From contig CM060732.1 of assembly GCA_030704615.1 (NCBI GenBank), forward strand, positions 7,006,001-7,070,000: DNA of 64,000 nucleotides, read 5' to 3'. The stretch's first letter is position 1, and each line of letters begins with the position of its first letter. The notes below the pieces were generated by a model. The model was not told the origin of the DNA and did no database searches. It saw only the letters and a list, made by a program, of their open reading frames with translations. Made by a program: the position numbers and the translations under genes. The stretch comes from Takakia lepidozioides. Its lineage: Eukaryota > Plantae > Bryophyta. Of the stretch, positions 1 to 64,000 are shown piece after piece.

Positions 1-1654
1 TACCTTGGATGATGCAGAGACACAATTTGCATGTATATGGGCTTGGTGGACAACGTCAGGTGCTGTAAAGAAATCAGACGAGGGAGCAATGGTCAGTTGG
101 CTAACATGGTTGCATTATTGTTTCCTCCAATTCGGCGACTATATGCGGGAGGTGAGCTGGACGAATTTGCGTCCCGTTGAATATTATGCTAGTCATTATT
201 TGTAACTTGCTTGTAACCTCAGTATGTGCGTGTGCAGGAAATGTGTCTAGACTCCGACACCAACATGCCGACAACAAACATGGCCGAATCAGTACATTCT
301 TCCTGGCGTGCCTCCTCTGCGGCGCATCTGGTGGACATCCTCACTGCCACAACGGAGGACATTTTGAGGTCAATTATGCAGCAATGCAAGTACAACGAGT
401 TCTTGAAAGGGAAACAGTGGGGCTTGGGGCCGGACATGCATGAAATGCTGATGCGGACTGCCTCCAGATCGAAGAATCCTCGGAAGTGGGCGGCAGCCTT
501 GCGAGATGGCCTTTGAGACACGCCATTGCTTCGAAGAGGCCAACACTTGGAAGGAGATGTTCACACCCGTCCAGTGAGACGAAGACTTGACAAGGCACCT
601 AGCGGAGAAGAGGATTCATGGCGAGTTGACAAGAATATTCGCACGCTCCCTCGTGGTCCCGTGATGTTGCCCGAGGAGGTATCGTCGAACACCGCAAGTC
701 CTGCACGTTCAAGATCGCCATCTCTTTTGAGCACAGGGCACGTGCCCGAGGAACATAACGAGCCATCTGTAGTAACGCAATATAACATACCCATTGTGGA
801 GACAAGAGTGTCGGAGTCATAGTGGAGAATTGCAAGGACATTGCCGGCATTTTGAGGGAGTGCTGCGCCATCCGGGTGGATACGAGAGTACGCTGTGGTG
901 AGATGATTCGGAGGAACCCACACGGTGCTGTACCTGTACCTTGTTTCAGCGGCAGATTTTCGACTCCCAGATTTTCTCACGCCACAACGCAAATGTTTTC
1001 GTTCTGTAGGCACGACATAATGACTTGTGTATTTGACAAGCCCAAGTATGGGATTCAGGGAATGCCGGAGCCTCCGGACGTCTGGCCTGTTGCACTGGGT
1101 TGCAACCTCTCTCAGAATGAGGCGGATGCTCTTTCTGCAGCAGGATTTCGAATGGTGCAATGCACAGACGTCCCGGCCCACCCATTTCCAGTTCCTTAGA
1201 CCCAGCCATTGCAGACTGCTCGGTCCAGTAGAGACGGATTGGACAATTCTGCACATCCCACAATGCGATTCGGAAGAGTGAAGAGACGACACCCTCCCAA
1301 CAAGTTGAATGAGACTCGGATTGCCAATGCTCTTGGGATGCTTGCACTATTCAGAGCTCCGTGGACGTACCCGTACCCGGCCTTGGGCGTGTTTATCGGA
1401 TGGCAACGGCCGGCTCAGCTGTGCGCGACGACTTATACACAATTACAATCGGAGTGGAGCCGACTTGCAATTGTACGGACTTCTCGTTGATGGAAGCAAA
1501 GAAGGGGTCAAAGTATTATCCGTGCAAGCATCTGTATTACATTTACCTGAAGAGGTTGAGGATGAACTTGACTATTGATGACTTTGTTCATGCACTAGCA
1601 TTGAGCGTGAACGAGCTGCACAAACTCCTCCGTCGGGATTCCAGATATCATTGA
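1..1654 (+). pseudogene. Degenerate Mutator-like (MULE) transposase, C-terminal part with SWIM zinc finger
   Basis: MULE-like motif MPTTNMAESVHSSW (ORF 226-516); likely intron 152-237 (GTGAGC...GTGCAG); SWIM finger EPTCNCTDF...YPCKHLYY in ORF 1361-1654; in-frame stops at 514-516 and 1197-1199; frameshifts near 820 and 1355. Confidence 0.8.
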
Positions 1655-1934
1655 TGGGGCAAAGGGAATCCATCATATGGATATTTGCAATTGCATTTTT
1701 ATGCATTAGACTTTGTTTTGCAGTGTAATGAAATGCACCCCAAAACTCCAGGAATGAGACAGATAATATTAAAGTAATCTCTTTTAAACACTATGGACTT
1801 CTGGATATCCGTTGACGTCCAGTGGCAATTCAATGTCGAAACAGAATCCATAATAAGATGGCGGTAGGAAAAATTTGCAGATCTTCCAGAAAACTGAGTT
1901 CTAACAGTAGCAGTTGTGGAGGCCATTTTCTAGA

Positions 1935-2251
1935 AAAATGGCGCCGAATTTCCCTATTTTGGGCCAAAAACTGGCTAAGTCCCAATATGTACGGGAACGA
2001 TGTCTGGAAAAATGGCGCCGAATTTCCAGTTACATGGCCCAGAACTGCCCAACATCTGTACAATCCCCGGCACCATGTACCGAAATTCGGCGCCACATTT
2101 CCAAATTTTGGGCTTACACACCTGCCATGTTGGGACCTATATAGCCACGAAATTCGGCACCATTTTTCGCCGGAGGTACCTATTACTGCGAAATACGTCG
2201 CAGATTTATCCGGTTGCGGAACCTATTATCGCGAAATTCGGCGCCATTTTT
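1935..2251. repeat. Subterminal repeat array (AAAAATGGCGCCGAATTTC, 2 forward and 3 reverse copies) downstream of the MULE remnant
   Basis: Copies at about 1935, 2008 (+) and 2082, 2149, 2233 (-). Confidence 0.8.
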
Positions 2252-2489
2252 GCAGATGTCGCTCGGAATTTGCATGAGCGGAAGACGAAATATCATGAGC
2301 ATGGCTCCCAAAACTACAGTTTCAGCTTCAAACAATGAATATTATATTAGTTTTGTTCTGACACATTCCATTAAAATAATATTTTTAATATTTTTTATTT
2401 CCAGAATTTGTACTTCTGCTCATGAAAACTGATTGTCTTACTACTCCGCTCATGGCGCTCATGCTCATGAAATAGCTAACCTCGCCCCA

Positions 2490-4180
2490 AAGGCCACAGC
2501 CTCTCACAGCCCGTCACAGCCCCATCCAGGCCGCTCATTGCAGTTTAGCCATTTCTCTAAGGGGTTTAGCCATGCCAAGCTAGGGTTTGTGTCTCTTGAA
2601 CCTTGAGCTCTCTTGCAACGAGCTATGGTAGCTGTGAAGAAGTCAGCAAGGTATTCTTGCTTTCTTTGGCTCCGACACATCATCAATAATAGCTCTAAGT
2701 CATGAGGAAGATGCTTGGCACAATCCAAGCCCTCTTTCTCACTTAAACTCCCTCAAACACGCCATTCAAGACCGTGACAAGCAACCATGCCTTGCTGGTT
2801 TCCAGCCCTTGTAAGCACTACTTCATGTGCTCTCCTTGGCCATAACATGTATCTTAGAGCCTATTCCAGCCCCCTACACCTGTCGCTTCAAGAGCCATGC
2901 TCTATTTAGGCTTTGTAGTTGAAACCCCAACTCAAAATACGCTCTACAAGTACCGAACTGTCACCTAAGAGCAAATCAGCCCCTTACCTTCCCTTCTAGC
3001 TCTCCATAGCTTAAAGATGGCGGCTTAACTAGGCTGAATGCATGCTCCACACATGCACTACTCCCACATAAGAGAAATCAGCTCCTTTGCTTCCTTTCTT
3101 GCATCCTGCACAAACTTGAAAATACAAGCTTCAGCGGGCTGAAAGCATGCTCCACACATGCCCTAAAGGGAAACCAGGCCCTTCTTTCCTTTCTTGCACT
3201 CCCAAACCTGAAAGTACAAGCCTTCAATGGGCTGAAAGCATGCTCCACACATGCATTGCCCTCACATAAGAGAAATCATCCTTTCCCTCTTCCTTGCTTG
3301 CCCTCTAAGCTTGAAGATGGAAGCTTCAATGGGCTGAATGCATGCTCCACACATGCAACCCCTTCACACAAGAGGTATCAGCCCCCTATCTTGGCTGAAT
3401 GCATGCTCCACACATGCATCCCCTTCACACAAGAGGTCATATCAGCCCCCTATCTTGGCTCATTGGCTCCTTGATGCTCTCTAAAACAAGACTAAGCACT
3501 CCACAACCTTTGCCAAGCTCCTGAAACCCTAAGGCTTATATTTCCAGCCACAAGACACTTCTCTTGTTATACAAGAGCTTTTCTTCCAAGCTCTGAAACC
3601 CTAGGTGCATATTCCATGGCCTTGCCGCACCTCTTAGCTCCTGTTCCAGCCCTGCTCTTGCCATGGCAAGAGCCCTCTCAATGCTGAAGCTCGAGATTGA
3701 AACCCAATCTCAACATACTCCACAAAGTGCACTGATTTGCCCCAAGCCAAATTAGCCCTTTCGCTTGGTCTTGCAATCCTTCACACAATGAAAGCTCGCA
3801 TTCCCAAGGCCAGTTCTCAGCTTTGCCACCAAAGCCACTATAACCTGCTCTCGACTGATCCTCTTCCCAATCGTGCTTGCTCATGCATGTACACAATCTG
3901 AAACCATGAAGGTGCTCTGGAATTACCTGCAGCATGGTGCTTTCATCTCTGAAGCTGAAGATCGAATGCCAAGGTCTATCACCTTGTAACCCACATCGCC
4001 TCCGCTCCTAACAACCAAGAGCTCTACGGTGCTCCTTGCATAACAACCTGGTTTCTCTCATTTTCAAGCAAAAACCACAAGTGCTATAACTAACTCGAAC
4101 CTGACACTCACAGACTCGAGCTCATTTTTCTCGAGTGATAAAGAAAAAGAATACAAGCACAAGCTCATGCGAGCTCACAA
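2490..4180 (-). mobile_element. Fragment of the LTR of the Ty3/gypsy family at 43755-49273, inverted
   Basis: Reverse complement is colinear with about 44037-45620; the peptide MLQVIPEHL..RLCTCMSKHDWEEDQSRAGYSG appears in ORFs 3678-3935(-) and 44277-44459(+); ends in GGCTGTGAC repeats. Confidence 0.85.
3032..3420 (+). repeat. Degenerate tandem repeat within the LTR, about 60-105 bp spacing, core GGCTGAAWGCATGCTCCACACATGC x5
   Basis: Cores at about 3032, 3138, 3230, 3332, 3393; counterparts at about 44780-45110 in the other LTR copy. Confidence 0.85.
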
Positions 4181-5289
4181 AGCACATTTACCCAAAAGAG
4201 GGAAGTTCGTCCCCAGCAACCATCTCTATTACATTTTTCTGCATAAGATGTTTTGTGACCCAAAAAAAGACAATTTCTTTTCCTAGGCCATGTTTGGTTT
4301 TAGCGAAGTTGATATCCTTTTGCAGTGGAACAACTCACAAACACGTTGAATTTGCCTATGTAGTATTCGGGAGCATGTCCCTACAGCTTTTGGAGATTGC
4401 AAGTCATGGGTATTGAGTGCAACTTTGAATATTTTAATACATTTTTCATCCAAACTTTTGTGGATGACTTCAACTTCAATCTAATTTGCGCGTCGCTTGT
4501 TCACCATTTCAAGTTATTGCATGTTCTAGTTCTGCCTTGCTTGTATGTCCAATTTGTCCATCCACATCTTATGGAACCCATTGCTACCCTATGGGCTATT
4601 TGTTTCTACTCATTATGTTTTTCCACGGTGACAAGCCCTCCTATTTTTGTCCTTGACTATAGGGTCTGCTTCTCTTGCTGCACCGCCTTGCGCTCACGCT
4701 TAGTGGGTAAAGCGTGAGCCCGGCTCACGGGGCTAGGCTAACGCCGTAGCTACGCTGCATAATTTGCTGTCATGAATACCTTGTCTATTTAACTTGTTCT
4801 TGCTAGTTGGTGGGGAGATTGCATCATTCTCAATATTTTCCTCCAATGCATCATAATCGTTGTAGGGGTCAAATTGTATGCCTGTAAATTGGGAGTTGGG
4901 GTCCAAACTTTTATTATCCAACGCAGCGTGGTCATCAACCATGATCTAATGTTTCTTGGTCACCTTATGGAGGAATTTGCCAGGGGATCCGGTATGACCT
5001 AAAGTTGGTTTGGAAACTGTAGTAGTTGGTGTGGAGTGTGAATTCACATCATCTTCTATTTTTGGCATTGAGCAATGTTGCCACTTACAAGATCGAGGGT
5101 CATTTTTTATCCTTCTTTGCCATGGCCATGTCGATGCTCACAATAGGTGGGCTAATCATTGAGGACATTGTATATGGATTATTGAAAAACGAAATTGAAA
5201 TGCGGGTTGGATTTGTCCCAATCCACACCCAAGCATCAATCGTGTGAGAAGGTGGATAAGGTGTAACAACTATATGGATACAACACATG

Positions 5290-5560
5290 TACTGGAGACC
5301 CTAAAAGTGATCCTTGGAACAGCGATGAAATCCAAAGGAGGTTCATGGATCAACATAGACTTCGCATTGAACGTGGAAGAGCATGAGACAGACAAAGTAG
5401 TTGACATGGACACTCAATGGACACAATACATGTATTGGACTCTGGGGCTTGAAATGATAATCCTTAGAGCACCGATGAAGTGCAAGGGAGGTTCATGGAT
5501 CCACATGGACTTAGTACTGAACATGGAAGAATATGGGATATACTAAGCAGTTGACATGGA
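5290..5560 (+). repeat. Degenerate tandem duplication, about 150-bp unit
   Basis: GATCCTTGGAACAGCGATGAAATCCAAAGGAGGTTCATGGATC vs AATCCTTAGAGCACCGATGAAGTGCAAGGGAGGTTCATGGATC. Confidence 0.7.
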
Positions 5561-6052
5561 GAAACAAAGAGTAATGAGAGAAGTGTTGGAATCATGGACG
5601 CACAATGGACTTGTGAGGAATATAATTGTATATGAGTGGAAGCTAAAGGAGCACAAAGCCTGAGCTACGAGATGTTGAAGTCAGGGACACACAACAGACT
5701 TCAATGGGAATATAATTAGTTAACTTGAGTCCACATTGAAGACTCTGGAGAAACTAACAAATTGCAGAGAAGATAGACTGAGATGAATAATTAAAATATG
5801 GCTTGCCTTTGAATTGCTTGCTGTGGATGTCAAACTTGTTGAATGCTTCAGAATGCTTGTTTCCTCTTCCCCATTGGTATATCAAACTCCTATCAATCAA
5901 TACTCCAATAGAGGTATCATATCATACAATTGATGATTATGTTTCATGTATATGCCCGAATGTACATACATACATACATACATATATGCATGCATATATA
6001 CATATTCAACAAAACTTTGGAAATGAACAATAGATTGTTAGGAAGTAGGTTG

Positions 6053-6195
6053 TTCCAAACAACTATGTTGTTAACAACCTAGTCATAGTTGTTTGGAAAA
6101 TAAAGCATCTTTCAAACAGTATTGACAATTTCTTTTAGTTGAAGTTGTGGTCAATCAGTACACACTGTTAGGAAAAATTTGACCACAACTTCAAC
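6053..6195. repeat. Two adjacent perfect inverted repeats (15-bp and 17-bp stems)
   Basis: TTCCAAACAACTATG/CATAGTTGTTTGGAA (6053-6098); GTTGAAGTTGTGGTCAA/TTGACCACAACTTCAAC (6138-6195). Confidence 0.85.
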
Positions 6196-6477
6196 CCTAA
6201 CAACGTCAACTTAGTTTGGTGTTGTTAAGGTCGAATCAGGGCTTGTTAGAGCATGTTTCCACGTAGACCTGACCCTGTCCAATGACGTTATCGATTGGGT
6301 TTGATTAGTTGACTTGGGGTCGGCCCGTCCATGTAAGCACCCCAACTCCCAAGAGAAACCGGTGCTTACAAGACGCTTCAATCAAGGAGGGAGAGTTAAG
6401 AAAAAAACCTGCTCAGCAAGTCTTCCCAAAAATCAACTCTAAACAACACGTAAAAATCAAAGATCGGGACCAGATCT

Positions 6478-6669
6478 CCTAACTTCCCACTTTTCCCCAA
6501 GAGGCAAGAGGTCGGACCCGAGATACGTTTGGGATCGAGTTGCACATAGAAGGGACCCACTAAGCTTCACCTAACTTCCCACTTTTCCCCGGGAGGCAAG
6601 AGGCAAGAGGTCGGACCGAGATAGGGTTCGGGATCGAGTTGAACATAGAAGGGACCCACTAAGCTTCAC
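6478..6669 (+). repeat. Two-copy tandem repeat, about 95-bp unit
   Basis: CCTAACTTCCCACTTTTCCCC...GGGATCGAGTTG.ACATAGAAGGGACCCACTAAGCTTCAC occurs twice. Confidence 0.85.
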
Positions 6670-8537
6670 AACCCGACCTTGACGCCATCTGGAAGGAGGC
6701 TCTTAGGGTCAAATCAGTTTGTTAATGGCTGGCACAAGGACAGGGTTTGTGGTCAATCAGTATTCCATAACCACCACCCCGCTCCATTCCAAATCCGTAA
6801 ACGTTTACTCTTCACCCTGGGTCAACCCCCCTGTTGTGAAGGAAGCCAAGTGACTGCCACTAACCAAAGCACATGAATCAATGGCCCAGATCAAGCTACA
6901 TAGCAAGGTTGAGGTATGATTCAAATCCCCTCCGTGCATCTCCAACGGCTATGCCATGTACGCCACCATTTAACAACTACAACAACTACACAATGATTTA
7001 ATAACTACAGAATGAAAGACATGAAAAAGGAGAATTAGGTGGCAGGAGAATCCACAGCTTCCTAAGCAACGTCGTGACCTAGAGAGCCTTACTATGGACC
7101 ATGCCTACGTCGATTGTGGTGGTGTCGGACCAAGCATGAGCACTCATCTGCACACAAAATTTGTATTGTTGGCACATGGATACCCAAATGTGCACTAAGA
7201 CTTCCGAGAACATAAAGCACCCAGCTTTCCTAAACCTTTAGATGATAGAACGAACTATCAAGATTGGCTGCAAGAGTCCATCCTTCTTCAGAAAGTTAAT
7301 ACATAATCACCTCTCACCTGGGAAGTAAAATTAGACCAGCATGACAAAATATGTCGATTTCAAAAACCAGTTCCATGCCACTCTGCAGCATCCATTGGCT
7401 TTGGACATGCATGCAAGCTCAGAAGCTATCTTTGGGCATAATTCCCAACATCCTATCAACTCTCTGCTAAGCAGGCCTATTACAATGTACTTTAACTACT
7501 AAGGATCACGTTGTGCATAATATGGAATCAGCATGGATACATCGGACAAACGCACATCATATACCCATACCCCCAATGAATCCAGCACAACAAATAGAAA
7601 TGCAAATGTGATTGCCGGCCAATAGTGTGCCCCAAACGTTAACCGTTAACTGCCCGTGTCCAAGTCATTCACTGTTCGGCCAGTCACACCATAAAACTGC
7701 AGGAAAAGAGGCCACCGATTGTTGTGTACGTAGGAGACATGCACAAGGCAAAAAATAGGCCCCCTGACATTTCCTGTTCTGGATGATTTGGTCAGGTTTT
7801 GTTGACCATGCATCACTAATGAAAGCATAGCCACACTAACCAGAAAGAGAAAATACAACATCAGTAGAAATATGAATATGGACAACAGGAAAATTGCTCA
7901 AAGATTCCGTTACACTAAACCAGAGAATTAAAAGAAAGAAAAAGTGAAAATTTTGTCCATGGGAACTCTTTGATTCTGATGAAGAAAGGCAACAAGGAAA
8001 GAAAGTCTATACAATCCACATAAGTGAAGAGCAGACTGGCAGCCAACCTCAGCATCTACATGTACCACAGTATTGGCCTTGAAGATCAGAGAAGACATGT
8101 ACAGAGGCAGCAGAGAAAAAGCTCTGCATTCAGTCAAAAGATCTCACAATCATCATAACTGGGTTCTTTGGACAGCAACAAAGCTGGTGACCAACTAGGT
8201 AGGCAGTGATCCAGGTCAATCACAGTATTTGACAAGCAATCCATGATACAAGCAATCTGTGTTTCTGACATCAAACCAACCAACCAACCTACCTACCTAC
8301 CTGGTGACCTAGATTACACAAAACTTCAAATTCAAGGCCAGCAACTTACAAGCTGGTAGATGACGACTGATCAGTGCAACATAAACCTTCCTCGCCAGGT
8401 CATCACTTGGTGACCGCCTGTTCATCAATTGCGATCCCACACTGATTTGACCAATCTTCCTCTGAACAAGAACTATACAAGACTCGCATGAAGTATCACC
8501 ATACCTTGCAATTCCAGGTTCAAAATCTGCTGGGGTG

Positions 8538-11500
8538 TTAGGAAATTACTTCTGCATCCTTAGGCACTGTTGCACCATCAACTTGCCGTAATTGTGCTAT
8601 TTCCATGCTTGTGTTGGGAATATCCTCATCAAGCTCGTCAAACTCCCACCCTTCTGTTTCTTGGGGAGTGCTGCTACCTGCTGTTTCTTCCAGTACTGCA
8701 TTCGCACCTTCTTTCTCCGAATCTGCAATTGATTTTGAAACCCCACCTACAACGTAAGGATCATTGTATTGTCTTACATCACTAACCAATGGTGGCTTGA
8801 CTGAAGCTGAAGGTGGGGCCAGTGCTGCCTCTCCAGAAGGCAGACTTCTCCCCAGTCTCGTCCAACCATGCTGCTCCATCTCCATTGGGGGCTTTTGCCT
8901 CGCCTCAAAGTCACTCCACAATTTCTCCACTTTCGCAAATATACTGTTGAGCTTATTAGTTGTTTCATCTATCTCCCTGCAACGCAACCCACAATTCATG
9001 GTCATAACAAAAAGGGGAAAGCAAGGAGTGAAGTTTGAAGAAACCCCCTATCTGTTTTCAAATGCAAAGGCAATACTAACGCACCCATCCTTGCCAAGTT
9101 GGTGGTGCGTTTGCACGTCATCTTTCAACTTGTTGATTGCCTTCAGTGCACGATCCACCTGGACCACACACACACGGTTCACAGGTTGACAAAGCATGAG
9201 ACCTGGGACACTCATGAACAATTGACATGCAGCTGACTTAGAATCCAGTTTATATATCCTGTGACCTCACCATCTACATTCCACTGAGACAGAAGCAGGG
9301 TGGTAAGAAAGGGACCGGTCTTGCCTATGATAGACATGTACTGAAGGAAGGGGAGTAAGAAACCTGTTCCTTGGCCTCCAAATACTTGTCCTGAATCTTG
9401 CGCTTGGCACTGACAATGTCAGCAATCACACCTTCCATCCCCAACTCCTGCATGTTCTCTCTGCAGTATTCGAAGAGGAAAGCTGATAAGCAAACATAGC
9501 ACATTTTCTAACGCGTCGGCATGGAACAAATTGATTTTAATCCTCTTTCATAATAACGCCTCCATGTACACTTTCTTGGAAGTGGCTAGATATGGAGGAA
9601 CGTCACTACCATTTGAGCTGACGTTAAACTCATCTTTCAATTTCTGAAAGTAGAGTTTTATTTGTCTTCAATTGTAGAGTTTGAAGCAAGCACCCAATTC
9701 AACATCCCCAAAGTCCAGATAGGTGTCACAAGGTCTAGTATATCAACGTACTGTTTGTGTTGCAGCGCTTCTAGTTCGTCCCCGCAGAACTTCAATCTTT
9801 TGAGGAAAAAGTTGAGCTCCTCCTACAACCAGCCCATCGGCCCTTTCTTACCTCTCATTATTACTTTTCTACAGTACTGCACACAAGTACCTCCTGGCAA
9901 TCCAAGGGTCTCTCACAGCAGCAGCTCACTACACTGTCTGGGAAAATACATGCAGATCCATAGATTTAACAGAACGGCTGAACACTTAAAGTGCAGAAAC
10001 AAGAGCGGAGAAACAAACCTCACGACATAATAAGTTGGATTCCGTCAACTGCAGGTATAGCTTCTTCGAGTCCTCATAAGCAGCCCTTTGGATTCACAAG
10101 GAAACAGCCAATCTGTAACATAGGGTGGAGAAAAGGAGAATAGTGCCACCAAGTCCAGAATAAGCAGGTACTATATGCTTCACCACAGCACCTAAGCTGG
10201 TGTCAGTAGGGGCGGAATAGTCCAATAACCTCCCTCCTTTCTATGTCTAGAGCACCAAAAGGACATTCAGAATGATGCTGAAGACTCCACACAAGTTAAA
10301 TTGATGTATGCATGATAAAATAAAGGGCAAAGAACAGAACTTGGTAAACGCCTTATGAACACATTATGATCGCCATCGTGCAGTACATGATCATCCAGAA
10401 GCAGACATGTACGTACTTGGTATCCTCGTCCCTTTCTTGACTACAATTAGACTGCAGGAGCCAGGTATCTTCCAGGAAGCTGAGCCATGTGCCCACTACA
10501 CTTGCTTCTGCCTTCTGTGCAGCCACAGCATGTGTGAGCTCTTCTTCCTGTGTTACATGCAACCACCATCCGTCTCTTTGTCACCATGAGGCAGTAAGCT
10601 GTATAGTTCAAAAGAAAAAACACAAGCTCAGCAGCTCATATTTTCCTTCTATCCCTCCCCACATAATTGAAGTCTTCGAACTTCATCCATAACTGCGAAA
10701 GACTCGAAGGTGGAAAATGGCACAGGGAAGCACACCTTGGCCGAGAGATGGGCAACAAGATGACTGCTGGCTTCATCAAACTGCTCTTTCTCTTCTTGTG
10801 TGTTGATGTGTCGTGCTGTTGCTGCTGCTAAAGCTGTCTTGACCTGTCAACCCGCAATCCCAGTACACTTCAGCATGCGCAGCAGGAAGCAATCAGAAAT
10901 AGATTGTACTCATAAGACGTTGTTTGCCGTAGCCTTGTGGCCATTGACCCCGCGCCCAGTTTGAGCGGGAACAAAAGGGACAGAACCTACCTCTGTCAGG
11001 GGCTGACGTTGGTAGTAAGACTTACCTCCATATAAAGAATTAATCCGGGTTTTCCAGATATCCTCTAGAAATCCCTTCACACAAGCATCAATCTGCTGTG
11101 TGTGATTTGCCCAAAAACTAGGCCTCAGGAGGGCCTGGGCAATCAGAAATAGAGAACCCACTACAATGAGATGGACAGCAAGAACCCCAGTAAGAGCAAG
11201 TGAAAGAGAGCAGAACACAGAAGAATGTAAGACGTTCGTTGCCGTAGCCTTGTGGCCATAGACCCCATGCCCGGTTTGGGCGGAACATAACATGAAAGAG
11301 AACAGAGGAAAGAAATTTATCATGTCTGCAGGAGGCCCAATGGGCTCATTGGACAGTAGAACACACAGGAATCAAGAACAAAAAAAAACCTCAAACATTG
11401 CCAAAGGCAGAGAGAGAACGAAGAAAAATAGAAAGAAAATTGTCAGGTCTCCAGGAGGCTCAAAAGGGCCTTTAGGACACAGTAAACCAAGAAAAGAAAC

Positions 11501-14500
11501 CAAAAGAACAGATCAAGCTGCAAATGTTGCTGAAGACACAGTACCTCATACAGGTAAGCTGCTAGCAGCATCCTCATAACTGAAGGCCTGTGCCAAGGAA
11601 GAAACAGAGAAGGACAAGGGGGAGAAAAGAGAGACGGAATAACTATTACATAAATGGAGCGTGCGGGACAGAGTAGAACCAAGAGAGGGACAGAGGGAAA
11701 CTAAAATAGCCCACAGGGGGTCTGATGGTCCATGGGATGAAAACAAGAAACCACTTCAAACACACCAAACTCTGAGAGAGAGAATGTACTCATAAGACGT
11801 TGTTTGCCGTAGCCTTGTGGCCATTGACCCCGAGTCCAGTTTGAACGGACATAAAGGGACAGAACCTACCTCAGTCAGGGGCTGACGTCGGTAGTAAGAC
11901 TTACCTTCATAAAGGACATTGATTCGGGTTTTCCAGATATCCTCTAGAAATCCTTTCACACAAGCATCAATCTGCTGTGTGTGGTTTGTCCAGTAACTAG
12001 GCCTCAGAAGGGCCTGGGCTTTTGGCTCAGCCTCGAGACTTTCAAAGTTGGTAACATAGGTACAGGCACAATTCTCTTGATAGATTGGAGGAGAGCTTCT
12101 CTCTGGTGAGAGTACCCCGGACAGTGAATCAGAAAATGAATATTGTCTTCGGGTTGCCCACATAACGGGCAATTGCACTCTCCCTTTCCTCTCTGCTTCT
12201 GTTTACTGTTCAAAGGTAGGCTTCCTGCCCTGAGTTTAAATTTCAGTCTGGTGCTGAGAGTGGGTAGATGCTTGAGGTCATCCATGATATCCTCCCCCAT
12301 GTCACAGACTGGAAACAGGTTCAGGGAAGTTTTCTGCCTAACTCTGAGATTGTACTCATAAGACGTTGTTTGCCGTAGCCTTGTGGCCATTGACCCCGCG
12401 CCCAGTTTGAGCGGGAACAAAAGGGACAGAACCTACCTCTGTCAGGGGCTGACGTTGGTAGTAAGACTTACCTCCATATAAAGAATTAATCCGGGTTTCC
12501 AGATATCCTCTAGAAATCCCTTCACACAAGCATCAATCTGCTGTGTGTGATTTGCCCAAAAACTAGGCCTCAGGAGGGCCTGGGCTTTTGGCTCAGCCTC
12601 GAGACTTTCAAAGTTGGTAAACAGGGGTACAGGCACAATTCCCTTGATAGAATTGAAGAGAGCGTCTCTTTGGTGAGAGAACCCCGGACAGTGTATCAGA
12701 AAATGAATACTGTCTTCAGATTGCCCACACAACGGGCAATTGCACTCTCCCTTTCCTCTCTGCTTCTGTTTGCTGTTCAAAGGTAGGCTTCCTGCCCTGA
12801 GTTTAAATTTCAGTCTAGTGCCGAGAGTGGGTAGACCCTTGAGGTCATCCAAGATGTCCTCCCCATGTCACAGACTGGAAACAAGTTCAGGGAAGTTTTC
12901 TGCCTAACTTCATTTTCATCAGACAATCATGGCAACAGACATGGCTTCGGACACTACAGCCTCTAAGTCAGATTTATCCAGCAGGGTCAAGACTTGCGGA
13001 TCCAGGTCCAGGTCCTTGAGGATCTCTTCTACTCTCTTCTGCCAGGACTTAGCCTGTTTGACAGGGCAGTCCTGTTTCCAAGATATAGAGTCAATTAACT
13101 TAGGATATCTGGTGTTGGGCATATGTTGCAGCTGACCCCACCATCTGACCTTGAATTCATCTCATCGGGAGCTTAAGGACGGAACGCCAAACTCACCCCG
13201 AACAGCCACTTTGGCTGTTTTGGAGCATGCTGACATACACTCCTTAAGCACCCCCACTTGAATGGATTCTAGAGACTTAGCCTGGTTGGAGTTATCAACC
13301 CATATAGCAGATCCGTACTCCAAGGCAGGTCTAATAACGCGACAAAGCATGGTTTTCTTAACCTCAGAGTTGACCCCTCTGCAGTGGAAAAATTTAGTGA
13401 GCCCCAGAGCTTTGCCCTTGCCAGTTTGAACAACTTTCCGGATATGTGCATCCCAATTACAATTGGAGGAGAACTCAATGCCCAGGTAAGTGTAGGAAGG
13501 GAGGACCAGGATCTCTTGGCTACCCCACTGCCACTTAAGATCACTTCCTCCCTCTCCTCTGTCGTTGAATGCTACCACTGCACATTTGCTGACATTAGCC
13601 TCTAGCCCCCAAAGATCAAAGTATCTCTTCGCGCAATCAATCAACTCCTGGAGATTGGTTGGAGTCTCCCCTATGCCTGCGAAGTCATCCGCAAACATAA
13701 GGGCTGGTATGGTGGTATCACCCACCCTTAACCCAAATCCCTCACTTTCCACATCCTCGAGGAGTTGATTGATGAAAACATTGAAGAGCAGAGGGGAGAG
13801 AGTACATCCTTGAGCTAAACCTTGGTCTATGTCAAAGAAGTTGGACTTCTGTCCGTTAACAGTGACACAGCTTTTGGTGTGAGCATACAAGTTGTGGACA
13901 ACTCTCCACATCTTTCCCTTGATCCCACAAGACCAGAGGCGGAACCATAGGCCATCTCTCCACACTGTGTCATAAGCCTTTTTGACATCCAGGAAAAAGA
14001 CATCTCTCTCAGGAGGGAGAGAGAGAGAGAGAGAGACAGGGACTTGAAGGGACAATGCCTTCACTTTGCCAAAACACTCAAGGTAAAGACCCTGCACCAT
14101 TAATCTGAACAGAACCACTCACCTCCTTTAGCTCTGCTTCAAGCTCTCGTCTTTTCTTCTCAAGCACTCGAATTTCTGCAGCAAGTGCCTGCAAAAGCCA
14201 GCCAAGGTAGATGCATCTGCATCAGATGTAGGTAAATATGATCAAGCCTCAAAAAAGTAGAAAAAGAGATTCAACCGAAAACCGGGAGCTACAACACAGA
14301 GGAACACACACACACATACAACAATGGAACTAACTGGATAGAGAAGGAAGGATCCAGAAGTGAAAAACACACATAGTAATGTGACATGGACTGAAAAGAA
14401 AAGCTAGGACGATTTGGCTTCAGGAAGGAAACAAGCATTTAACTCATGGTCTACCTTCTCAGATTCCGTCACTTCATGGGCTTTGGTGAATCGATAATTC

Positions 14501-17500
14501 ATAGCCTCCTGCTTTTGCTGCCTGCACCACATCATCCATGCAACCTGCTAAGCTCCCTTGTGGGATAAGAACCTCTACAAGAACAAACCTGACAAGCAGA
14601 AATGTGTGCCAAGCATGCATGTACCTCTTTTCCACAATCTGTTGTTGCATCTCTGCAACTGCCATGTTTAGTGTGGCTGTCAGTCCCTTCAACTTTTCCA
14701 CCTGCAAAAACAAGTGAAGAAATACATCACGATGAGAGGGGTTAATGAAAACAGAAGATTACAGGGAGACACAAACAAGAGACTGGGAGGTCAATGAAAG
14801 TAAATGAAGGGATCAAACTTACCTTCTCAGCACGGCCCTCAGGAGTGTCACCTGCATGTGACAGCTCCGTTTTTCTCTGCAAGCAGTTGTGTAAATGTGC
14901 CCCTAGCTGTAGAGTCTCCTCCAGCTGCAATAACATAAGGATATCACTCATGGCTACCTTGATGAATAGACCCAACACACTCCCACCTCAAAACACCCAT
15001 AACTTGGTGGAGAGCTTCAAATGGAAAGCAAGCAATAAACAAAGATTGCAAAAGAAGCAGTTCCCTGCACTGACAAAAGTCAATCTTTGGGAGACACAAA
15101 ATATGGAAGGTATCTAGCAACAGGCAAATACTTCTGGCTCAGCTATTGCAAATGACATCCCTGTCGAGCCAAAACAGAGCAGCTTCACATACAACAGACA
15201 TTCCAATCTTCTGGCCTTGCAGAAGATAATTCGCCATATTCTCACCTCAGTCAAACAAGATGAGACCCCTCCTGCTGAACCACCCTCAGCATTCTTAAGT
15301 GTGTCAACCACTCCCTGCTTCTCCACTATCTGTTGCTGAAAGTTGCCAATTTCTACGTCTAACCTACACATTCAACCATACCAGCGGACCATCACCATGT
15401 TTCTTCATATGACAGTAGATCTAGGGCACAAATGCACAGGTCAAGGGACTGCTTCCATCCACCTATCCCAAGCATGAAGAACGACCAGCAGTGTAGCACA
15501 TGTAGTTAGCAAGAATAATCAGATTCTGAGCATAATTCTTCTTTCTGGGAAATTTAGAGCACTCCTGCTCCTACCCACTGCTTTTCTCTTTTCTACTCTC
15601 TCAGAGGAAGGTTTGTGAGAGTTGGAAGACACTGCGGCATTCCTTAGTTCTGTGCCAAGTACAGCCCTGGGAACCCAGTGAGTTTGGCAACAGAGGCTAA
15701 CCTCAATGTCAAGTAAAAAGCAGAAGTAGCAGTGTCCCTCTCCAAAAGTGAACTGAATTTCCCGTGGGCTGTGGTAGCATTCCTAGTAATATACCACAAG
15801 TCACATACATGCAAGTGACCGGGAATAGTCAAGCTTAATATGCAAATGGGTCTGTTAATGCTGTCCGTGACAGAGCTTTGCCAGTCCATCTCAGAAGAGT
15901 ACCAGCCTCAACTCACTATCTCCAGTGGGGACTAAGGCTGGAAGGCTACCACTTGAGTTAATGGCCATTCAGTAGTCCATTCTCATCATACCACACTAAC
16001 TCCATGGTTCATTCATTCTTTCATTGTAGAGACATACCTTTCTACTTGCGAACTAAGCTTGAGGCCAGTAACAGCATCCCGAGCCATTTGCAACAAATCG
16101 TCCCGTTTTATCTGCCACCCACAACCAGGCCATCACACAGCCAATGAGTCTTGCTCTGCAAGAATGTGGGTAAAACACATACTCTTGAAACCGCAAAAAC
16201 TCCAATATAAAGCTCTGCTCTATCTCCCAATGTAAACAAAATGGTCACAAAGACCCACAATGACAAGTGCATATCCTCCCACTGGTATTTCAAATGAGAG
16301 AGATGAACCAGCACACACAGTAACTCATCCCTCCCACAGAAGGTTGCATACGATAGCTCTCCTTGTTCATTTCCCACCCAAAATCACACAATACAGCTCT
16401 TACAGGGTAAAATGTGGCAAAATATTCCCAGTAACACAGTCACAAGACTCAACACAAAGAAAAGGAAGGTAAATAACGACGAACAGGCAGAAATGGGGAA
16501 GGTAGCTGGACAGACCATCACTTCCTCCAAATAGCTAGAGAAAGCTTTGGAGAGGTCTTGAATGCTACTGATAATGGCATTGTGGAGCTCCTGTCCTCCT
16601 GCCAAACACAATCTACGACATAACCCAAATAACCCATCAGTCTCTGTCACCACAAATATAGGAAGTGTATTGCCCAGGTCAAAATGATCTCTGGCAGAAT
16701 CGACTTGTAGTCCAGTTTATGGCCACTCACAAGTCAATGGCAAGAGATGATATCCATGCAAATAACAATGATCTCCCCGGACTGGAATGCTGGCCCTTGA
16801 AATAGCAGGAAAGGTTCATGCGTTTCAAGTAGGTTTCAAAGAGAAAATTATTGCAGTGTGTGCTTAGACAAAAAGAACCAACACAAGAAGCTGCAGAACC
16901 TGGGCTTGGTCAGAGTGAAGATAGTAGGATCAGTTGCTCACCCAAACATTTCCAGCAACATGGACACCTCCTCCTCCTCTGGAGCTTCCAAAATCTGAAT
17001 CATCCATCATACATAGCTCAGCTCCGTCTTCTGCCATAAGCCTCTCTTCTGTAAACTGAGGTAAATGGTACACCCAGCCATCCTGATGTTGGTTGAACCA
17101 CTTGCACGCATGGATAATCTCTAGGAATCCAGAAGGATGTAGAGGTGTTCAGTGCAGCTGGATCTATTGTGCAGCTTTATGATTTTTCCATGGACAAGGC
17201 TGCTCCCCTTGCAATACTCTTTCCTTTGACGGTAAGATTATAATATTTTATCTGAGTAAACTTGTCGCTACCTACTGGGGGGCACAGATGCCCGCTGGAA
17301 ATTTGAAGTATTTGCAGGAAACGTGGGTATGGGTATATGCACATGAAGGCATCGGATTATATACCAAATAATTAGATTTGGTAACACTACATTCATGGCG
17401 GAGATTAGGTGGACCTAACAAACCTTAGGGAACCTTCATAGCATAAATATTACATAACCCCTACAGCAATACTTCCAAGCCAATGACAGCCCCATGAAGT

Positions 17501-19454
17501 ACAAAGTTGGGTGGATTCTGACTGAGGCTGAAATTGTGGAATGACAAAAGCCCAACAAAAGAAATTATCATCACTGCTTCAATACAACAACAACTTCTGT
17601 CTTATGCACCATTTGAGAGTGACTTCTACACTCATGCCCCACAGTATACAGTTCTCCTTATCCCCCCTTTCCTACTTAGTCTGCCAAGAGGAGCATGAAA
17701 TCAAGTGATATCTACACACATTTACCAGCAATTCTCGGATGAGAAAATTTTCCCTTTTTTTAATTGGCTACAAATGATCACTATATTTAATACTTTTGGG
17801 TTTTCAGCACTGTTATTGAATGCAATGGAGTTATTTTCAATAGCAAACTTTACCACCAAGGCGACTATGTTGACAGTAAAATTTGTGCAAAGGGTGAATG
17901 CCTGCCTGCACCAAAAACAACCTGACAGGATGATTCAAATTCACTCCTCCACCTCAACAAGTGCAAGAGAGAAGCCTGCATACCAGAGAGGTGACAATAT
18001 TCTCCAGAGCGTGGCTGCGCAGGAATACATCCCGAAAGTTCAATGGTTCCCCCCCCACCATATCTGGATCAGAAAAGTATACCTGCCATGGGTAACATGT
18101 CTGAAGCTGAGATGGACAGAAATACCCTAAAGATCAACACGCCGATAGCTCCAGCGCTCTATTACTCTGTATGTCTAACCTCAAGACAATGAAAAGACGA
18201 AGAGGAGAGACGGACTGGGATCCAACTAGCTGTTACAAGTTACAGAAGGTAAATAAGAGGCATTAGCTTGACACACTTTCATTAGCCACACAAAAAGACA
18301 TGGAGCGCCCTACTGTCGACTACCAAGGCATTATTTTGGAAGGTAGCTAGCTTCCACTAGCATCTCAGGCATGAACAACAAGTCTTCCAGAATGCATGCT
18401 CACCGACTGCTCCTCCCAGTCCAAGGCTCTCACCACAGCACAGAAGACAACTAACTGCTACATTCATCAATTGCAGTTTGCACACACCATGACAAGAAGT
18501 AAGCAAAGGACGAATAAGCAGGGAAAAGGTGTGGATACCGTAGATGCTGGCTGTGGCGACACACTCTCTTCTTCATGTGGAGCTGTGGGAGATTCTCCGC
18601 GACCACTGGGGAAGTCACCTTTGCTGCCTTGAATGTCCTGGAGGGCAGCCAGCCAGCGAGCCAGTGCCTGGACTCGTTCGTGGCCCCGAGCATTGAGAGC
18701 TACCTCGTCAAGCCTTTTGACAGCATTCTTGAAGCTGTTGAAGTGTCGACCAGACTGCAGCAAAAATCAGCACCAATAAACATCAGACGAATAGTCACGC
18801 ACCCAACTCCCACATGCCACTCCCTGGGCCTTCCATGACATGCATGCGAAATCTAGCTGTCTCAAAGTCAGGATGTGCATGGACATATATTAACCAGTTT
18901 TGTGAGGCCGAAAAGTCTTTGATCCTACATGAAAGCAAAGTTGGGTGGTATGCGACCCTTCTTTTGCAGTAAAGCATAAGTCACCCAGAAATCCTACCAT
19001 CCACAATGTAAAGTAGCTGGGGGAGGCCTCCTTATGGCTGAATCAGGCTGTTATGGTCCAAATCGCTTATATTTGCCATGTAAGAAGTCAGAACCCTAAA
19101 ACAGAATAGAGGGAGGAGAGACAGGGCGCACAAACGAGAGGGCTTTCCGAAAGTATTGTGAGGTATGCGCCAGCATTGACAAGGAGAACGATGCCCAGAT
19201 CTTTTCAGAAAACTTCCCTTTGCCACTACAGGATTTTTTTTAATTCATTCACTCAGATTTCAAAACACAAAACCGAGTGAGAGAGAGAGAGAGAGAGAGA
19301 GAACCAGGCGATCCTGAACGATTTTAGCGCTTCCAGCAGCTTGCTGGTACACTGTGCCTGCATAAGTGCGCACGGTGCGTGTCAAATTATTCGTCAAATT
19401 GTTCTTTGCCCCAGCCTCTGCTGCCTTGCTTAACGCTGTCCTCAGCCACGACAT
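8538..19454 (-). CDS. Conserved plant coiled-coil protein of unknown function (MSWLR...GWEFDE family; from recall similar to Arabidopsis AT2G37370/AT5G13560), 18 exons
   Basis: Phase-consistent GT-AG exons: 19454-19305, 18754-18539, 18082-17984, 16994-16942, 16612-16516, 16111-16038, 15363-15246, 14924-14823, 14701-14625, 14521-14455, 14188-14123, 10843-10736, 10547-10417, 10085-10019, 9822-9752, 9460-9364, 9158-9085, 8976-8538. Motifs MSWLRTALSKAAEAG, EPLNFRDVFLRSHALE, LCLAGGQELHNAIISSIQDLSKAFSSY, WLSFLEDTWLLQ, EGWEFDELDE. Confidence 0.88.
10904..11138 (-). mobile_element. 5'-truncated RTEX-like LINE, copy C
   Basis: Nearly identical to about 62930-63164; 15-bp TSD GCAATCAGAAATAGA at 10889-10903 and 11139-11153. 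Confidence 0.9.
11225..11287 (-). mobile_element. Very short, older 3'-terminal fragment of the same LINE family, copy D
   Basis: TAAGACGTTCGTTGCCGTAGCCTTGTGGCCATAGACCCCATGCCCGGTTTG matches the family 3' end. Confidence 0.8.
11784..12339 (-). mobile_element. 5'-truncated RTEX-like LINE, copy B (more diverged)
   Basis: Encodes LKFKLRAGSLPLN...CPLCGQPEDNIHFLIHCP; flanked by AACTCTGAGA at 11768-11777 and 12340-12349. Confidence 0.88.
12350..14000 (-). mobile_element. 5'-truncated RTEX-like non-LTR retrotransposon, copy A (partial RT and C-terminal CCHC finger), in intron 11
   Basis: RT motifs FLDVKKAYDTVWRDGL, GLAQGCTLSPLLF, LMFADDF, YTYLG; finger CPLCGQSEDSIHFLIHCP; premature TGA at 13162-13164 where copy F has CGA; small indels. 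Confidence 0.92.
19278..19302. repeat. (GA)n microsatellite just inside intron 1; a second lies at about 14017-14036
   Basis: Direct reading. Confidence 0.9.
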
Positions 19455-22400
19455 GTCTGCCTCCTTCTTGCAATGCTGCTTCCCACGTCTTTCCAACTCG
19501 GTCCTCCTCACACTCTCAAAAGATTAACTCTGGACAACTACAGTTGAACCCACAACATCAAACGTGCAGCCGTACCCCCCCCACGCCCACTCTTCCTGCT
19601 TCCCAAAGCTGACCACTGCCAACCTGAGTCGTCACGCCAGCATAAATTCCCAGATCCATTTCCTGCATCTTTTCATGTCCCATCCCTGCCCTTTACCTCA
19701 CACATGCACACAAACACTACGGTGCCCTCTTTGACTGAAGCAGTTTTGGCCTTCGCTCTATACTCTATCGTGGATGTCCCGTGAAAGTCATCCGCTCTAC
19801 TCAGTAGATGGATCTATCGGATATTCATCCATCTGGAAGCTAGGCTAATCTCGGTCCTCCTACCCAGATCTCACCACGTGTCAAAGTAGAAATGAATTAC
19901 ACCTAGGGCTATGTGGATCCCTCGTACCCGTCGTCCCTGGATGAAATGTATACCTTCCCCTACAACTTCTGGATGACAAATCTGCCTGGAAGGGCTATGT
20001 CTGCCAACGTCCGGGGAGAACCGGCAGCCAGTTACATGCTAGCCGACTGAATTCCAAAATTTCCGAATGAAATATGAAACCTCAGGAAATGGATCCGAGG
20101 GAAAAAATGGCCGAAGTGGAAATCAACCGGGTGCCCTACTTTTAGGAAGGATATTTGCCTTTCCATTTCATTACAGACAGGAAATCTGCCTTAGTTGGCA
20201 AGGCCTGGACGGATTCCGGCCCTTCTTATATTACAAAAAATGGAAATGGCCGTCGAAGTCCACCACATGGCAGAAATCCAACGTGCCAGGCCGGGTTACA
20301 TCCAAGGAAGGGCGTTTAGGTGAAAAAATATTGAACTCAAAGAGGGCGGGCCGCGGGCAAACCCTACTAAGTCTGGACGTTGCTCTCGCAGCCCCAGCCC
20401 CACGCCTGCTTGCACTCGCTGCCTGCTATCACAGCTCACCTGTCCACGCGGGTTCAATTCTTGGCCTCCATGTGGTTTGAAGGCATTGACAGGTCCAACT
20501 TCTATAAGGATACAATGTTCTTCACTTGTTTGAATTGCTTAAAACTGGTTGTGATTATTTATTATTATTATTATTTACTTATTGTTGTGCATTTGACACT
20601 TGTGTTGTCAACCGGTTGATATTTATAAGGGCCGGATTTATAGCTGAACACAAAATAAATCATTAGGAATATTACCGGTTGTAAAGAAATTATCTCGGAA
20701 ATTGACCGGGTATAGTTACCACTAAGGGGCAGCAACCGAGTGCCCAACCCACTTAGCCGATTGCTGCTGGGAATGAGCGGCTACTGGCTGGTTCAACTGA
20801 AATTATTTCCCGGACGCTGATGTCTGCCTTCCTCTTCACCTTCTGGATGACAGATCTGCCTGCAAGGTTCAGCGATCCTGACTGTCCAAAACCGTCAGAT
20901 CGGATCCGTGCTCTGCTACAAAAAGTGCTCTTTAGAGTCAACGTGACCTCTGCATTCATCCATTCTGCGAGCTGACATCCAGTGGATCGGATTTGTCATC
21001 GAGTCAGGAACTTGGCAATGATTGTGCGTGGAAAGATGACCGAGTGCGTGTCCAGTCAACAGAATGGAAAACTGCATTATCATCTCCCGAGTTAGCCAGC
21101 ATCCATCCAATCTGCCAGCTGGAAGTTTGGCAATACTATACACACATTAGTATACATAAATGTAAGAGCATCCCCACCCTTGAGCCCGAAAGAGTCCTTG
21201 TAATGCCAAAATTACGTTATAGATTCAGGGCCTGTTGGGTTCTGTGGCTAGGCACCCGTGACTTGCACACACCCTTGCCCCTGACTTGCCCACGCTGTCC
21301 CCATTGGCAGGAAGGGGCCTGGTCGTTGCACGCACGCGCTAGACATGGGCATGGTCACGTTGACTTGGATTCAGGGGCATATTCGGGCCCTGAATACGGA
21401 AGTTCGGGTTCAGTACACGGAACGATATTCAGTGCCCGCTTTTCATGGGATATAGGATTCAGTGCAAGGCTGTGGACGTTTTCCCACCCACCACAGCTTG
21501 ATATTCGGTTGGCGTGTTGACTTCAGTGTAGGGTGGGGATGTTCTAGGGGCCGTACCACACTAGGGGCACACCAGCGGCACCGACGTGGACGTTGCAGGC
21601 TAAGGATTGTTGGATGATATAGGCCCATGTCACCAAGCGGCAATGCATCGGCTACCACACTACAACATAAGCCGAGAGGCAAAAAAATCGCAACTACCTT
21701 ACCTTTTCATTCTAAAAATAACCAATTCTAAACTAGGAAGACACAAAGAGAGACTATCGCACGACCGGGTAGGAGAGACCAGCTTCGCAATGGCGGAAGA
21801 ATCGCGTGTCATGAGGAAATGTCTTCCTAAAATTATGGATTTCCAGGGGCACTGCCTGGAAATCCGTATTTCACGGTAATGTGACATGTAGACGCCAGGT
21901 CGGAGCCTCTCCGCCGGCAGCCGCCGCTAGTGTGGTAGGCAGAGCGGCACACTGCCCTCCCTTAAAACAATAGGAGGGTCCGAAATTGAGTGTCGTTGGC
22001 CCTCTTGCCGCTAGTATGGTACGGCTCTAAGATATACAACAAGGGGCTAGACACGTATGGTTGCTCTTTGCGAATAGTGAAATCTATTTTCATCCATAAC
22101 AAGCGGCTATTCACAAAATGGCTCCACCCTAATTACAAAACTAAAAGGTTAGCGCTGGCGGTCCTAATTTTATTGAAATAAAAATTATAAATATTTCAAA
22201 CATAAAATCCAAACCGTCAACACTGATAGTTATCTCTGAAAATAAAATTTAACAAATAAATATGATTTTAAAAAAAAAATTGAGAACACGGAACAGTGGC
22301 CCTGGGATGTGAAATTTAGAATCAAAATATTTTGTGTTTTCACCTCAATGTAAAGTAATAATAATAAATTAAATGCAAGGAACATATTAATTAAATTAAA

Positions 22401-22691
22401 TTAAATGTGATGGAATTGGAAGAATAAATTTGAAGAGAACTGAATGTAATGGAATTCAATGTGATAAAACTACTTAATGTAATGGAAGTCATTCTGATAA
22501 AACTGGGAGAAAATGTATATATATATAAAAGAAAAGGTCAGGCCTGTAAATTAAGCGGCTAATCGCATATGGCTCCTCTTTGTGAATAGTAAAATCTACT
22601 TTCATCCATAATAAACTTGAGAAAATCATCAAATTCTTCATAAATTGTTCAATAAGACAGATCTTACTTAAGGGAGGTGCTACCTGGAGGC

Positions 22692-23380
22692 ACAGGAAGT
22701 AGTTTTCAGCAAATGAGATGAGGTGACACGTGGAAAAGGCACAACAGGGGCTTAGCGATTTTTGACACTGATGAGTAGTCTCCTCTTTAGATTAAAGAGG
22801 AACACAATAAAGGAAGGTGTCTTGAAAAAAGTGAATATAATAGAGCTGAAGGGATAAATCTGAAGGGAACTGAATATAATAAAATTATAGCACTCACCAA
22901 GTTATGAATGAATGGGTAACAATAGTGGGATGAGAATCTAGATGTATACTGAAAATGGTTATTTATTGGGGGAAGGTATAATCTTGATAGCTAAGTACTA
23001 ACTGGGGAAGGTACATCAGGAGAAAACATTCAATGCGTGGTCTCTCCTTAGGGAGGAGCCAATAAATCTGAAAATTCATCCATTTATTTTTCATAAGTTG
23101 TTCAATAAGAAAGATGTTATCTGAGGGAAGTATTACCTTGAGAAGCATAAAAAACGCATTGCCGAAGCAAGCGTAACTTATGGTGTCATTTGATTGAATA
23201 GGGCTACTGCCTTCCGGTGGGAAGGTGGACACCGTATTGAGAAGCATATCAGGAAGTAGTTTTCAGCAGAGGAGAAGAGGTAACACCCGGGGAACGCACA
23301 ACATGGGCTTAGTGATTTCTGACACCGATGCACAGTATCCTCTTATTCTAAAGAGGAGCCAACAAAAGCAGGGTGAAAGG
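22692..23380 (+). repeat. Diverged direct repeats (about 22692-22815 vs 23251-23378; also about 22047-22100 vs 22558-22612)
   Basis: AGGAAGTAGTTTTCAGCA...GGGCTTAG.GATTT.TGACAC.GATG...TAAAGAGGA present twice; CTCTTTG.GAATAGT.AAATCTA.TTTCATCCATAA present twice. Confidence 0.75.
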
Positions 23381-23782
23381 TGTAGTCAACATCAAGACAC
23401 ATTATGCTTGGAATGCCATTAGTCATGTTCTCTCCAGCCACATTCTATTTGAAATGTTAGCATACAATCCAAGTTTTGTTTGAAATGCTACCATCTTAGA
23501 CTTACTATATTGCATCGTGTGCGTACCATAACATGTTGGCAGATCTCCTACGTATAACAGGTTGGGCAGACATAACATACTGGGGGAATGAGAGTGAGAA
23601 TCTGCGGCAGGGCGGCCATTGTTTTATTGTTGTGCGATATAGGTTTTTTCACGCTGATACGGCGAGATGTTTGCGGGGATGTCTCCATGCCTGGCGTGTC
23701 CGATACCAAACATGGAAATTCATGATGATACTACAACAACTAGTATATTATTTGTAGCGGTCATAATTTGGAGGATTCCTTA

Positions 23783-24481
23783 AGGTCCGTGCACACCTAG
23801 TGCTACGCTCGTCGGTGGTAAGTCCTTAACATTGGATAAACATTAATTTACTTACCACCACCTCACCGTGCTTTCCAAATTAGCATGCATCTACATTTGT
23901 AGAGACAGGTGCCATCGAGAGACTGCTCTTCGAAGTGAATTCTTTGCTCTTCAATTTTTCAAAATGGATTTTTCGCTTGAGGAGTTCATCATGTACACGA
24001 CATTCATTGTACTTTTGTCGAAAATGTCCGTTCAATCTTTGGGGGCTACGCATGGCTTTCCACCTTTCACTCTTCCACGTTTCGATACAGAACCAATGCT
24101 TGCAAACATGCAACCTGTTCTTGTGACCTCTATCATTAGAAATCGGAGAATGTCATGCAATCTTGCCACAATATTGGGTGGAGACTGGGTTAAACCACGC
24201 ATCACAACCTGGTTCAGCCATTTTCTTGTCACCGAATATGACAGTGAATGTTGGATAGAACTTTCGTATGAACCGTGAAGGATTTCTTTGGGATTGTGTT
24301 AAGATACCACTAATGGTGTTAAGCGCAACGGTAACTTTGTCACCAGTGGCTTTGCCACCGGTGGTAAGTCGGGTGCCACGTCAGAAAAAATGATAGCTAA
24401 TTTTTTAGGTCTGAACGCGGGGTTAACTTACCACGCGGGGACGTGCTTAGCACCAACTTAGCACCAGGTGTGCACGGACCT
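23783..24481 (+). mobile_element. PIF/Harbinger non-autonomous deletion derivative (699 bp)
   Basis: TIR AGGTCCGTGCACACCT / AGGTGTGCACGGACCT; TTA TSD at 23780-23782 and 24482-24484; internal WVKPRITTWFSHFLVTEYDSECW resembles the N-terminus of plant Harbinger nucleases (recall). Confidence 0.88.
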
Positions 24482-24832
24482 TTAGATTACAAAACATGAC
24501 CATTCATGTGCAATATCATCGTACATCACTTCACGGTCCAACATCCGCAAAAACAATGATACTTAGTCATTCATCCAACACCATTTCTCAACTCCTCCTC
24601 AACATTCATTCATCCTACACTGCCCCAAGAGGACCAAACTCACATCCGCACGTGCAAATGGGCGGGCAGGGAGTAGTTGGCGGGGCAAGCGATCCTCAGC
24701 ACTATGTCCCAAGCGAAATGAGGATACTGCCGGGGTTGCACCTCTAGCCGGCCTGAGTGCCACGCAGCCTCAATGTGGGACCACCATGGAGGGTTGCCAC
24801 CTGTGTTGCGCCTCTTGCCATGTCACCTTAAT

Positions 24833-24951
24833 GTTTCGCCATACACTCTAATCATTAGTATATGGCAAAACCAGTAGGTTGTCATACACTGAGAATGGCA
24901 GTGTATGGCGACCTGCTGGTTTCGCCATACACTAACTATAGAAAGTATGGC
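24833..24951. repeat. Three consecutive hairpins built from GCCATACACT/AGTGTATGGC; probable terminus of the downstream MULE
   Basis: TTTCGCCATACACT..AGTATATGGCAAAA; GGTTGTCATACACTG..CAGTGTATGGCGACC; GCCATAC..GTATGGC. Confidence 0.7.
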
Positions 24952-25669
24952 AGCTTGAACAGGCTTTATTTGAAGAAACAGAACTATGAAAAAAACAAAA
25001 TAAATCAAATAATTTAAGGGAAAATAGAACTATGCACATATCAAATTATAGAAATTATATAAAAATTGAAATAATATATATAACCAATTTAATATTTAAA
25101 AAAAACCATCTTATTTCTTTTTATCTTCTGGGCTATTTTTTATATATTATATGGAAATATAATTAAACAAGAGCATAGAATTTTGTTTTAAAAATAACAT
25201 ATGATATTGCAATCTTTTCCTTCAAATTGTCATCCATACATTTGATGTGGATGAAGTTCATACATATGTAACCTAATCCCATATGAGCTCTTATTGTTTC
25301 GTTTTGCTTTGCTTCTCTTGTCATCTCAATGTTAGATATTATTCTATCACAAAAGCTAAAACCCTTCTTTTATTTTGTATATTCTTTTACCTCGTTTGTG
25401 TAGTCTTCTGAATAACCCTCATTTTCCTTGAATTTGTGTATTATTCTTTGCATCTTCCAAACATGTGTGATGTGAATATTACATATCACTCTAGTCTCAT
25501 AGCTTAGTCTCATAGCTACAACCATCATTTTGCTTTCTTTCTTTGCATTTGAGATACATAGATATACAATTTTCTCTTACGCATTTGTAGTAAGGCCTTA
25601 TCATACACTACTCTTAAGCAAATATGTAAGTGAATGTAGGATTTCGGATGTAGGGTTTATGGAGTCAAG

Positions 25670-27800
25670 ATGGAAGATAATGACGATCTTTCAAATGATG
25701 CATTCATTTATCTCTCCGACTTTGAGGACGAACTGGAATACATTGCAAGTTTGGAGGAGACTTTTGAAAGTGCACATATACATGGTGAGCGTCTTTTATA
25801 TCTCCCTTTTGAGGAAGCATATTTTCAGCTTTCGGATGCTAAGTCGGATATTGACGGTGGATTGGAGACCAAAAACAAATCTGAATTTGGAAAGCACGTG
25901 CGAAGAGCCATGTGGATTTTTCAATATTGACAATGATATGGAACCATATGCAATTGGTGACGATCCTTCTTATTTTTTGGAATATAGAGATAGAGCGTTC
26001 TCCAAAATTTGTTCAATTAACATTTGGAAGTAGAAGCCTCATGATTGAGTGTTTAGAGGCTAACGTTTTCCAACATTCGCACGTACTCATGAGATTGATC
26101 CCAATTTTCGACCACCTAGTCATAGTCATGGATGTCCTATAGATGCATTTATGTAGCCACCCTTGAAAAATGGAAAAATCTTCAATGCAACTACAAGGTG
26201 CATTACTTTGAAGGAGGTAAGGGTCTCGTTCCGAAAACTGATCCGAAAGATAGGCAACTCCCTTGCTTAGAACAATGGATGTCCACATTTCCGAAGCTCA
26301 CACTAGGATAATTACTTACCAATCAAGCGTATGCTTGCTACGATAAAGCATACTTGGAGCACTGATGGAAGATAAGGTGGTATTCCACCATCATTTGTCA
26401 AACAATGTATTACATCATTTGGGGTATGTCACAAGTCATTTTGGGACGAGGTTTACAATGTTTCCAATGAGTCTTTAGAGATGAAATTTGCATACAACAT
26501 GTTGTGTTGAGACGTGCGAAGTATAAAAAGATAAGTGAGACCAAACGCATCACGGTCTTTCAATGTCATCGAAGTGGAAAAAAACAAAAACGGATACGGA
26601 TCAAGAACGTTCCACAAAACTTGTCACATGATAGAAATGCAAGAATATTAAAAGAAAAAATGCAATTGCGAGTTTCTTCTTAAGGTTGTGGTTCGTTTAC
26701 AACAACAAAACGACATTAAAAAGACCAATATTGAGGAACCAATCACTATATATGTCCATAATAAACATAGTGGACATCGTCCCGGGTTTTAGGGAGACAA
26801 GTTTTTTCTACCGGTGCATCCTAACGTAATTGCTTTTGGAATGGAGAATTTGATCCGAATGGTATCAACTTCGACGGTTGCTCTGGCAAGTACGAGGGAA
26901 GACAAAAAAATTCAAGCTATGGTTTCCGAGTCGGAACGTGCTACATACCGGTTTTTCTTTATTCCTAAAGAAGTGGAGTAATTGGCTTATTCAATGCGCT
27001 TGAATGGTAAGTTTCTATTTTGAATCATTTCATTATATCTATATCATAATTGATATTTATTTTCAAGTTAGTTATGCTTATAACAAGTTTGTGGATTGTG
27101 GTAGATGCATTATGTGTCGACGATTGGGATGCCGCTCTTGAGTAGAAATATCTAGACTTCAACAACAAGGGAAGATCATTTTATCTGAAGCTTATTGTCC
27201 CACTCATCGTGATCCAAGGAAAAAACCATTTGTTGTGGTTATACAAGATGATTTTATGAGATGTAATGTTGGAGATTTTCTGGTGGGCAATCATAGACGT
27301 TTGATTCTACCTTCAAGACAAATCAATCTGACATTCCTTTATATGCGGCCGTTGTGCCAAATCAAACGGGTCGAGGTATGTCAGTGTCTTATATGATATG
27401 TTCTAAAGACAAAGATAGTGGACAATAAGAGGTGACAATAGAGTTTGCCTTAACGAGTGCGTTTTCCAATATTGGGGATGTGAGACCTTTGGCCATTATC
27501 ATAGACAAATACAAGACAAATTTTCAATTCTATTCATGTGGTCGTGGGGACTAATCCATATTGTTGGAAAGATAGAATTCTTGGCAATGAGCAATCATAT
27601 GTCGTTTCCATGTCATGAAAGCATGGAGTGAAAACCTATTACCTCGTGTCTCCCTTGAAGAAAGGACGACGTTATGGCATCGTTTGCACGAATGTTTTGT
27701 GCCAATGAGGACACGTTCGATGCGAACTTGGAAGAATTTTACAATGATTTCAAGCATTTGCAGGAGGTAAAAAAATACATACGAACCGGTTGGGCTAATG
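25670..27800 (+). pseudogene. Heavily degenerate MULE transposase
   Basis: Fragments CNCEFLLKVVV...NKHSGHRPG, DSTFKTNQSDIPLYAAVVPNQTGRG, RPLAIIIDK, CRFHVMKAWSENL; many stops and frameshifts; probable intron about 27006-27104. Confidence 0.75.
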
Positions 27801-28193
27801 ATTGAGCTTAGGTTGATCCTAGGGGGTGGGCCAGATGGGATTGTGGGGGCTGGGTGTGCGGTGTGGTGGGGGTAGATGGTGGTTTTTAGTTTGTGGGTGC
27901 GCTTTAGGAGTTGATCCAGTGTGGCAGGGAAGGTGGTGGGTATGATAGAGTGCGTGGTGTGCTGTTGAACATGGAGGAGAAGGGTAAGGGTGGGTTCTTT
28001 GTAACGGAGGTATTTGGGGAGAGGTGGGGTGTGGGTGCATCGGAGTTGGTTAGCTTCGATAGCGACGAGGAGTGTTACGCCAGGTGGGGGTGGGAACTGT
28101 TGGGTAGCTTTTGGTTAGTGAGTAGGAGGATCGTGATGCTAGACGGGGAGGATTGTGCGGCCATATGGGCCCATTGGAGGGCCTCATGCGTTA

Positions 28194-28261
28194 GGGGGGC
28201 GCGGGGGGGGGGGGGGGGGGGTGGGAGGGGGGGGGGTGGGGGGGGGGGGGGGGGGGGGCGG
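28194..28261 (+). repeat. Poly-G / G-rich low-complexity tract
   Basis: Near-pure G run of about 65 nt. Confidence 0.9.
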
Positions 28262-30188
28262 CAAATCCACTCCCATATGAATTACTCCACCATAAGGGAG
28301 GTTGTAACCATTTGTTGTGATGGCGGTGAAGGAAGCCGTGGGGGTATTAAAGCCAGGAGTGTGGCTGTAAGGGGGATCGCAGATCTGTATCCGAGGGCTG
28401 AAGTTATTAGACTGTTGTCTGTTTGCACGTGATGAACTCATGCGTCTGTTTCATAGAGTGTTTATGTACCTTAGGCAGAGCATGGAGTAGAATGAGAGAT
28501 GACACTATATTATGCTGCTATGATAAAGAGATTGATGCTTACTTGGAATTTGTGTACCTTGTCTTTGTAATATGGATGCTTAGGAATCAGAATGTTTAGA
28601 GGTGTTAAACAAATTATAGGAGAATGATCTCAACATCCGAATGGTGAGATCACCACACTTGGACCTGTACCTGGCATACGAATCCCTGAACTAAGGAGTA
28701 GTTAAGTAGGGTTTGTAGCAGAAGCTAGTCAAGACTCTGACATTGAATCATCAAGCTATCCTCACTAAGGAGAATCACTCTATCTATGTAAAGGATACCC
28801 AAGTTACTGAAGCCATGAGGCCTTGCTATGCAAGGAAAGGTTGTGCACAACTAATTCACCATGACTTCATCCACAATAAGTCATGTCTATTGATTCTGAG
28901 CGGCAGGAATACTTAGAGTATTCCAATGCCTCCCATTTAGAATATCCACCAAGATTGGCTAAGGGGTGGATGCATAAAATCCGTTGAACAATAGATAGTG
29001 AGAGGCTTGCATGACAGTTGTGAGTTATTCTTCCTCCCCTCTCTTATTTTCAAGTGTGCTCCACAAAAGAGAGTTGTGAAAATGATGTGGAGAAAGGCTA
29101 CAAAACTACTGGTACAAAGGAGAGGGAACCCTCTAACCATTATTGTGCCGAGGTGTCAGTGCATATATGCTTGGTTTGGCTATGAAGAGGTTCTATTAGA
29201 GTTTGTTAGAGAGTAGCTCGGATAGAAAGTCAATTGCTAGGCCATTGTTTAGGTAGCTTTTCATTTCACCTAATGCTTGTGTGCAAATTGGAGATGGTGC
29301 ACAGATATTTGTGGGGGGAACTATGAGATAACCTTGTTCTAGTGCTGTGATATGAGTAGTTGAATAACATAATTCCGATTTGTAACTGGCATAATTTGAT
29401 TGGTAAGAAGTGGCAACAAGTGGTTACGGATTTGGTGCAGCTTCTGTTACAGCCCTGGAGCTTTACAACTCATACCAACTACCAAAGTTCACATGACCAA
29501 AAAAGTGGGGCTGAAAATCCGTGAGGAGTGAGCACAAGCACTAAGCACTGAGCGGTGAGCAGACCTCCGAACCACGTCCGAGCCTGTCCGTAGGTTCGGG
29601 ATAGGTTTGGTTTATGGAATATATCTATTTTGGATTCTAAATGAGATTTTTACTAAATTTTTATTGCATACAACCTCTCAAAGATTGAAGGTTCTGCGCC
29701 GAACCCCATTTCATACACTAAAAAAAAAACAATTAAGGGAAAAAAATGTTTTTTAGTACCCGCAGTGTTTGGCGCTGAGCTCATGAAAAACCCAACCTCC
29801 CAAAAAAGCACCCCCTGTGTTTTGACCAACCATCCTCGGCTGTTTTCTTGGCCAAATGGCCTAAAGTTTTTCTTTGACATGTGCAGCACCTCACATATAT
29901 CAAAATATGGGTCCACCAACCTCATTCAATTCCAATCCGTTACCCAAACATACAAAAAACCATTTTTATAAAGATAAAATTGACACGGTGGCAAAAAATC
30001 AGGCCTCACATGCAACGGTGGTGTTATTGTAAATGGGGTTCGATTGGCCCAAAATTGGCTTGCAGGTGCAGGGGTTAGGTGGGCACAGATTGTCCGGTCA
30101 ATATTTCAAAATTGAAAAAGTTTTGGGAATTACACCTAGTTTCGCAGCAAGGGGTCTTGTTTTGGGTAGAAAGTCTTTTTTAAGATAA

Positions 30189-30580
30189 GAGCATCTTCAA
30201 TGTGCCTATGGGCCCGGCCGTCACGGCCCACTGAGCAGTCCGACTCCAACCTTCCAGACTGGCAGACCCCCACGGACAAAATATATATTTAACAATTTTT
30301 TTAATATATTTAACAACATACATTATTGCGACAAGATTTGATCACTAAACCTCATGCTTGTTATTTTGCTGCTCTTAACCACCACACTATCAACTGCTTT
30401 CTACAAACCTTTGAGATGTTTTATGTAGATAGCTTATGTGTTTTGTGGCCCCAGCAGACCAGCTTGCTTGGCGGACCCAGCACACTTGAGTCCGCCAGGT
30501 AGGCGATCCCACCATTGGGGACCCCCTTTGCTGCAGCGTGCCCCGCCCCGCAGGCACACGTGCCCGCATCGAAGATGCTA
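30189..30580. mobile_element. Tourist-like MITE (PIF/Harbinger), degenerate
   Basis: GAGCATCTTCAATG preceded by TAA; CATCGAAGATGCTA followed by TTA (12/14 TIR match, imperfect TWA TSD). Confidence 0.55.
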
Positions 30581-31393
30581 TTATCTTTCAATGAGAAGCA
30601 AGTCAAACAACCCCCGGAGTTTAGGGGTTAATATGGGGTTTGAATAAAGTAACTAGGTTGTATGATAGGGTCATTGTGGAGCACTGAAATACTGTAATGG
30701 GATTTATGGAAGTAGGTTTTGACTTTTGACGGTAAAGTCACCCGGTGGCCCAAAGTCAAATGACAGCCCTCAACCTCATAAGGTCTTCATGGCATGCATG
30801 CCCTCTAACTGTTGCTGAGGCGCTGTGTCACCCCTATTGGCATGTTCTCTCCCAAAGGTCCTCTGCACGTACTGACTCCTGCAGGAGTTTCCCTTCAGAC
30901 AAATTCTCCAATATGGTCTGCAAGAAGAGAAAAATCTGTTTCAAATGTTGTCCATAAAAAACTTTTAAGCAGCGAATTTCCTCTACCAAATGTAGGGCTA
31001 CTGTTATTCCCATTGCAGGGTTAACAAGACGCATGGATGCATGCTGGCCCTGCCTTCGTATAACATTCATCCATCCTCGTACTTCAGTTCTCAATAATAA
31101 TAACAAAGTTCCATTCTCCAACCCATGATTTAAGGTCTAAGGACTCCAACCCATGCATAGTCCCCGCCTTTGGGAAAAGGCAGGGCCAACAAAAATGGAA
31201 AGCGAGTGGTGTGCTCACAGAGGGTTGGACCTCATCTTCTTTGAACTGCAGATGACGCCTCATAGCCTGAGAGCTAATACAATATATAGCCATGACTACC
31301 ATGTAAGATAAACTCTAGAATTAACCCAGTTACAAAGTTAGGGCACTTGGGAGGAAAGTGCCGAAAGCTGAAGCCAGCGATATGAATCATCTT

Positions 31394-34300
31394 CTATGTG
31401 GTCTTGAGGGCTGACAGAGCTTCCTTGGTCGCTGCTGATACCACTGCATCTGAAGCATTGGGAAGATAGTAATACTTTCCTGCATGTTTACAGGCACACC
31501 ATGAGCACTTACTATACTGGCCGATGCTGGGTATTCAACACAAAATGCTCGTATATAAATGTCGAAACTTCTGCCCCAAACCCCCGGAACTACCCAGTTG
31601 CTTGCACACATTTGACTTCCCAAATTGAGAACTATGCTTCTAGGAGCTGCCAAGAGAGACATACATATCCTACAAGATGCAACCTCAGCTGTGTCTGCAC
31701 CCATTACATGTTACACTTCAGCAGTCAAAACAATCATCCGCCAACGTCCAAACTTGAGTAGTCAAAGAAGAACAATGAGCAGGAACTTTTATCCATAGGA
31801 ATTGAATTTGAGGGGACAGGGGGAATATGGCAGGAAAATTTGGAGACAGCCCAGATGCCAGGCTGCTCCCCAAGATTTAAGCAGATATAATCCTTCACAT
31901 ATTAACCAAAACACAAAATGTAGGATTTTACGCACCTTGTGCAACTTGGGCTACCTCTTTGGCAAATCCCGTGGAGATAAATTTGTTTTCAGTGTCAATA
32001 ACCAGCAATGACATTCCTGCTTTGAATATCTTTCCAGCCACAGCCAATATCTCTTCCTGAAAACCAAGACACCGACATCAACTTGGTATCACCGGCAAGG
32101 CTAAGAAAGCCTACATAGTCAGTATTTCAATAACATACCACACATAGGGGAGAAGACAAAGTGAGAAAGGGCACACTCCTTCCCCCTGAAATTCGCAACT
32201 ATTTCCCTGAGCAAAGAGGTCAATCGCCACAGCATGAGCAGGTTCCTCTACTGTAGCAACCTCACCTAACCGGGACTGGGATTCTTAACAGAGAGGGCAA
32301 TTGAGAGGGTACAAGAGCTGTGTGAAAGCATCCTGCTACTCAATTCAGCAGTAAAATGATGGGCAGTAAATGGACAATCTTGAACTTGTGTCTGCATGAT
32401 AGAAAGGATGTGTCAGAATCTTGAACTGGTGCGTTAGTTCAAGATTCTGACGAATCCTTTCTGTGCATGCAGACACAGTTTTTGCCAGATTCCCAAATGA
32501 TAACATAGTAAACATGAAAAAGTGCATGAAAATCAAACTACGTTGCTGGGCCCTCAACAAACCCTTGCTTAGCAGCTTCTTGACAAAGATGACATGGCTT
32601 TCATCCAAGTAGAACAGTCTCTTTGGTATTGGGGAATGCATTTGGTAAGGATCATCTGGGGACACTCCTAGTACCCTGCAGAGCCGTTCTCAGTACTGTT
32701 GGCAGTTATTTTCAAACTTCTTTGAAATTTTCCGTTGTCATTTTGTTTTGTTTTCAAACCAAGATTGCTAACAGGGCAACTGAGTAGCACACCGACTCGC
32801 TAACAACATCACACATGATATTACAAAAAATATGTGCAAATAAGGCCATACCTTCAATTCTTTCTGGCTTGGCCTTGGGGCATCTGGGGCATTGGCATCA
32901 GCATCTCCAGTAGACTTCTTCAATGACACATTTGCCCTTCCATCTGTTATTGCAACAATCATGACTCCCCCCACATCCCCACTCTTCTCAGCATTCAAGC
33001 CAACTCGCACAGCCTGTAGATCAGAGACACCAAGTGTGGAAGATAGTTCCTCCATGATAAATATTTAGTATTTCTGGAATCAAGGAATTATTGATAAATA
33101 CAGCACAGGCCATTTAGCTAAGTCTATAAACACTAGGAAAGTTAGATGTGGGATCAAAGGAAAGTGAAACTTTATATCATCCACGGGAAGCTCAAGAAGC
33201 TTGTGGGCTAAAAGAAAGTGGGGTCCCTTGACAAGCAGCCGCATTTCCGAGCCGTGGGTCAACCAAAATATGCAAAGTTAGGAGTGAGAAGATAAAGAAT
33301 AACACCAAAAAAAAAGGCCCTGGAATCGGCAGGAAATGACATATCTTACTATGACCAAAATAGGTACTGGTAGTCGACAGTATGCGGCCACAATACTAGG
33401 AAATGCAGCACCGCATTTCCTTGCCGGAGGCCGAATGAGGTATGCAAAGTTTGGGGTGAGGAGAAGAATAACAACCCAAAAAATAAAATAAAATCCAGGC
33501 ACGTGGAAACAGAAGGCAATGACATGTTAATATCTTAGAATGACCAAAATAGGTACTGGTAGGCAAGATACTCTAAGATGCAAAGCCTTCAAGACATGTC
33601 TGATCCTCGCAACGTAAAACGGATTGGTTGTCCTGGAATAGGCAATAGTATCGGCCATGGATTGCATAGTAGACAGGACAGTGAAAGCAGAAATGTTCTT
33701 CAGTCTCAATCGTCTGTAGCCGGACACATGCCGTCAAAACACAATCCCGGTTATCCTGTCTACCAGTCTCTATCCGCAGGCTGTGTGAGCCCACCCTAAA
33801 CTTCCCAAAGAAGAGATTAAGATAGAGTTGCAGAGAATTAACTGGGCTCAAGATTCTATCATCACGCAGGACCAGGAAGGTGTTGCCACTGAACTGCAGC
33901 ATTGTTGTAAGATGGTCTGGTTTCCAGGTCTGCCTAACATGACATTATGTCTTTAGTCAAAATTGAGAGACTCTCTAAAGTGGAGAACCTCATGTACATA
34001 TGCAGCCAGGCATGGCTGGTCCTCATAATGAAAGACCTCCATAAGGGTTTGGCTGTCTCTCAACAGGCAGTAGCAGTGGCCCCTGATTTCATAAAGAAAG
34101 TCCGTGGAGGAAGAGATATAGACAGAAGAAAGAATTTACAAGAGGGAGAGACAATACCGTTGTTAGCCCATGAGCAAGTGGAGATCCACCACCGCAAGGC
34201 AGCCTTTCGAGGCGTTTTCTTGCCATAGCAATTGACCGGGATGGAGGTAGCAGAACCTCTGCTGCATCTCCGCGGAATGGGATGATTGAAACCTGCCATT

Positions 34301-37300
34301 TCGAAACTTATCTTGACCATGAGATGAACAGAACATTGAATGGTCCTAACTGGGCGCTTAGGGATCAATTGGCTTAAGCATTCAAGAGTTATGATTCTGG
34401 GTGAATCATTTGCTGAACAATAGCCTTGTCCTTTAAGGACCCAAACCTCCTACATGTTCCCAGACCCATACCAACAGCACTTAGTGGTGCAGAACTTTTG
34501 TGGTGCTCATGCTGTACATATTCTGTAATGGTCTTCTCAAACATAAGGTCTGGAAACCAAAATACACACCACCTGGGAAGCACCTATGATCTGGTAAGGG
34601 CCCAAATCAAATTCAACAGGACACCCCAATCAAATCATAGCATTAGTATAATGCTTATGGCTAAGTTGCCTTGACTTGAGTATCCAAAGAGAGGAGCACC
34701 TGGTCCCTGCTGGTGTAGCTATCGGAAAGAAGCTGCATGGCAGCTCCCTTGGCGTTGTTCATGCGATTCAGTGCCATGCTGCCGCTGGCATCCACCACAA
34801 ATATTACCTGCAGCCCATCTGCACTCCATATGACCACAACAAACCAAAATAGACCCTACCACATAGTCCTCTTTCAGACTGCAATATTTCATATTTAATG
34901 CATACCTGCTTCTTCTAAACGTAGCTTGTTTGTCAAGATTAATCTAACCTATGCACATATGTACTTACAGAAAGTCACAGGTTCTGCAGTACAATTGAGA
35001 GAGCGGAAGACAAAGACAGGTGAATATAGACATTACAGTCTCTGTTTTGGAGCTGCTGGGAAACTGAAAAGACCACATCTTGGGTTTGAGCAAAGAGAGC
35101 AGAGCAAAATTACCAGGGCTCCAGCTTTTCGGGCCATGCGCTTTGCTCTCATGTCAGACTGCTCCACAAACACCTTCCTCAGTTCTCCATTTTTCAGGGC
35201 TCTTTGCTTTCGCAACTTCTGATATGGGGCTGCAGCCCGCAATGTTGCATCAACAGCCAATCTCCTTACTGGACCCTGCAAATGCAGGTTAATGCGGATC
35301 AGATTGTTACAATAAGATTTGTGTTTCACTATCCATACCAACAATCTTGCTGCCTGTGACCTCCACATGTATTTAGTTTGGTCTCCTTAAGACCATCTAT
35401 CCAACTTCATATCACTACTGCTTACACTTATCCTATAATAAAGCAGCATCGCAGTAACCTCGTCCATACACATAACAACACCAGAGAAGTTTTGGGAAAA
35501 CCTTAGGAATCATGGGCTTTATATAACGGCCTCTATCCTCAGAGAAAATGACATTCTTCGCCCGTCCAGCCTTCCCCCGCCTTCGATTGGCCTGCTGAGC
35601 AAAGAACAGAAGCTGAGGATCAACCATCCCACCTTCGGCATCGAATATGAACTCCTCAGGCACTTGATCCTCTTGTTGGTCCTCCTTCTCATCATCATCA
35701 TCTTCTTCCTGAGAAACCGGCCCCCACATAAGCATCTCCCCCTCTTCCTTGTAAACATGTCTGTTCTCCCTCCAAAATAGACAAAATCTCAAGTCCAACT
35801 GACCTTAGATACTGACCACAATGAAAAGGTGACCACCTGTCCATCTAATGAGATGTTTTCATCTTCTCCACGTATTCTTATGAGATTTGTGCGACTGTGA
35901 ATGGTCACTGTCCCCTCACCAGAGACTCTACATTGCCAAGAGTCTAGATGCAGAATCTATGTACCTATCTTAGGGTTTAGCAGTTGAGGTAGAGCACAAG
36001 ACTCTTCTAGGACAGGGTGCCAGGAGCCAAGACAGTGCAACAAACAGGATCTTTGCCACAAATAGGCAGCCATACTTGCTCATCTTCCTCCTCCTTCTCA
36101 TCCTGGTCTTTCTCTTGATTCTGTGGTGGTGGAGGGGGTGGCGGAGGTGGTTGCTGCTGGTCTGGTGGCATATCGATGTAGATAGAGCGTGGTATGATCA
36201 CTAACTCAACCTGCACCAAATGTTTAGCATACTGAGGACAACAACACTTTTCCAGGATAGCTAAAGACCTAGCAATGCGATGCCAGGGATTAACCCCATG
36301 CAAGTACAAAACCTGAAACTGTCAACCGGCAACAATAGATGTGTTCCAAGCAAAAGAAACAGTAGTCAACCACCTAGGATCAAGACCCTTAGGCTTTTGA
36401 GCAGGAAGCGCTAGTAATATAAGGAGCTTTAACTAACAAATACCACTCCTACACTAGAAATGGAGCTTCATGCAGGGGGAAACTGATAGGCGCCTACTAG
36501 TATCCTCCTCAGACTTGAGCAACAGCAGGGCATTCCTCATGCAACTACTGATGGTAGCAAGCTTACAGCTTTTTTCAAATCATCAACTCCCACTCGATCC
36601 CGTCCTTCTAGCGCGGCAAGCGCCTTAGCAACTTTGACGGCACTTAGCTCTGCTCGATGGCCCTGCCCAGAACACTGCAGTCTGAGAGAACAATCTAAAT
36701 AACAAACTTCAACTTGGTAAATCAAGGAGCACTGCAAATACAGAGCCTCTCCGTTTTTGCAAGTACATTACCAGGCAATCTTCAAACTTGTCCCTCTTCC
36801 TATCCCTCGGCAGCAGTCCAGTGTAACTCTCAAGTAAGAACAACCACCCTGGGGAAACCCACCTGGCAGCCACCCCGAATGGCCTCTGTGACCAGATATT
36901 TTATTTGTTCCCTGCTGATGGTCACATCCTTCAACCACTCTCTTGCCAAAATTACCTGCATTCATATAGCCACAGCTTCAACATGACCAAATGACTGATG
37001 ATGTAATGGACAGTCCACGACCATCATAAGAACCCAAGCAGTTTAGCATGGGATAAAATGGATAGATAAACAATGCACCTGCCAAAAAAACTGTACCCTA
37101 CTCCAGATGTGAGATAATATTGGAAATTGAAGGTTTGTGTGCAAAATTTGAAATAGACACTGCCGTTTGGTTTGCAAAAAGTAAACCTTCAAAGTAAATC
37201 ATTGGTGCAGCCCATCAACCCTCTGTTAACGGATATAAGGACATCGCCACAAACCTGCCTTCACCACAATTAGTGAAATCTGGAACTTACATATTCATCA

Positions 37301-40300
37301 AGTACTCTTTGAAGTACAAGTTGGACAGGACCATCGGGGGAATGACAAAGTACCTGAGTCTTGGCAGCATCTGTGGCCTCAGCAGCATCAAACAGCACCT
37401 GCTCTGCCACATTCTGGAACCGGGTCGCAATCTCAACGGCGCTCACCCGGTCCTCAAAGCCTAGTGGTATATCTGCACTGCAGAATAGTACCCCCAAATC
37501 CTGGTCATTAGTTAACCGTCCATATAAATAAGTCCAAAACACTGCAAAAGAGAACTTTACGTTCTAACAACATTGATCATCTGCACTAGCATTATACTAG
37601 AAAGAGGACAGGTGTCTAGTTGAGACCTTTGACTCCACTGAAACTTCCTACACTGGAGGCAGCACAACTGCTACTAACCACTTCAGGTAGAGGTGTGTGG
37701 GAAGTGCACCTGAGGTTGATGGAAATCCGATCAAGAAGGTGTTCCCGCACGTTGCCTTCTTCAGGGTTGTAGGTGGCAATAAGAAGAGGTCGACAAGGAT
37801 GCCTAAAGCTTACCCCCTCTCTCTCCACCACATTAATGCCCTCTGTAAAAACATTTAGCAAGAGATTGCTGATACCCTCATCCAGCAGATTAAGTTCATC
37901 AACATATAGCACACCCCGATGAGCTTCCGCAAGCAGCCCCGGTTGGAAGACAGTTGTTCCTGTTTTAACAGATTCCTCTACATCGACAGAGCCAAGTAGT
38001 CGATCCTCCGTCACACCCAATGGAATCTGTCATAATACACAAGGGTTTATCGTTACAGTCACCAGTCACTACCCAAAGAACGTATGGGCTGAAATGGATA
38101 GAGGCTTTTTTACAATAATGTTAGCATGCATTTTCCTGAGGATTGGAGTAATGGATGCCACATCAACCATGTTTTACCCTCATGGCGCCCCTGGATTGGA
38201 GTGGAGACTAAAACTATTACATCAGTTTACCAAAATGTAGCAGAACCAAGATTGAAAGGCAGTACAAAGGGATCCATGATTGGGGATCTCACATTACATA
38301 TCGTGAGATCTATTTGTCAAAGTTGATGTGAAGAATTTGGTCAGAAAACTGTGGAAGTAGATGTTTACCCGAACCATAAGCTTCTGAGGGTCCATTCTTT
38401 TGCAGTAATCCAACGTATCCTGCCATCTAACCCTAAACTCCCTTCTTCATTCTAACCAAGAGTGATTGCCTTAAAATAGTGGGTGGGTCAAATCTGAATA
38501 GACCATACCCAGTTGCCGGTCTAGTTCTGAACCAGGCTTGTGTGGAGTTCTACCTGCAAGTACAAGGAGCACGTATGTACGTTACCTGGATAAATGGTGC
38601 CTTGACAACTTCAACCTTGATACTTCCATCGTCATTGCATTGCAGCCGATTGGCTAGCCCAGCTTCCCACCTACAAGCTCGAATCAGTTGAGAGATACTT
38701 TAGAGGTGCTTGGGGGATTAAGGAAAAGAAGCAAAGCAGGACCGAGAAAGCAGAGAAGGCAACGCACTCTTCAGGACAGTGAAGATCTGCATTGGCCATG
38801 GAGCCCACCACAACTTCAATGGGAGGGAGAATGGCATGTAAGCCACGTGCCATGACTGTCTTGGCAGTGCCACGCTTGCCAGCTATGGCAATGCCCCCTA
38901 TTGATCCATCCACTGCCCCCAGAAGTAATGCTGCCTTGATTGCATCCTGAATTGATACACAACCCCACACTCAACTATATCAGCACTGACCTATAGTTCA
39001 ATTAAAACTATTAAAACTCCCAAAATTAACACAAGATATGACACATTAGGCAATATGACCAAAGCCCTGGCCAAAGTCTTGTCTTGTTTTATACACAGCC
39101 CAGTCCCATATCCTCAGCAAGCACCAGTCCCACACACCCAAACTGCTATATGTGTACATGAGTAAATCCCCCAGCTGCAAGCAGCTGGACTATACTGGGA
39201 GAATTCTATCTGCCAAAAGGTTTAGCATAGAGAGAAAGACATGCTTATTAGCATTCGCTTGCTCTAACTTTCAGGTGGAAGGCCCCGTGCCAGGATTGGT
39301 AGGAGCAAAGGAGAGAGAACGCTCTATCTGAGTAGAATTTCTGAAGCATGGCCAGGTTGACAGCACACACTATATTTCACATTTGATATAGCTTCACAAG
39401 CCACCATTCAACATGACAATCCGTGAGCAAAGAAATCACCAACAATTTCAGTTCCCCATCTGTGCTACCTCTAGGCGACAAAGAATCTACTGGGTTTTGT
39501 ATCTGTCTCAGTCCTCTCCCACTGTTGAGACTCATAAACTCCTTCCAACGTCACTACAGAATATTAAAACACCAAATAGATGCTTTCAGATATTCCGAAT
39601 TGGAATGGGGCTTCATGGTGGGCATCTCCAGCATGAATTATATTGGAAATATAAGTGGCCACTTCCGTAACTCATCCAGATTTATTTGGATATAAAGCCA
39701 GCACTGGCACGCACGGAGACAGTGTGAAGTAGAAAGCACACTAGAACCACTAGACTACTGAAGATTACTGGTGCATGCCCACCTCTGCCTGCCCCCGGAA
39801 GAAGAAAATCATTCTCACCATCAACATTAAAGTTTTGGTGGTTGAGATTCAAGTAGGATTTAGTACCTTATGTCCTCAGGGAGTGAACTTCAACTCAGTG
39901 GGTAATCTATCCGCTTATGTAACTCGATTGACACATTTATGCTGTGTTTCGTCACAGGCATTCTAGGTTCTTTGTTGATGTTCCTCAGAAGGCCCAAACA
40001 TTTCGATTCAATTCTTGGCACGCTTTGGATCCATGGTAGGTGATGCTGGTATGGTGATATTCTGGGCACAATCGGTCCTTCAACACCAGCACTGGCACTC
40101 ACTTATTTTGCTCCCATCAAAGTATAACTGCATTGGCTAGAGCTCTATTGCCTGACCAATCCAAAACCCTTGCCTGCCCGTAAGGCCCTAGAAATCTCAC
40201 CTGGCCCACCACAGCTGCCAGGGGGAAGTACTGCCGTCCGTACACTCTCTCCAACGCCAATGCGTTGGACGCCCCATTGCTTGAAGTATCCGCAGTCGAC

Positions 40301-40521
40301 TGGCACCGAGAAACAACCTGCTCATACCCATATGCTCTCTTCACCCCGTTACACAATTGCAAACGACACAGTCCATGACTGCCGGCAGCAGCTTCAGAAA
40401 GCGGAACCCCAAAGAAGCCACTGGTGATTCTGAGAATTCCTGAGAATGCAGCGGGCGAGAGAGACAATGCAGGTGTAGTGGCTATGGGTTGTGGCCGACC
40501 GGCTGTGAGGCTCGGCGCCAT
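31394..40521 (-). CDS. CHLD: Magnesium-protoporphyrin IX chelatase subunit D, chloroplast precursor, 15 exons
   Basis: Exons 40521-40201, 38946-38768, 38670-38586, 38026-37710, 37477-37354, 36955-36863, 36662-36567, 36210-36076, 35708-35502, 35275-35114, 34807-34700, 34292-34158, 33013-32852, 32056-31936, 31479-31394, all GT-AG and in phase. Transit peptide; [14 protein letters not shown]; AAA-like [15 protein letters not shown] and [10 protein letters not shown]; poly-Pro/acidic linker; v[31 protein letters not shown]. Confidence 0.97.
33560..33815 (-). mobile_element. 3' fragment of a different LINE family in CHLD intron 12
   Basis: [14 protein letters not shown]...[25 protein letters not shown] is a typical LINE C-terminal zinc-finger region; an adjacent tandem duplication of about 175-190 bp spans about 33265-33565. 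Confidence 0.75.
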
Positions 40522-41402
40522 GGTCAGGAATCTGGTGCTGAGATGGGTTCCTCACGGGGCAGAAAGACGAGGGTGAGGCGGTTCGAACACGCGGTTTAGT
40601 GGAGGGTTGGATCGTGGTTCCCAACCTTATCCTGCTCCACCCAATGGGCTTCCTGTGATCATGTTTTAGATGCTTGTTGGCTCCTCCCTATAAGGGAGAG
40701 ACCACGCATTGGTGCCAAAAATGAGTAAGATCTTGATATACCTCCACTAGATAATACCTAGATGAAGCAGATAATCCTCCCCCATTTAAATGTTAGCTTG
40801 AATGTAGCTTGATTGGATAAGACCCATAAATGAATCCTACACATGTAAATATTCATATGCTTATATAGGTTTATATACTCTTATATATATAGGCTTATAT
40901 ATATAATATAGCCTCTCATTTGTGAATAATTGGGAGTTTATGTCTCACGTGCGGGCCAGGACGCGCACGGTCCGCGGGTCGTCCCGGCCCCCGCACCGGC
41001 CATCTGCGCGGCGCAGCGCGGTCGGCAGCCTCGCAGCACCGCACCCGTGGTTCCGTGGCTCAGCCCTCCCGCGGTCGCCGCTGTGTCTCGGTGTGCCCGC
41101 CCCGCTGGGTCTGCCCACGGCTGGGTCTGTTGGGTCTGCCGTAAGAGCAGACGGAACCGGCAGACCCAAGCGGACCCAAGCAGACCCCATATGACCTCGC
41201 ACGCATCTGACCGTCAAGCCACACTGCCATCCTCTCTGTCCGGATTTAGGCTTGGAGAAGAGAGTATAGACGGGTGTTCCACGCAATTTTACATAAATGT
41301 GCACGTTCGCGCGAAGCCTGGAACGAGAACAGCTCCAAGAGCTAACACATATCTAACCTCTGTCATGTCTACACCATATTCCCGCACTTCCAGTTTCTTC
41401 CT

Positions 41403-42240
41403 GTGCTTGCGCCACATGTACATGTTGATGTAGATAGGGTTCATACTATCTTACATGCTTGCCGAACTCCAACTCCATGGGTGTCGATGACATATTCCAA
41501 TACGACCCTATCCAGGTATCAATATTGCTATGGTACTGAGGACAAGCGCACCGACAATGTGAGTGTGAGGGATCCGAAGGTCAAGCGAGGAGGTCCAGAC
41601 GTCGGGGCTGGAACCAGTAATCCTCACAAAGATCAAAGACGAAAGAAAAGCGAATACGGCGAGTCGTACAAGCATGGTTGTCTCTGTTCTTTCAAAGTCT
41701 CGCAATGTTTTCTTGCTCCAGACATTGGAGTCATCACATATTATAACAACATGCGACACCCGGATGTGTCCGGAAAACCCTCTCATGGCGGGTATGCCCA
41801 GTTTCAGTTCAGCCGATATGCCTATGCTCCACATATTAGCGAGGAACTGAAAAAGTAGATCATGGAATGCTTGTCCCGAGGCCTGAGTGTCGCACCAGTC
41901 ATGATTGAACACAAGGAGCACGTCATGCACAACACTGGCTTGGGAGAAGCACGGACACGTGACGACTTTCTCCTCGAGCAAGATGCCGGACCCGGTCGCT
42001 GGAAAACAAGCTTGACAAACCTTCAAAAATACCTGACGGTGCACAATCCGTACGTATGTGGAAAGATCAGAACCCGGACTCAATCTTCTTCTACCAGGAG
42101 GAATCATTGGCGCCCACATTCCAACATTTTGATGGAGATTTGACCTTCACCATGGGGAGACTCCATGGCAGCGGCAGAACATGTTCGATTTGGGCGATGC
42201 GCGCATCGTAGCTTGCGACATGACATTTGGAACATCTACA
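41403..42240 (+). pseudogene. N-terminal part of a SWIM/MULE-type transposase within the element
   Basis: YCYGTEDKR, SYKHGCLCSFKV...VITYYNNMRHPDVSGKPSHG, YAPHISEELKK*, LSRGLSVAPVMIEH...RTRDDFL, TPWQRQNMFDLGDARIVACDMTFGT; stop at 41856-41858, frameshifts, truncated after the first DDE Asp. Confidence 0.82.
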
Positions 42241-42700
42241 AATTACTCGGCCTATGATTCGTTGTTATGTCTTTCTTCCAGTTAATCAAAAATCCATGCT
42301 GGATAAACGCCAAGTCTTTTGTTGCAAAGCAAGGGCTGGGTTCATTTGCAAGTTTTCAAAAAATTAATAAATTAAATTATTATTATTATTATTATTATTT
42401 TCCCCGAATGTGCCAGATTAAGGCGTCGTTGACGACACCTTAATCTGGCTAGTCTTTTGGTGTGCTATTTGGGGTGAATGACATCTACAAATTGCTATGA
42501 TTCGTTTTCACGTCCTTCGTGACCAGAAATGCTGGGTAAACGCCAGGTCTTTTGCTTGCAAAGCAGGGGTTGGGTTCATTTGCAAGTTTTCCAAAAAACA
42601 AAAAAAACAAAAAACATATTTTTATTTTTTTGTTTTTTCCCCTCTGAATGTGCCAGATGAAGGTGGCGTTGATGCCAGCCTAATCTGGCTAGTCTTCTGG
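42232..42700 (+). repeat. Two-copy tandem repeat (about 245 bp), each copy ending in a hairpin and CTAGT
   Basis: Units begin ACATCTACAAATT at about 42232 and 42481; hairpins at 42412-42449 and 42652-42689. Confidence 0.85.
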
Positions 42701-45599
42701 GCCAGAATATTTAAGCTTCCGCCAAATTAAAATACACTTATTTAAACTTAACAACACATGGATCCCTGCGCACATGTTGTTGCAGTCATCCATGGTTCAC
42801 TCATCTGGGCAATTTTTCATCCGACAGTCGTCCAACATTCATCCAATGTTCATCCATTCCCTTTTACGTTTATCATAGATACATTCATTCGACAGTTTTT
42901 CATCGCACATTCGTGCCACATTGTCGTCATGGAGTCTGTCTGTCATCGGTCTGATGGAGAGAAGATTGCGCCGTTGTAGTGGAGTTTGTGTCCACGGCAA
43001 TAGGCCCACTTGTTCTCTCGCTTTTAGGGTCCGCATCAATAATCTGCTCACGCTTGGGGGAATCTACTCACGGATAAGGGAATCTGCTCACGGGTTCTGC
43101 TCACGCCTTTGCTGCCCTCACACCAAACACCATAAGGCAGGGGACGAGGGAAGTTGAAAGAGGAGGAAACACAAAAAAAAACAAGGGGTGTTAGGAGATC
43201 GGCGAGTGCGATGCCATGCCCTAAATCTGGACGGTGTGTATACAACCGCGTTTGGACAGGCAGATGCGTGCCACGTCTGCGCGAGTCTGCTCTACTGTGC
43301 GGGTTCGGCGTGGTCTGGTGGACGATATGCAGACCCCCGGAGGCGACGCGGGCGGGCCCGACCGCGGGTGGGGTGACTGCTGTCCCGCGGCCACGTGCGC
43401 CGAGGGCGTGCGGGGCTGCCGATCGCGCTGCGGGGCTGTCCTTGGGGGGGGGGCTGGGAGACCCCCCGGCCGTGCGTCCTGGCCCGCACGTGAGACATAA
43501 ACTCCCAATTATTCAAAAATGAGAGGCTATAATATACACCCTAAAATAAAAAATAAAAACTTAGAGATCAAAATACTTACATTTCTAAACAAAAGCATTT
43601 TTGGATAAAAGCAAAATAAAAGTGAAATGTTTTTAGTTTCTAAAATTCATGAGATTTATTGGCTCCTCCATGAAGGGAATACCAGGCATCAGTGCTGAAA
43701 GGAGGGAAGATCTTGATGTACCTACACCAGATAATACTTGCACTAAATAATACCTGTGTCAAGTTATTTTACCACTAGTGTGAAACTAGCTAGGAAATAG
43801 CTAGCTTTTACATATGACATTTGGATTGGCCCAAGTGTCAATCCAGGGGTCAAAGCAGATTTAGGCCCTGGAGTGGTTATCTTCACGGCAAGCGCGGGAG
43901 GCTCATCTTTCTCGAGTTGAGCCTCACCGCGCCTAGCTATGGCGCCGTAGTGTGGATTCCCCATGGCGTGGGGTGCACTTGGCTTGACTTGTATTTGAGT
44001 GATGAGGTTATATATGCATGAGTTTATGCTTCAGCTTGTGAGCTCGCATGAGCTCGTGCTTGTATTCTTCTTCTTTATCACTCGAGAAAGATGAGCTCGT
44101 ATCTATGAGTGCTAGATACGAGTTAGTTGTAGCACTTGTGGTTTTTGCTGAGAATGAGAGAAACCATTGTTATGCAAGGAGCACCGTGAGCTCTTAGTTG
44201 TTAGAAGCGGAGGCGATGTGGGTTACGAGGTGGTAGACCTTGGCATTCGATCTTCAGCTTCAGAGATGAAAGCACCATGCTGCAGGTAATTCCAGAGCAC
44301 CTTGATGGTTCCAGATTGTGTACATGCATGAGCAAGCACGATTGGGAAGAGGACCAGTCAAGAGCAGGTTATAGTGGCTTGGTGGCAAAGCGAGAACTGG
44401 ACTTGGGGAATGCGAGCTTTCATTGTGTGAAGGATTGCAAGACCAAGCGAAAGGGCTGATTTTGCTTGGGGCAAATCAGTGCACTTTGTGGAGTATGGTG
44501 AGATTGGGTTTCAATCTCGAGCTTCAGCATTGAGAGGGCTTTGTCATGGCAAGAGCAGGGCTGGATCAGGAGCTAAGAGGTGCGGCAAGGCCATGGAATG
44601 TGCACCTAGGGTTTCAGAGCTTGGAAGAAGAGTTCTTGCACCACAAGAGAAGTGTCTTGTGGCTGGAAATGAAGCCTTAGGGTTTCAGGAGCTTGGCAAA
44701 GGCTATGGAGTGCTTAGTCTTGTCATAGAGAGCATCAAGGAGCCAAGGAGCCAAGATAGGGGGCTGATATCTCTTGTGTGAAGAGGTTTGCATGTGTGAG
44801 CATGTATTCAGCTCATTGAAGCTTCCATCTTCAAGCTTGGAGGGCAAGCAAGGAAGAGGGAAGGGCTGACTTCCCTAATGTGAGGGCATGTATGTGTGGA
44901 GCATGCTATCAGCACTAGTAAAGGCTTGCACTTTTAGGTGTGGGAGTGCAAGAAAGGAAGGAGGGGGCTGGTTTCCCTGTAGGCATGTAGAGCATGCTTT
45001 CAGCCTGCTGAAGCTTGTATTATCAGGTTTGTGGTGCAAGAAATGAAGCAAAGGAGCTGATTCTCTTATGGTGAGAGTGGGGCATGTGTGAGCATGCCTT
45101 CATCAGCCCATTGAGGCTCTTGTTTTCAAGCCTTAGAGAGCTAGAACGGAAGGTCTAGGGCTGGTTTCCACTTGGAGTGAAAGAACAGCACTTGTAGGGC
45201 CTATGTGAGTTGGGGTTTCAACTTCAAGCTTGAAGGGAGCGCAACTCTTGAAGCCCAGGTGTAGAGGGCTGGAATAGGCTCTAAGACAGATGCTATGGCC
45301 AATGAGGGGAGTGCTTGAATGAGTGCTCACAAGGGCTGGGAACCAGCATGGCTTGGTTGTTTGCCATTGAGTTTAGTGGCGTGTTTGGGGAGGCTAAGTG
45401 AGAAAGAAGCTTGGTTTGTGGCAACCACCTCATGGTTAGGGCTACTATGGTGGTGTGTGGGAGCCGAAAGAGCAGGATACCTTGCTGATTTCCTCAAGCC
45501 ACCATAGCTCGGTGGAAAGAAGCCTAGAGTTAAGAGACACAAACCCAGCTTGGCGTGGCTACCCCTTGGAGAAATGGCTAAACTACTGCCAGAGCGGCC

Positions 45600-46330
45600 A
45601 TGTGTGGGGCTGTGACAGGCTGTGGCAAGCTGTGACAGGCTATGCCCAGTGGCCTGTGGGGCTGTGACGGCTGTGACAGGCTTGTGGCAAGCTGTGACAG
45701 GCTGTGATGGCTGTGATGGGCTGTGACAGGCTGTGCCCTGTGCCCTGTGGGGCTGTGACGGGCTGTGTCAGCTGTGACAGGCTGTGCCCAGTGGCCTTTG
45801 GGGCTGTGACGGGCTGTGACAGGCCGTGCCTGAGGCCTTTGGGCTGTGACGGGCTGTGAGGGGCTGTGACAGGCTGTGCCCTGTGCCCTGTGGGGCGGTG
45901 ACGGGCTGTGTCAAGGTTGTGGCGAGCTGTGACGGGCTGTGACGGGCTGTGACAGGCTGTGCCCTGTGCCCTGTGGGGCTGTGGCAAGCTGACCGGTGTG
46001 ATGGGCCTGTGAGGGCTGTGACAGGCTGTGCCCTGTGCCCTGTGGTGCTGTGACGGGCTTGTGTCAGGCTGTGACAGGCTGTGCCCAGTGGCCTTTGGGG
46101 CTGTGACGGGCTGTGCGGGGCTGTGACAGGCTGTGCCCTGAGGCTATGGGGCTGGTGACGGGCTGTGGGACAGGCTGTGTGAGCTGTGACAGGCCTGTGC
46201 CCCATGGCCCTTGGGGCTGTGGAGGGGCTGTGAGGGGCTTGTGACAAGGCCGTGCCTGAGGCCTTTGAGGCTGTGACGGGCTTTGTGAGGGGCTGGATCA
46301 TGCCGTGCCCATTGCCTTGGGCTGTGACGT
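45600..46330 (+). repeat. GGCTGTGAC(A/G) minisatellite within the LTR, with further copies to about 46770
   Basis: Dozens of 9-11 nt units with higher-order GGCTGTGCCCTGTGCCCTGTGG blocks. Confidence 0.92.
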
Positions 46331-47794
46331 GCTTTTGTTCTTTGACAGGCCGTGCCCTTCTTCCTTTTGTGCTTTAGTGGCTTTGGGTTTTCCTTTTTTA
46401 CAGGCCTTTCCCCTCTGTCCTTTGAGGGCTTTTCCTTGCTGTGAGGGTCTTTTCCAGAGGGTCCATTCTTTTCTTTTCTTTCCTTTTCTTTTACCCAATT
46501 CTTTGCCTGTTTGGGACTGTTCTTCTGTTACTTTCTTTCTTGTCTTTTCCCGTCCGTGCCCCATGGCCTTTGGGGCTGTGACGGGGCTGTGAGGGGCTGG
46601 GTACACTGCCCGTGCCCATGCGCTTTTGGGGCTGTTCCATTGGTCCTTTTTCTGGAGGGTGCACCTGCCTTCTGAGGCCTTTGGAGGCTGTGAGGGGCTG
46701 TGAGGGCTTGATGGGCTGTTGACAAAGGCCGTTCCTTCGGCCTTTGAGGCTGTGAACAGTCTGTGAGGTGCCTGCGCCCGACACGACCGCCGCTGTTACT
46801 ATTCCCCTTTCCTGTGGGATTTGACTGCCTGAACCAGTGAGCTTTTTTGGTCCTGTGCTGGTCTTTTTTTTCCCTTGTTTACCTGTGGACGCCTGGCTGA
46901 CTCTTTTCTTCTCTTTTTGTCACTGCCTAAGGATCCTTTCATGTGGTCTGGAAGGCCGAAGTTTTGAAGCTCGTGGAGGGCGGTTTGGAGAGTATCTTCA
47001 TGATATTCCCATGGTCATGCAAGTGAGGATAGAGAGGAGAGGGCAGAGTGTTGGGAGGAGAGCATGCTGGGGTTAGGCAGTGCTTTAGCTTCTCTTCCTC
47101 GTAGTTTCCACCCTCTCATTAGGCCAAGACCTTTCCGTAGGTGGAGGCAGAGTCAGTCCGGGTTTGGGCTGGGGTGTCCTTGCATGAGGCAACACCGTGG
47201 AGTTTGTTTTTTGGTGTGGGGGAGTTGTCGTTCGGATTTCTTGTTTTTGGATCCCCCATACCTGCATGCTTGACTGTGCGCCATGCTAGTTTTGTGGGGC
47301 GCTTTGTTTTTAATAGGTGATTGGTCCGGATTTGATCACCGGCCAGTCCTAGAGGCATGCTGTCGATGGTGAGGGCTGGGGTGATGACACAGCCAGATCA
47401 TCATTGTTTCTCCTGTGGTGAGGTTGGAGGTGATGACCAGCCAACCATAGGGTGCTTGCGGGTGGAGGCAGGTACCAGGTTGTAGGCTATGTTGGAACTT
47501 AGTATTCCAAACCATACCGCAACAGGTTCTCTAACCCGGTTACTGTGGGAGAAGGGGTTAGGGACATGTCATGACCGGTTGAGTGTCAACACGAGGTGCC
47601 ACTATTTGCTGGGGACAGTGCCGGTTCGAGCACTAGTGATACTAGTGGGTACACGAGACTAGGTGTGCGGTTTAGGCCACCTTCCCCCTCCTGTGTCTTC
47701 CACGTAAGGTTCTGATTCGGATTGTGAAATCAGTAGGGCTCATACCGGACGGCGGTGCAAGTGTTTCTTCTTTGCCATTAGTATTGTGGACACA

Positions 47795-49273
47795 ATGGAG
47801 GAGATTATGGAGCTACCAGGGGCCACGAAGGTACTCTGGGGCGGTGGGCACCATTGAGTTGGATGATTTTATCCAAGAGTTTGATAGTGGTGTGATTTGG
47901 CATCAAATGCGCAATCCACAACTATTACGCCGTTCATGGCATGGAAGGGCTGTTTCAGCACTTGAGGGCCGCTATGGATGATTACCATGAGTTCAGGCGG
48001 GGGCATGAGGTTGAGATCGAGGAGTGGAGATGTACTGGTCACCCGACTATGTCTCCATCACTAGGGGCACTAAGCCACGAGGCAGTGGCGACACCTGCGC
48101 TGCAAAAAACCGGCAGCCAAACCGCAAGTCCGCAAGCATGGAACTGGTGGGTACCAGGTAGCTACGACTTCCACCCAAGCCACTACCGCACCAGCACTAG
48201 CACCCGTGCCTCTGCCTTCAACCCTGTTGTGGAGTTCTTCGAAGAGTTGAGAAGGAACTACCAGGGGTGAGGACAGAGAAGTTGCGGAGCTTGCAAGAGT
48301 TCCAACGGAAGGCCGACCGAGAGCTTGAGGGAGGCTTTCACTCGCAGAGGCGCTTGATATGTAACCCAAGGGGTTACGGAGCTCAGGCAGTTCCAATTCT
48401 GGTATGGGATATTGGACAAGGAGCTGAGGAGAAGGGTGCGGATATGCAACTCTCCTACAAGCGCCCAACCCACCTTAGCAAATGTGTTTTTGGCTGGCAG
48501 AGCGGATAGAGCTCAACATGGTGGAGGAACGAGTGGTCATGGTGGGATTTGCTAAGGAGACCCACGGGGTAGTGGTGCTTCCTAGCCAACCACTACCTCA
48601 CGTGTCAAGGCAACAAGGGGGCTCAGGTGAAGCTCAGGGAAGGGCAGAGAGGACCTCAGATGCAGGGGTCTCGTCCCTTCATTTGCTTGCGAACAACGGG
48701 CGATGTGGTGTGCTGGACATGTGAGGACCCCATTCAAGAAGGATTGTCCAGAGGGAGGCAAAGGGCCGGCACATGCACAGCCTGCACATTACAGTGTGGG
48801 CATTGTGGCAATCAGGGCAGGAGAGGCTCAGTGTTTGGTTGGCATCCTGAGTTGCGCCCGCCAGTTCCAAGGAACCATGGTGGCCGGGGGCGAGGTGATC
48901 AGCCCAAGGGACAAGGTGGCAGCCACGAGGTGCAGGCCAAGGGCAAGCTCAACGTGGCCAAGGACGCGGAGTCAGGGTGTTGACCAAGGCATGGCCAACC
49001 GGCTTCAGCAGCTAAGAGCAGAGGCTCGCTGCCAATGCTACAACAGCTCAGGTGGTACGGCTCTAAGGCCGGATGGTCCACCTCCTGCTCCTGAGGGGGA
49101 GATATGGGAGGCATGGTATTCATGTGTGGAAGCAGCACTACCACTAGTGCGGTGGGAGTCTGCTGCCGCCGTGATCGAGGAGCAGCACGAGTTCCTGAGC
49201 CACGAGGTGCAGAGGTGGAGTTGGATCCACAGCGTGGGGAGGCAAGCCGTCAGGCTAGGCTTCCTCAGTCATT
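47795..49273 (+). pseudogene. Retrotransposon gag, multiply frameshifted
   Basis: MERLWSYQGPRRYSG..TIELDDFIQEFD, GLFQHL..AMDDYHEF, FNPVVEFFEELRRNYQG.RTEKLRSLQEFQRK, knuckle remnants VVCWTC / FKKDCP / CGHCGNQG. Confidence 0.75.
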
Positions 49274-49773
49274 NNNNNNNNNNNNNNNNNNNNNNNNNNN
49301 NNNNNNNNNNNNNNNNNNNNNNNNNNNNNNNNNNNNNNNNNNNNNNNNNNNNNNNNNNNNNNNNNNNNNNNNNNNNNNNNNNNNNNNNNNNNNNNNNNNN
49401 NNNNNNNNNNNNNNNNNNNNNNNNNNNNNNNNNNNNNNNNNNNNNNNNNNNNNNNNNNNNNNNNNNNNNNNNNNNNNNNNNNNNNNNNNNNNNNNNNNNN
49501 NNNNNNNNNNNNNNNNNNNNNNNNNNNNNNNNNNNNNNNNNNNNNNNNNNNNNNNNNNNNNNNNNNNNNNNNNNNNNNNNNNNNNNNNNNNNNNNNNNNN
49601 NNNNNNNNNNNNNNNNNNNNNNNNNNNNNNNNNNNNNNNNNNNNNNNNNNNNNNNNNNNNNNNNNNNNNNNNNNNNNNNNNNNNNNNNNNNNNNNNNNNN
49701 NNNNNNNNNNNNNNNNNNNNNNNNNNNNNNNNNNNNNNNNNNNNNNNNNNNNNNNNNNNNNNNNNNNNNNNNN
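49274..49773. other. Assembly gap (500 N)
   Basis: N run. Confidence 1.
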
Positions 49774-52700
49774 TTTAGCTCTTCTGTGCCCAACCGTGGT
49801 GGTGACTTGCGCCTTGGATAAGAATTGAAGATGACAGCGCATGTTGGATATGTGCGTGAATCCTGTCTGCTCCCAGAAAGCCACCTGCGAAGCCTGCGAA
49901 AGAAGAATGGCCGAACAATGTTATAATTCGCAAAAACAGGCTGTCTCAAACACTCTTGGCGAGTTAGAGGCATTCGCTGCGTGAGATTGCCTCTCATGCC
50001 ATGCCAGGCCCTCCATATAGATTGACCCCATGAGGTAGGGTTGTATGAGCTTGCTCCATGGAGTGTCTCTATGCTTGATGGCTCTTGGGATCCACTTTGC
50101 CAACAATGCCTTAAACTGCGCCGAGGGGTCAATAATACCTAGTCCACCTTTTTTCTTTTCTTTTGGCACAATTGATCCCATGAGAGCAAAGCCCTTCTTG
50201 ATGGGGTCGTAGATGTAGCTCCCCATATGAAATTTCGAATGAGCGTCTTAATTTCCTTGACCATGGCCTCATCTGGGTCCCAAACTGCCGTAGAAAACCA
50301 ATGGAATGCCTCCCAAACCTGGTTGGCAACTAATGCTCTTCCCACAATGGAGAGCATTGCAACACTCCAGAAAGCCATGTTTTTCTTGAGAGTTGCAAGC
50401 ACATCCTTGAAGCGGTCATGATTTGAAATGTTTAGGCCTATTTGAGCCCCCAGCAGCTTGTGCGTTCGGCCATCTTGCAGCCACCCAAGTCCTATATCTG
50501 CCCCCCATGGCTGACAGTGGGTTGCTGTTGCTCCATTATGCAGCTTGGACAAGATGCCCATGGATTTTTTCCAATTCACCTTGAGCCCAATAGCCAAGCA
50601 AAAGGTGTGGAGAATTTGGAGTGCCTTGTCAATGTTGGCCTTTGTGGAGTTGTCAAGCAATAGAGTAGTGTCATCTGCGTACATTGAGAGTTTCAGCATC
50701 TCCAGGGTCAGCATGGGCAAGTGAAGGCCAATAATGTCTTGCCTGTAGTGTAACATGTAACCCAGCGAGTCTGCCGCTATGAGGAAGAGGAAGGGTGCCA
50801 GGGGGCAACCCTGCCGCACCGATCTGGAAATGTGGAAGGGCTTAGATATAACCCAATTAACCATGACCTTGCTAGACGCTGCATGCAAGAGGATATGGAC
50901 CCATGTCAGGAAAGGCCCCCCCAACCCTGATTTCTCCATAGCCCCTTCCAGAAAGGTCCAATCAATGGAGTCAAAGGCCTTTTCAAAATCTAGCATTAAG
51001 AAGGCCAATGGCTGGCTGTTTATTTCTGCTCTGTGAAGGGCCTCATGGGCCAACATGATGTTGTCTAAGATCATGCAATCTTTGAGAAAGCCAGTCTGCT
51101 CCTTCCAAATAATTTTCGGGAGGAGGGGCTGCAACCTCAAGGCCAGGGTCTTTGCAATAATCTTGTAAGTTGATTTTAGCAAAGTGATTGGCCGGTAGTT
51201 GGCCATATCTTCTCTATCTCCCTTCTTAAAGATTAGAGTAATGAGACCTTCCGCCATCTGCGAGGGCATTATTTTTTTTTCCAGAATATCATTTGCCATA
51301 AGGAGGAAGTCCTCTCCAATTGTTTGCCATAGTGCTTTAAAAAGTTCAATTGGGAGACCATCCAGTCCTGGCGATCTTTGGGATGCCATAGAGTTGACCG
51401 CCTGCCCCAATTCATACACTGACAGGGGGGCCACCAGATTTGATTTGTCTAGTTGAGAGAAGGAGCAGGGGATGTGGTGTAGCAGGGCCGCTGTTGCATC
51501 TTGTTTCTGCTGCGAAGCATCCTGCCTTTGAAACAAAGCTTGAAAATATGAGGCTTCTGCCATGATTTTTGGTTTATCTACCAAATGTCCATCTGCATCT
51601 CGCAAAGCTGGGACCATTGTGGCAGCTCTCCGCTGCGCAGCCTTGACAAAGAAATATCTATTCATCTTTTCCCCTTTGAGACTCCAATTGACTCCGACTT
51701 TGACTCTGGAGAATTGCCCCTTGGCATGTAACAGCGTGGAGAGATTTCTCTTGGCATCCTTGTATGCAGTTATGGTACATGCGCTCCCTCCAGACTCGAC
51801 TGCAGCTTAAACTGGTAGACCTTCAAGCACTTAGTCAGAGCCTTTTGCCTTCTAGTATTGTCTTCAGCCTTCTCCCTTGAAATGACTTTACAAAGGTCTC
51901 TTAACATTTCCATCTTCGCCAAAAATCTGGCAATGGGCGAGGCTAGCTGGGTGGAAGCTGATTCCCAGACATTCTGAAGGGTCTGTATGATGAAGGGGTC
52001 TTGCAACATAATGGGGTTTAGCTTGAAAAAACCTCTGCCTCTCACCCTGGACTCGGGAGTGTTGAGCATCAGCTGCACCATGGCATGGTCAAACTCCGGG
52101 AGGATGGGCTGCAGCGGGACACTGGTTGACCGAGACTTCAAAGTGTAGGAGCAATAAAATCTGTCCAACCGAGCCTGGCACAAGTGAGGCGGGTCCCTGT
52201 TGTTTGACCATGTGAATTCAATTCGCCCTGGCCTAGAGACGAAGCGTCGAGCAGCCCCACTAACAAGCACATGACGTCCCAGGTGTTTTTTTCTGTCATG
52301 GAGAGACCATGCACCAATCTCCCAAGCCTGTCTCTTTTTTCCTCCACCATATTGAAGTCGCCACCTACCAGCCAGTGCTGGAGATGATGGCGCTGCTGCA
52401 TGTAATTTCTGATATGGTTCCAGAGGTCTATCCTGTCTTCCTCCCCATTCAGAGCATATATGTTTAGAAAACCCACCTCCCCCAAAGATTGACCTATGTT
52501 CAAGACAAGAAGCTGCACTCTGCCTTGCAACCAAATCTCATGAGAGACAATGGATTGTTGTAAGGAGGGGGAAGCAAGGATTGTTGTGCCCCCTCTGGAA
52601 TCCGAGATGGTGGGATTCCAGAAGGTTGTGGCCGCATGCCAAATGGAGGCACCAAAGGAAGCTATTTTTGGTTGATTCAATTTATGTTCTTGCAGAAAGA

Positions 52701-52815
52701 TAATATTGGAGCCACGTAACAGAGTGGAGGCCCATGCTCTAACCTTTGCCCTTTTGGGGGCAGAGTGGTCAGAGCCGAGACCTCTCACATTCCAGGAGAC
52801 AAGAGACAGATTCAT
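49774..52815 (-). pseudogene. LINE ORF2 (AP endonuclease and reverse transcriptase), disrupted
   Basis: MNLSLVSWNVRGLG, IFLQEHK, LVGGDFN, FTWSN...ARLDRFY, SPGLDGLP, NYRPITLL, LDFEKAFDSI, VRQGCPLAP, SMYADDT, KKGGLGIID; split across ORFs 52138-52995, 51770-52534, 50139-51665, 49921-50226. Confidence 0.92.
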
Positions 52816-52849
52816 GTGGGTGTGACTATCAGGCCCACGCTGTCTGCGT

Positions 52850-54457
52850 GACTTGATGGCCATTGTGGGAGGAAGAAGTACTTTGGACGCTTGTCGGATG
52901 GGGGTGGGGTGGAGAACCACTTGAACCCTTGTGGAGGATGGATCAAAACATGGAGCTGACAGGTGAACACAATCGTTGCCTTTTTTCTTTTGCATTTGTT
53001 TTGAAAAGATATGAAGTGGGTCCCTCCGTCTCTAAGAACTGAAAACATGTCTGCAGAGATGTCCCAGGCTAGAGCTTTTGAAAGTCCTGAGGGAGAGGGA
53101 TTGTGGGGAGGATGGAAGGCTTGCTGAGTTCCACCAGGCTGGTAGGATTTTCTGCTTCTGAACACTGTCCAACAGCAAAGTCCATACCCGTTTACAGTCT
53201 GAGTGGTCAAGCACATAGAAGAAGAGGGGGAAGTAAGTAGTAGAGATGCTCACCGGTGGGGGCGAGTCCACTGTCTCTTCCGGCAGCAGAAAGGTGATGG
53301 AGTGATCTGCTGCAGCATTGGAGGATGCGTTGAAGTGGTTTGTATTTGCCAGCACCATCTGTCTATGAAGAAGCCTGAGCCTGTTGGTTTTTTGGGGGAC
53401 ACCTCTTCTATCAATTCGGAGCCTCTTTTTCTTTTCTTGGAAGGCAGCATGTCAACCATGGTTTGATCATCTGATTTTGCTTGAGCTTCTTGCACCTGCT
53501 GCGTTTGATTGGCCTTGGAGGTATCCAGTGGCTGGGAGGAGCCCTCCTCCTTTCTTGGGATCTTGATGTTTGGGCAGTCTGCCTTGATATGCCCTTCAGC
53601 ATTGCAGTGGTAACAGATCACCGAGAGGACCTCCTCTTTCACTGCTACCACAATGTACAAGTCATCCAAGGTGGGCAGTTTGATAGAGGTGCCAATGGCT
53701 GCAATTTCAGGCATGAGCACAATGATCTTGGGGATTCCAATGTCCTCACTAACCTGAGAATGTGTGACCTCGGTATCGACACTGAGAATTTTGTCCTGAG
53801 CTGGCTCCAGAACATTAATTGCCCCTATGAATGAACCAAAGCTGGCACCTATCTCTGGAAGCGAAGTCAGATACGGGGAGGTAGGAAGGGGATGGCAATG
53901 ACTCTCGGCTTCCACAAGATGCCTTTCTTGTGTCCCCAATCCTGAGTCCATCGAAAGATGTGGACTTTAGAGACGGATGTCTGCGTGTTGAAGCGCAAAG
54001 CCTTTTCTGCATCTGCGGGCGAGCTGAAAATGATTGCGTAGAAGCCTTTCCCCATTGAAAGGCTAAAGTGTTGTGCCAATCCACCAGCAGTTCCTAGGTG
54101 CTCGATAATCCAAGTACGAATTGATTTTCTCGTCCGCGGCTTTCCAGGGAAGTACAAGAGGATGCCTGTCTTTGTTAGCTTTTGCACTTGAGCCTGCAAC
54201 TTAGCTTTGTTCAAATTTATGACAGGTTGCTCCTTGTCTTCTTGCACCATTGTGTCCTCCCATGCGTTCTTAGTCATCATTGGTGAGGGTGGAGGGGCAG
54301 AGGCTGAGGGGCCCTTTCCTAGAATGGAGGCAGCATCGACTTGCAACATGGAGGATTTCCTGGTCCAAATCTGATTTTTGGCTTTCGCAGCTGGAGACAA
54401 ACCTCCGGACACTCCTCCACGTCTCGTCTTCCTGGATCCACGACCTCTGGAATCCAT
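52850..54457 (-). pseudogene. LINE ORF1 (RRM-like region and CCHC knuckle), frameshifted
   Basis: MGKGFYAIIFSSPADAEKALR...FRWTQDW; EIGASFGSFIG; CYHCNAEGHIKADC. Confidence 0.85.
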
Positions 54458-57388
54458 GGGACAGCCGCAACAGAACTGCGATTAGCAGGCGTATTGGCCC
54501 TTCAGGCAGACAGCAGGCGCGAGATGCAAGAATGGGATTAAGAATTAGAGTGGAGGGAGGAGAGAGATGAGGTAGCGGGTGGAGGGGTGGGATGTGGATT
54601 TTGCGAGGGAACGATGTGGAGCGGAGACAGCAATTGCGACAAGCTGTTAGAGATGATAGATAGCTGACCTCAGCTGAATGCATGGAGAATTGCATCAACA
54701 TCAACATTTAGAGAAAAAAAAAATCATGAGCTCGTCTCTATCCTTGGCTTATGCAGCAGATAAGGAGGGGTTAATTGAAGAAGAGTAGTCTTCCCTTCCC
54801 GTAGAGAATGCATGGCGGCTTGGCAATGTCTTCATACTGCAACTCTTTCAAAGCTCATTAAGAGCTGCTGCATCGTGCAGACCACTGTAGGGCTCGGGGA
54901 GCCACCGATTAGCGACAAGAGCTTAAGTGCTTGAGACAATGGCAGAGGGAGGATGTGTGAGCGTGGCGGCTCATTAAACCAACTTGGAAAGCCGGGGGTA
55001 TGGGAAGAACTCTGTTAGATCTTATGAATGAAGAAAGACTTGAGAAGAGAGGCACATGAAGATGAACACTTGGAAGATGAAATCTCTGCAGATGCTTTAG
55101 GTTTTCTTTTTGCGTCATCGCTTTGAGAAAGAGCGCAAGGGGGGAGATGGCAGGGGTAACGTAGCAGAACTTGCTCATTTTACCGCCTGGAGGGGGGAAC
55201 TTGACTTGCGAGAGAGATTTGGGGGGAGCAGGATGGACTTCTGCATCGTGAGAGAGATAGGGGGGAACAGGATGGTCTTCTGCATCGACAGACCCATTCC
55301 AGCTGAGGGAGGGGGAGGGGAAAGCGGCTAAGTCCCTGGATGCACTCACCGCAAACTGCGGAGCGCCATCCCAAAGATCTTCTCTGCAAATTCAAAGTGT
55401 AAGAGATCGAACTTAGATAATCTCAAACTCCCATTCAAGTAAATCATCAACAAATGATACATAATACTAACTTACAAAATCACTAGTCACTCATAAAATC
55501 ACTATTACTAAGGGAGTCATACTATCCATTAGCTTCCATGAAAATGTCTCAAACAATAATTATTAATAATGTTTTGTGAAACATTTCAGACCTACACACC
55601 ATAATACCAACTTGGAGCCTACTTAAAATATGCAGAGCCCCTCTCGATCTTTGCTGCTCTGGACATCAAGCAAAGAGCCAATCTTGGACGTTGTGAAGGG
55701 GATCTGCTCATTTCCCATCACAATCTCCAGCTCTTGTCGGCCTATTCTATCCGGGCATTGGATAGGTTTAAGCACTTGTACTTTCATTATTAAGCACTTG
55801 TACCTTGAGGTTTGAACCCTTGACTGTTGAGGCTTGAACCCTTCATTATTAAACTTAGACTTTCATTTGCAAGTTTCTTTTTTCTTAGCCCTTCATGATG
55901 AAAGGTTCAGATTTTATCTGGCCTTTCTTTTGAAGGGCCCTGATTTTTTGCCCTTCATATGGAGCATTTTTGCAAGTTGCAGGGCGTTGCAGTCTTCAAA
56001 AATAGACACTGGATGCGAAGGTCCACTGCACACCTGAAATAGCATTTCTGAAACCTTGCCCATCCCAAAAGAGAGAACTGAGAGAAGACATCCCTTGGTC
56101 CCTTAGTGGCAGCACCAATACTTACACTACGCAGGCAGCTCCAAATAGGCACGGATCGTGCTTGCGTGGCACACGCTACTTTTGCCAGAACGATGCAGAT
56201 TACGGATGAACAAACAGTCGCAGGATGGATGAATAGTGGGCCCGGTAGTCCGGAACGACTTGCCTTGTTGGGTGGCAGTAGTCGTTTGTCTGTTTGTATT
56301 ATTGGAAGGAAGCTGCGCTCGCAAGACAAGGAAGGAGGAGGTCCAGTGGCGGAGGATCGACGCGCAGGGGTGTTTGATGGCGGGCGAGCGCGCTGCGGTG
56401 GCCCGCTGCGATGAGGCTGAGCATGCCTTGAAGTAGGCTGTCTTTCATTTGTGCTCTCATTCTCAATGCGTGCTTCGTTGTACTGTCGTGCATGGACGTT
56501 GAGTTCCAACGGCAGAGTCTGGTGGTGTGGCCATTTCTCTCAGATGAGTTGGGGCAGAGCAGAGGGGGAGTGATATGGGGAGTTTTCTCTTGGTCCTTAT
56601 CGTATCGTTCACTATTGCTGGCTTCACTCCTAATCTAAGTAATGACCAGCTCTGAATGATGAGCTTCTTACTGTGTCTCGGGACTCGTGTATGCAAGCTC
56701 TGTTTTTGAACTTTCGTCTCGAATTGAGTGATAAATTGGGCCCCTGCTACATCGTTGTGTCTACAGTACACTTGTATTGGAGTGAAATTGACGGCAAATC
56801 ATGTTACTTCGAAAGTGTGAAAGTAGCTGGTAGTTGGGGAGAAGAGGGTCGAGGGACGCTTAGGGAATCATGGAAGTGAGGCAACTTTGGTTGCTGACAT
56901 ATCCAATTTTGCGTGCAAGCTTGATCTATTTCACTTCAAATGGTTCATTGCGGCTATGTCTGAAAGCATGTAACACATAGAAAATGGCGGGCATAGAGCG
57001 GTGAATTCTGATTTTCTAGCTGTAAGACGAATCAGAAATCCTTTCTTACAATGCAGTTTTAATCGAGAAATTAGCTCAAATCTCCATTGCGCTTTGCACA
57101 GAGCAGACGACAATCAGGTCACAAGGTTGAGGGAAGTGTCCCCTTGGACCCACTTTCCTCAGCCTAAAAGTGAAAGAAAAAATTTACTCATAAATATGGC
57201 AGTCTCAACGCCATTATTTTATATCTGATGGCGATTGATTCGATACTCAAGCGCTTTTCCATTTGTGAAAGCACCGTTTCACCTTCCATACTATCCTGGA
57301 CCAGAATACCAATTCCTAGAGACTTTCAGAATCAACAAGCCAAAGTAAGCTGGAGAGGTGCCTCAGTACATGAAATGGGGTTGGGGCC

Positions 57389-60300
57389 ATGGGATGTAGG
57401 CTATTTCTGCAGGGAAAGTTTGATGAAGCAGAGGCTTTTGTAGAGGAGAGGGTAAGCACGAAGGACAAGGAGCCGGGTGCAGTGCCAATATTCACGCACT
57501 GCCATGCTGTCATTCTCTTTGCTAAGGCTGGCATTTCCGGTACTGAGGAGGACAGGTGAGTAAGTTGATTACGTCTCCCTTCCATGTGGTTGCTTATCTT
57601 GTTCCACTCCGATATGGACAACTATTGAGGAGAAAACATCAGAAAGTCATCTTGTTAATGTGGCAGGGTGCTACCCTCATGAGAGTGTAGGGAGAGATGT
57701 GTACTATTGATGTTTCCCTGTGGACATTGGTTATGATGGACCTTTCAGGAATTAGTCCAAGCAGGATATCAACCCTCTCTGAGGCCGTCCCTGAGGTGTC
57801 TACTCACTAGGCTGCCCGCAACTGATGACAATCCTGGTGCAGGGACCTGCATGTTATTTTATTGGTTTGCATTGATATCATCCTCAAAATCACAATGGTC
57901 TTTCCCTTTACCTTCTACAGATGTGGTAAAAGGCTTTGATGCACTTCCAGACACCATAGTGTGAAAAGGGCAAGAAAGAGAAAGGGGGTGGCAAGGGGGC
58001 CATGGCTGCCACATGTGCATATGATCCAAGAATGTACTCATAACACGTTGTTTGCCATAGCGTGGCCATAGACCCCGCGCCCAGTTTGGACGGAACAAAA
58101 TTGAGCAGAAACTACCTTTGAGAGGGGCTCACTCCGTTAGTGTGACTTACCTTGATAGAGGCACATGATCAAAGAAAGAGAGACTAGGAAATAATGTGGT
58201 TGTTGAGGAATAAAGTTTGTATTGCAGAAGGCAAGCAATAGAGAAATTGAATGATGCATCCACCATGGCGGGAGAGCATATACCAAAGCAAGGCTGGGTG
58301 CAATGCATTGCAACATGGGGAATGGGCTACTTCAGCACCCCAGCTCCCAAAGCTGATGACATTTCTGAAGAAGAGCTCAGTTGGTTGGTGAACGCTTGTG
58401 CTTGAAAATTTGAACACTAGATTGGTATGACAGTAGGAGATTGTCTATGTAGGAGCCGTCCAGCTTTATGTGGTCCTGCCTGTATCTGAAAGTTGGAGCC
58501 CTTTTGTTGGTTGCAGACTCAGATATTATCCAAAAATGATAAAAATTGTAATATTGGTCCCTAGGAAGTGATCCTCAAGTTTTGTACTGCAGTCGCATTA
58601 TCGAAGCTGAGTCCACATATCTGTCGGCATTACTTTGCTTTTTCGAGGAATCAATGTCTGCCTTCTTCAGGGTAAGTACTCTCTTCCATTTCTCATTCTT
58701 CCACTTAGATTCTGTTTCCAAGGGAATGTCTGTGCGAAGATATTTTGATTTCCTTGTTGGATCCATGTTCTGCAAAAGACTTGAGATTGAGTAGTTTTTT
58801 CCAGGAGTAAAATGGTCTTGTGTGTGGCACACAAATTTTATTGATGTTTCATGCCTTGAAAAACCATACTGGATAAGGGCTTAGAAGCCATGTTCCTGCC
58901 TATCCCTCTCTCCTTCCCAATAGATAAACATTCAAAAGGATTTATGTTCAAATGTCTTGTGCCGGCGGCCTTATTGATACGTAAAGCAATCCAAGGTTAC
59001 AAATATTGCCATGGCATACTTCAGCGTCAGGTAAGTTTCCTTCGTCAATACTATACCAAGCCAAATCACACGTTCTCTGATTGAGATTTTTGGCAGGGAT
59101 ACTTCTTAATTCGCCCTAGGTGACCACCAACGTCATTTCGATGTTGTTGCAAAGAAGTTAAAAGGCATCCTCTCATGTGTGCAACAGCAACTTGCCAGCA
59201 GGAGTGAGCACGACGTAGGTGCAGTGAAACTAGGGTTTGGTGGTTTCAGCTTGGCCATCTCCTTGCTGCCTCCCAAGCTCTTGCGACTTCTGTCTGTGTT
59301 GGGTTTTCCTTGTGACCGTGATGCTGGGTTACAAGCCATTGATCAAAGCCTACGAGGTGGCGGACTTCGAGCTCCTCTGGCTGGAGTGTACGTCATTATC
59401 CTTTCTTCCAGTTTTGAGAATATGCGTTGCTCGGGCTATGTCAAGCTTAGGTGCTTTTAGAGAAATTCCTCACTGGCAAAGTGAAGGTGTTACTCAGACA
59501 TAGGCACCCTACACAATAGCCTACAACAATTGCCTACAAATGCTTTTCCAATCAAACCATGTAGACTGTGCTCTTGTGCTCATACAATCATGTAGCCTGC
59601 TATGGTGGAGACAGGCTTTAAAGAAGACGTAAGCCAGACTGGCATGTGCTCTGAAACCTTTTTCTTGTTCTTGAGCCTTATCATTCAAAGACTTTGGTTA
59701 ACTGAAAAAGTGGGCACTCAAGGGTCGTTCAGCCCCCACTCCCACTGCTGCTGCTGTCCCCACCACAGGGTCAGCCCCTCGTGTCCCGACCCCCCCGCCC
59801 TCAAGGCAAAGGGCCGCGACAGAGGTGGGCATTGCTATTGCGTTCCAGAACTTCAGTTTGAGTGACTTCAGTAAAGTGAGGCGGCCCAAACATTGGGCAC
59901 TGAATTTTCTGTGCCAATGGATGTTCCCCTTGGGATGTCATAGCTTGTAAAAACCTACAATGGTGAATGTTTGAAGAGAGTGATTTGTGACAGAGATTGA
60001 ATAGAGACAGCAATTTATTACAACATCATTATACACAGTAAGACCTCCCTTGTAGCAGCAGTCAGCACATGAGAACTAAAAACTTCAAGGTTTTTAACCC
60101 TCAAGCACATGTTTTTTTGATCTAAACGCTCATTGAAGGTTATGCATATTGTGTTCAGGCTACTCCTGTCATATCACGTGATACTGCCTTCCTTTTTCTC
60201 AATACCTCAGGTACGCCTACACTTGGCCATGATCACAAGTAGAACTTCATATGGCAATGCCCATAGATCTTGACAAACTCGGATTTGGTGCATTGGTCAA

Positions 60301-61704
60301 AACACTTGATTGCGGTCTGGTGTTTGGCGACAATTCATACATTGATGCTGATGCACAAAGTTGTGCTGAGTTCTCTGGCTGTTGTTACCTGCTCATTACT
60401 TTAGGAACGCGAGCAACATGTCACAAGTGCAGAGCGGGTTCTCTCTTTTCTACAAGATGCCTATCCTGGCAGCTTCTTCCTAAGGTAGTGCCCACTTTAC
60501 TTTCTAAACATGTTGGAAGGTTTTACACATCTGTCGAAACATGTTTGAACTAACTTTTTGTGAGACTTCAAGTTGAATTCCTCTCTGCAAATGGTCGTTG
60601 CCTGTTAACACCAATGTCCCACATTAAACTTTGTAACAATTCCAGGGGCAGGGCCATTCCCTCAACCCTCAAGTCTTGGTACCCACCTTGACCTTGGGAA
60701 GTGCTTCAGTCTCTGTACACAATCTGGAGACAGCCCAAGATACACTCAAATACCCATTTCTTTGTCAACTCGCCACCCTCTTTAGCTCCTCTTATCATGG
60801 GGCATGTTCAATGACCAAGGCTACTGCCATTTGAGTATTGGAAATGCAGTATGTTCAAGTTTTGCCAATTAGTGCACGGCCTTGTTGCTTCAATTCTAGT
60901 ATTACTAGTGGGTGCGGGTGGCTGCAGCTTCTACAGGGGCCGCTTGCAAAGATTGAAGCAGGATTTGACAGGCTCCTTGGACTGTTTCTTGAAGCTTGAG
61001 GAGGTGAGGTCACCCGTTACCGTTCCTAAGGTTGGGAGTGACCCAAATGAGGCAAAGAGGGAGAGTTTCAGATGTATTCGTTTCTTGCAGCCTTGGGGTC
61101 CTTGACCCTTCCGGCCAATGGGCACAACCAGATACAGAGGTAGGCTACCAGCAGTTGCGCTTACCTGCCAGTGTATATGCATGTGTATGTTAGTGCTGGG
61201 CACCCAGCTTATTGGCTGGAAGAGTAGTCCAGACGAACCTTCAACATCCACAAATTTGTTTGGTATTTTGGGGACTGGCAGGGCTTAAATATTCCAGCTG
61301 AGTCAAAATTCTTCAAGCTTCGCCATGCATGGGTCTACGAACTTGGCTTGAGCCACATGTTGCAGTTTGAGGTGAGCACTCACCCATTCAAGATATGGTT
61401 CATTTTTCATCCTAAGATATGCAAGGAGCATTAAGCTGCTCATTACCTGAGAGTAGTTAATACTTCAGCCTAGGGCTTGATAAATTGTGAGGGGAAGTTC
61501 TATGCATATAGCCCATGGTGCATTAGGGGGTCTTCTTGGAAGGATTTTGATTGTATAAGGTGAGTATCTTGAGGAAGGATAACATAGTGTGTCAACCCAC
61601 TTACTGAAGTGATTGGAAATGGTCAGTGGGAGGCAGCAGAGAAGTACTGGGAGGAGCTGGAGCAGGACAGCGTGTGGTCACGTGCCTTCTTTGCCTACCT
61701 GCAT
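57389..61704 (+). CDS. TTC39: TTC39/IML2-like tetratricopeptide-repeat protein, first 10 exons (continues downstream; start uncertain)
   Basis: Exons about 57389-57555, 58228-58383, 58593-58671, about 58965-59030, 59188-59387, 60159-60210, 60405-60484, 60928-61003, 61282-61371, 61627-61704. Motifs LFLQGKFDEAE, IIEAESTYLSALLCFFEESMSAFFR, GAVKLGFGGFSLAISLLPPKLLRLLSVLGFPCDRDAGL, LLLSYH, YPGSFFL, YELGLSHM, WSRAFFAY match TTC39/IML2 blocks (recall). Confidence 0.78.
58032..58160 (-). mobile_element. Older 3' fragment of the RTEX-like family, copy E, in TTC39 intron 1
   Basis: ATGTACTCATAACACGTTGTTTGCC...GACCCCGCGCCCAGTTTG; TSD GCATATGATCCAAGA (58017-58031) vs GCACATGATCAAAGA (58161-58175). Confidence 0.85.
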
Positions 61705-61788
61705 GTAGAGCCTTTATCCCTTCTTGCCTTCCTCCCTCTCTGTTTGGACGCTACAAAGTTTCTTTCTTTCCTTCTCTATCAAACCAAG

Positions 61789-63164
61789 GGTGATACCACC
61801 ATACCAGCCCTTATGTTTGCGGATGACTTTGCAGGCATAGGGGAGACTCCAACCAATTTCCAGGAGTTGATTGATTGCGCGAAGAGATACTTTGATCTTT
61901 GGGGGCTAGAGGCTAATGTCAGCAAATGTGCAGTGGTAGCATTCAACGACAGAGGAGAGGGAGGAAGTGATCTTAAGTGGCAGTGGGGTAGCGAAGAGAT
62001 CCCGGTCCTCCCTTCCTACACTTACCTGGGCGTTGAGTTCTCCTCCAATTGTAATTGGGATGCACGTATCCGGAAAGTTGTTCAAACTGGCAAGGGCAAA
62101 GCTCTGGGGCTCACTAAATTTTTCCACTGCAGAGGGGTCAACTCTGAGGTTAAGAAAACGATGCTTTGTCGTGTTATTAGACCTGCCTTGGAGTACGGAT
62201 CTGCTATATGGGTTGATAACTCCAACCAGGCTAAGTCTCTAGAATCCATTCAAGTGGGGGTGCTTAAGGAGTGTATGTCAGCATGCTCCAAAACAGCCAA
62301 TGTGGCTGTTCGGGGTGAGTTTGGCATTCCGTCCTTAAGCTCCCGACGAGATGAATTCAAGGTCAGATGGTGGGGTCAGCTGCAACATATGCCCAACACC
62401 AGATATCCTAAATTAATCGACTCTATATCTTGGAAACAGGACCGCCCTGTCAAACAGGCTAAGTCCTGGCAGAAGAGAGTAGAAGAGATCCTCAAGGACC
62501 TGGACCTGGATCCGCAAGTCTTGACCCTGCTGGATAAATCTGACTTAGAGGCTGTAGTGTCCTCAGCCATGTCTGTTGCCATGAGATTGTCTGATGAAAA
62601 TGAAGTTAGGCAGAAAACTTCCCTGAACTTGTTTCCAGTCAGTGACATGGGGGAGGACATCTTGGATGACCTCAAGGTCTACCCACTCTCGGCACTAGAC
62701 TGAAATTTAAACTCAGGGCAGGAAGCCTACCTTTGAACAGCAAACAGAAGCAGAGAGGAAAGGGAGAGTGCAATTGCCCGTTGTGTGGGCAATCTGAAGA
62801 CAGTATTCATTTTCTGATACACTGTCCGGGGTTCTCTCACCAAAGAGACGCTCTCTTCAAATCTATCAAGGGAATTGTGCCTGTACCCCTGTTTACCAAC
62901 TTTAAAAGTCTCGAGGCTGAGCCAAAAGCCCAGGCCCTCCTGAGGCCTAGTTTTTGGGCAAATCACACACAGCAGATTGATGCTTGTGTGAAGGGATTTC
63001 TAGAGGATATCTGGAAAACCCGGATTAATTCTATATATGAAGGTAAGTCTTACTACCAACGTCAGCCCCTGACAGAGGTAGGTTCTGTCCCTTTTGTTCG
63101 CGCTCAAACTGGGCACGGGGTCAATGGCCACAAGGCTACGGCAAACAACGTCTTATGAGTACAA
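61789..63164 (+). mobile_element. 5'-truncated RTEX-like LINE, copy F, in the intron after TTC39 exon 10
   Basis: Near-identical to copy A (LMFADDF to GVNGHKATANNVL*); 14-bp TSD TCTATCAAACCAAG at 61775-61788 and 63165-63178. Confidence 0.93.
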
Positions 63165-63379
63165 TCTATCAAACCAAGATTCTCCCTGTCCTCTAGGAAG
63201 CCTATTGCCATTGGGTGGACTTGATACGGGAGTACATTACTGTCTCTGTGACTAAATGCCGGCCTTGTGACCTTGTGTCTTTGTTTGTTTCGACCTGAAG
63301 CGCTTTGCTCCAGGTAAGGTAGTGCATTGGATTTAGTTGGAAAGCTTGGGGCCTTTCCCTCTTTCGAATATGCCTGCAC

Positions 63380-64000
63380 GGGCCATTCCCTGCAACTCCC
63401 TGGAGTGTGATCTCTGAATGGTAACAAGCGGACCCCTACCGCTTGGGGGCAGCCCCTCCGCTCAAATTGGGCAGTCGTATGCTCTGTCTAGCATACTCGG
63501 CACTTGGGCTCGGTTTAGTCCTTGTGCTTAAACTTATGGCCTGCGAAAACAATCAAAACCTTATCTCCTATCAACATCAACACTCCCCAGGGTGATTCCT
63601 GGGAATTGGTTACTTATGCCAAATCTAGGGCTTCATGTGTAGGTTTTGGGGTGAATACGATGTGTCCTTTAAAACTACATGCTCTAGCTTAGGCTTGGAT
63701 TTCATGGCTAATGGTTCCATCTCGAGACTTGATAACAGGGGTACGTTGAAGGTTGCAATGCCCAAAAATGCTTCTAATAGAGTCTCAAATCAATTCAATC
63801 TCAAAGAAGTTTGTCCCTTGACTGGCTGGAGAGCGGTCTTAGACATTGGTGATTCAATGGGGCGCTCTAGGAAGACAACCAAGGGCAGGGACTTCAACTT
63901 GAGAGTTTCTAATCCGTTTGATGCTCTGGATGAGGTTGAATCCAAACAGCCAGACGGACAATCTGCCCCTAAGTGTACGGAACCTGAACGTCCTGTATCT
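63380..64000 (+). mobile_element. Possible 5' end of another LINE (structured leader and ORF1 start)
   Basis: Frame open from ATG 63635 to the window end, containing WRAV...GRSRK...FNLRVSNPFDAL, a motif type seen in CR1/L2/RTEX ORF1 N-termini; hairpin-rich leader. Confidence 0.45.

Follow-up and report, generated by a model that had tools for sequence, protein, structure and literature searches.

The 64-kb window, by which we mean the whole stretch of Takakia lepidozioides DNA analysed here, contains six copies of one LINE family (A to F, Table 1), all of them front-truncated within or after the reverse transcriptase (RT). Copies A, B, C, E and F had been recognised in the original prediction and all five are present; the short copy D was found additionally. 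These five terminate in TATGAGTACA(A/T) without poly(A), as had been predicted, and all six copies end in ...ACA(A/T). A poly(A) tail or terminal A-run, as expected of L1-type poly(A) LINEs, was observed at none of the six ends. The 3' UTR, counted from the stop codon to the end of the element, is only 6 nt long, and the stop codon that had been placed about 6 nt from the end is seen as TGA in copies F and C.

Table 1. Positions within the window of the LINE copies, their flanking sequences and associated features
Feature	Position	Strand	Details
Copy A	10904..11138	-	235 bp, front-truncated; 3' end TATGAGTACAA; 99.6% identity to copy C
Copy A 3' TSD TCTATTTCTGATTGC	10889..10903	-	5' partner 11139-11153; match 15/15
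Copy D	11225..11292	-	~68 bp, decayed; 3' end ...CGTCTTACAT (...CTTACAT); internal ATGAGT (6 nt) lost
Copy D 3' flank	11222-11224; 11201-11221	-	TCT; then TSD-like TCTGT..TCTCTTTCA
Copy D 5' TSD partner	11293-11306	-	tentative: 7-nt indel in TSD
Copy B	11784..12339	-	556 bp; TACAT subfamily; 92% identity to copy C
Copy B extra TCTCTC	11778-11783	-	between element end and 3' TSD; read as short tail
Copy B TSD TCTCAGAGTT	3' 11768-11777; 5' 12340-12349	-	match 10/10
Copy C	12350..14004	-	1655 bp; from RT motif FFLDVKKAYD to 3' end; several frame breaks
ORF stop TGA, copy C	12356-12358	-	6 nt short of element end
Copy C 5' junction	14005..14036	-	(TC)10, then CCTCCTGAGAGA
Copy E	58032..58160	-	129 bp; diverged (81% identical); ends TACAT
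Copy E TSDs	58017-58031; 58161-58175	-	match 13/15
Copy F	61789..63164	+	1376 bp; end of RT, CCHC finger, 3' end
Copy F TSDs TCTATCAAACCAAG	61775-61788; 63165-63178	+	match 14/14
Candidate 3' hairpin GTCAATGGCC-ACAA-GGCTACGGC	63120..63142	+	overlaps codons for ...VNG...A.A
ORF stop TGA, copy F	63156..63158	+	6 nt short of element end

Directly 3' of the element, TCT is found in every one of the six copies, in keeping with what had been claimed for all junctions. This trinucleotide accounts for 0.0196 of the trinucleotides in the window, and its occurrence at six out of six ends by chance has a probability of about 6e-11. Clean TSDs, each starting with TCT, could be delineated for four copies (A, F, E and B), and since the TCT lies within the TSD, it must have been present in the target before insertion. 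No recognisable TSD was found at the flanks of copy C. The bases preceding the 5' TSD are GTTC, CTTC, TCTT and TTCC and, in the case of copy B, ACAA, which is the end of copy C, copy B having inserted immediately behind that copy at ACAA^TCT. Pyrimidines upstream of the site, another feature of the original prediction, therefore hold for four of the five TSD-defined cases and fail for copy B. Additional TC units were observed outside the TSD, namely TCTCTC in copy B and probably TCT in copy D. Copies A, E and F are inserted into non-array sequence, and copy D into a pyrimidine-rich tract with no repeat (TCTATTTCTG.., TCTTTGATC.., TCTATCAAAC.., TCTGTTCTC..), while the site shared by B and C is TC-rich.

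The junctions were also checked genome-wide by matching Logan contigs of four public runs against copy F. The matches stop most commonly after position 63167, that is, after TCT (146, 20, 26 and 35 contigs, by run), and a second stop class, after 63163, corresponds to the TACAT variant; no stop class at 63164-63166 appears among the six classes listed per run. Beyond TCT, the consensus reads (CT)n, CTCTCTCT, with an agreement of only ~0.4, and none of the consensus sequences from these contigs shows an A-run past the junction. Ordinary poly(A) tails, which had been named among the observations that would speak against the prediction, are seen neither in these consensus sequences nor in the window. 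Its description of the family as tail-less needs to be qualified, however: it is right in that there is no poly(A), but not with respect to the extra units of copies B and D and the (CT)n past TCT. Thousands of distinct junction contigs show that the family is extremely abundant in the genome. Head-to-tail stacking is common, as judged from the many joints at which a contig of the four runs goes back into the element. Many of the stacked copies are inserted after the ...ACAA of an older copy and have no pyrimidines upstream. A recurring spacer, TCTCAGAGT, is not over-represented in the window; it could be flank carried along from a prolific source copy.

That the common TCT arose by chance, or by segmental duplication of a single insertion, has next to no probability and is regarded as refuted. 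Nothing beyond the low copy number within the window speaks for it, whereas the TSDs and truncation points differ from copy to copy, the probability of a chance occurrence is negligible and hundreds of separate contigs across the four runs carry the same junction.

RT searches were run with the individual fragments of the broken ORFs. The closest match, P0005, is 41% identical over 290 aa (E 3e-73), and this genomic copy is, by eye, nearly identical to the published RTEX-1_Ec32 over the stretch that is printed. Similarity to the other RTs compared is far weaker (E-values of 1e-8 for an L1-like LINE in the window, 3e-15 for human L1 ORF2p and 1e-13 for R2). From the RT to the stop codon, Pfam recognises RVT_1 and a weak zf-RVT only, the latter being the sole match in the C-terminal ORFs, and no RNase H domain was found after the RT. 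A protein atlas search gave generic RT clusters, from which no clade emerged. In relatives, Exo_endo_phos lies directly upstream of the RT (P0002 locus and L004). The best reading of these domains is that the family encodes an apurinic-type endonuclease, seen in the relatives only, followed by an RT and a C-terminal CCHC finger. On the strength of its nearest named relative, RTEX-1_Ec32, it is most likely an abundant land-plant LINE family of the RTE-X clade. The L1-like LINE at 49.8-54.5 kb was considered as a member of the same family and rejected, its RT similarity being limited to E 1e-8. An assembly gap (49274-49773) lies in or beside this L1-like LINE, over 8 kb away from the nearest of the six copies, and Pfam gave no match on either of its flanks.

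We regard it as very unlikely that the family is a microsatellite-specific LINE requiring a (TC)n target in the manner of Kibi (TC arrays) or Koshi (TTC arrays), both of the Tx1 clade. Elements of this type are documented (PMC3812793), and the (CT)n consensus past TCT, the (TC)10 at the 5' flank of copy C and the TC-rich B/C site would agree with such a requirement. However, copies A, D, E and F each went into an isolated TCT site whose surroundings are non-repetitive or no more than pyrimidine-rich, the (CT)n consensus is followed with low agreement, and the RT is nearest to RTE-X among the RTs compared.

Comparison with relatives whose RTs are 34-48% identical provides a further clue. The C-termini of the relatives were missed by tblastn when the C-terminal 141 aa served as query, and their 3' ends were placed by eye with the help of the GGTCAATGG motif. 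In the form GGTCAATGG..GCTAYGGC, this motif is conserved from a brown alga to Takakia lepidozioides. L002 has a (C)6 tail, and tails of (TTA)n were observed in L001, L003 and L004. In L001 and L004 the 3' end reads TGAGTA(TTA)n and the TSDs are TTAATCAAA and TATTTATCCAACTTGGAG, so that the TSDs of (TTA)n relatives start with TTA or TAT; TSDs of L002 and L003 were looked for and not found. The TSD starts in this group are quite different, each matching the element's own tail. The same region of the element contains a candidate hairpin with seven invariant pairs and one covarying pair among the window copies, three other relatives and Ectocarpus, and it is the most deeply covered and least variable stretch in the contigs of the four runs. 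Folding energy alone lends it no support: when the terminal 70-83 nt were folded as single sequences, z-scores against shuffled sequences ranged from -0.6 to +1.0. The candidate hairpin shows almost no covariation, and it overlaps coding sequence.

We consider it likely, from sequence comparison, that reverse transcription of this RTE-X LINE is primed when a short UCU or (UC)n end of its RNA pairs with the nicked target. The element protein would bind its own RNA at the conserved 3'-terminal stretch of ~60 nt, and the endonuclease would nick the target strand in such a way that the primer ends in ...AGA-3' (Y-rich^TCT on the element strand). This primer would pair with the UCU or (UC)n situated just past ...GUACAW of the RNA, and reverse transcription would begin there. 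The first UCU would be the usual pairing site, and a more distal pairing would account for the short TC additions of copies B and D. With pairing mostly at the first UCU, new copies would look tail-less and their TSDs would start with TCT, and since each insertion leaves TCT right after its own 3' end, a new landing site would be created from which head-to-tail stacks can grow.

The original prediction had named two mechanisms, a sequence-selective endonuclease and the pairing of an RNA ending in ...CAAUCU with the target; these were the right candidates, and the sequence evidence leans to pairing. An endonuclease that alone sets the site, nicking at AGA^R (Y^TCT on the element strand) while the RNA ends in ...GUACAW and does not pair, is unlikely. 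It would account for the TCT inside the TSD, which was in the target already, and for the pyrimidines that precede most of the TSD-defined sites. However, three observations disfavour it and favour pairing: the TC units that copies B and D carry in addition to the TSD; the insertion of copy B and of many stacked copies after ACAA; and the TSD starts of relatives, which track their own tails and would require nuclease specificity to have changed repeatedly. As relatives use TTA or C, the family lends itself to tail swaps, by which RNA pairing and nuclease specificity could be told apart.

It is also conceivable, though we think it rather improbable, that the element encodes no tail at all and that the priming TCT comes from the TSD flanking the source copy, acquired through short transcriptional read-through. 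If so, target choice would be inherited from copy to copy through flanking DNA, outside the element sequence, and a new flank could re-programme the first target bases, which would account for close relatives using TTA, C or TCT. As an abundant family landing at pyrimidine-rich TCT sites, the LINE shapes where repeats build up and creates stacked arrays.

The suggestion that such a mechanism may be uncharacterised was not borne out, as the nearest relative is the published RTEX-1_Ec32 and both the tail/TSD match and a pairing model have been published for RTE (PMC6007223). The TCT/(TC)n LINE is a fresh example of this RTE-type match and no new kind of mechanism. In RTE-clade LINEs of plants and animals and in their SINEs, the TSD begins with a base that matches the microsatellite-like 3' tail (Nishiyama and Ohshima 2018, PMC6007223), and the tail was proposed to direct where cleavage takes place and/or to serve for priming through base pairing (PMC6007223). 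The Takakia family resembles these elements in that its tail matches the TSD start, and a pyrimidine (T) tract upstream of the site is found there too; however, the match extends over one or two bases in those elements and over three (TCT) here, and the clades are RTE and RTE-X. The family thus offers a clean three-base land-plant case of the rule that a LINE tail matches the start of its TSD. Kibi and Koshi, fish LINEs that target TC and TTC microsatellites and are confined to arrays (PMC3812793), are similar in their TC-rich association and in departing from the ordinary interspersed poly(A) insertion pattern, yet the present family, with an RT closest to RTE-X, uses individual TCT sites within ordinary sequence.

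The closest parallel is provided by the RTE-X clade families of Ectocarpus, comprising RTEX-1_Ec32, RTEX-2_Ec32 and the non-autonomous RTEX-N1_Ec32 (PMC12477816). According to its annotation, RTEX-1_Ec32 has one EN-RT ORF, ends 3' in (C)n, is flanked by C-rich TSDs and occurs in tandem copies (PMC12477816, supplementary files 2 and 3), and its non-autonomous partner RTEX-N1_Ec32 has the last 60 bp in common with it (PMC12477816). Shared with the Takakia family are the CCHC finger, the C-terminal ..VNG..A.A.. end, the motif GGTCAATGG..GCTAGGGC near the 3' end, the conserved last 60 bp, the tandem copies and, in place of poly(A), a simple repeat at the 3' end that agrees in composition with the TSD. 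The differences lie in the host, a land plant rather than a brown alga, in the tail and TSD start, which are TCT/(TC)n here and (C)n and C-rich there, and in the extent of the tail, which in the Takakia family is mostly reduced to three bases shared with the target.

Searching the window for the reported terminus recovered all five copies of the original prediction (A, B, C, E and F), and a sixth, the short and decayed copy D, turned up on self-comparison and a sensitive search, which also fixed the limits of the copies. All six have lost their front part, with a different break point in each, and no copy has an A-rich end. The reading frame closes with ...ATANNVL and a TGA 6 nt ahead of the last base, in agreement with the stop codon proposed about 6 nt from the end. 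The description of the family as tail-less holds with respect to A-rich ends, but not for copy B, where TCTCTC lies between the last element base and the target-site duplication (TSD), nor probably for copy D, which seems to carry one extra TCT before a tentative TSD with a 7-nt indel.

Coordinates of the LINE copies and related features (window positions unless a related locus is named)
Feature	Position	Strand	Flanks or content
Copy A	10904-11138	(-)	TSD 10889-10903 and 11139-11153
Copy D	11225-11292	(-)	probable extra TCT 11222-11224; TSD-like 11201-11221 and 11293-11306
Copy B	11784-12339	(-)	extra TCTCTC 11778-11783; TSD 11768-11777 and 12340-12349
Copy C	12350-14004	(-)	no TSD; 5' flank (TC)10 at 14017-14036
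Copy E	58032-58160	(-)	TSD 58017-58031 and 58161-58175
Copy F	61789-63164	(+)	TSD 61775-61788 and 63165-63178
L1-like LINE	49774-54457	(-)	ORF2 runs into gap
L1-like LINE domains	50139-54457	(-)	CCHC zinc-knuckle ORF1, apurinic-type endonuclease, RT
L1-like LINE RT ORF, 508 aa	50139-51665	(-)	
GGTCAATGG..GCTA(C/G)GGC motif	63120-63142; L001 9800-9825; L003 8350-8375; L002 8350-8375		

Printing the junctions confirmed TCT next to the 3' end of each of the five reported copies, and with copy D it follows the element in 6/6 cases, for which the chance probability is ~6e-11 against a background where TCT makes up 1.96% of window trinucleotides. The TSDs match at 15/15 positions in A, 14/14 in F, 13/15 in E and 10/10 in B, and all four open with TCT, so that TCT was present in the target before insertion and is not merely element sequence. 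The cut lies just 5' of TCT on the element strand, and the primer therefore ends ...AGA-3'. Pyrimidines, which had been noted ahead of the site, do predominate in the 12 nt upstream of the cut in F (100%), E (83%) and D (75%), but not in A (50%) or B (42%).

Copy B is inserted at the exact ACAA^TCT junction of copy C and, being only 92% identical to C, is an independent insertion rather than a duplication. Insertion regenerates a site that can be used again, giving rise to stacks; the extra TC units of a few copies are not derived from the target. For copy C no TSD was recognised, and its front end adjoins (TC)10 followed by CCTCCTGAGAGA. At the B/C site (11768-11783 and 12340-12349), the element end is followed by a spacer of the form (TC)nAGAGT(T), which also occurs in one contig of run X1, apparently from another locus; it could reflect chance, a favoured target, or flanking sequence brought in by a prolific source copy.

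For a genome-wide view, Logan contigs of four public runs (two DNA, two guessed to be RNA) were compared with 300 bases centred on the 3' junction of F. From the first run, more than 8,000 contigs match this region, indicating a very abundant family. Were there no preference for TCT, the match to F would stop by far most often after 63164; it mostly ends after 63167, the last base of TCT (run by run, 146, 20, 26 and 35 contigs), bearing out the expected enrichment. The second class stops after 63163, where a TACAT subfamily diverges, and the third at 63169, with none at 63164-63166 among the six classes listed in any run. Past TCT the consensus reads CTCTCTCT... with an agreement of ~0.4, so a sizeable minority of copies have further TC units next; these contigs, including those of the two guessed-RNA runs, do not reveal RNA ends. 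Many joints return from 63163-63170 to a point within the last 130 nt across short, often TC-rich spacers, and are head-to-tail stacks like C-B.

In all runs, the last ~60 nt of the element (63101-63164) show 2-10x the depth of the preceding 90 nt. Possible reasons are an abundance of very short copies, subfamilies that align to this part alone, or a non-autonomous partner with the same 3' end; in Ectocarpus, an RTE-X partner of this kind has the last 60 bp in common (PMC12477816, curated table). The stretch just past the TSD of F (63180-63314) is itself a high-copy repeat, with high summed contig depth in the four runs.

In the element, Pfam identified an RT domain and, across a CCHC finger, a weak match to zf-RVT, but no RNase H. 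Amongst 42 relatives detected by a word-based protein search, several are from Ectocarpus; one relative's RT protein, P0005, appears by eye almost identical to RTEX-1_Ec32, a published Ectocarpus RTE-X family, over the stretch printed in the supplement to a 2025 paper on Ectocarpus transposons (PMC12477816). The window RT shares 41% identity with P0005 across 290 residues (E 3e-73), compared with 31% across 110 residues (E 1e-8) for the L1-like RT of the same window and an E of 3e-15 for human L1 ORF2p. On pairwise RT similarity to the nearest named relative, the element probably belongs to the RTE-X clade. According to the curated table of that paper, Ectocarpus RTE-X families have one EN-RT ORF, end in (C)n with C-rich TSDs, and "can be present in tandem" (PMC12477816).

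We also compared the 3' ends of four related loci, of which L001 and L004 are from one assembly. The terminus of these two is ...TCTTGAGTA(TTA)n, where n is 23 and 3 respectively, and the opening bases of their TSDs, TTAATCAAA and TATTTATCCAACTTGGAG, are in register with the tail; L003 ends in ...TGAATATA(TTA)3 and L002, an Ectocarpus copy, in ...GGGTACG(C)6. Judging from these sequences, across the lineage the ORF reaches almost to the element end and the first bases of the TSD track each family's own simple repeat. The original prediction had left open a selective endonuclease or pairing of the RNA end with the target. Since tail and TSD start change jointly among relatives, pairing is favoured over an endonuclease whose specificity alone would account for the site and would have changed anew in each relative; the same reasoning has been applied to RTE elements and to their SINEs (PMC6007223). 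An endonuclease preference may nevertheless contribute, being compatible with pairing. With pairing as the preferred reading, the element RNA would run past its terminal ACA(A/T) by a few bases, UCU or (UC)n, with which the primer would pair, mostly at the first UCU, and a conserved 3' region would position the protein.

A plausible clue to such a region is the motif GGTCAATGG-(7 to 9 nt)-GCTA(C/G)GGC, common to all compared elements ~20-45 nt from the end. It is kept across a land plant, other eukaryote assemblies and a brown alga despite RTs only 34-48% identical, and shows the greatest depth and least variation in the junction-region contig comparison. RNAalifold predicts a hairpin with seven invariant pairs and one covarying pair. 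The hairpin, however, coincides with codons for ..VNG..A.A.., and single-sequence folds were no better than shuffles; it is therefore a candidate recognition element rather than a demonstrated one.

An assembly gap (49274-49773) lies beside or within ORF2 of a different, L1-like LINE. Pfam gave no match on either flank and the window search found no TCT-junction copies within 8 kb; conclusions on this family are independent of the gap. Self-comparison also revealed an inverted repeat pair (2495-4180 and 44036-45634; ~1.7 kb, 81-93% identical, 40 kb apart), probably two oppositely oriented copies of another repeat, and a G-rich, T-poor, internally repeated block at 45603-46335 that matches itself in many overlapping alignments (77-81% identity).

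The Takakia family itself appears undescribed, no description being found in the literature searched. The suggestion that its mechanism may be uncharacterised is not supported: relatives are already documented to have the same clade, lack of poly(A), near-absent 3' UTR, tandem stacking and agreement of tail with TSD. A strict microsatellite targeting model, as for the TC/TTC-targeting LINEs Kibi and Koshi (PMC3812793), was rejected because 4/6 targets of the Takakia family lie outside arrays, and in this the family differs from those elements.
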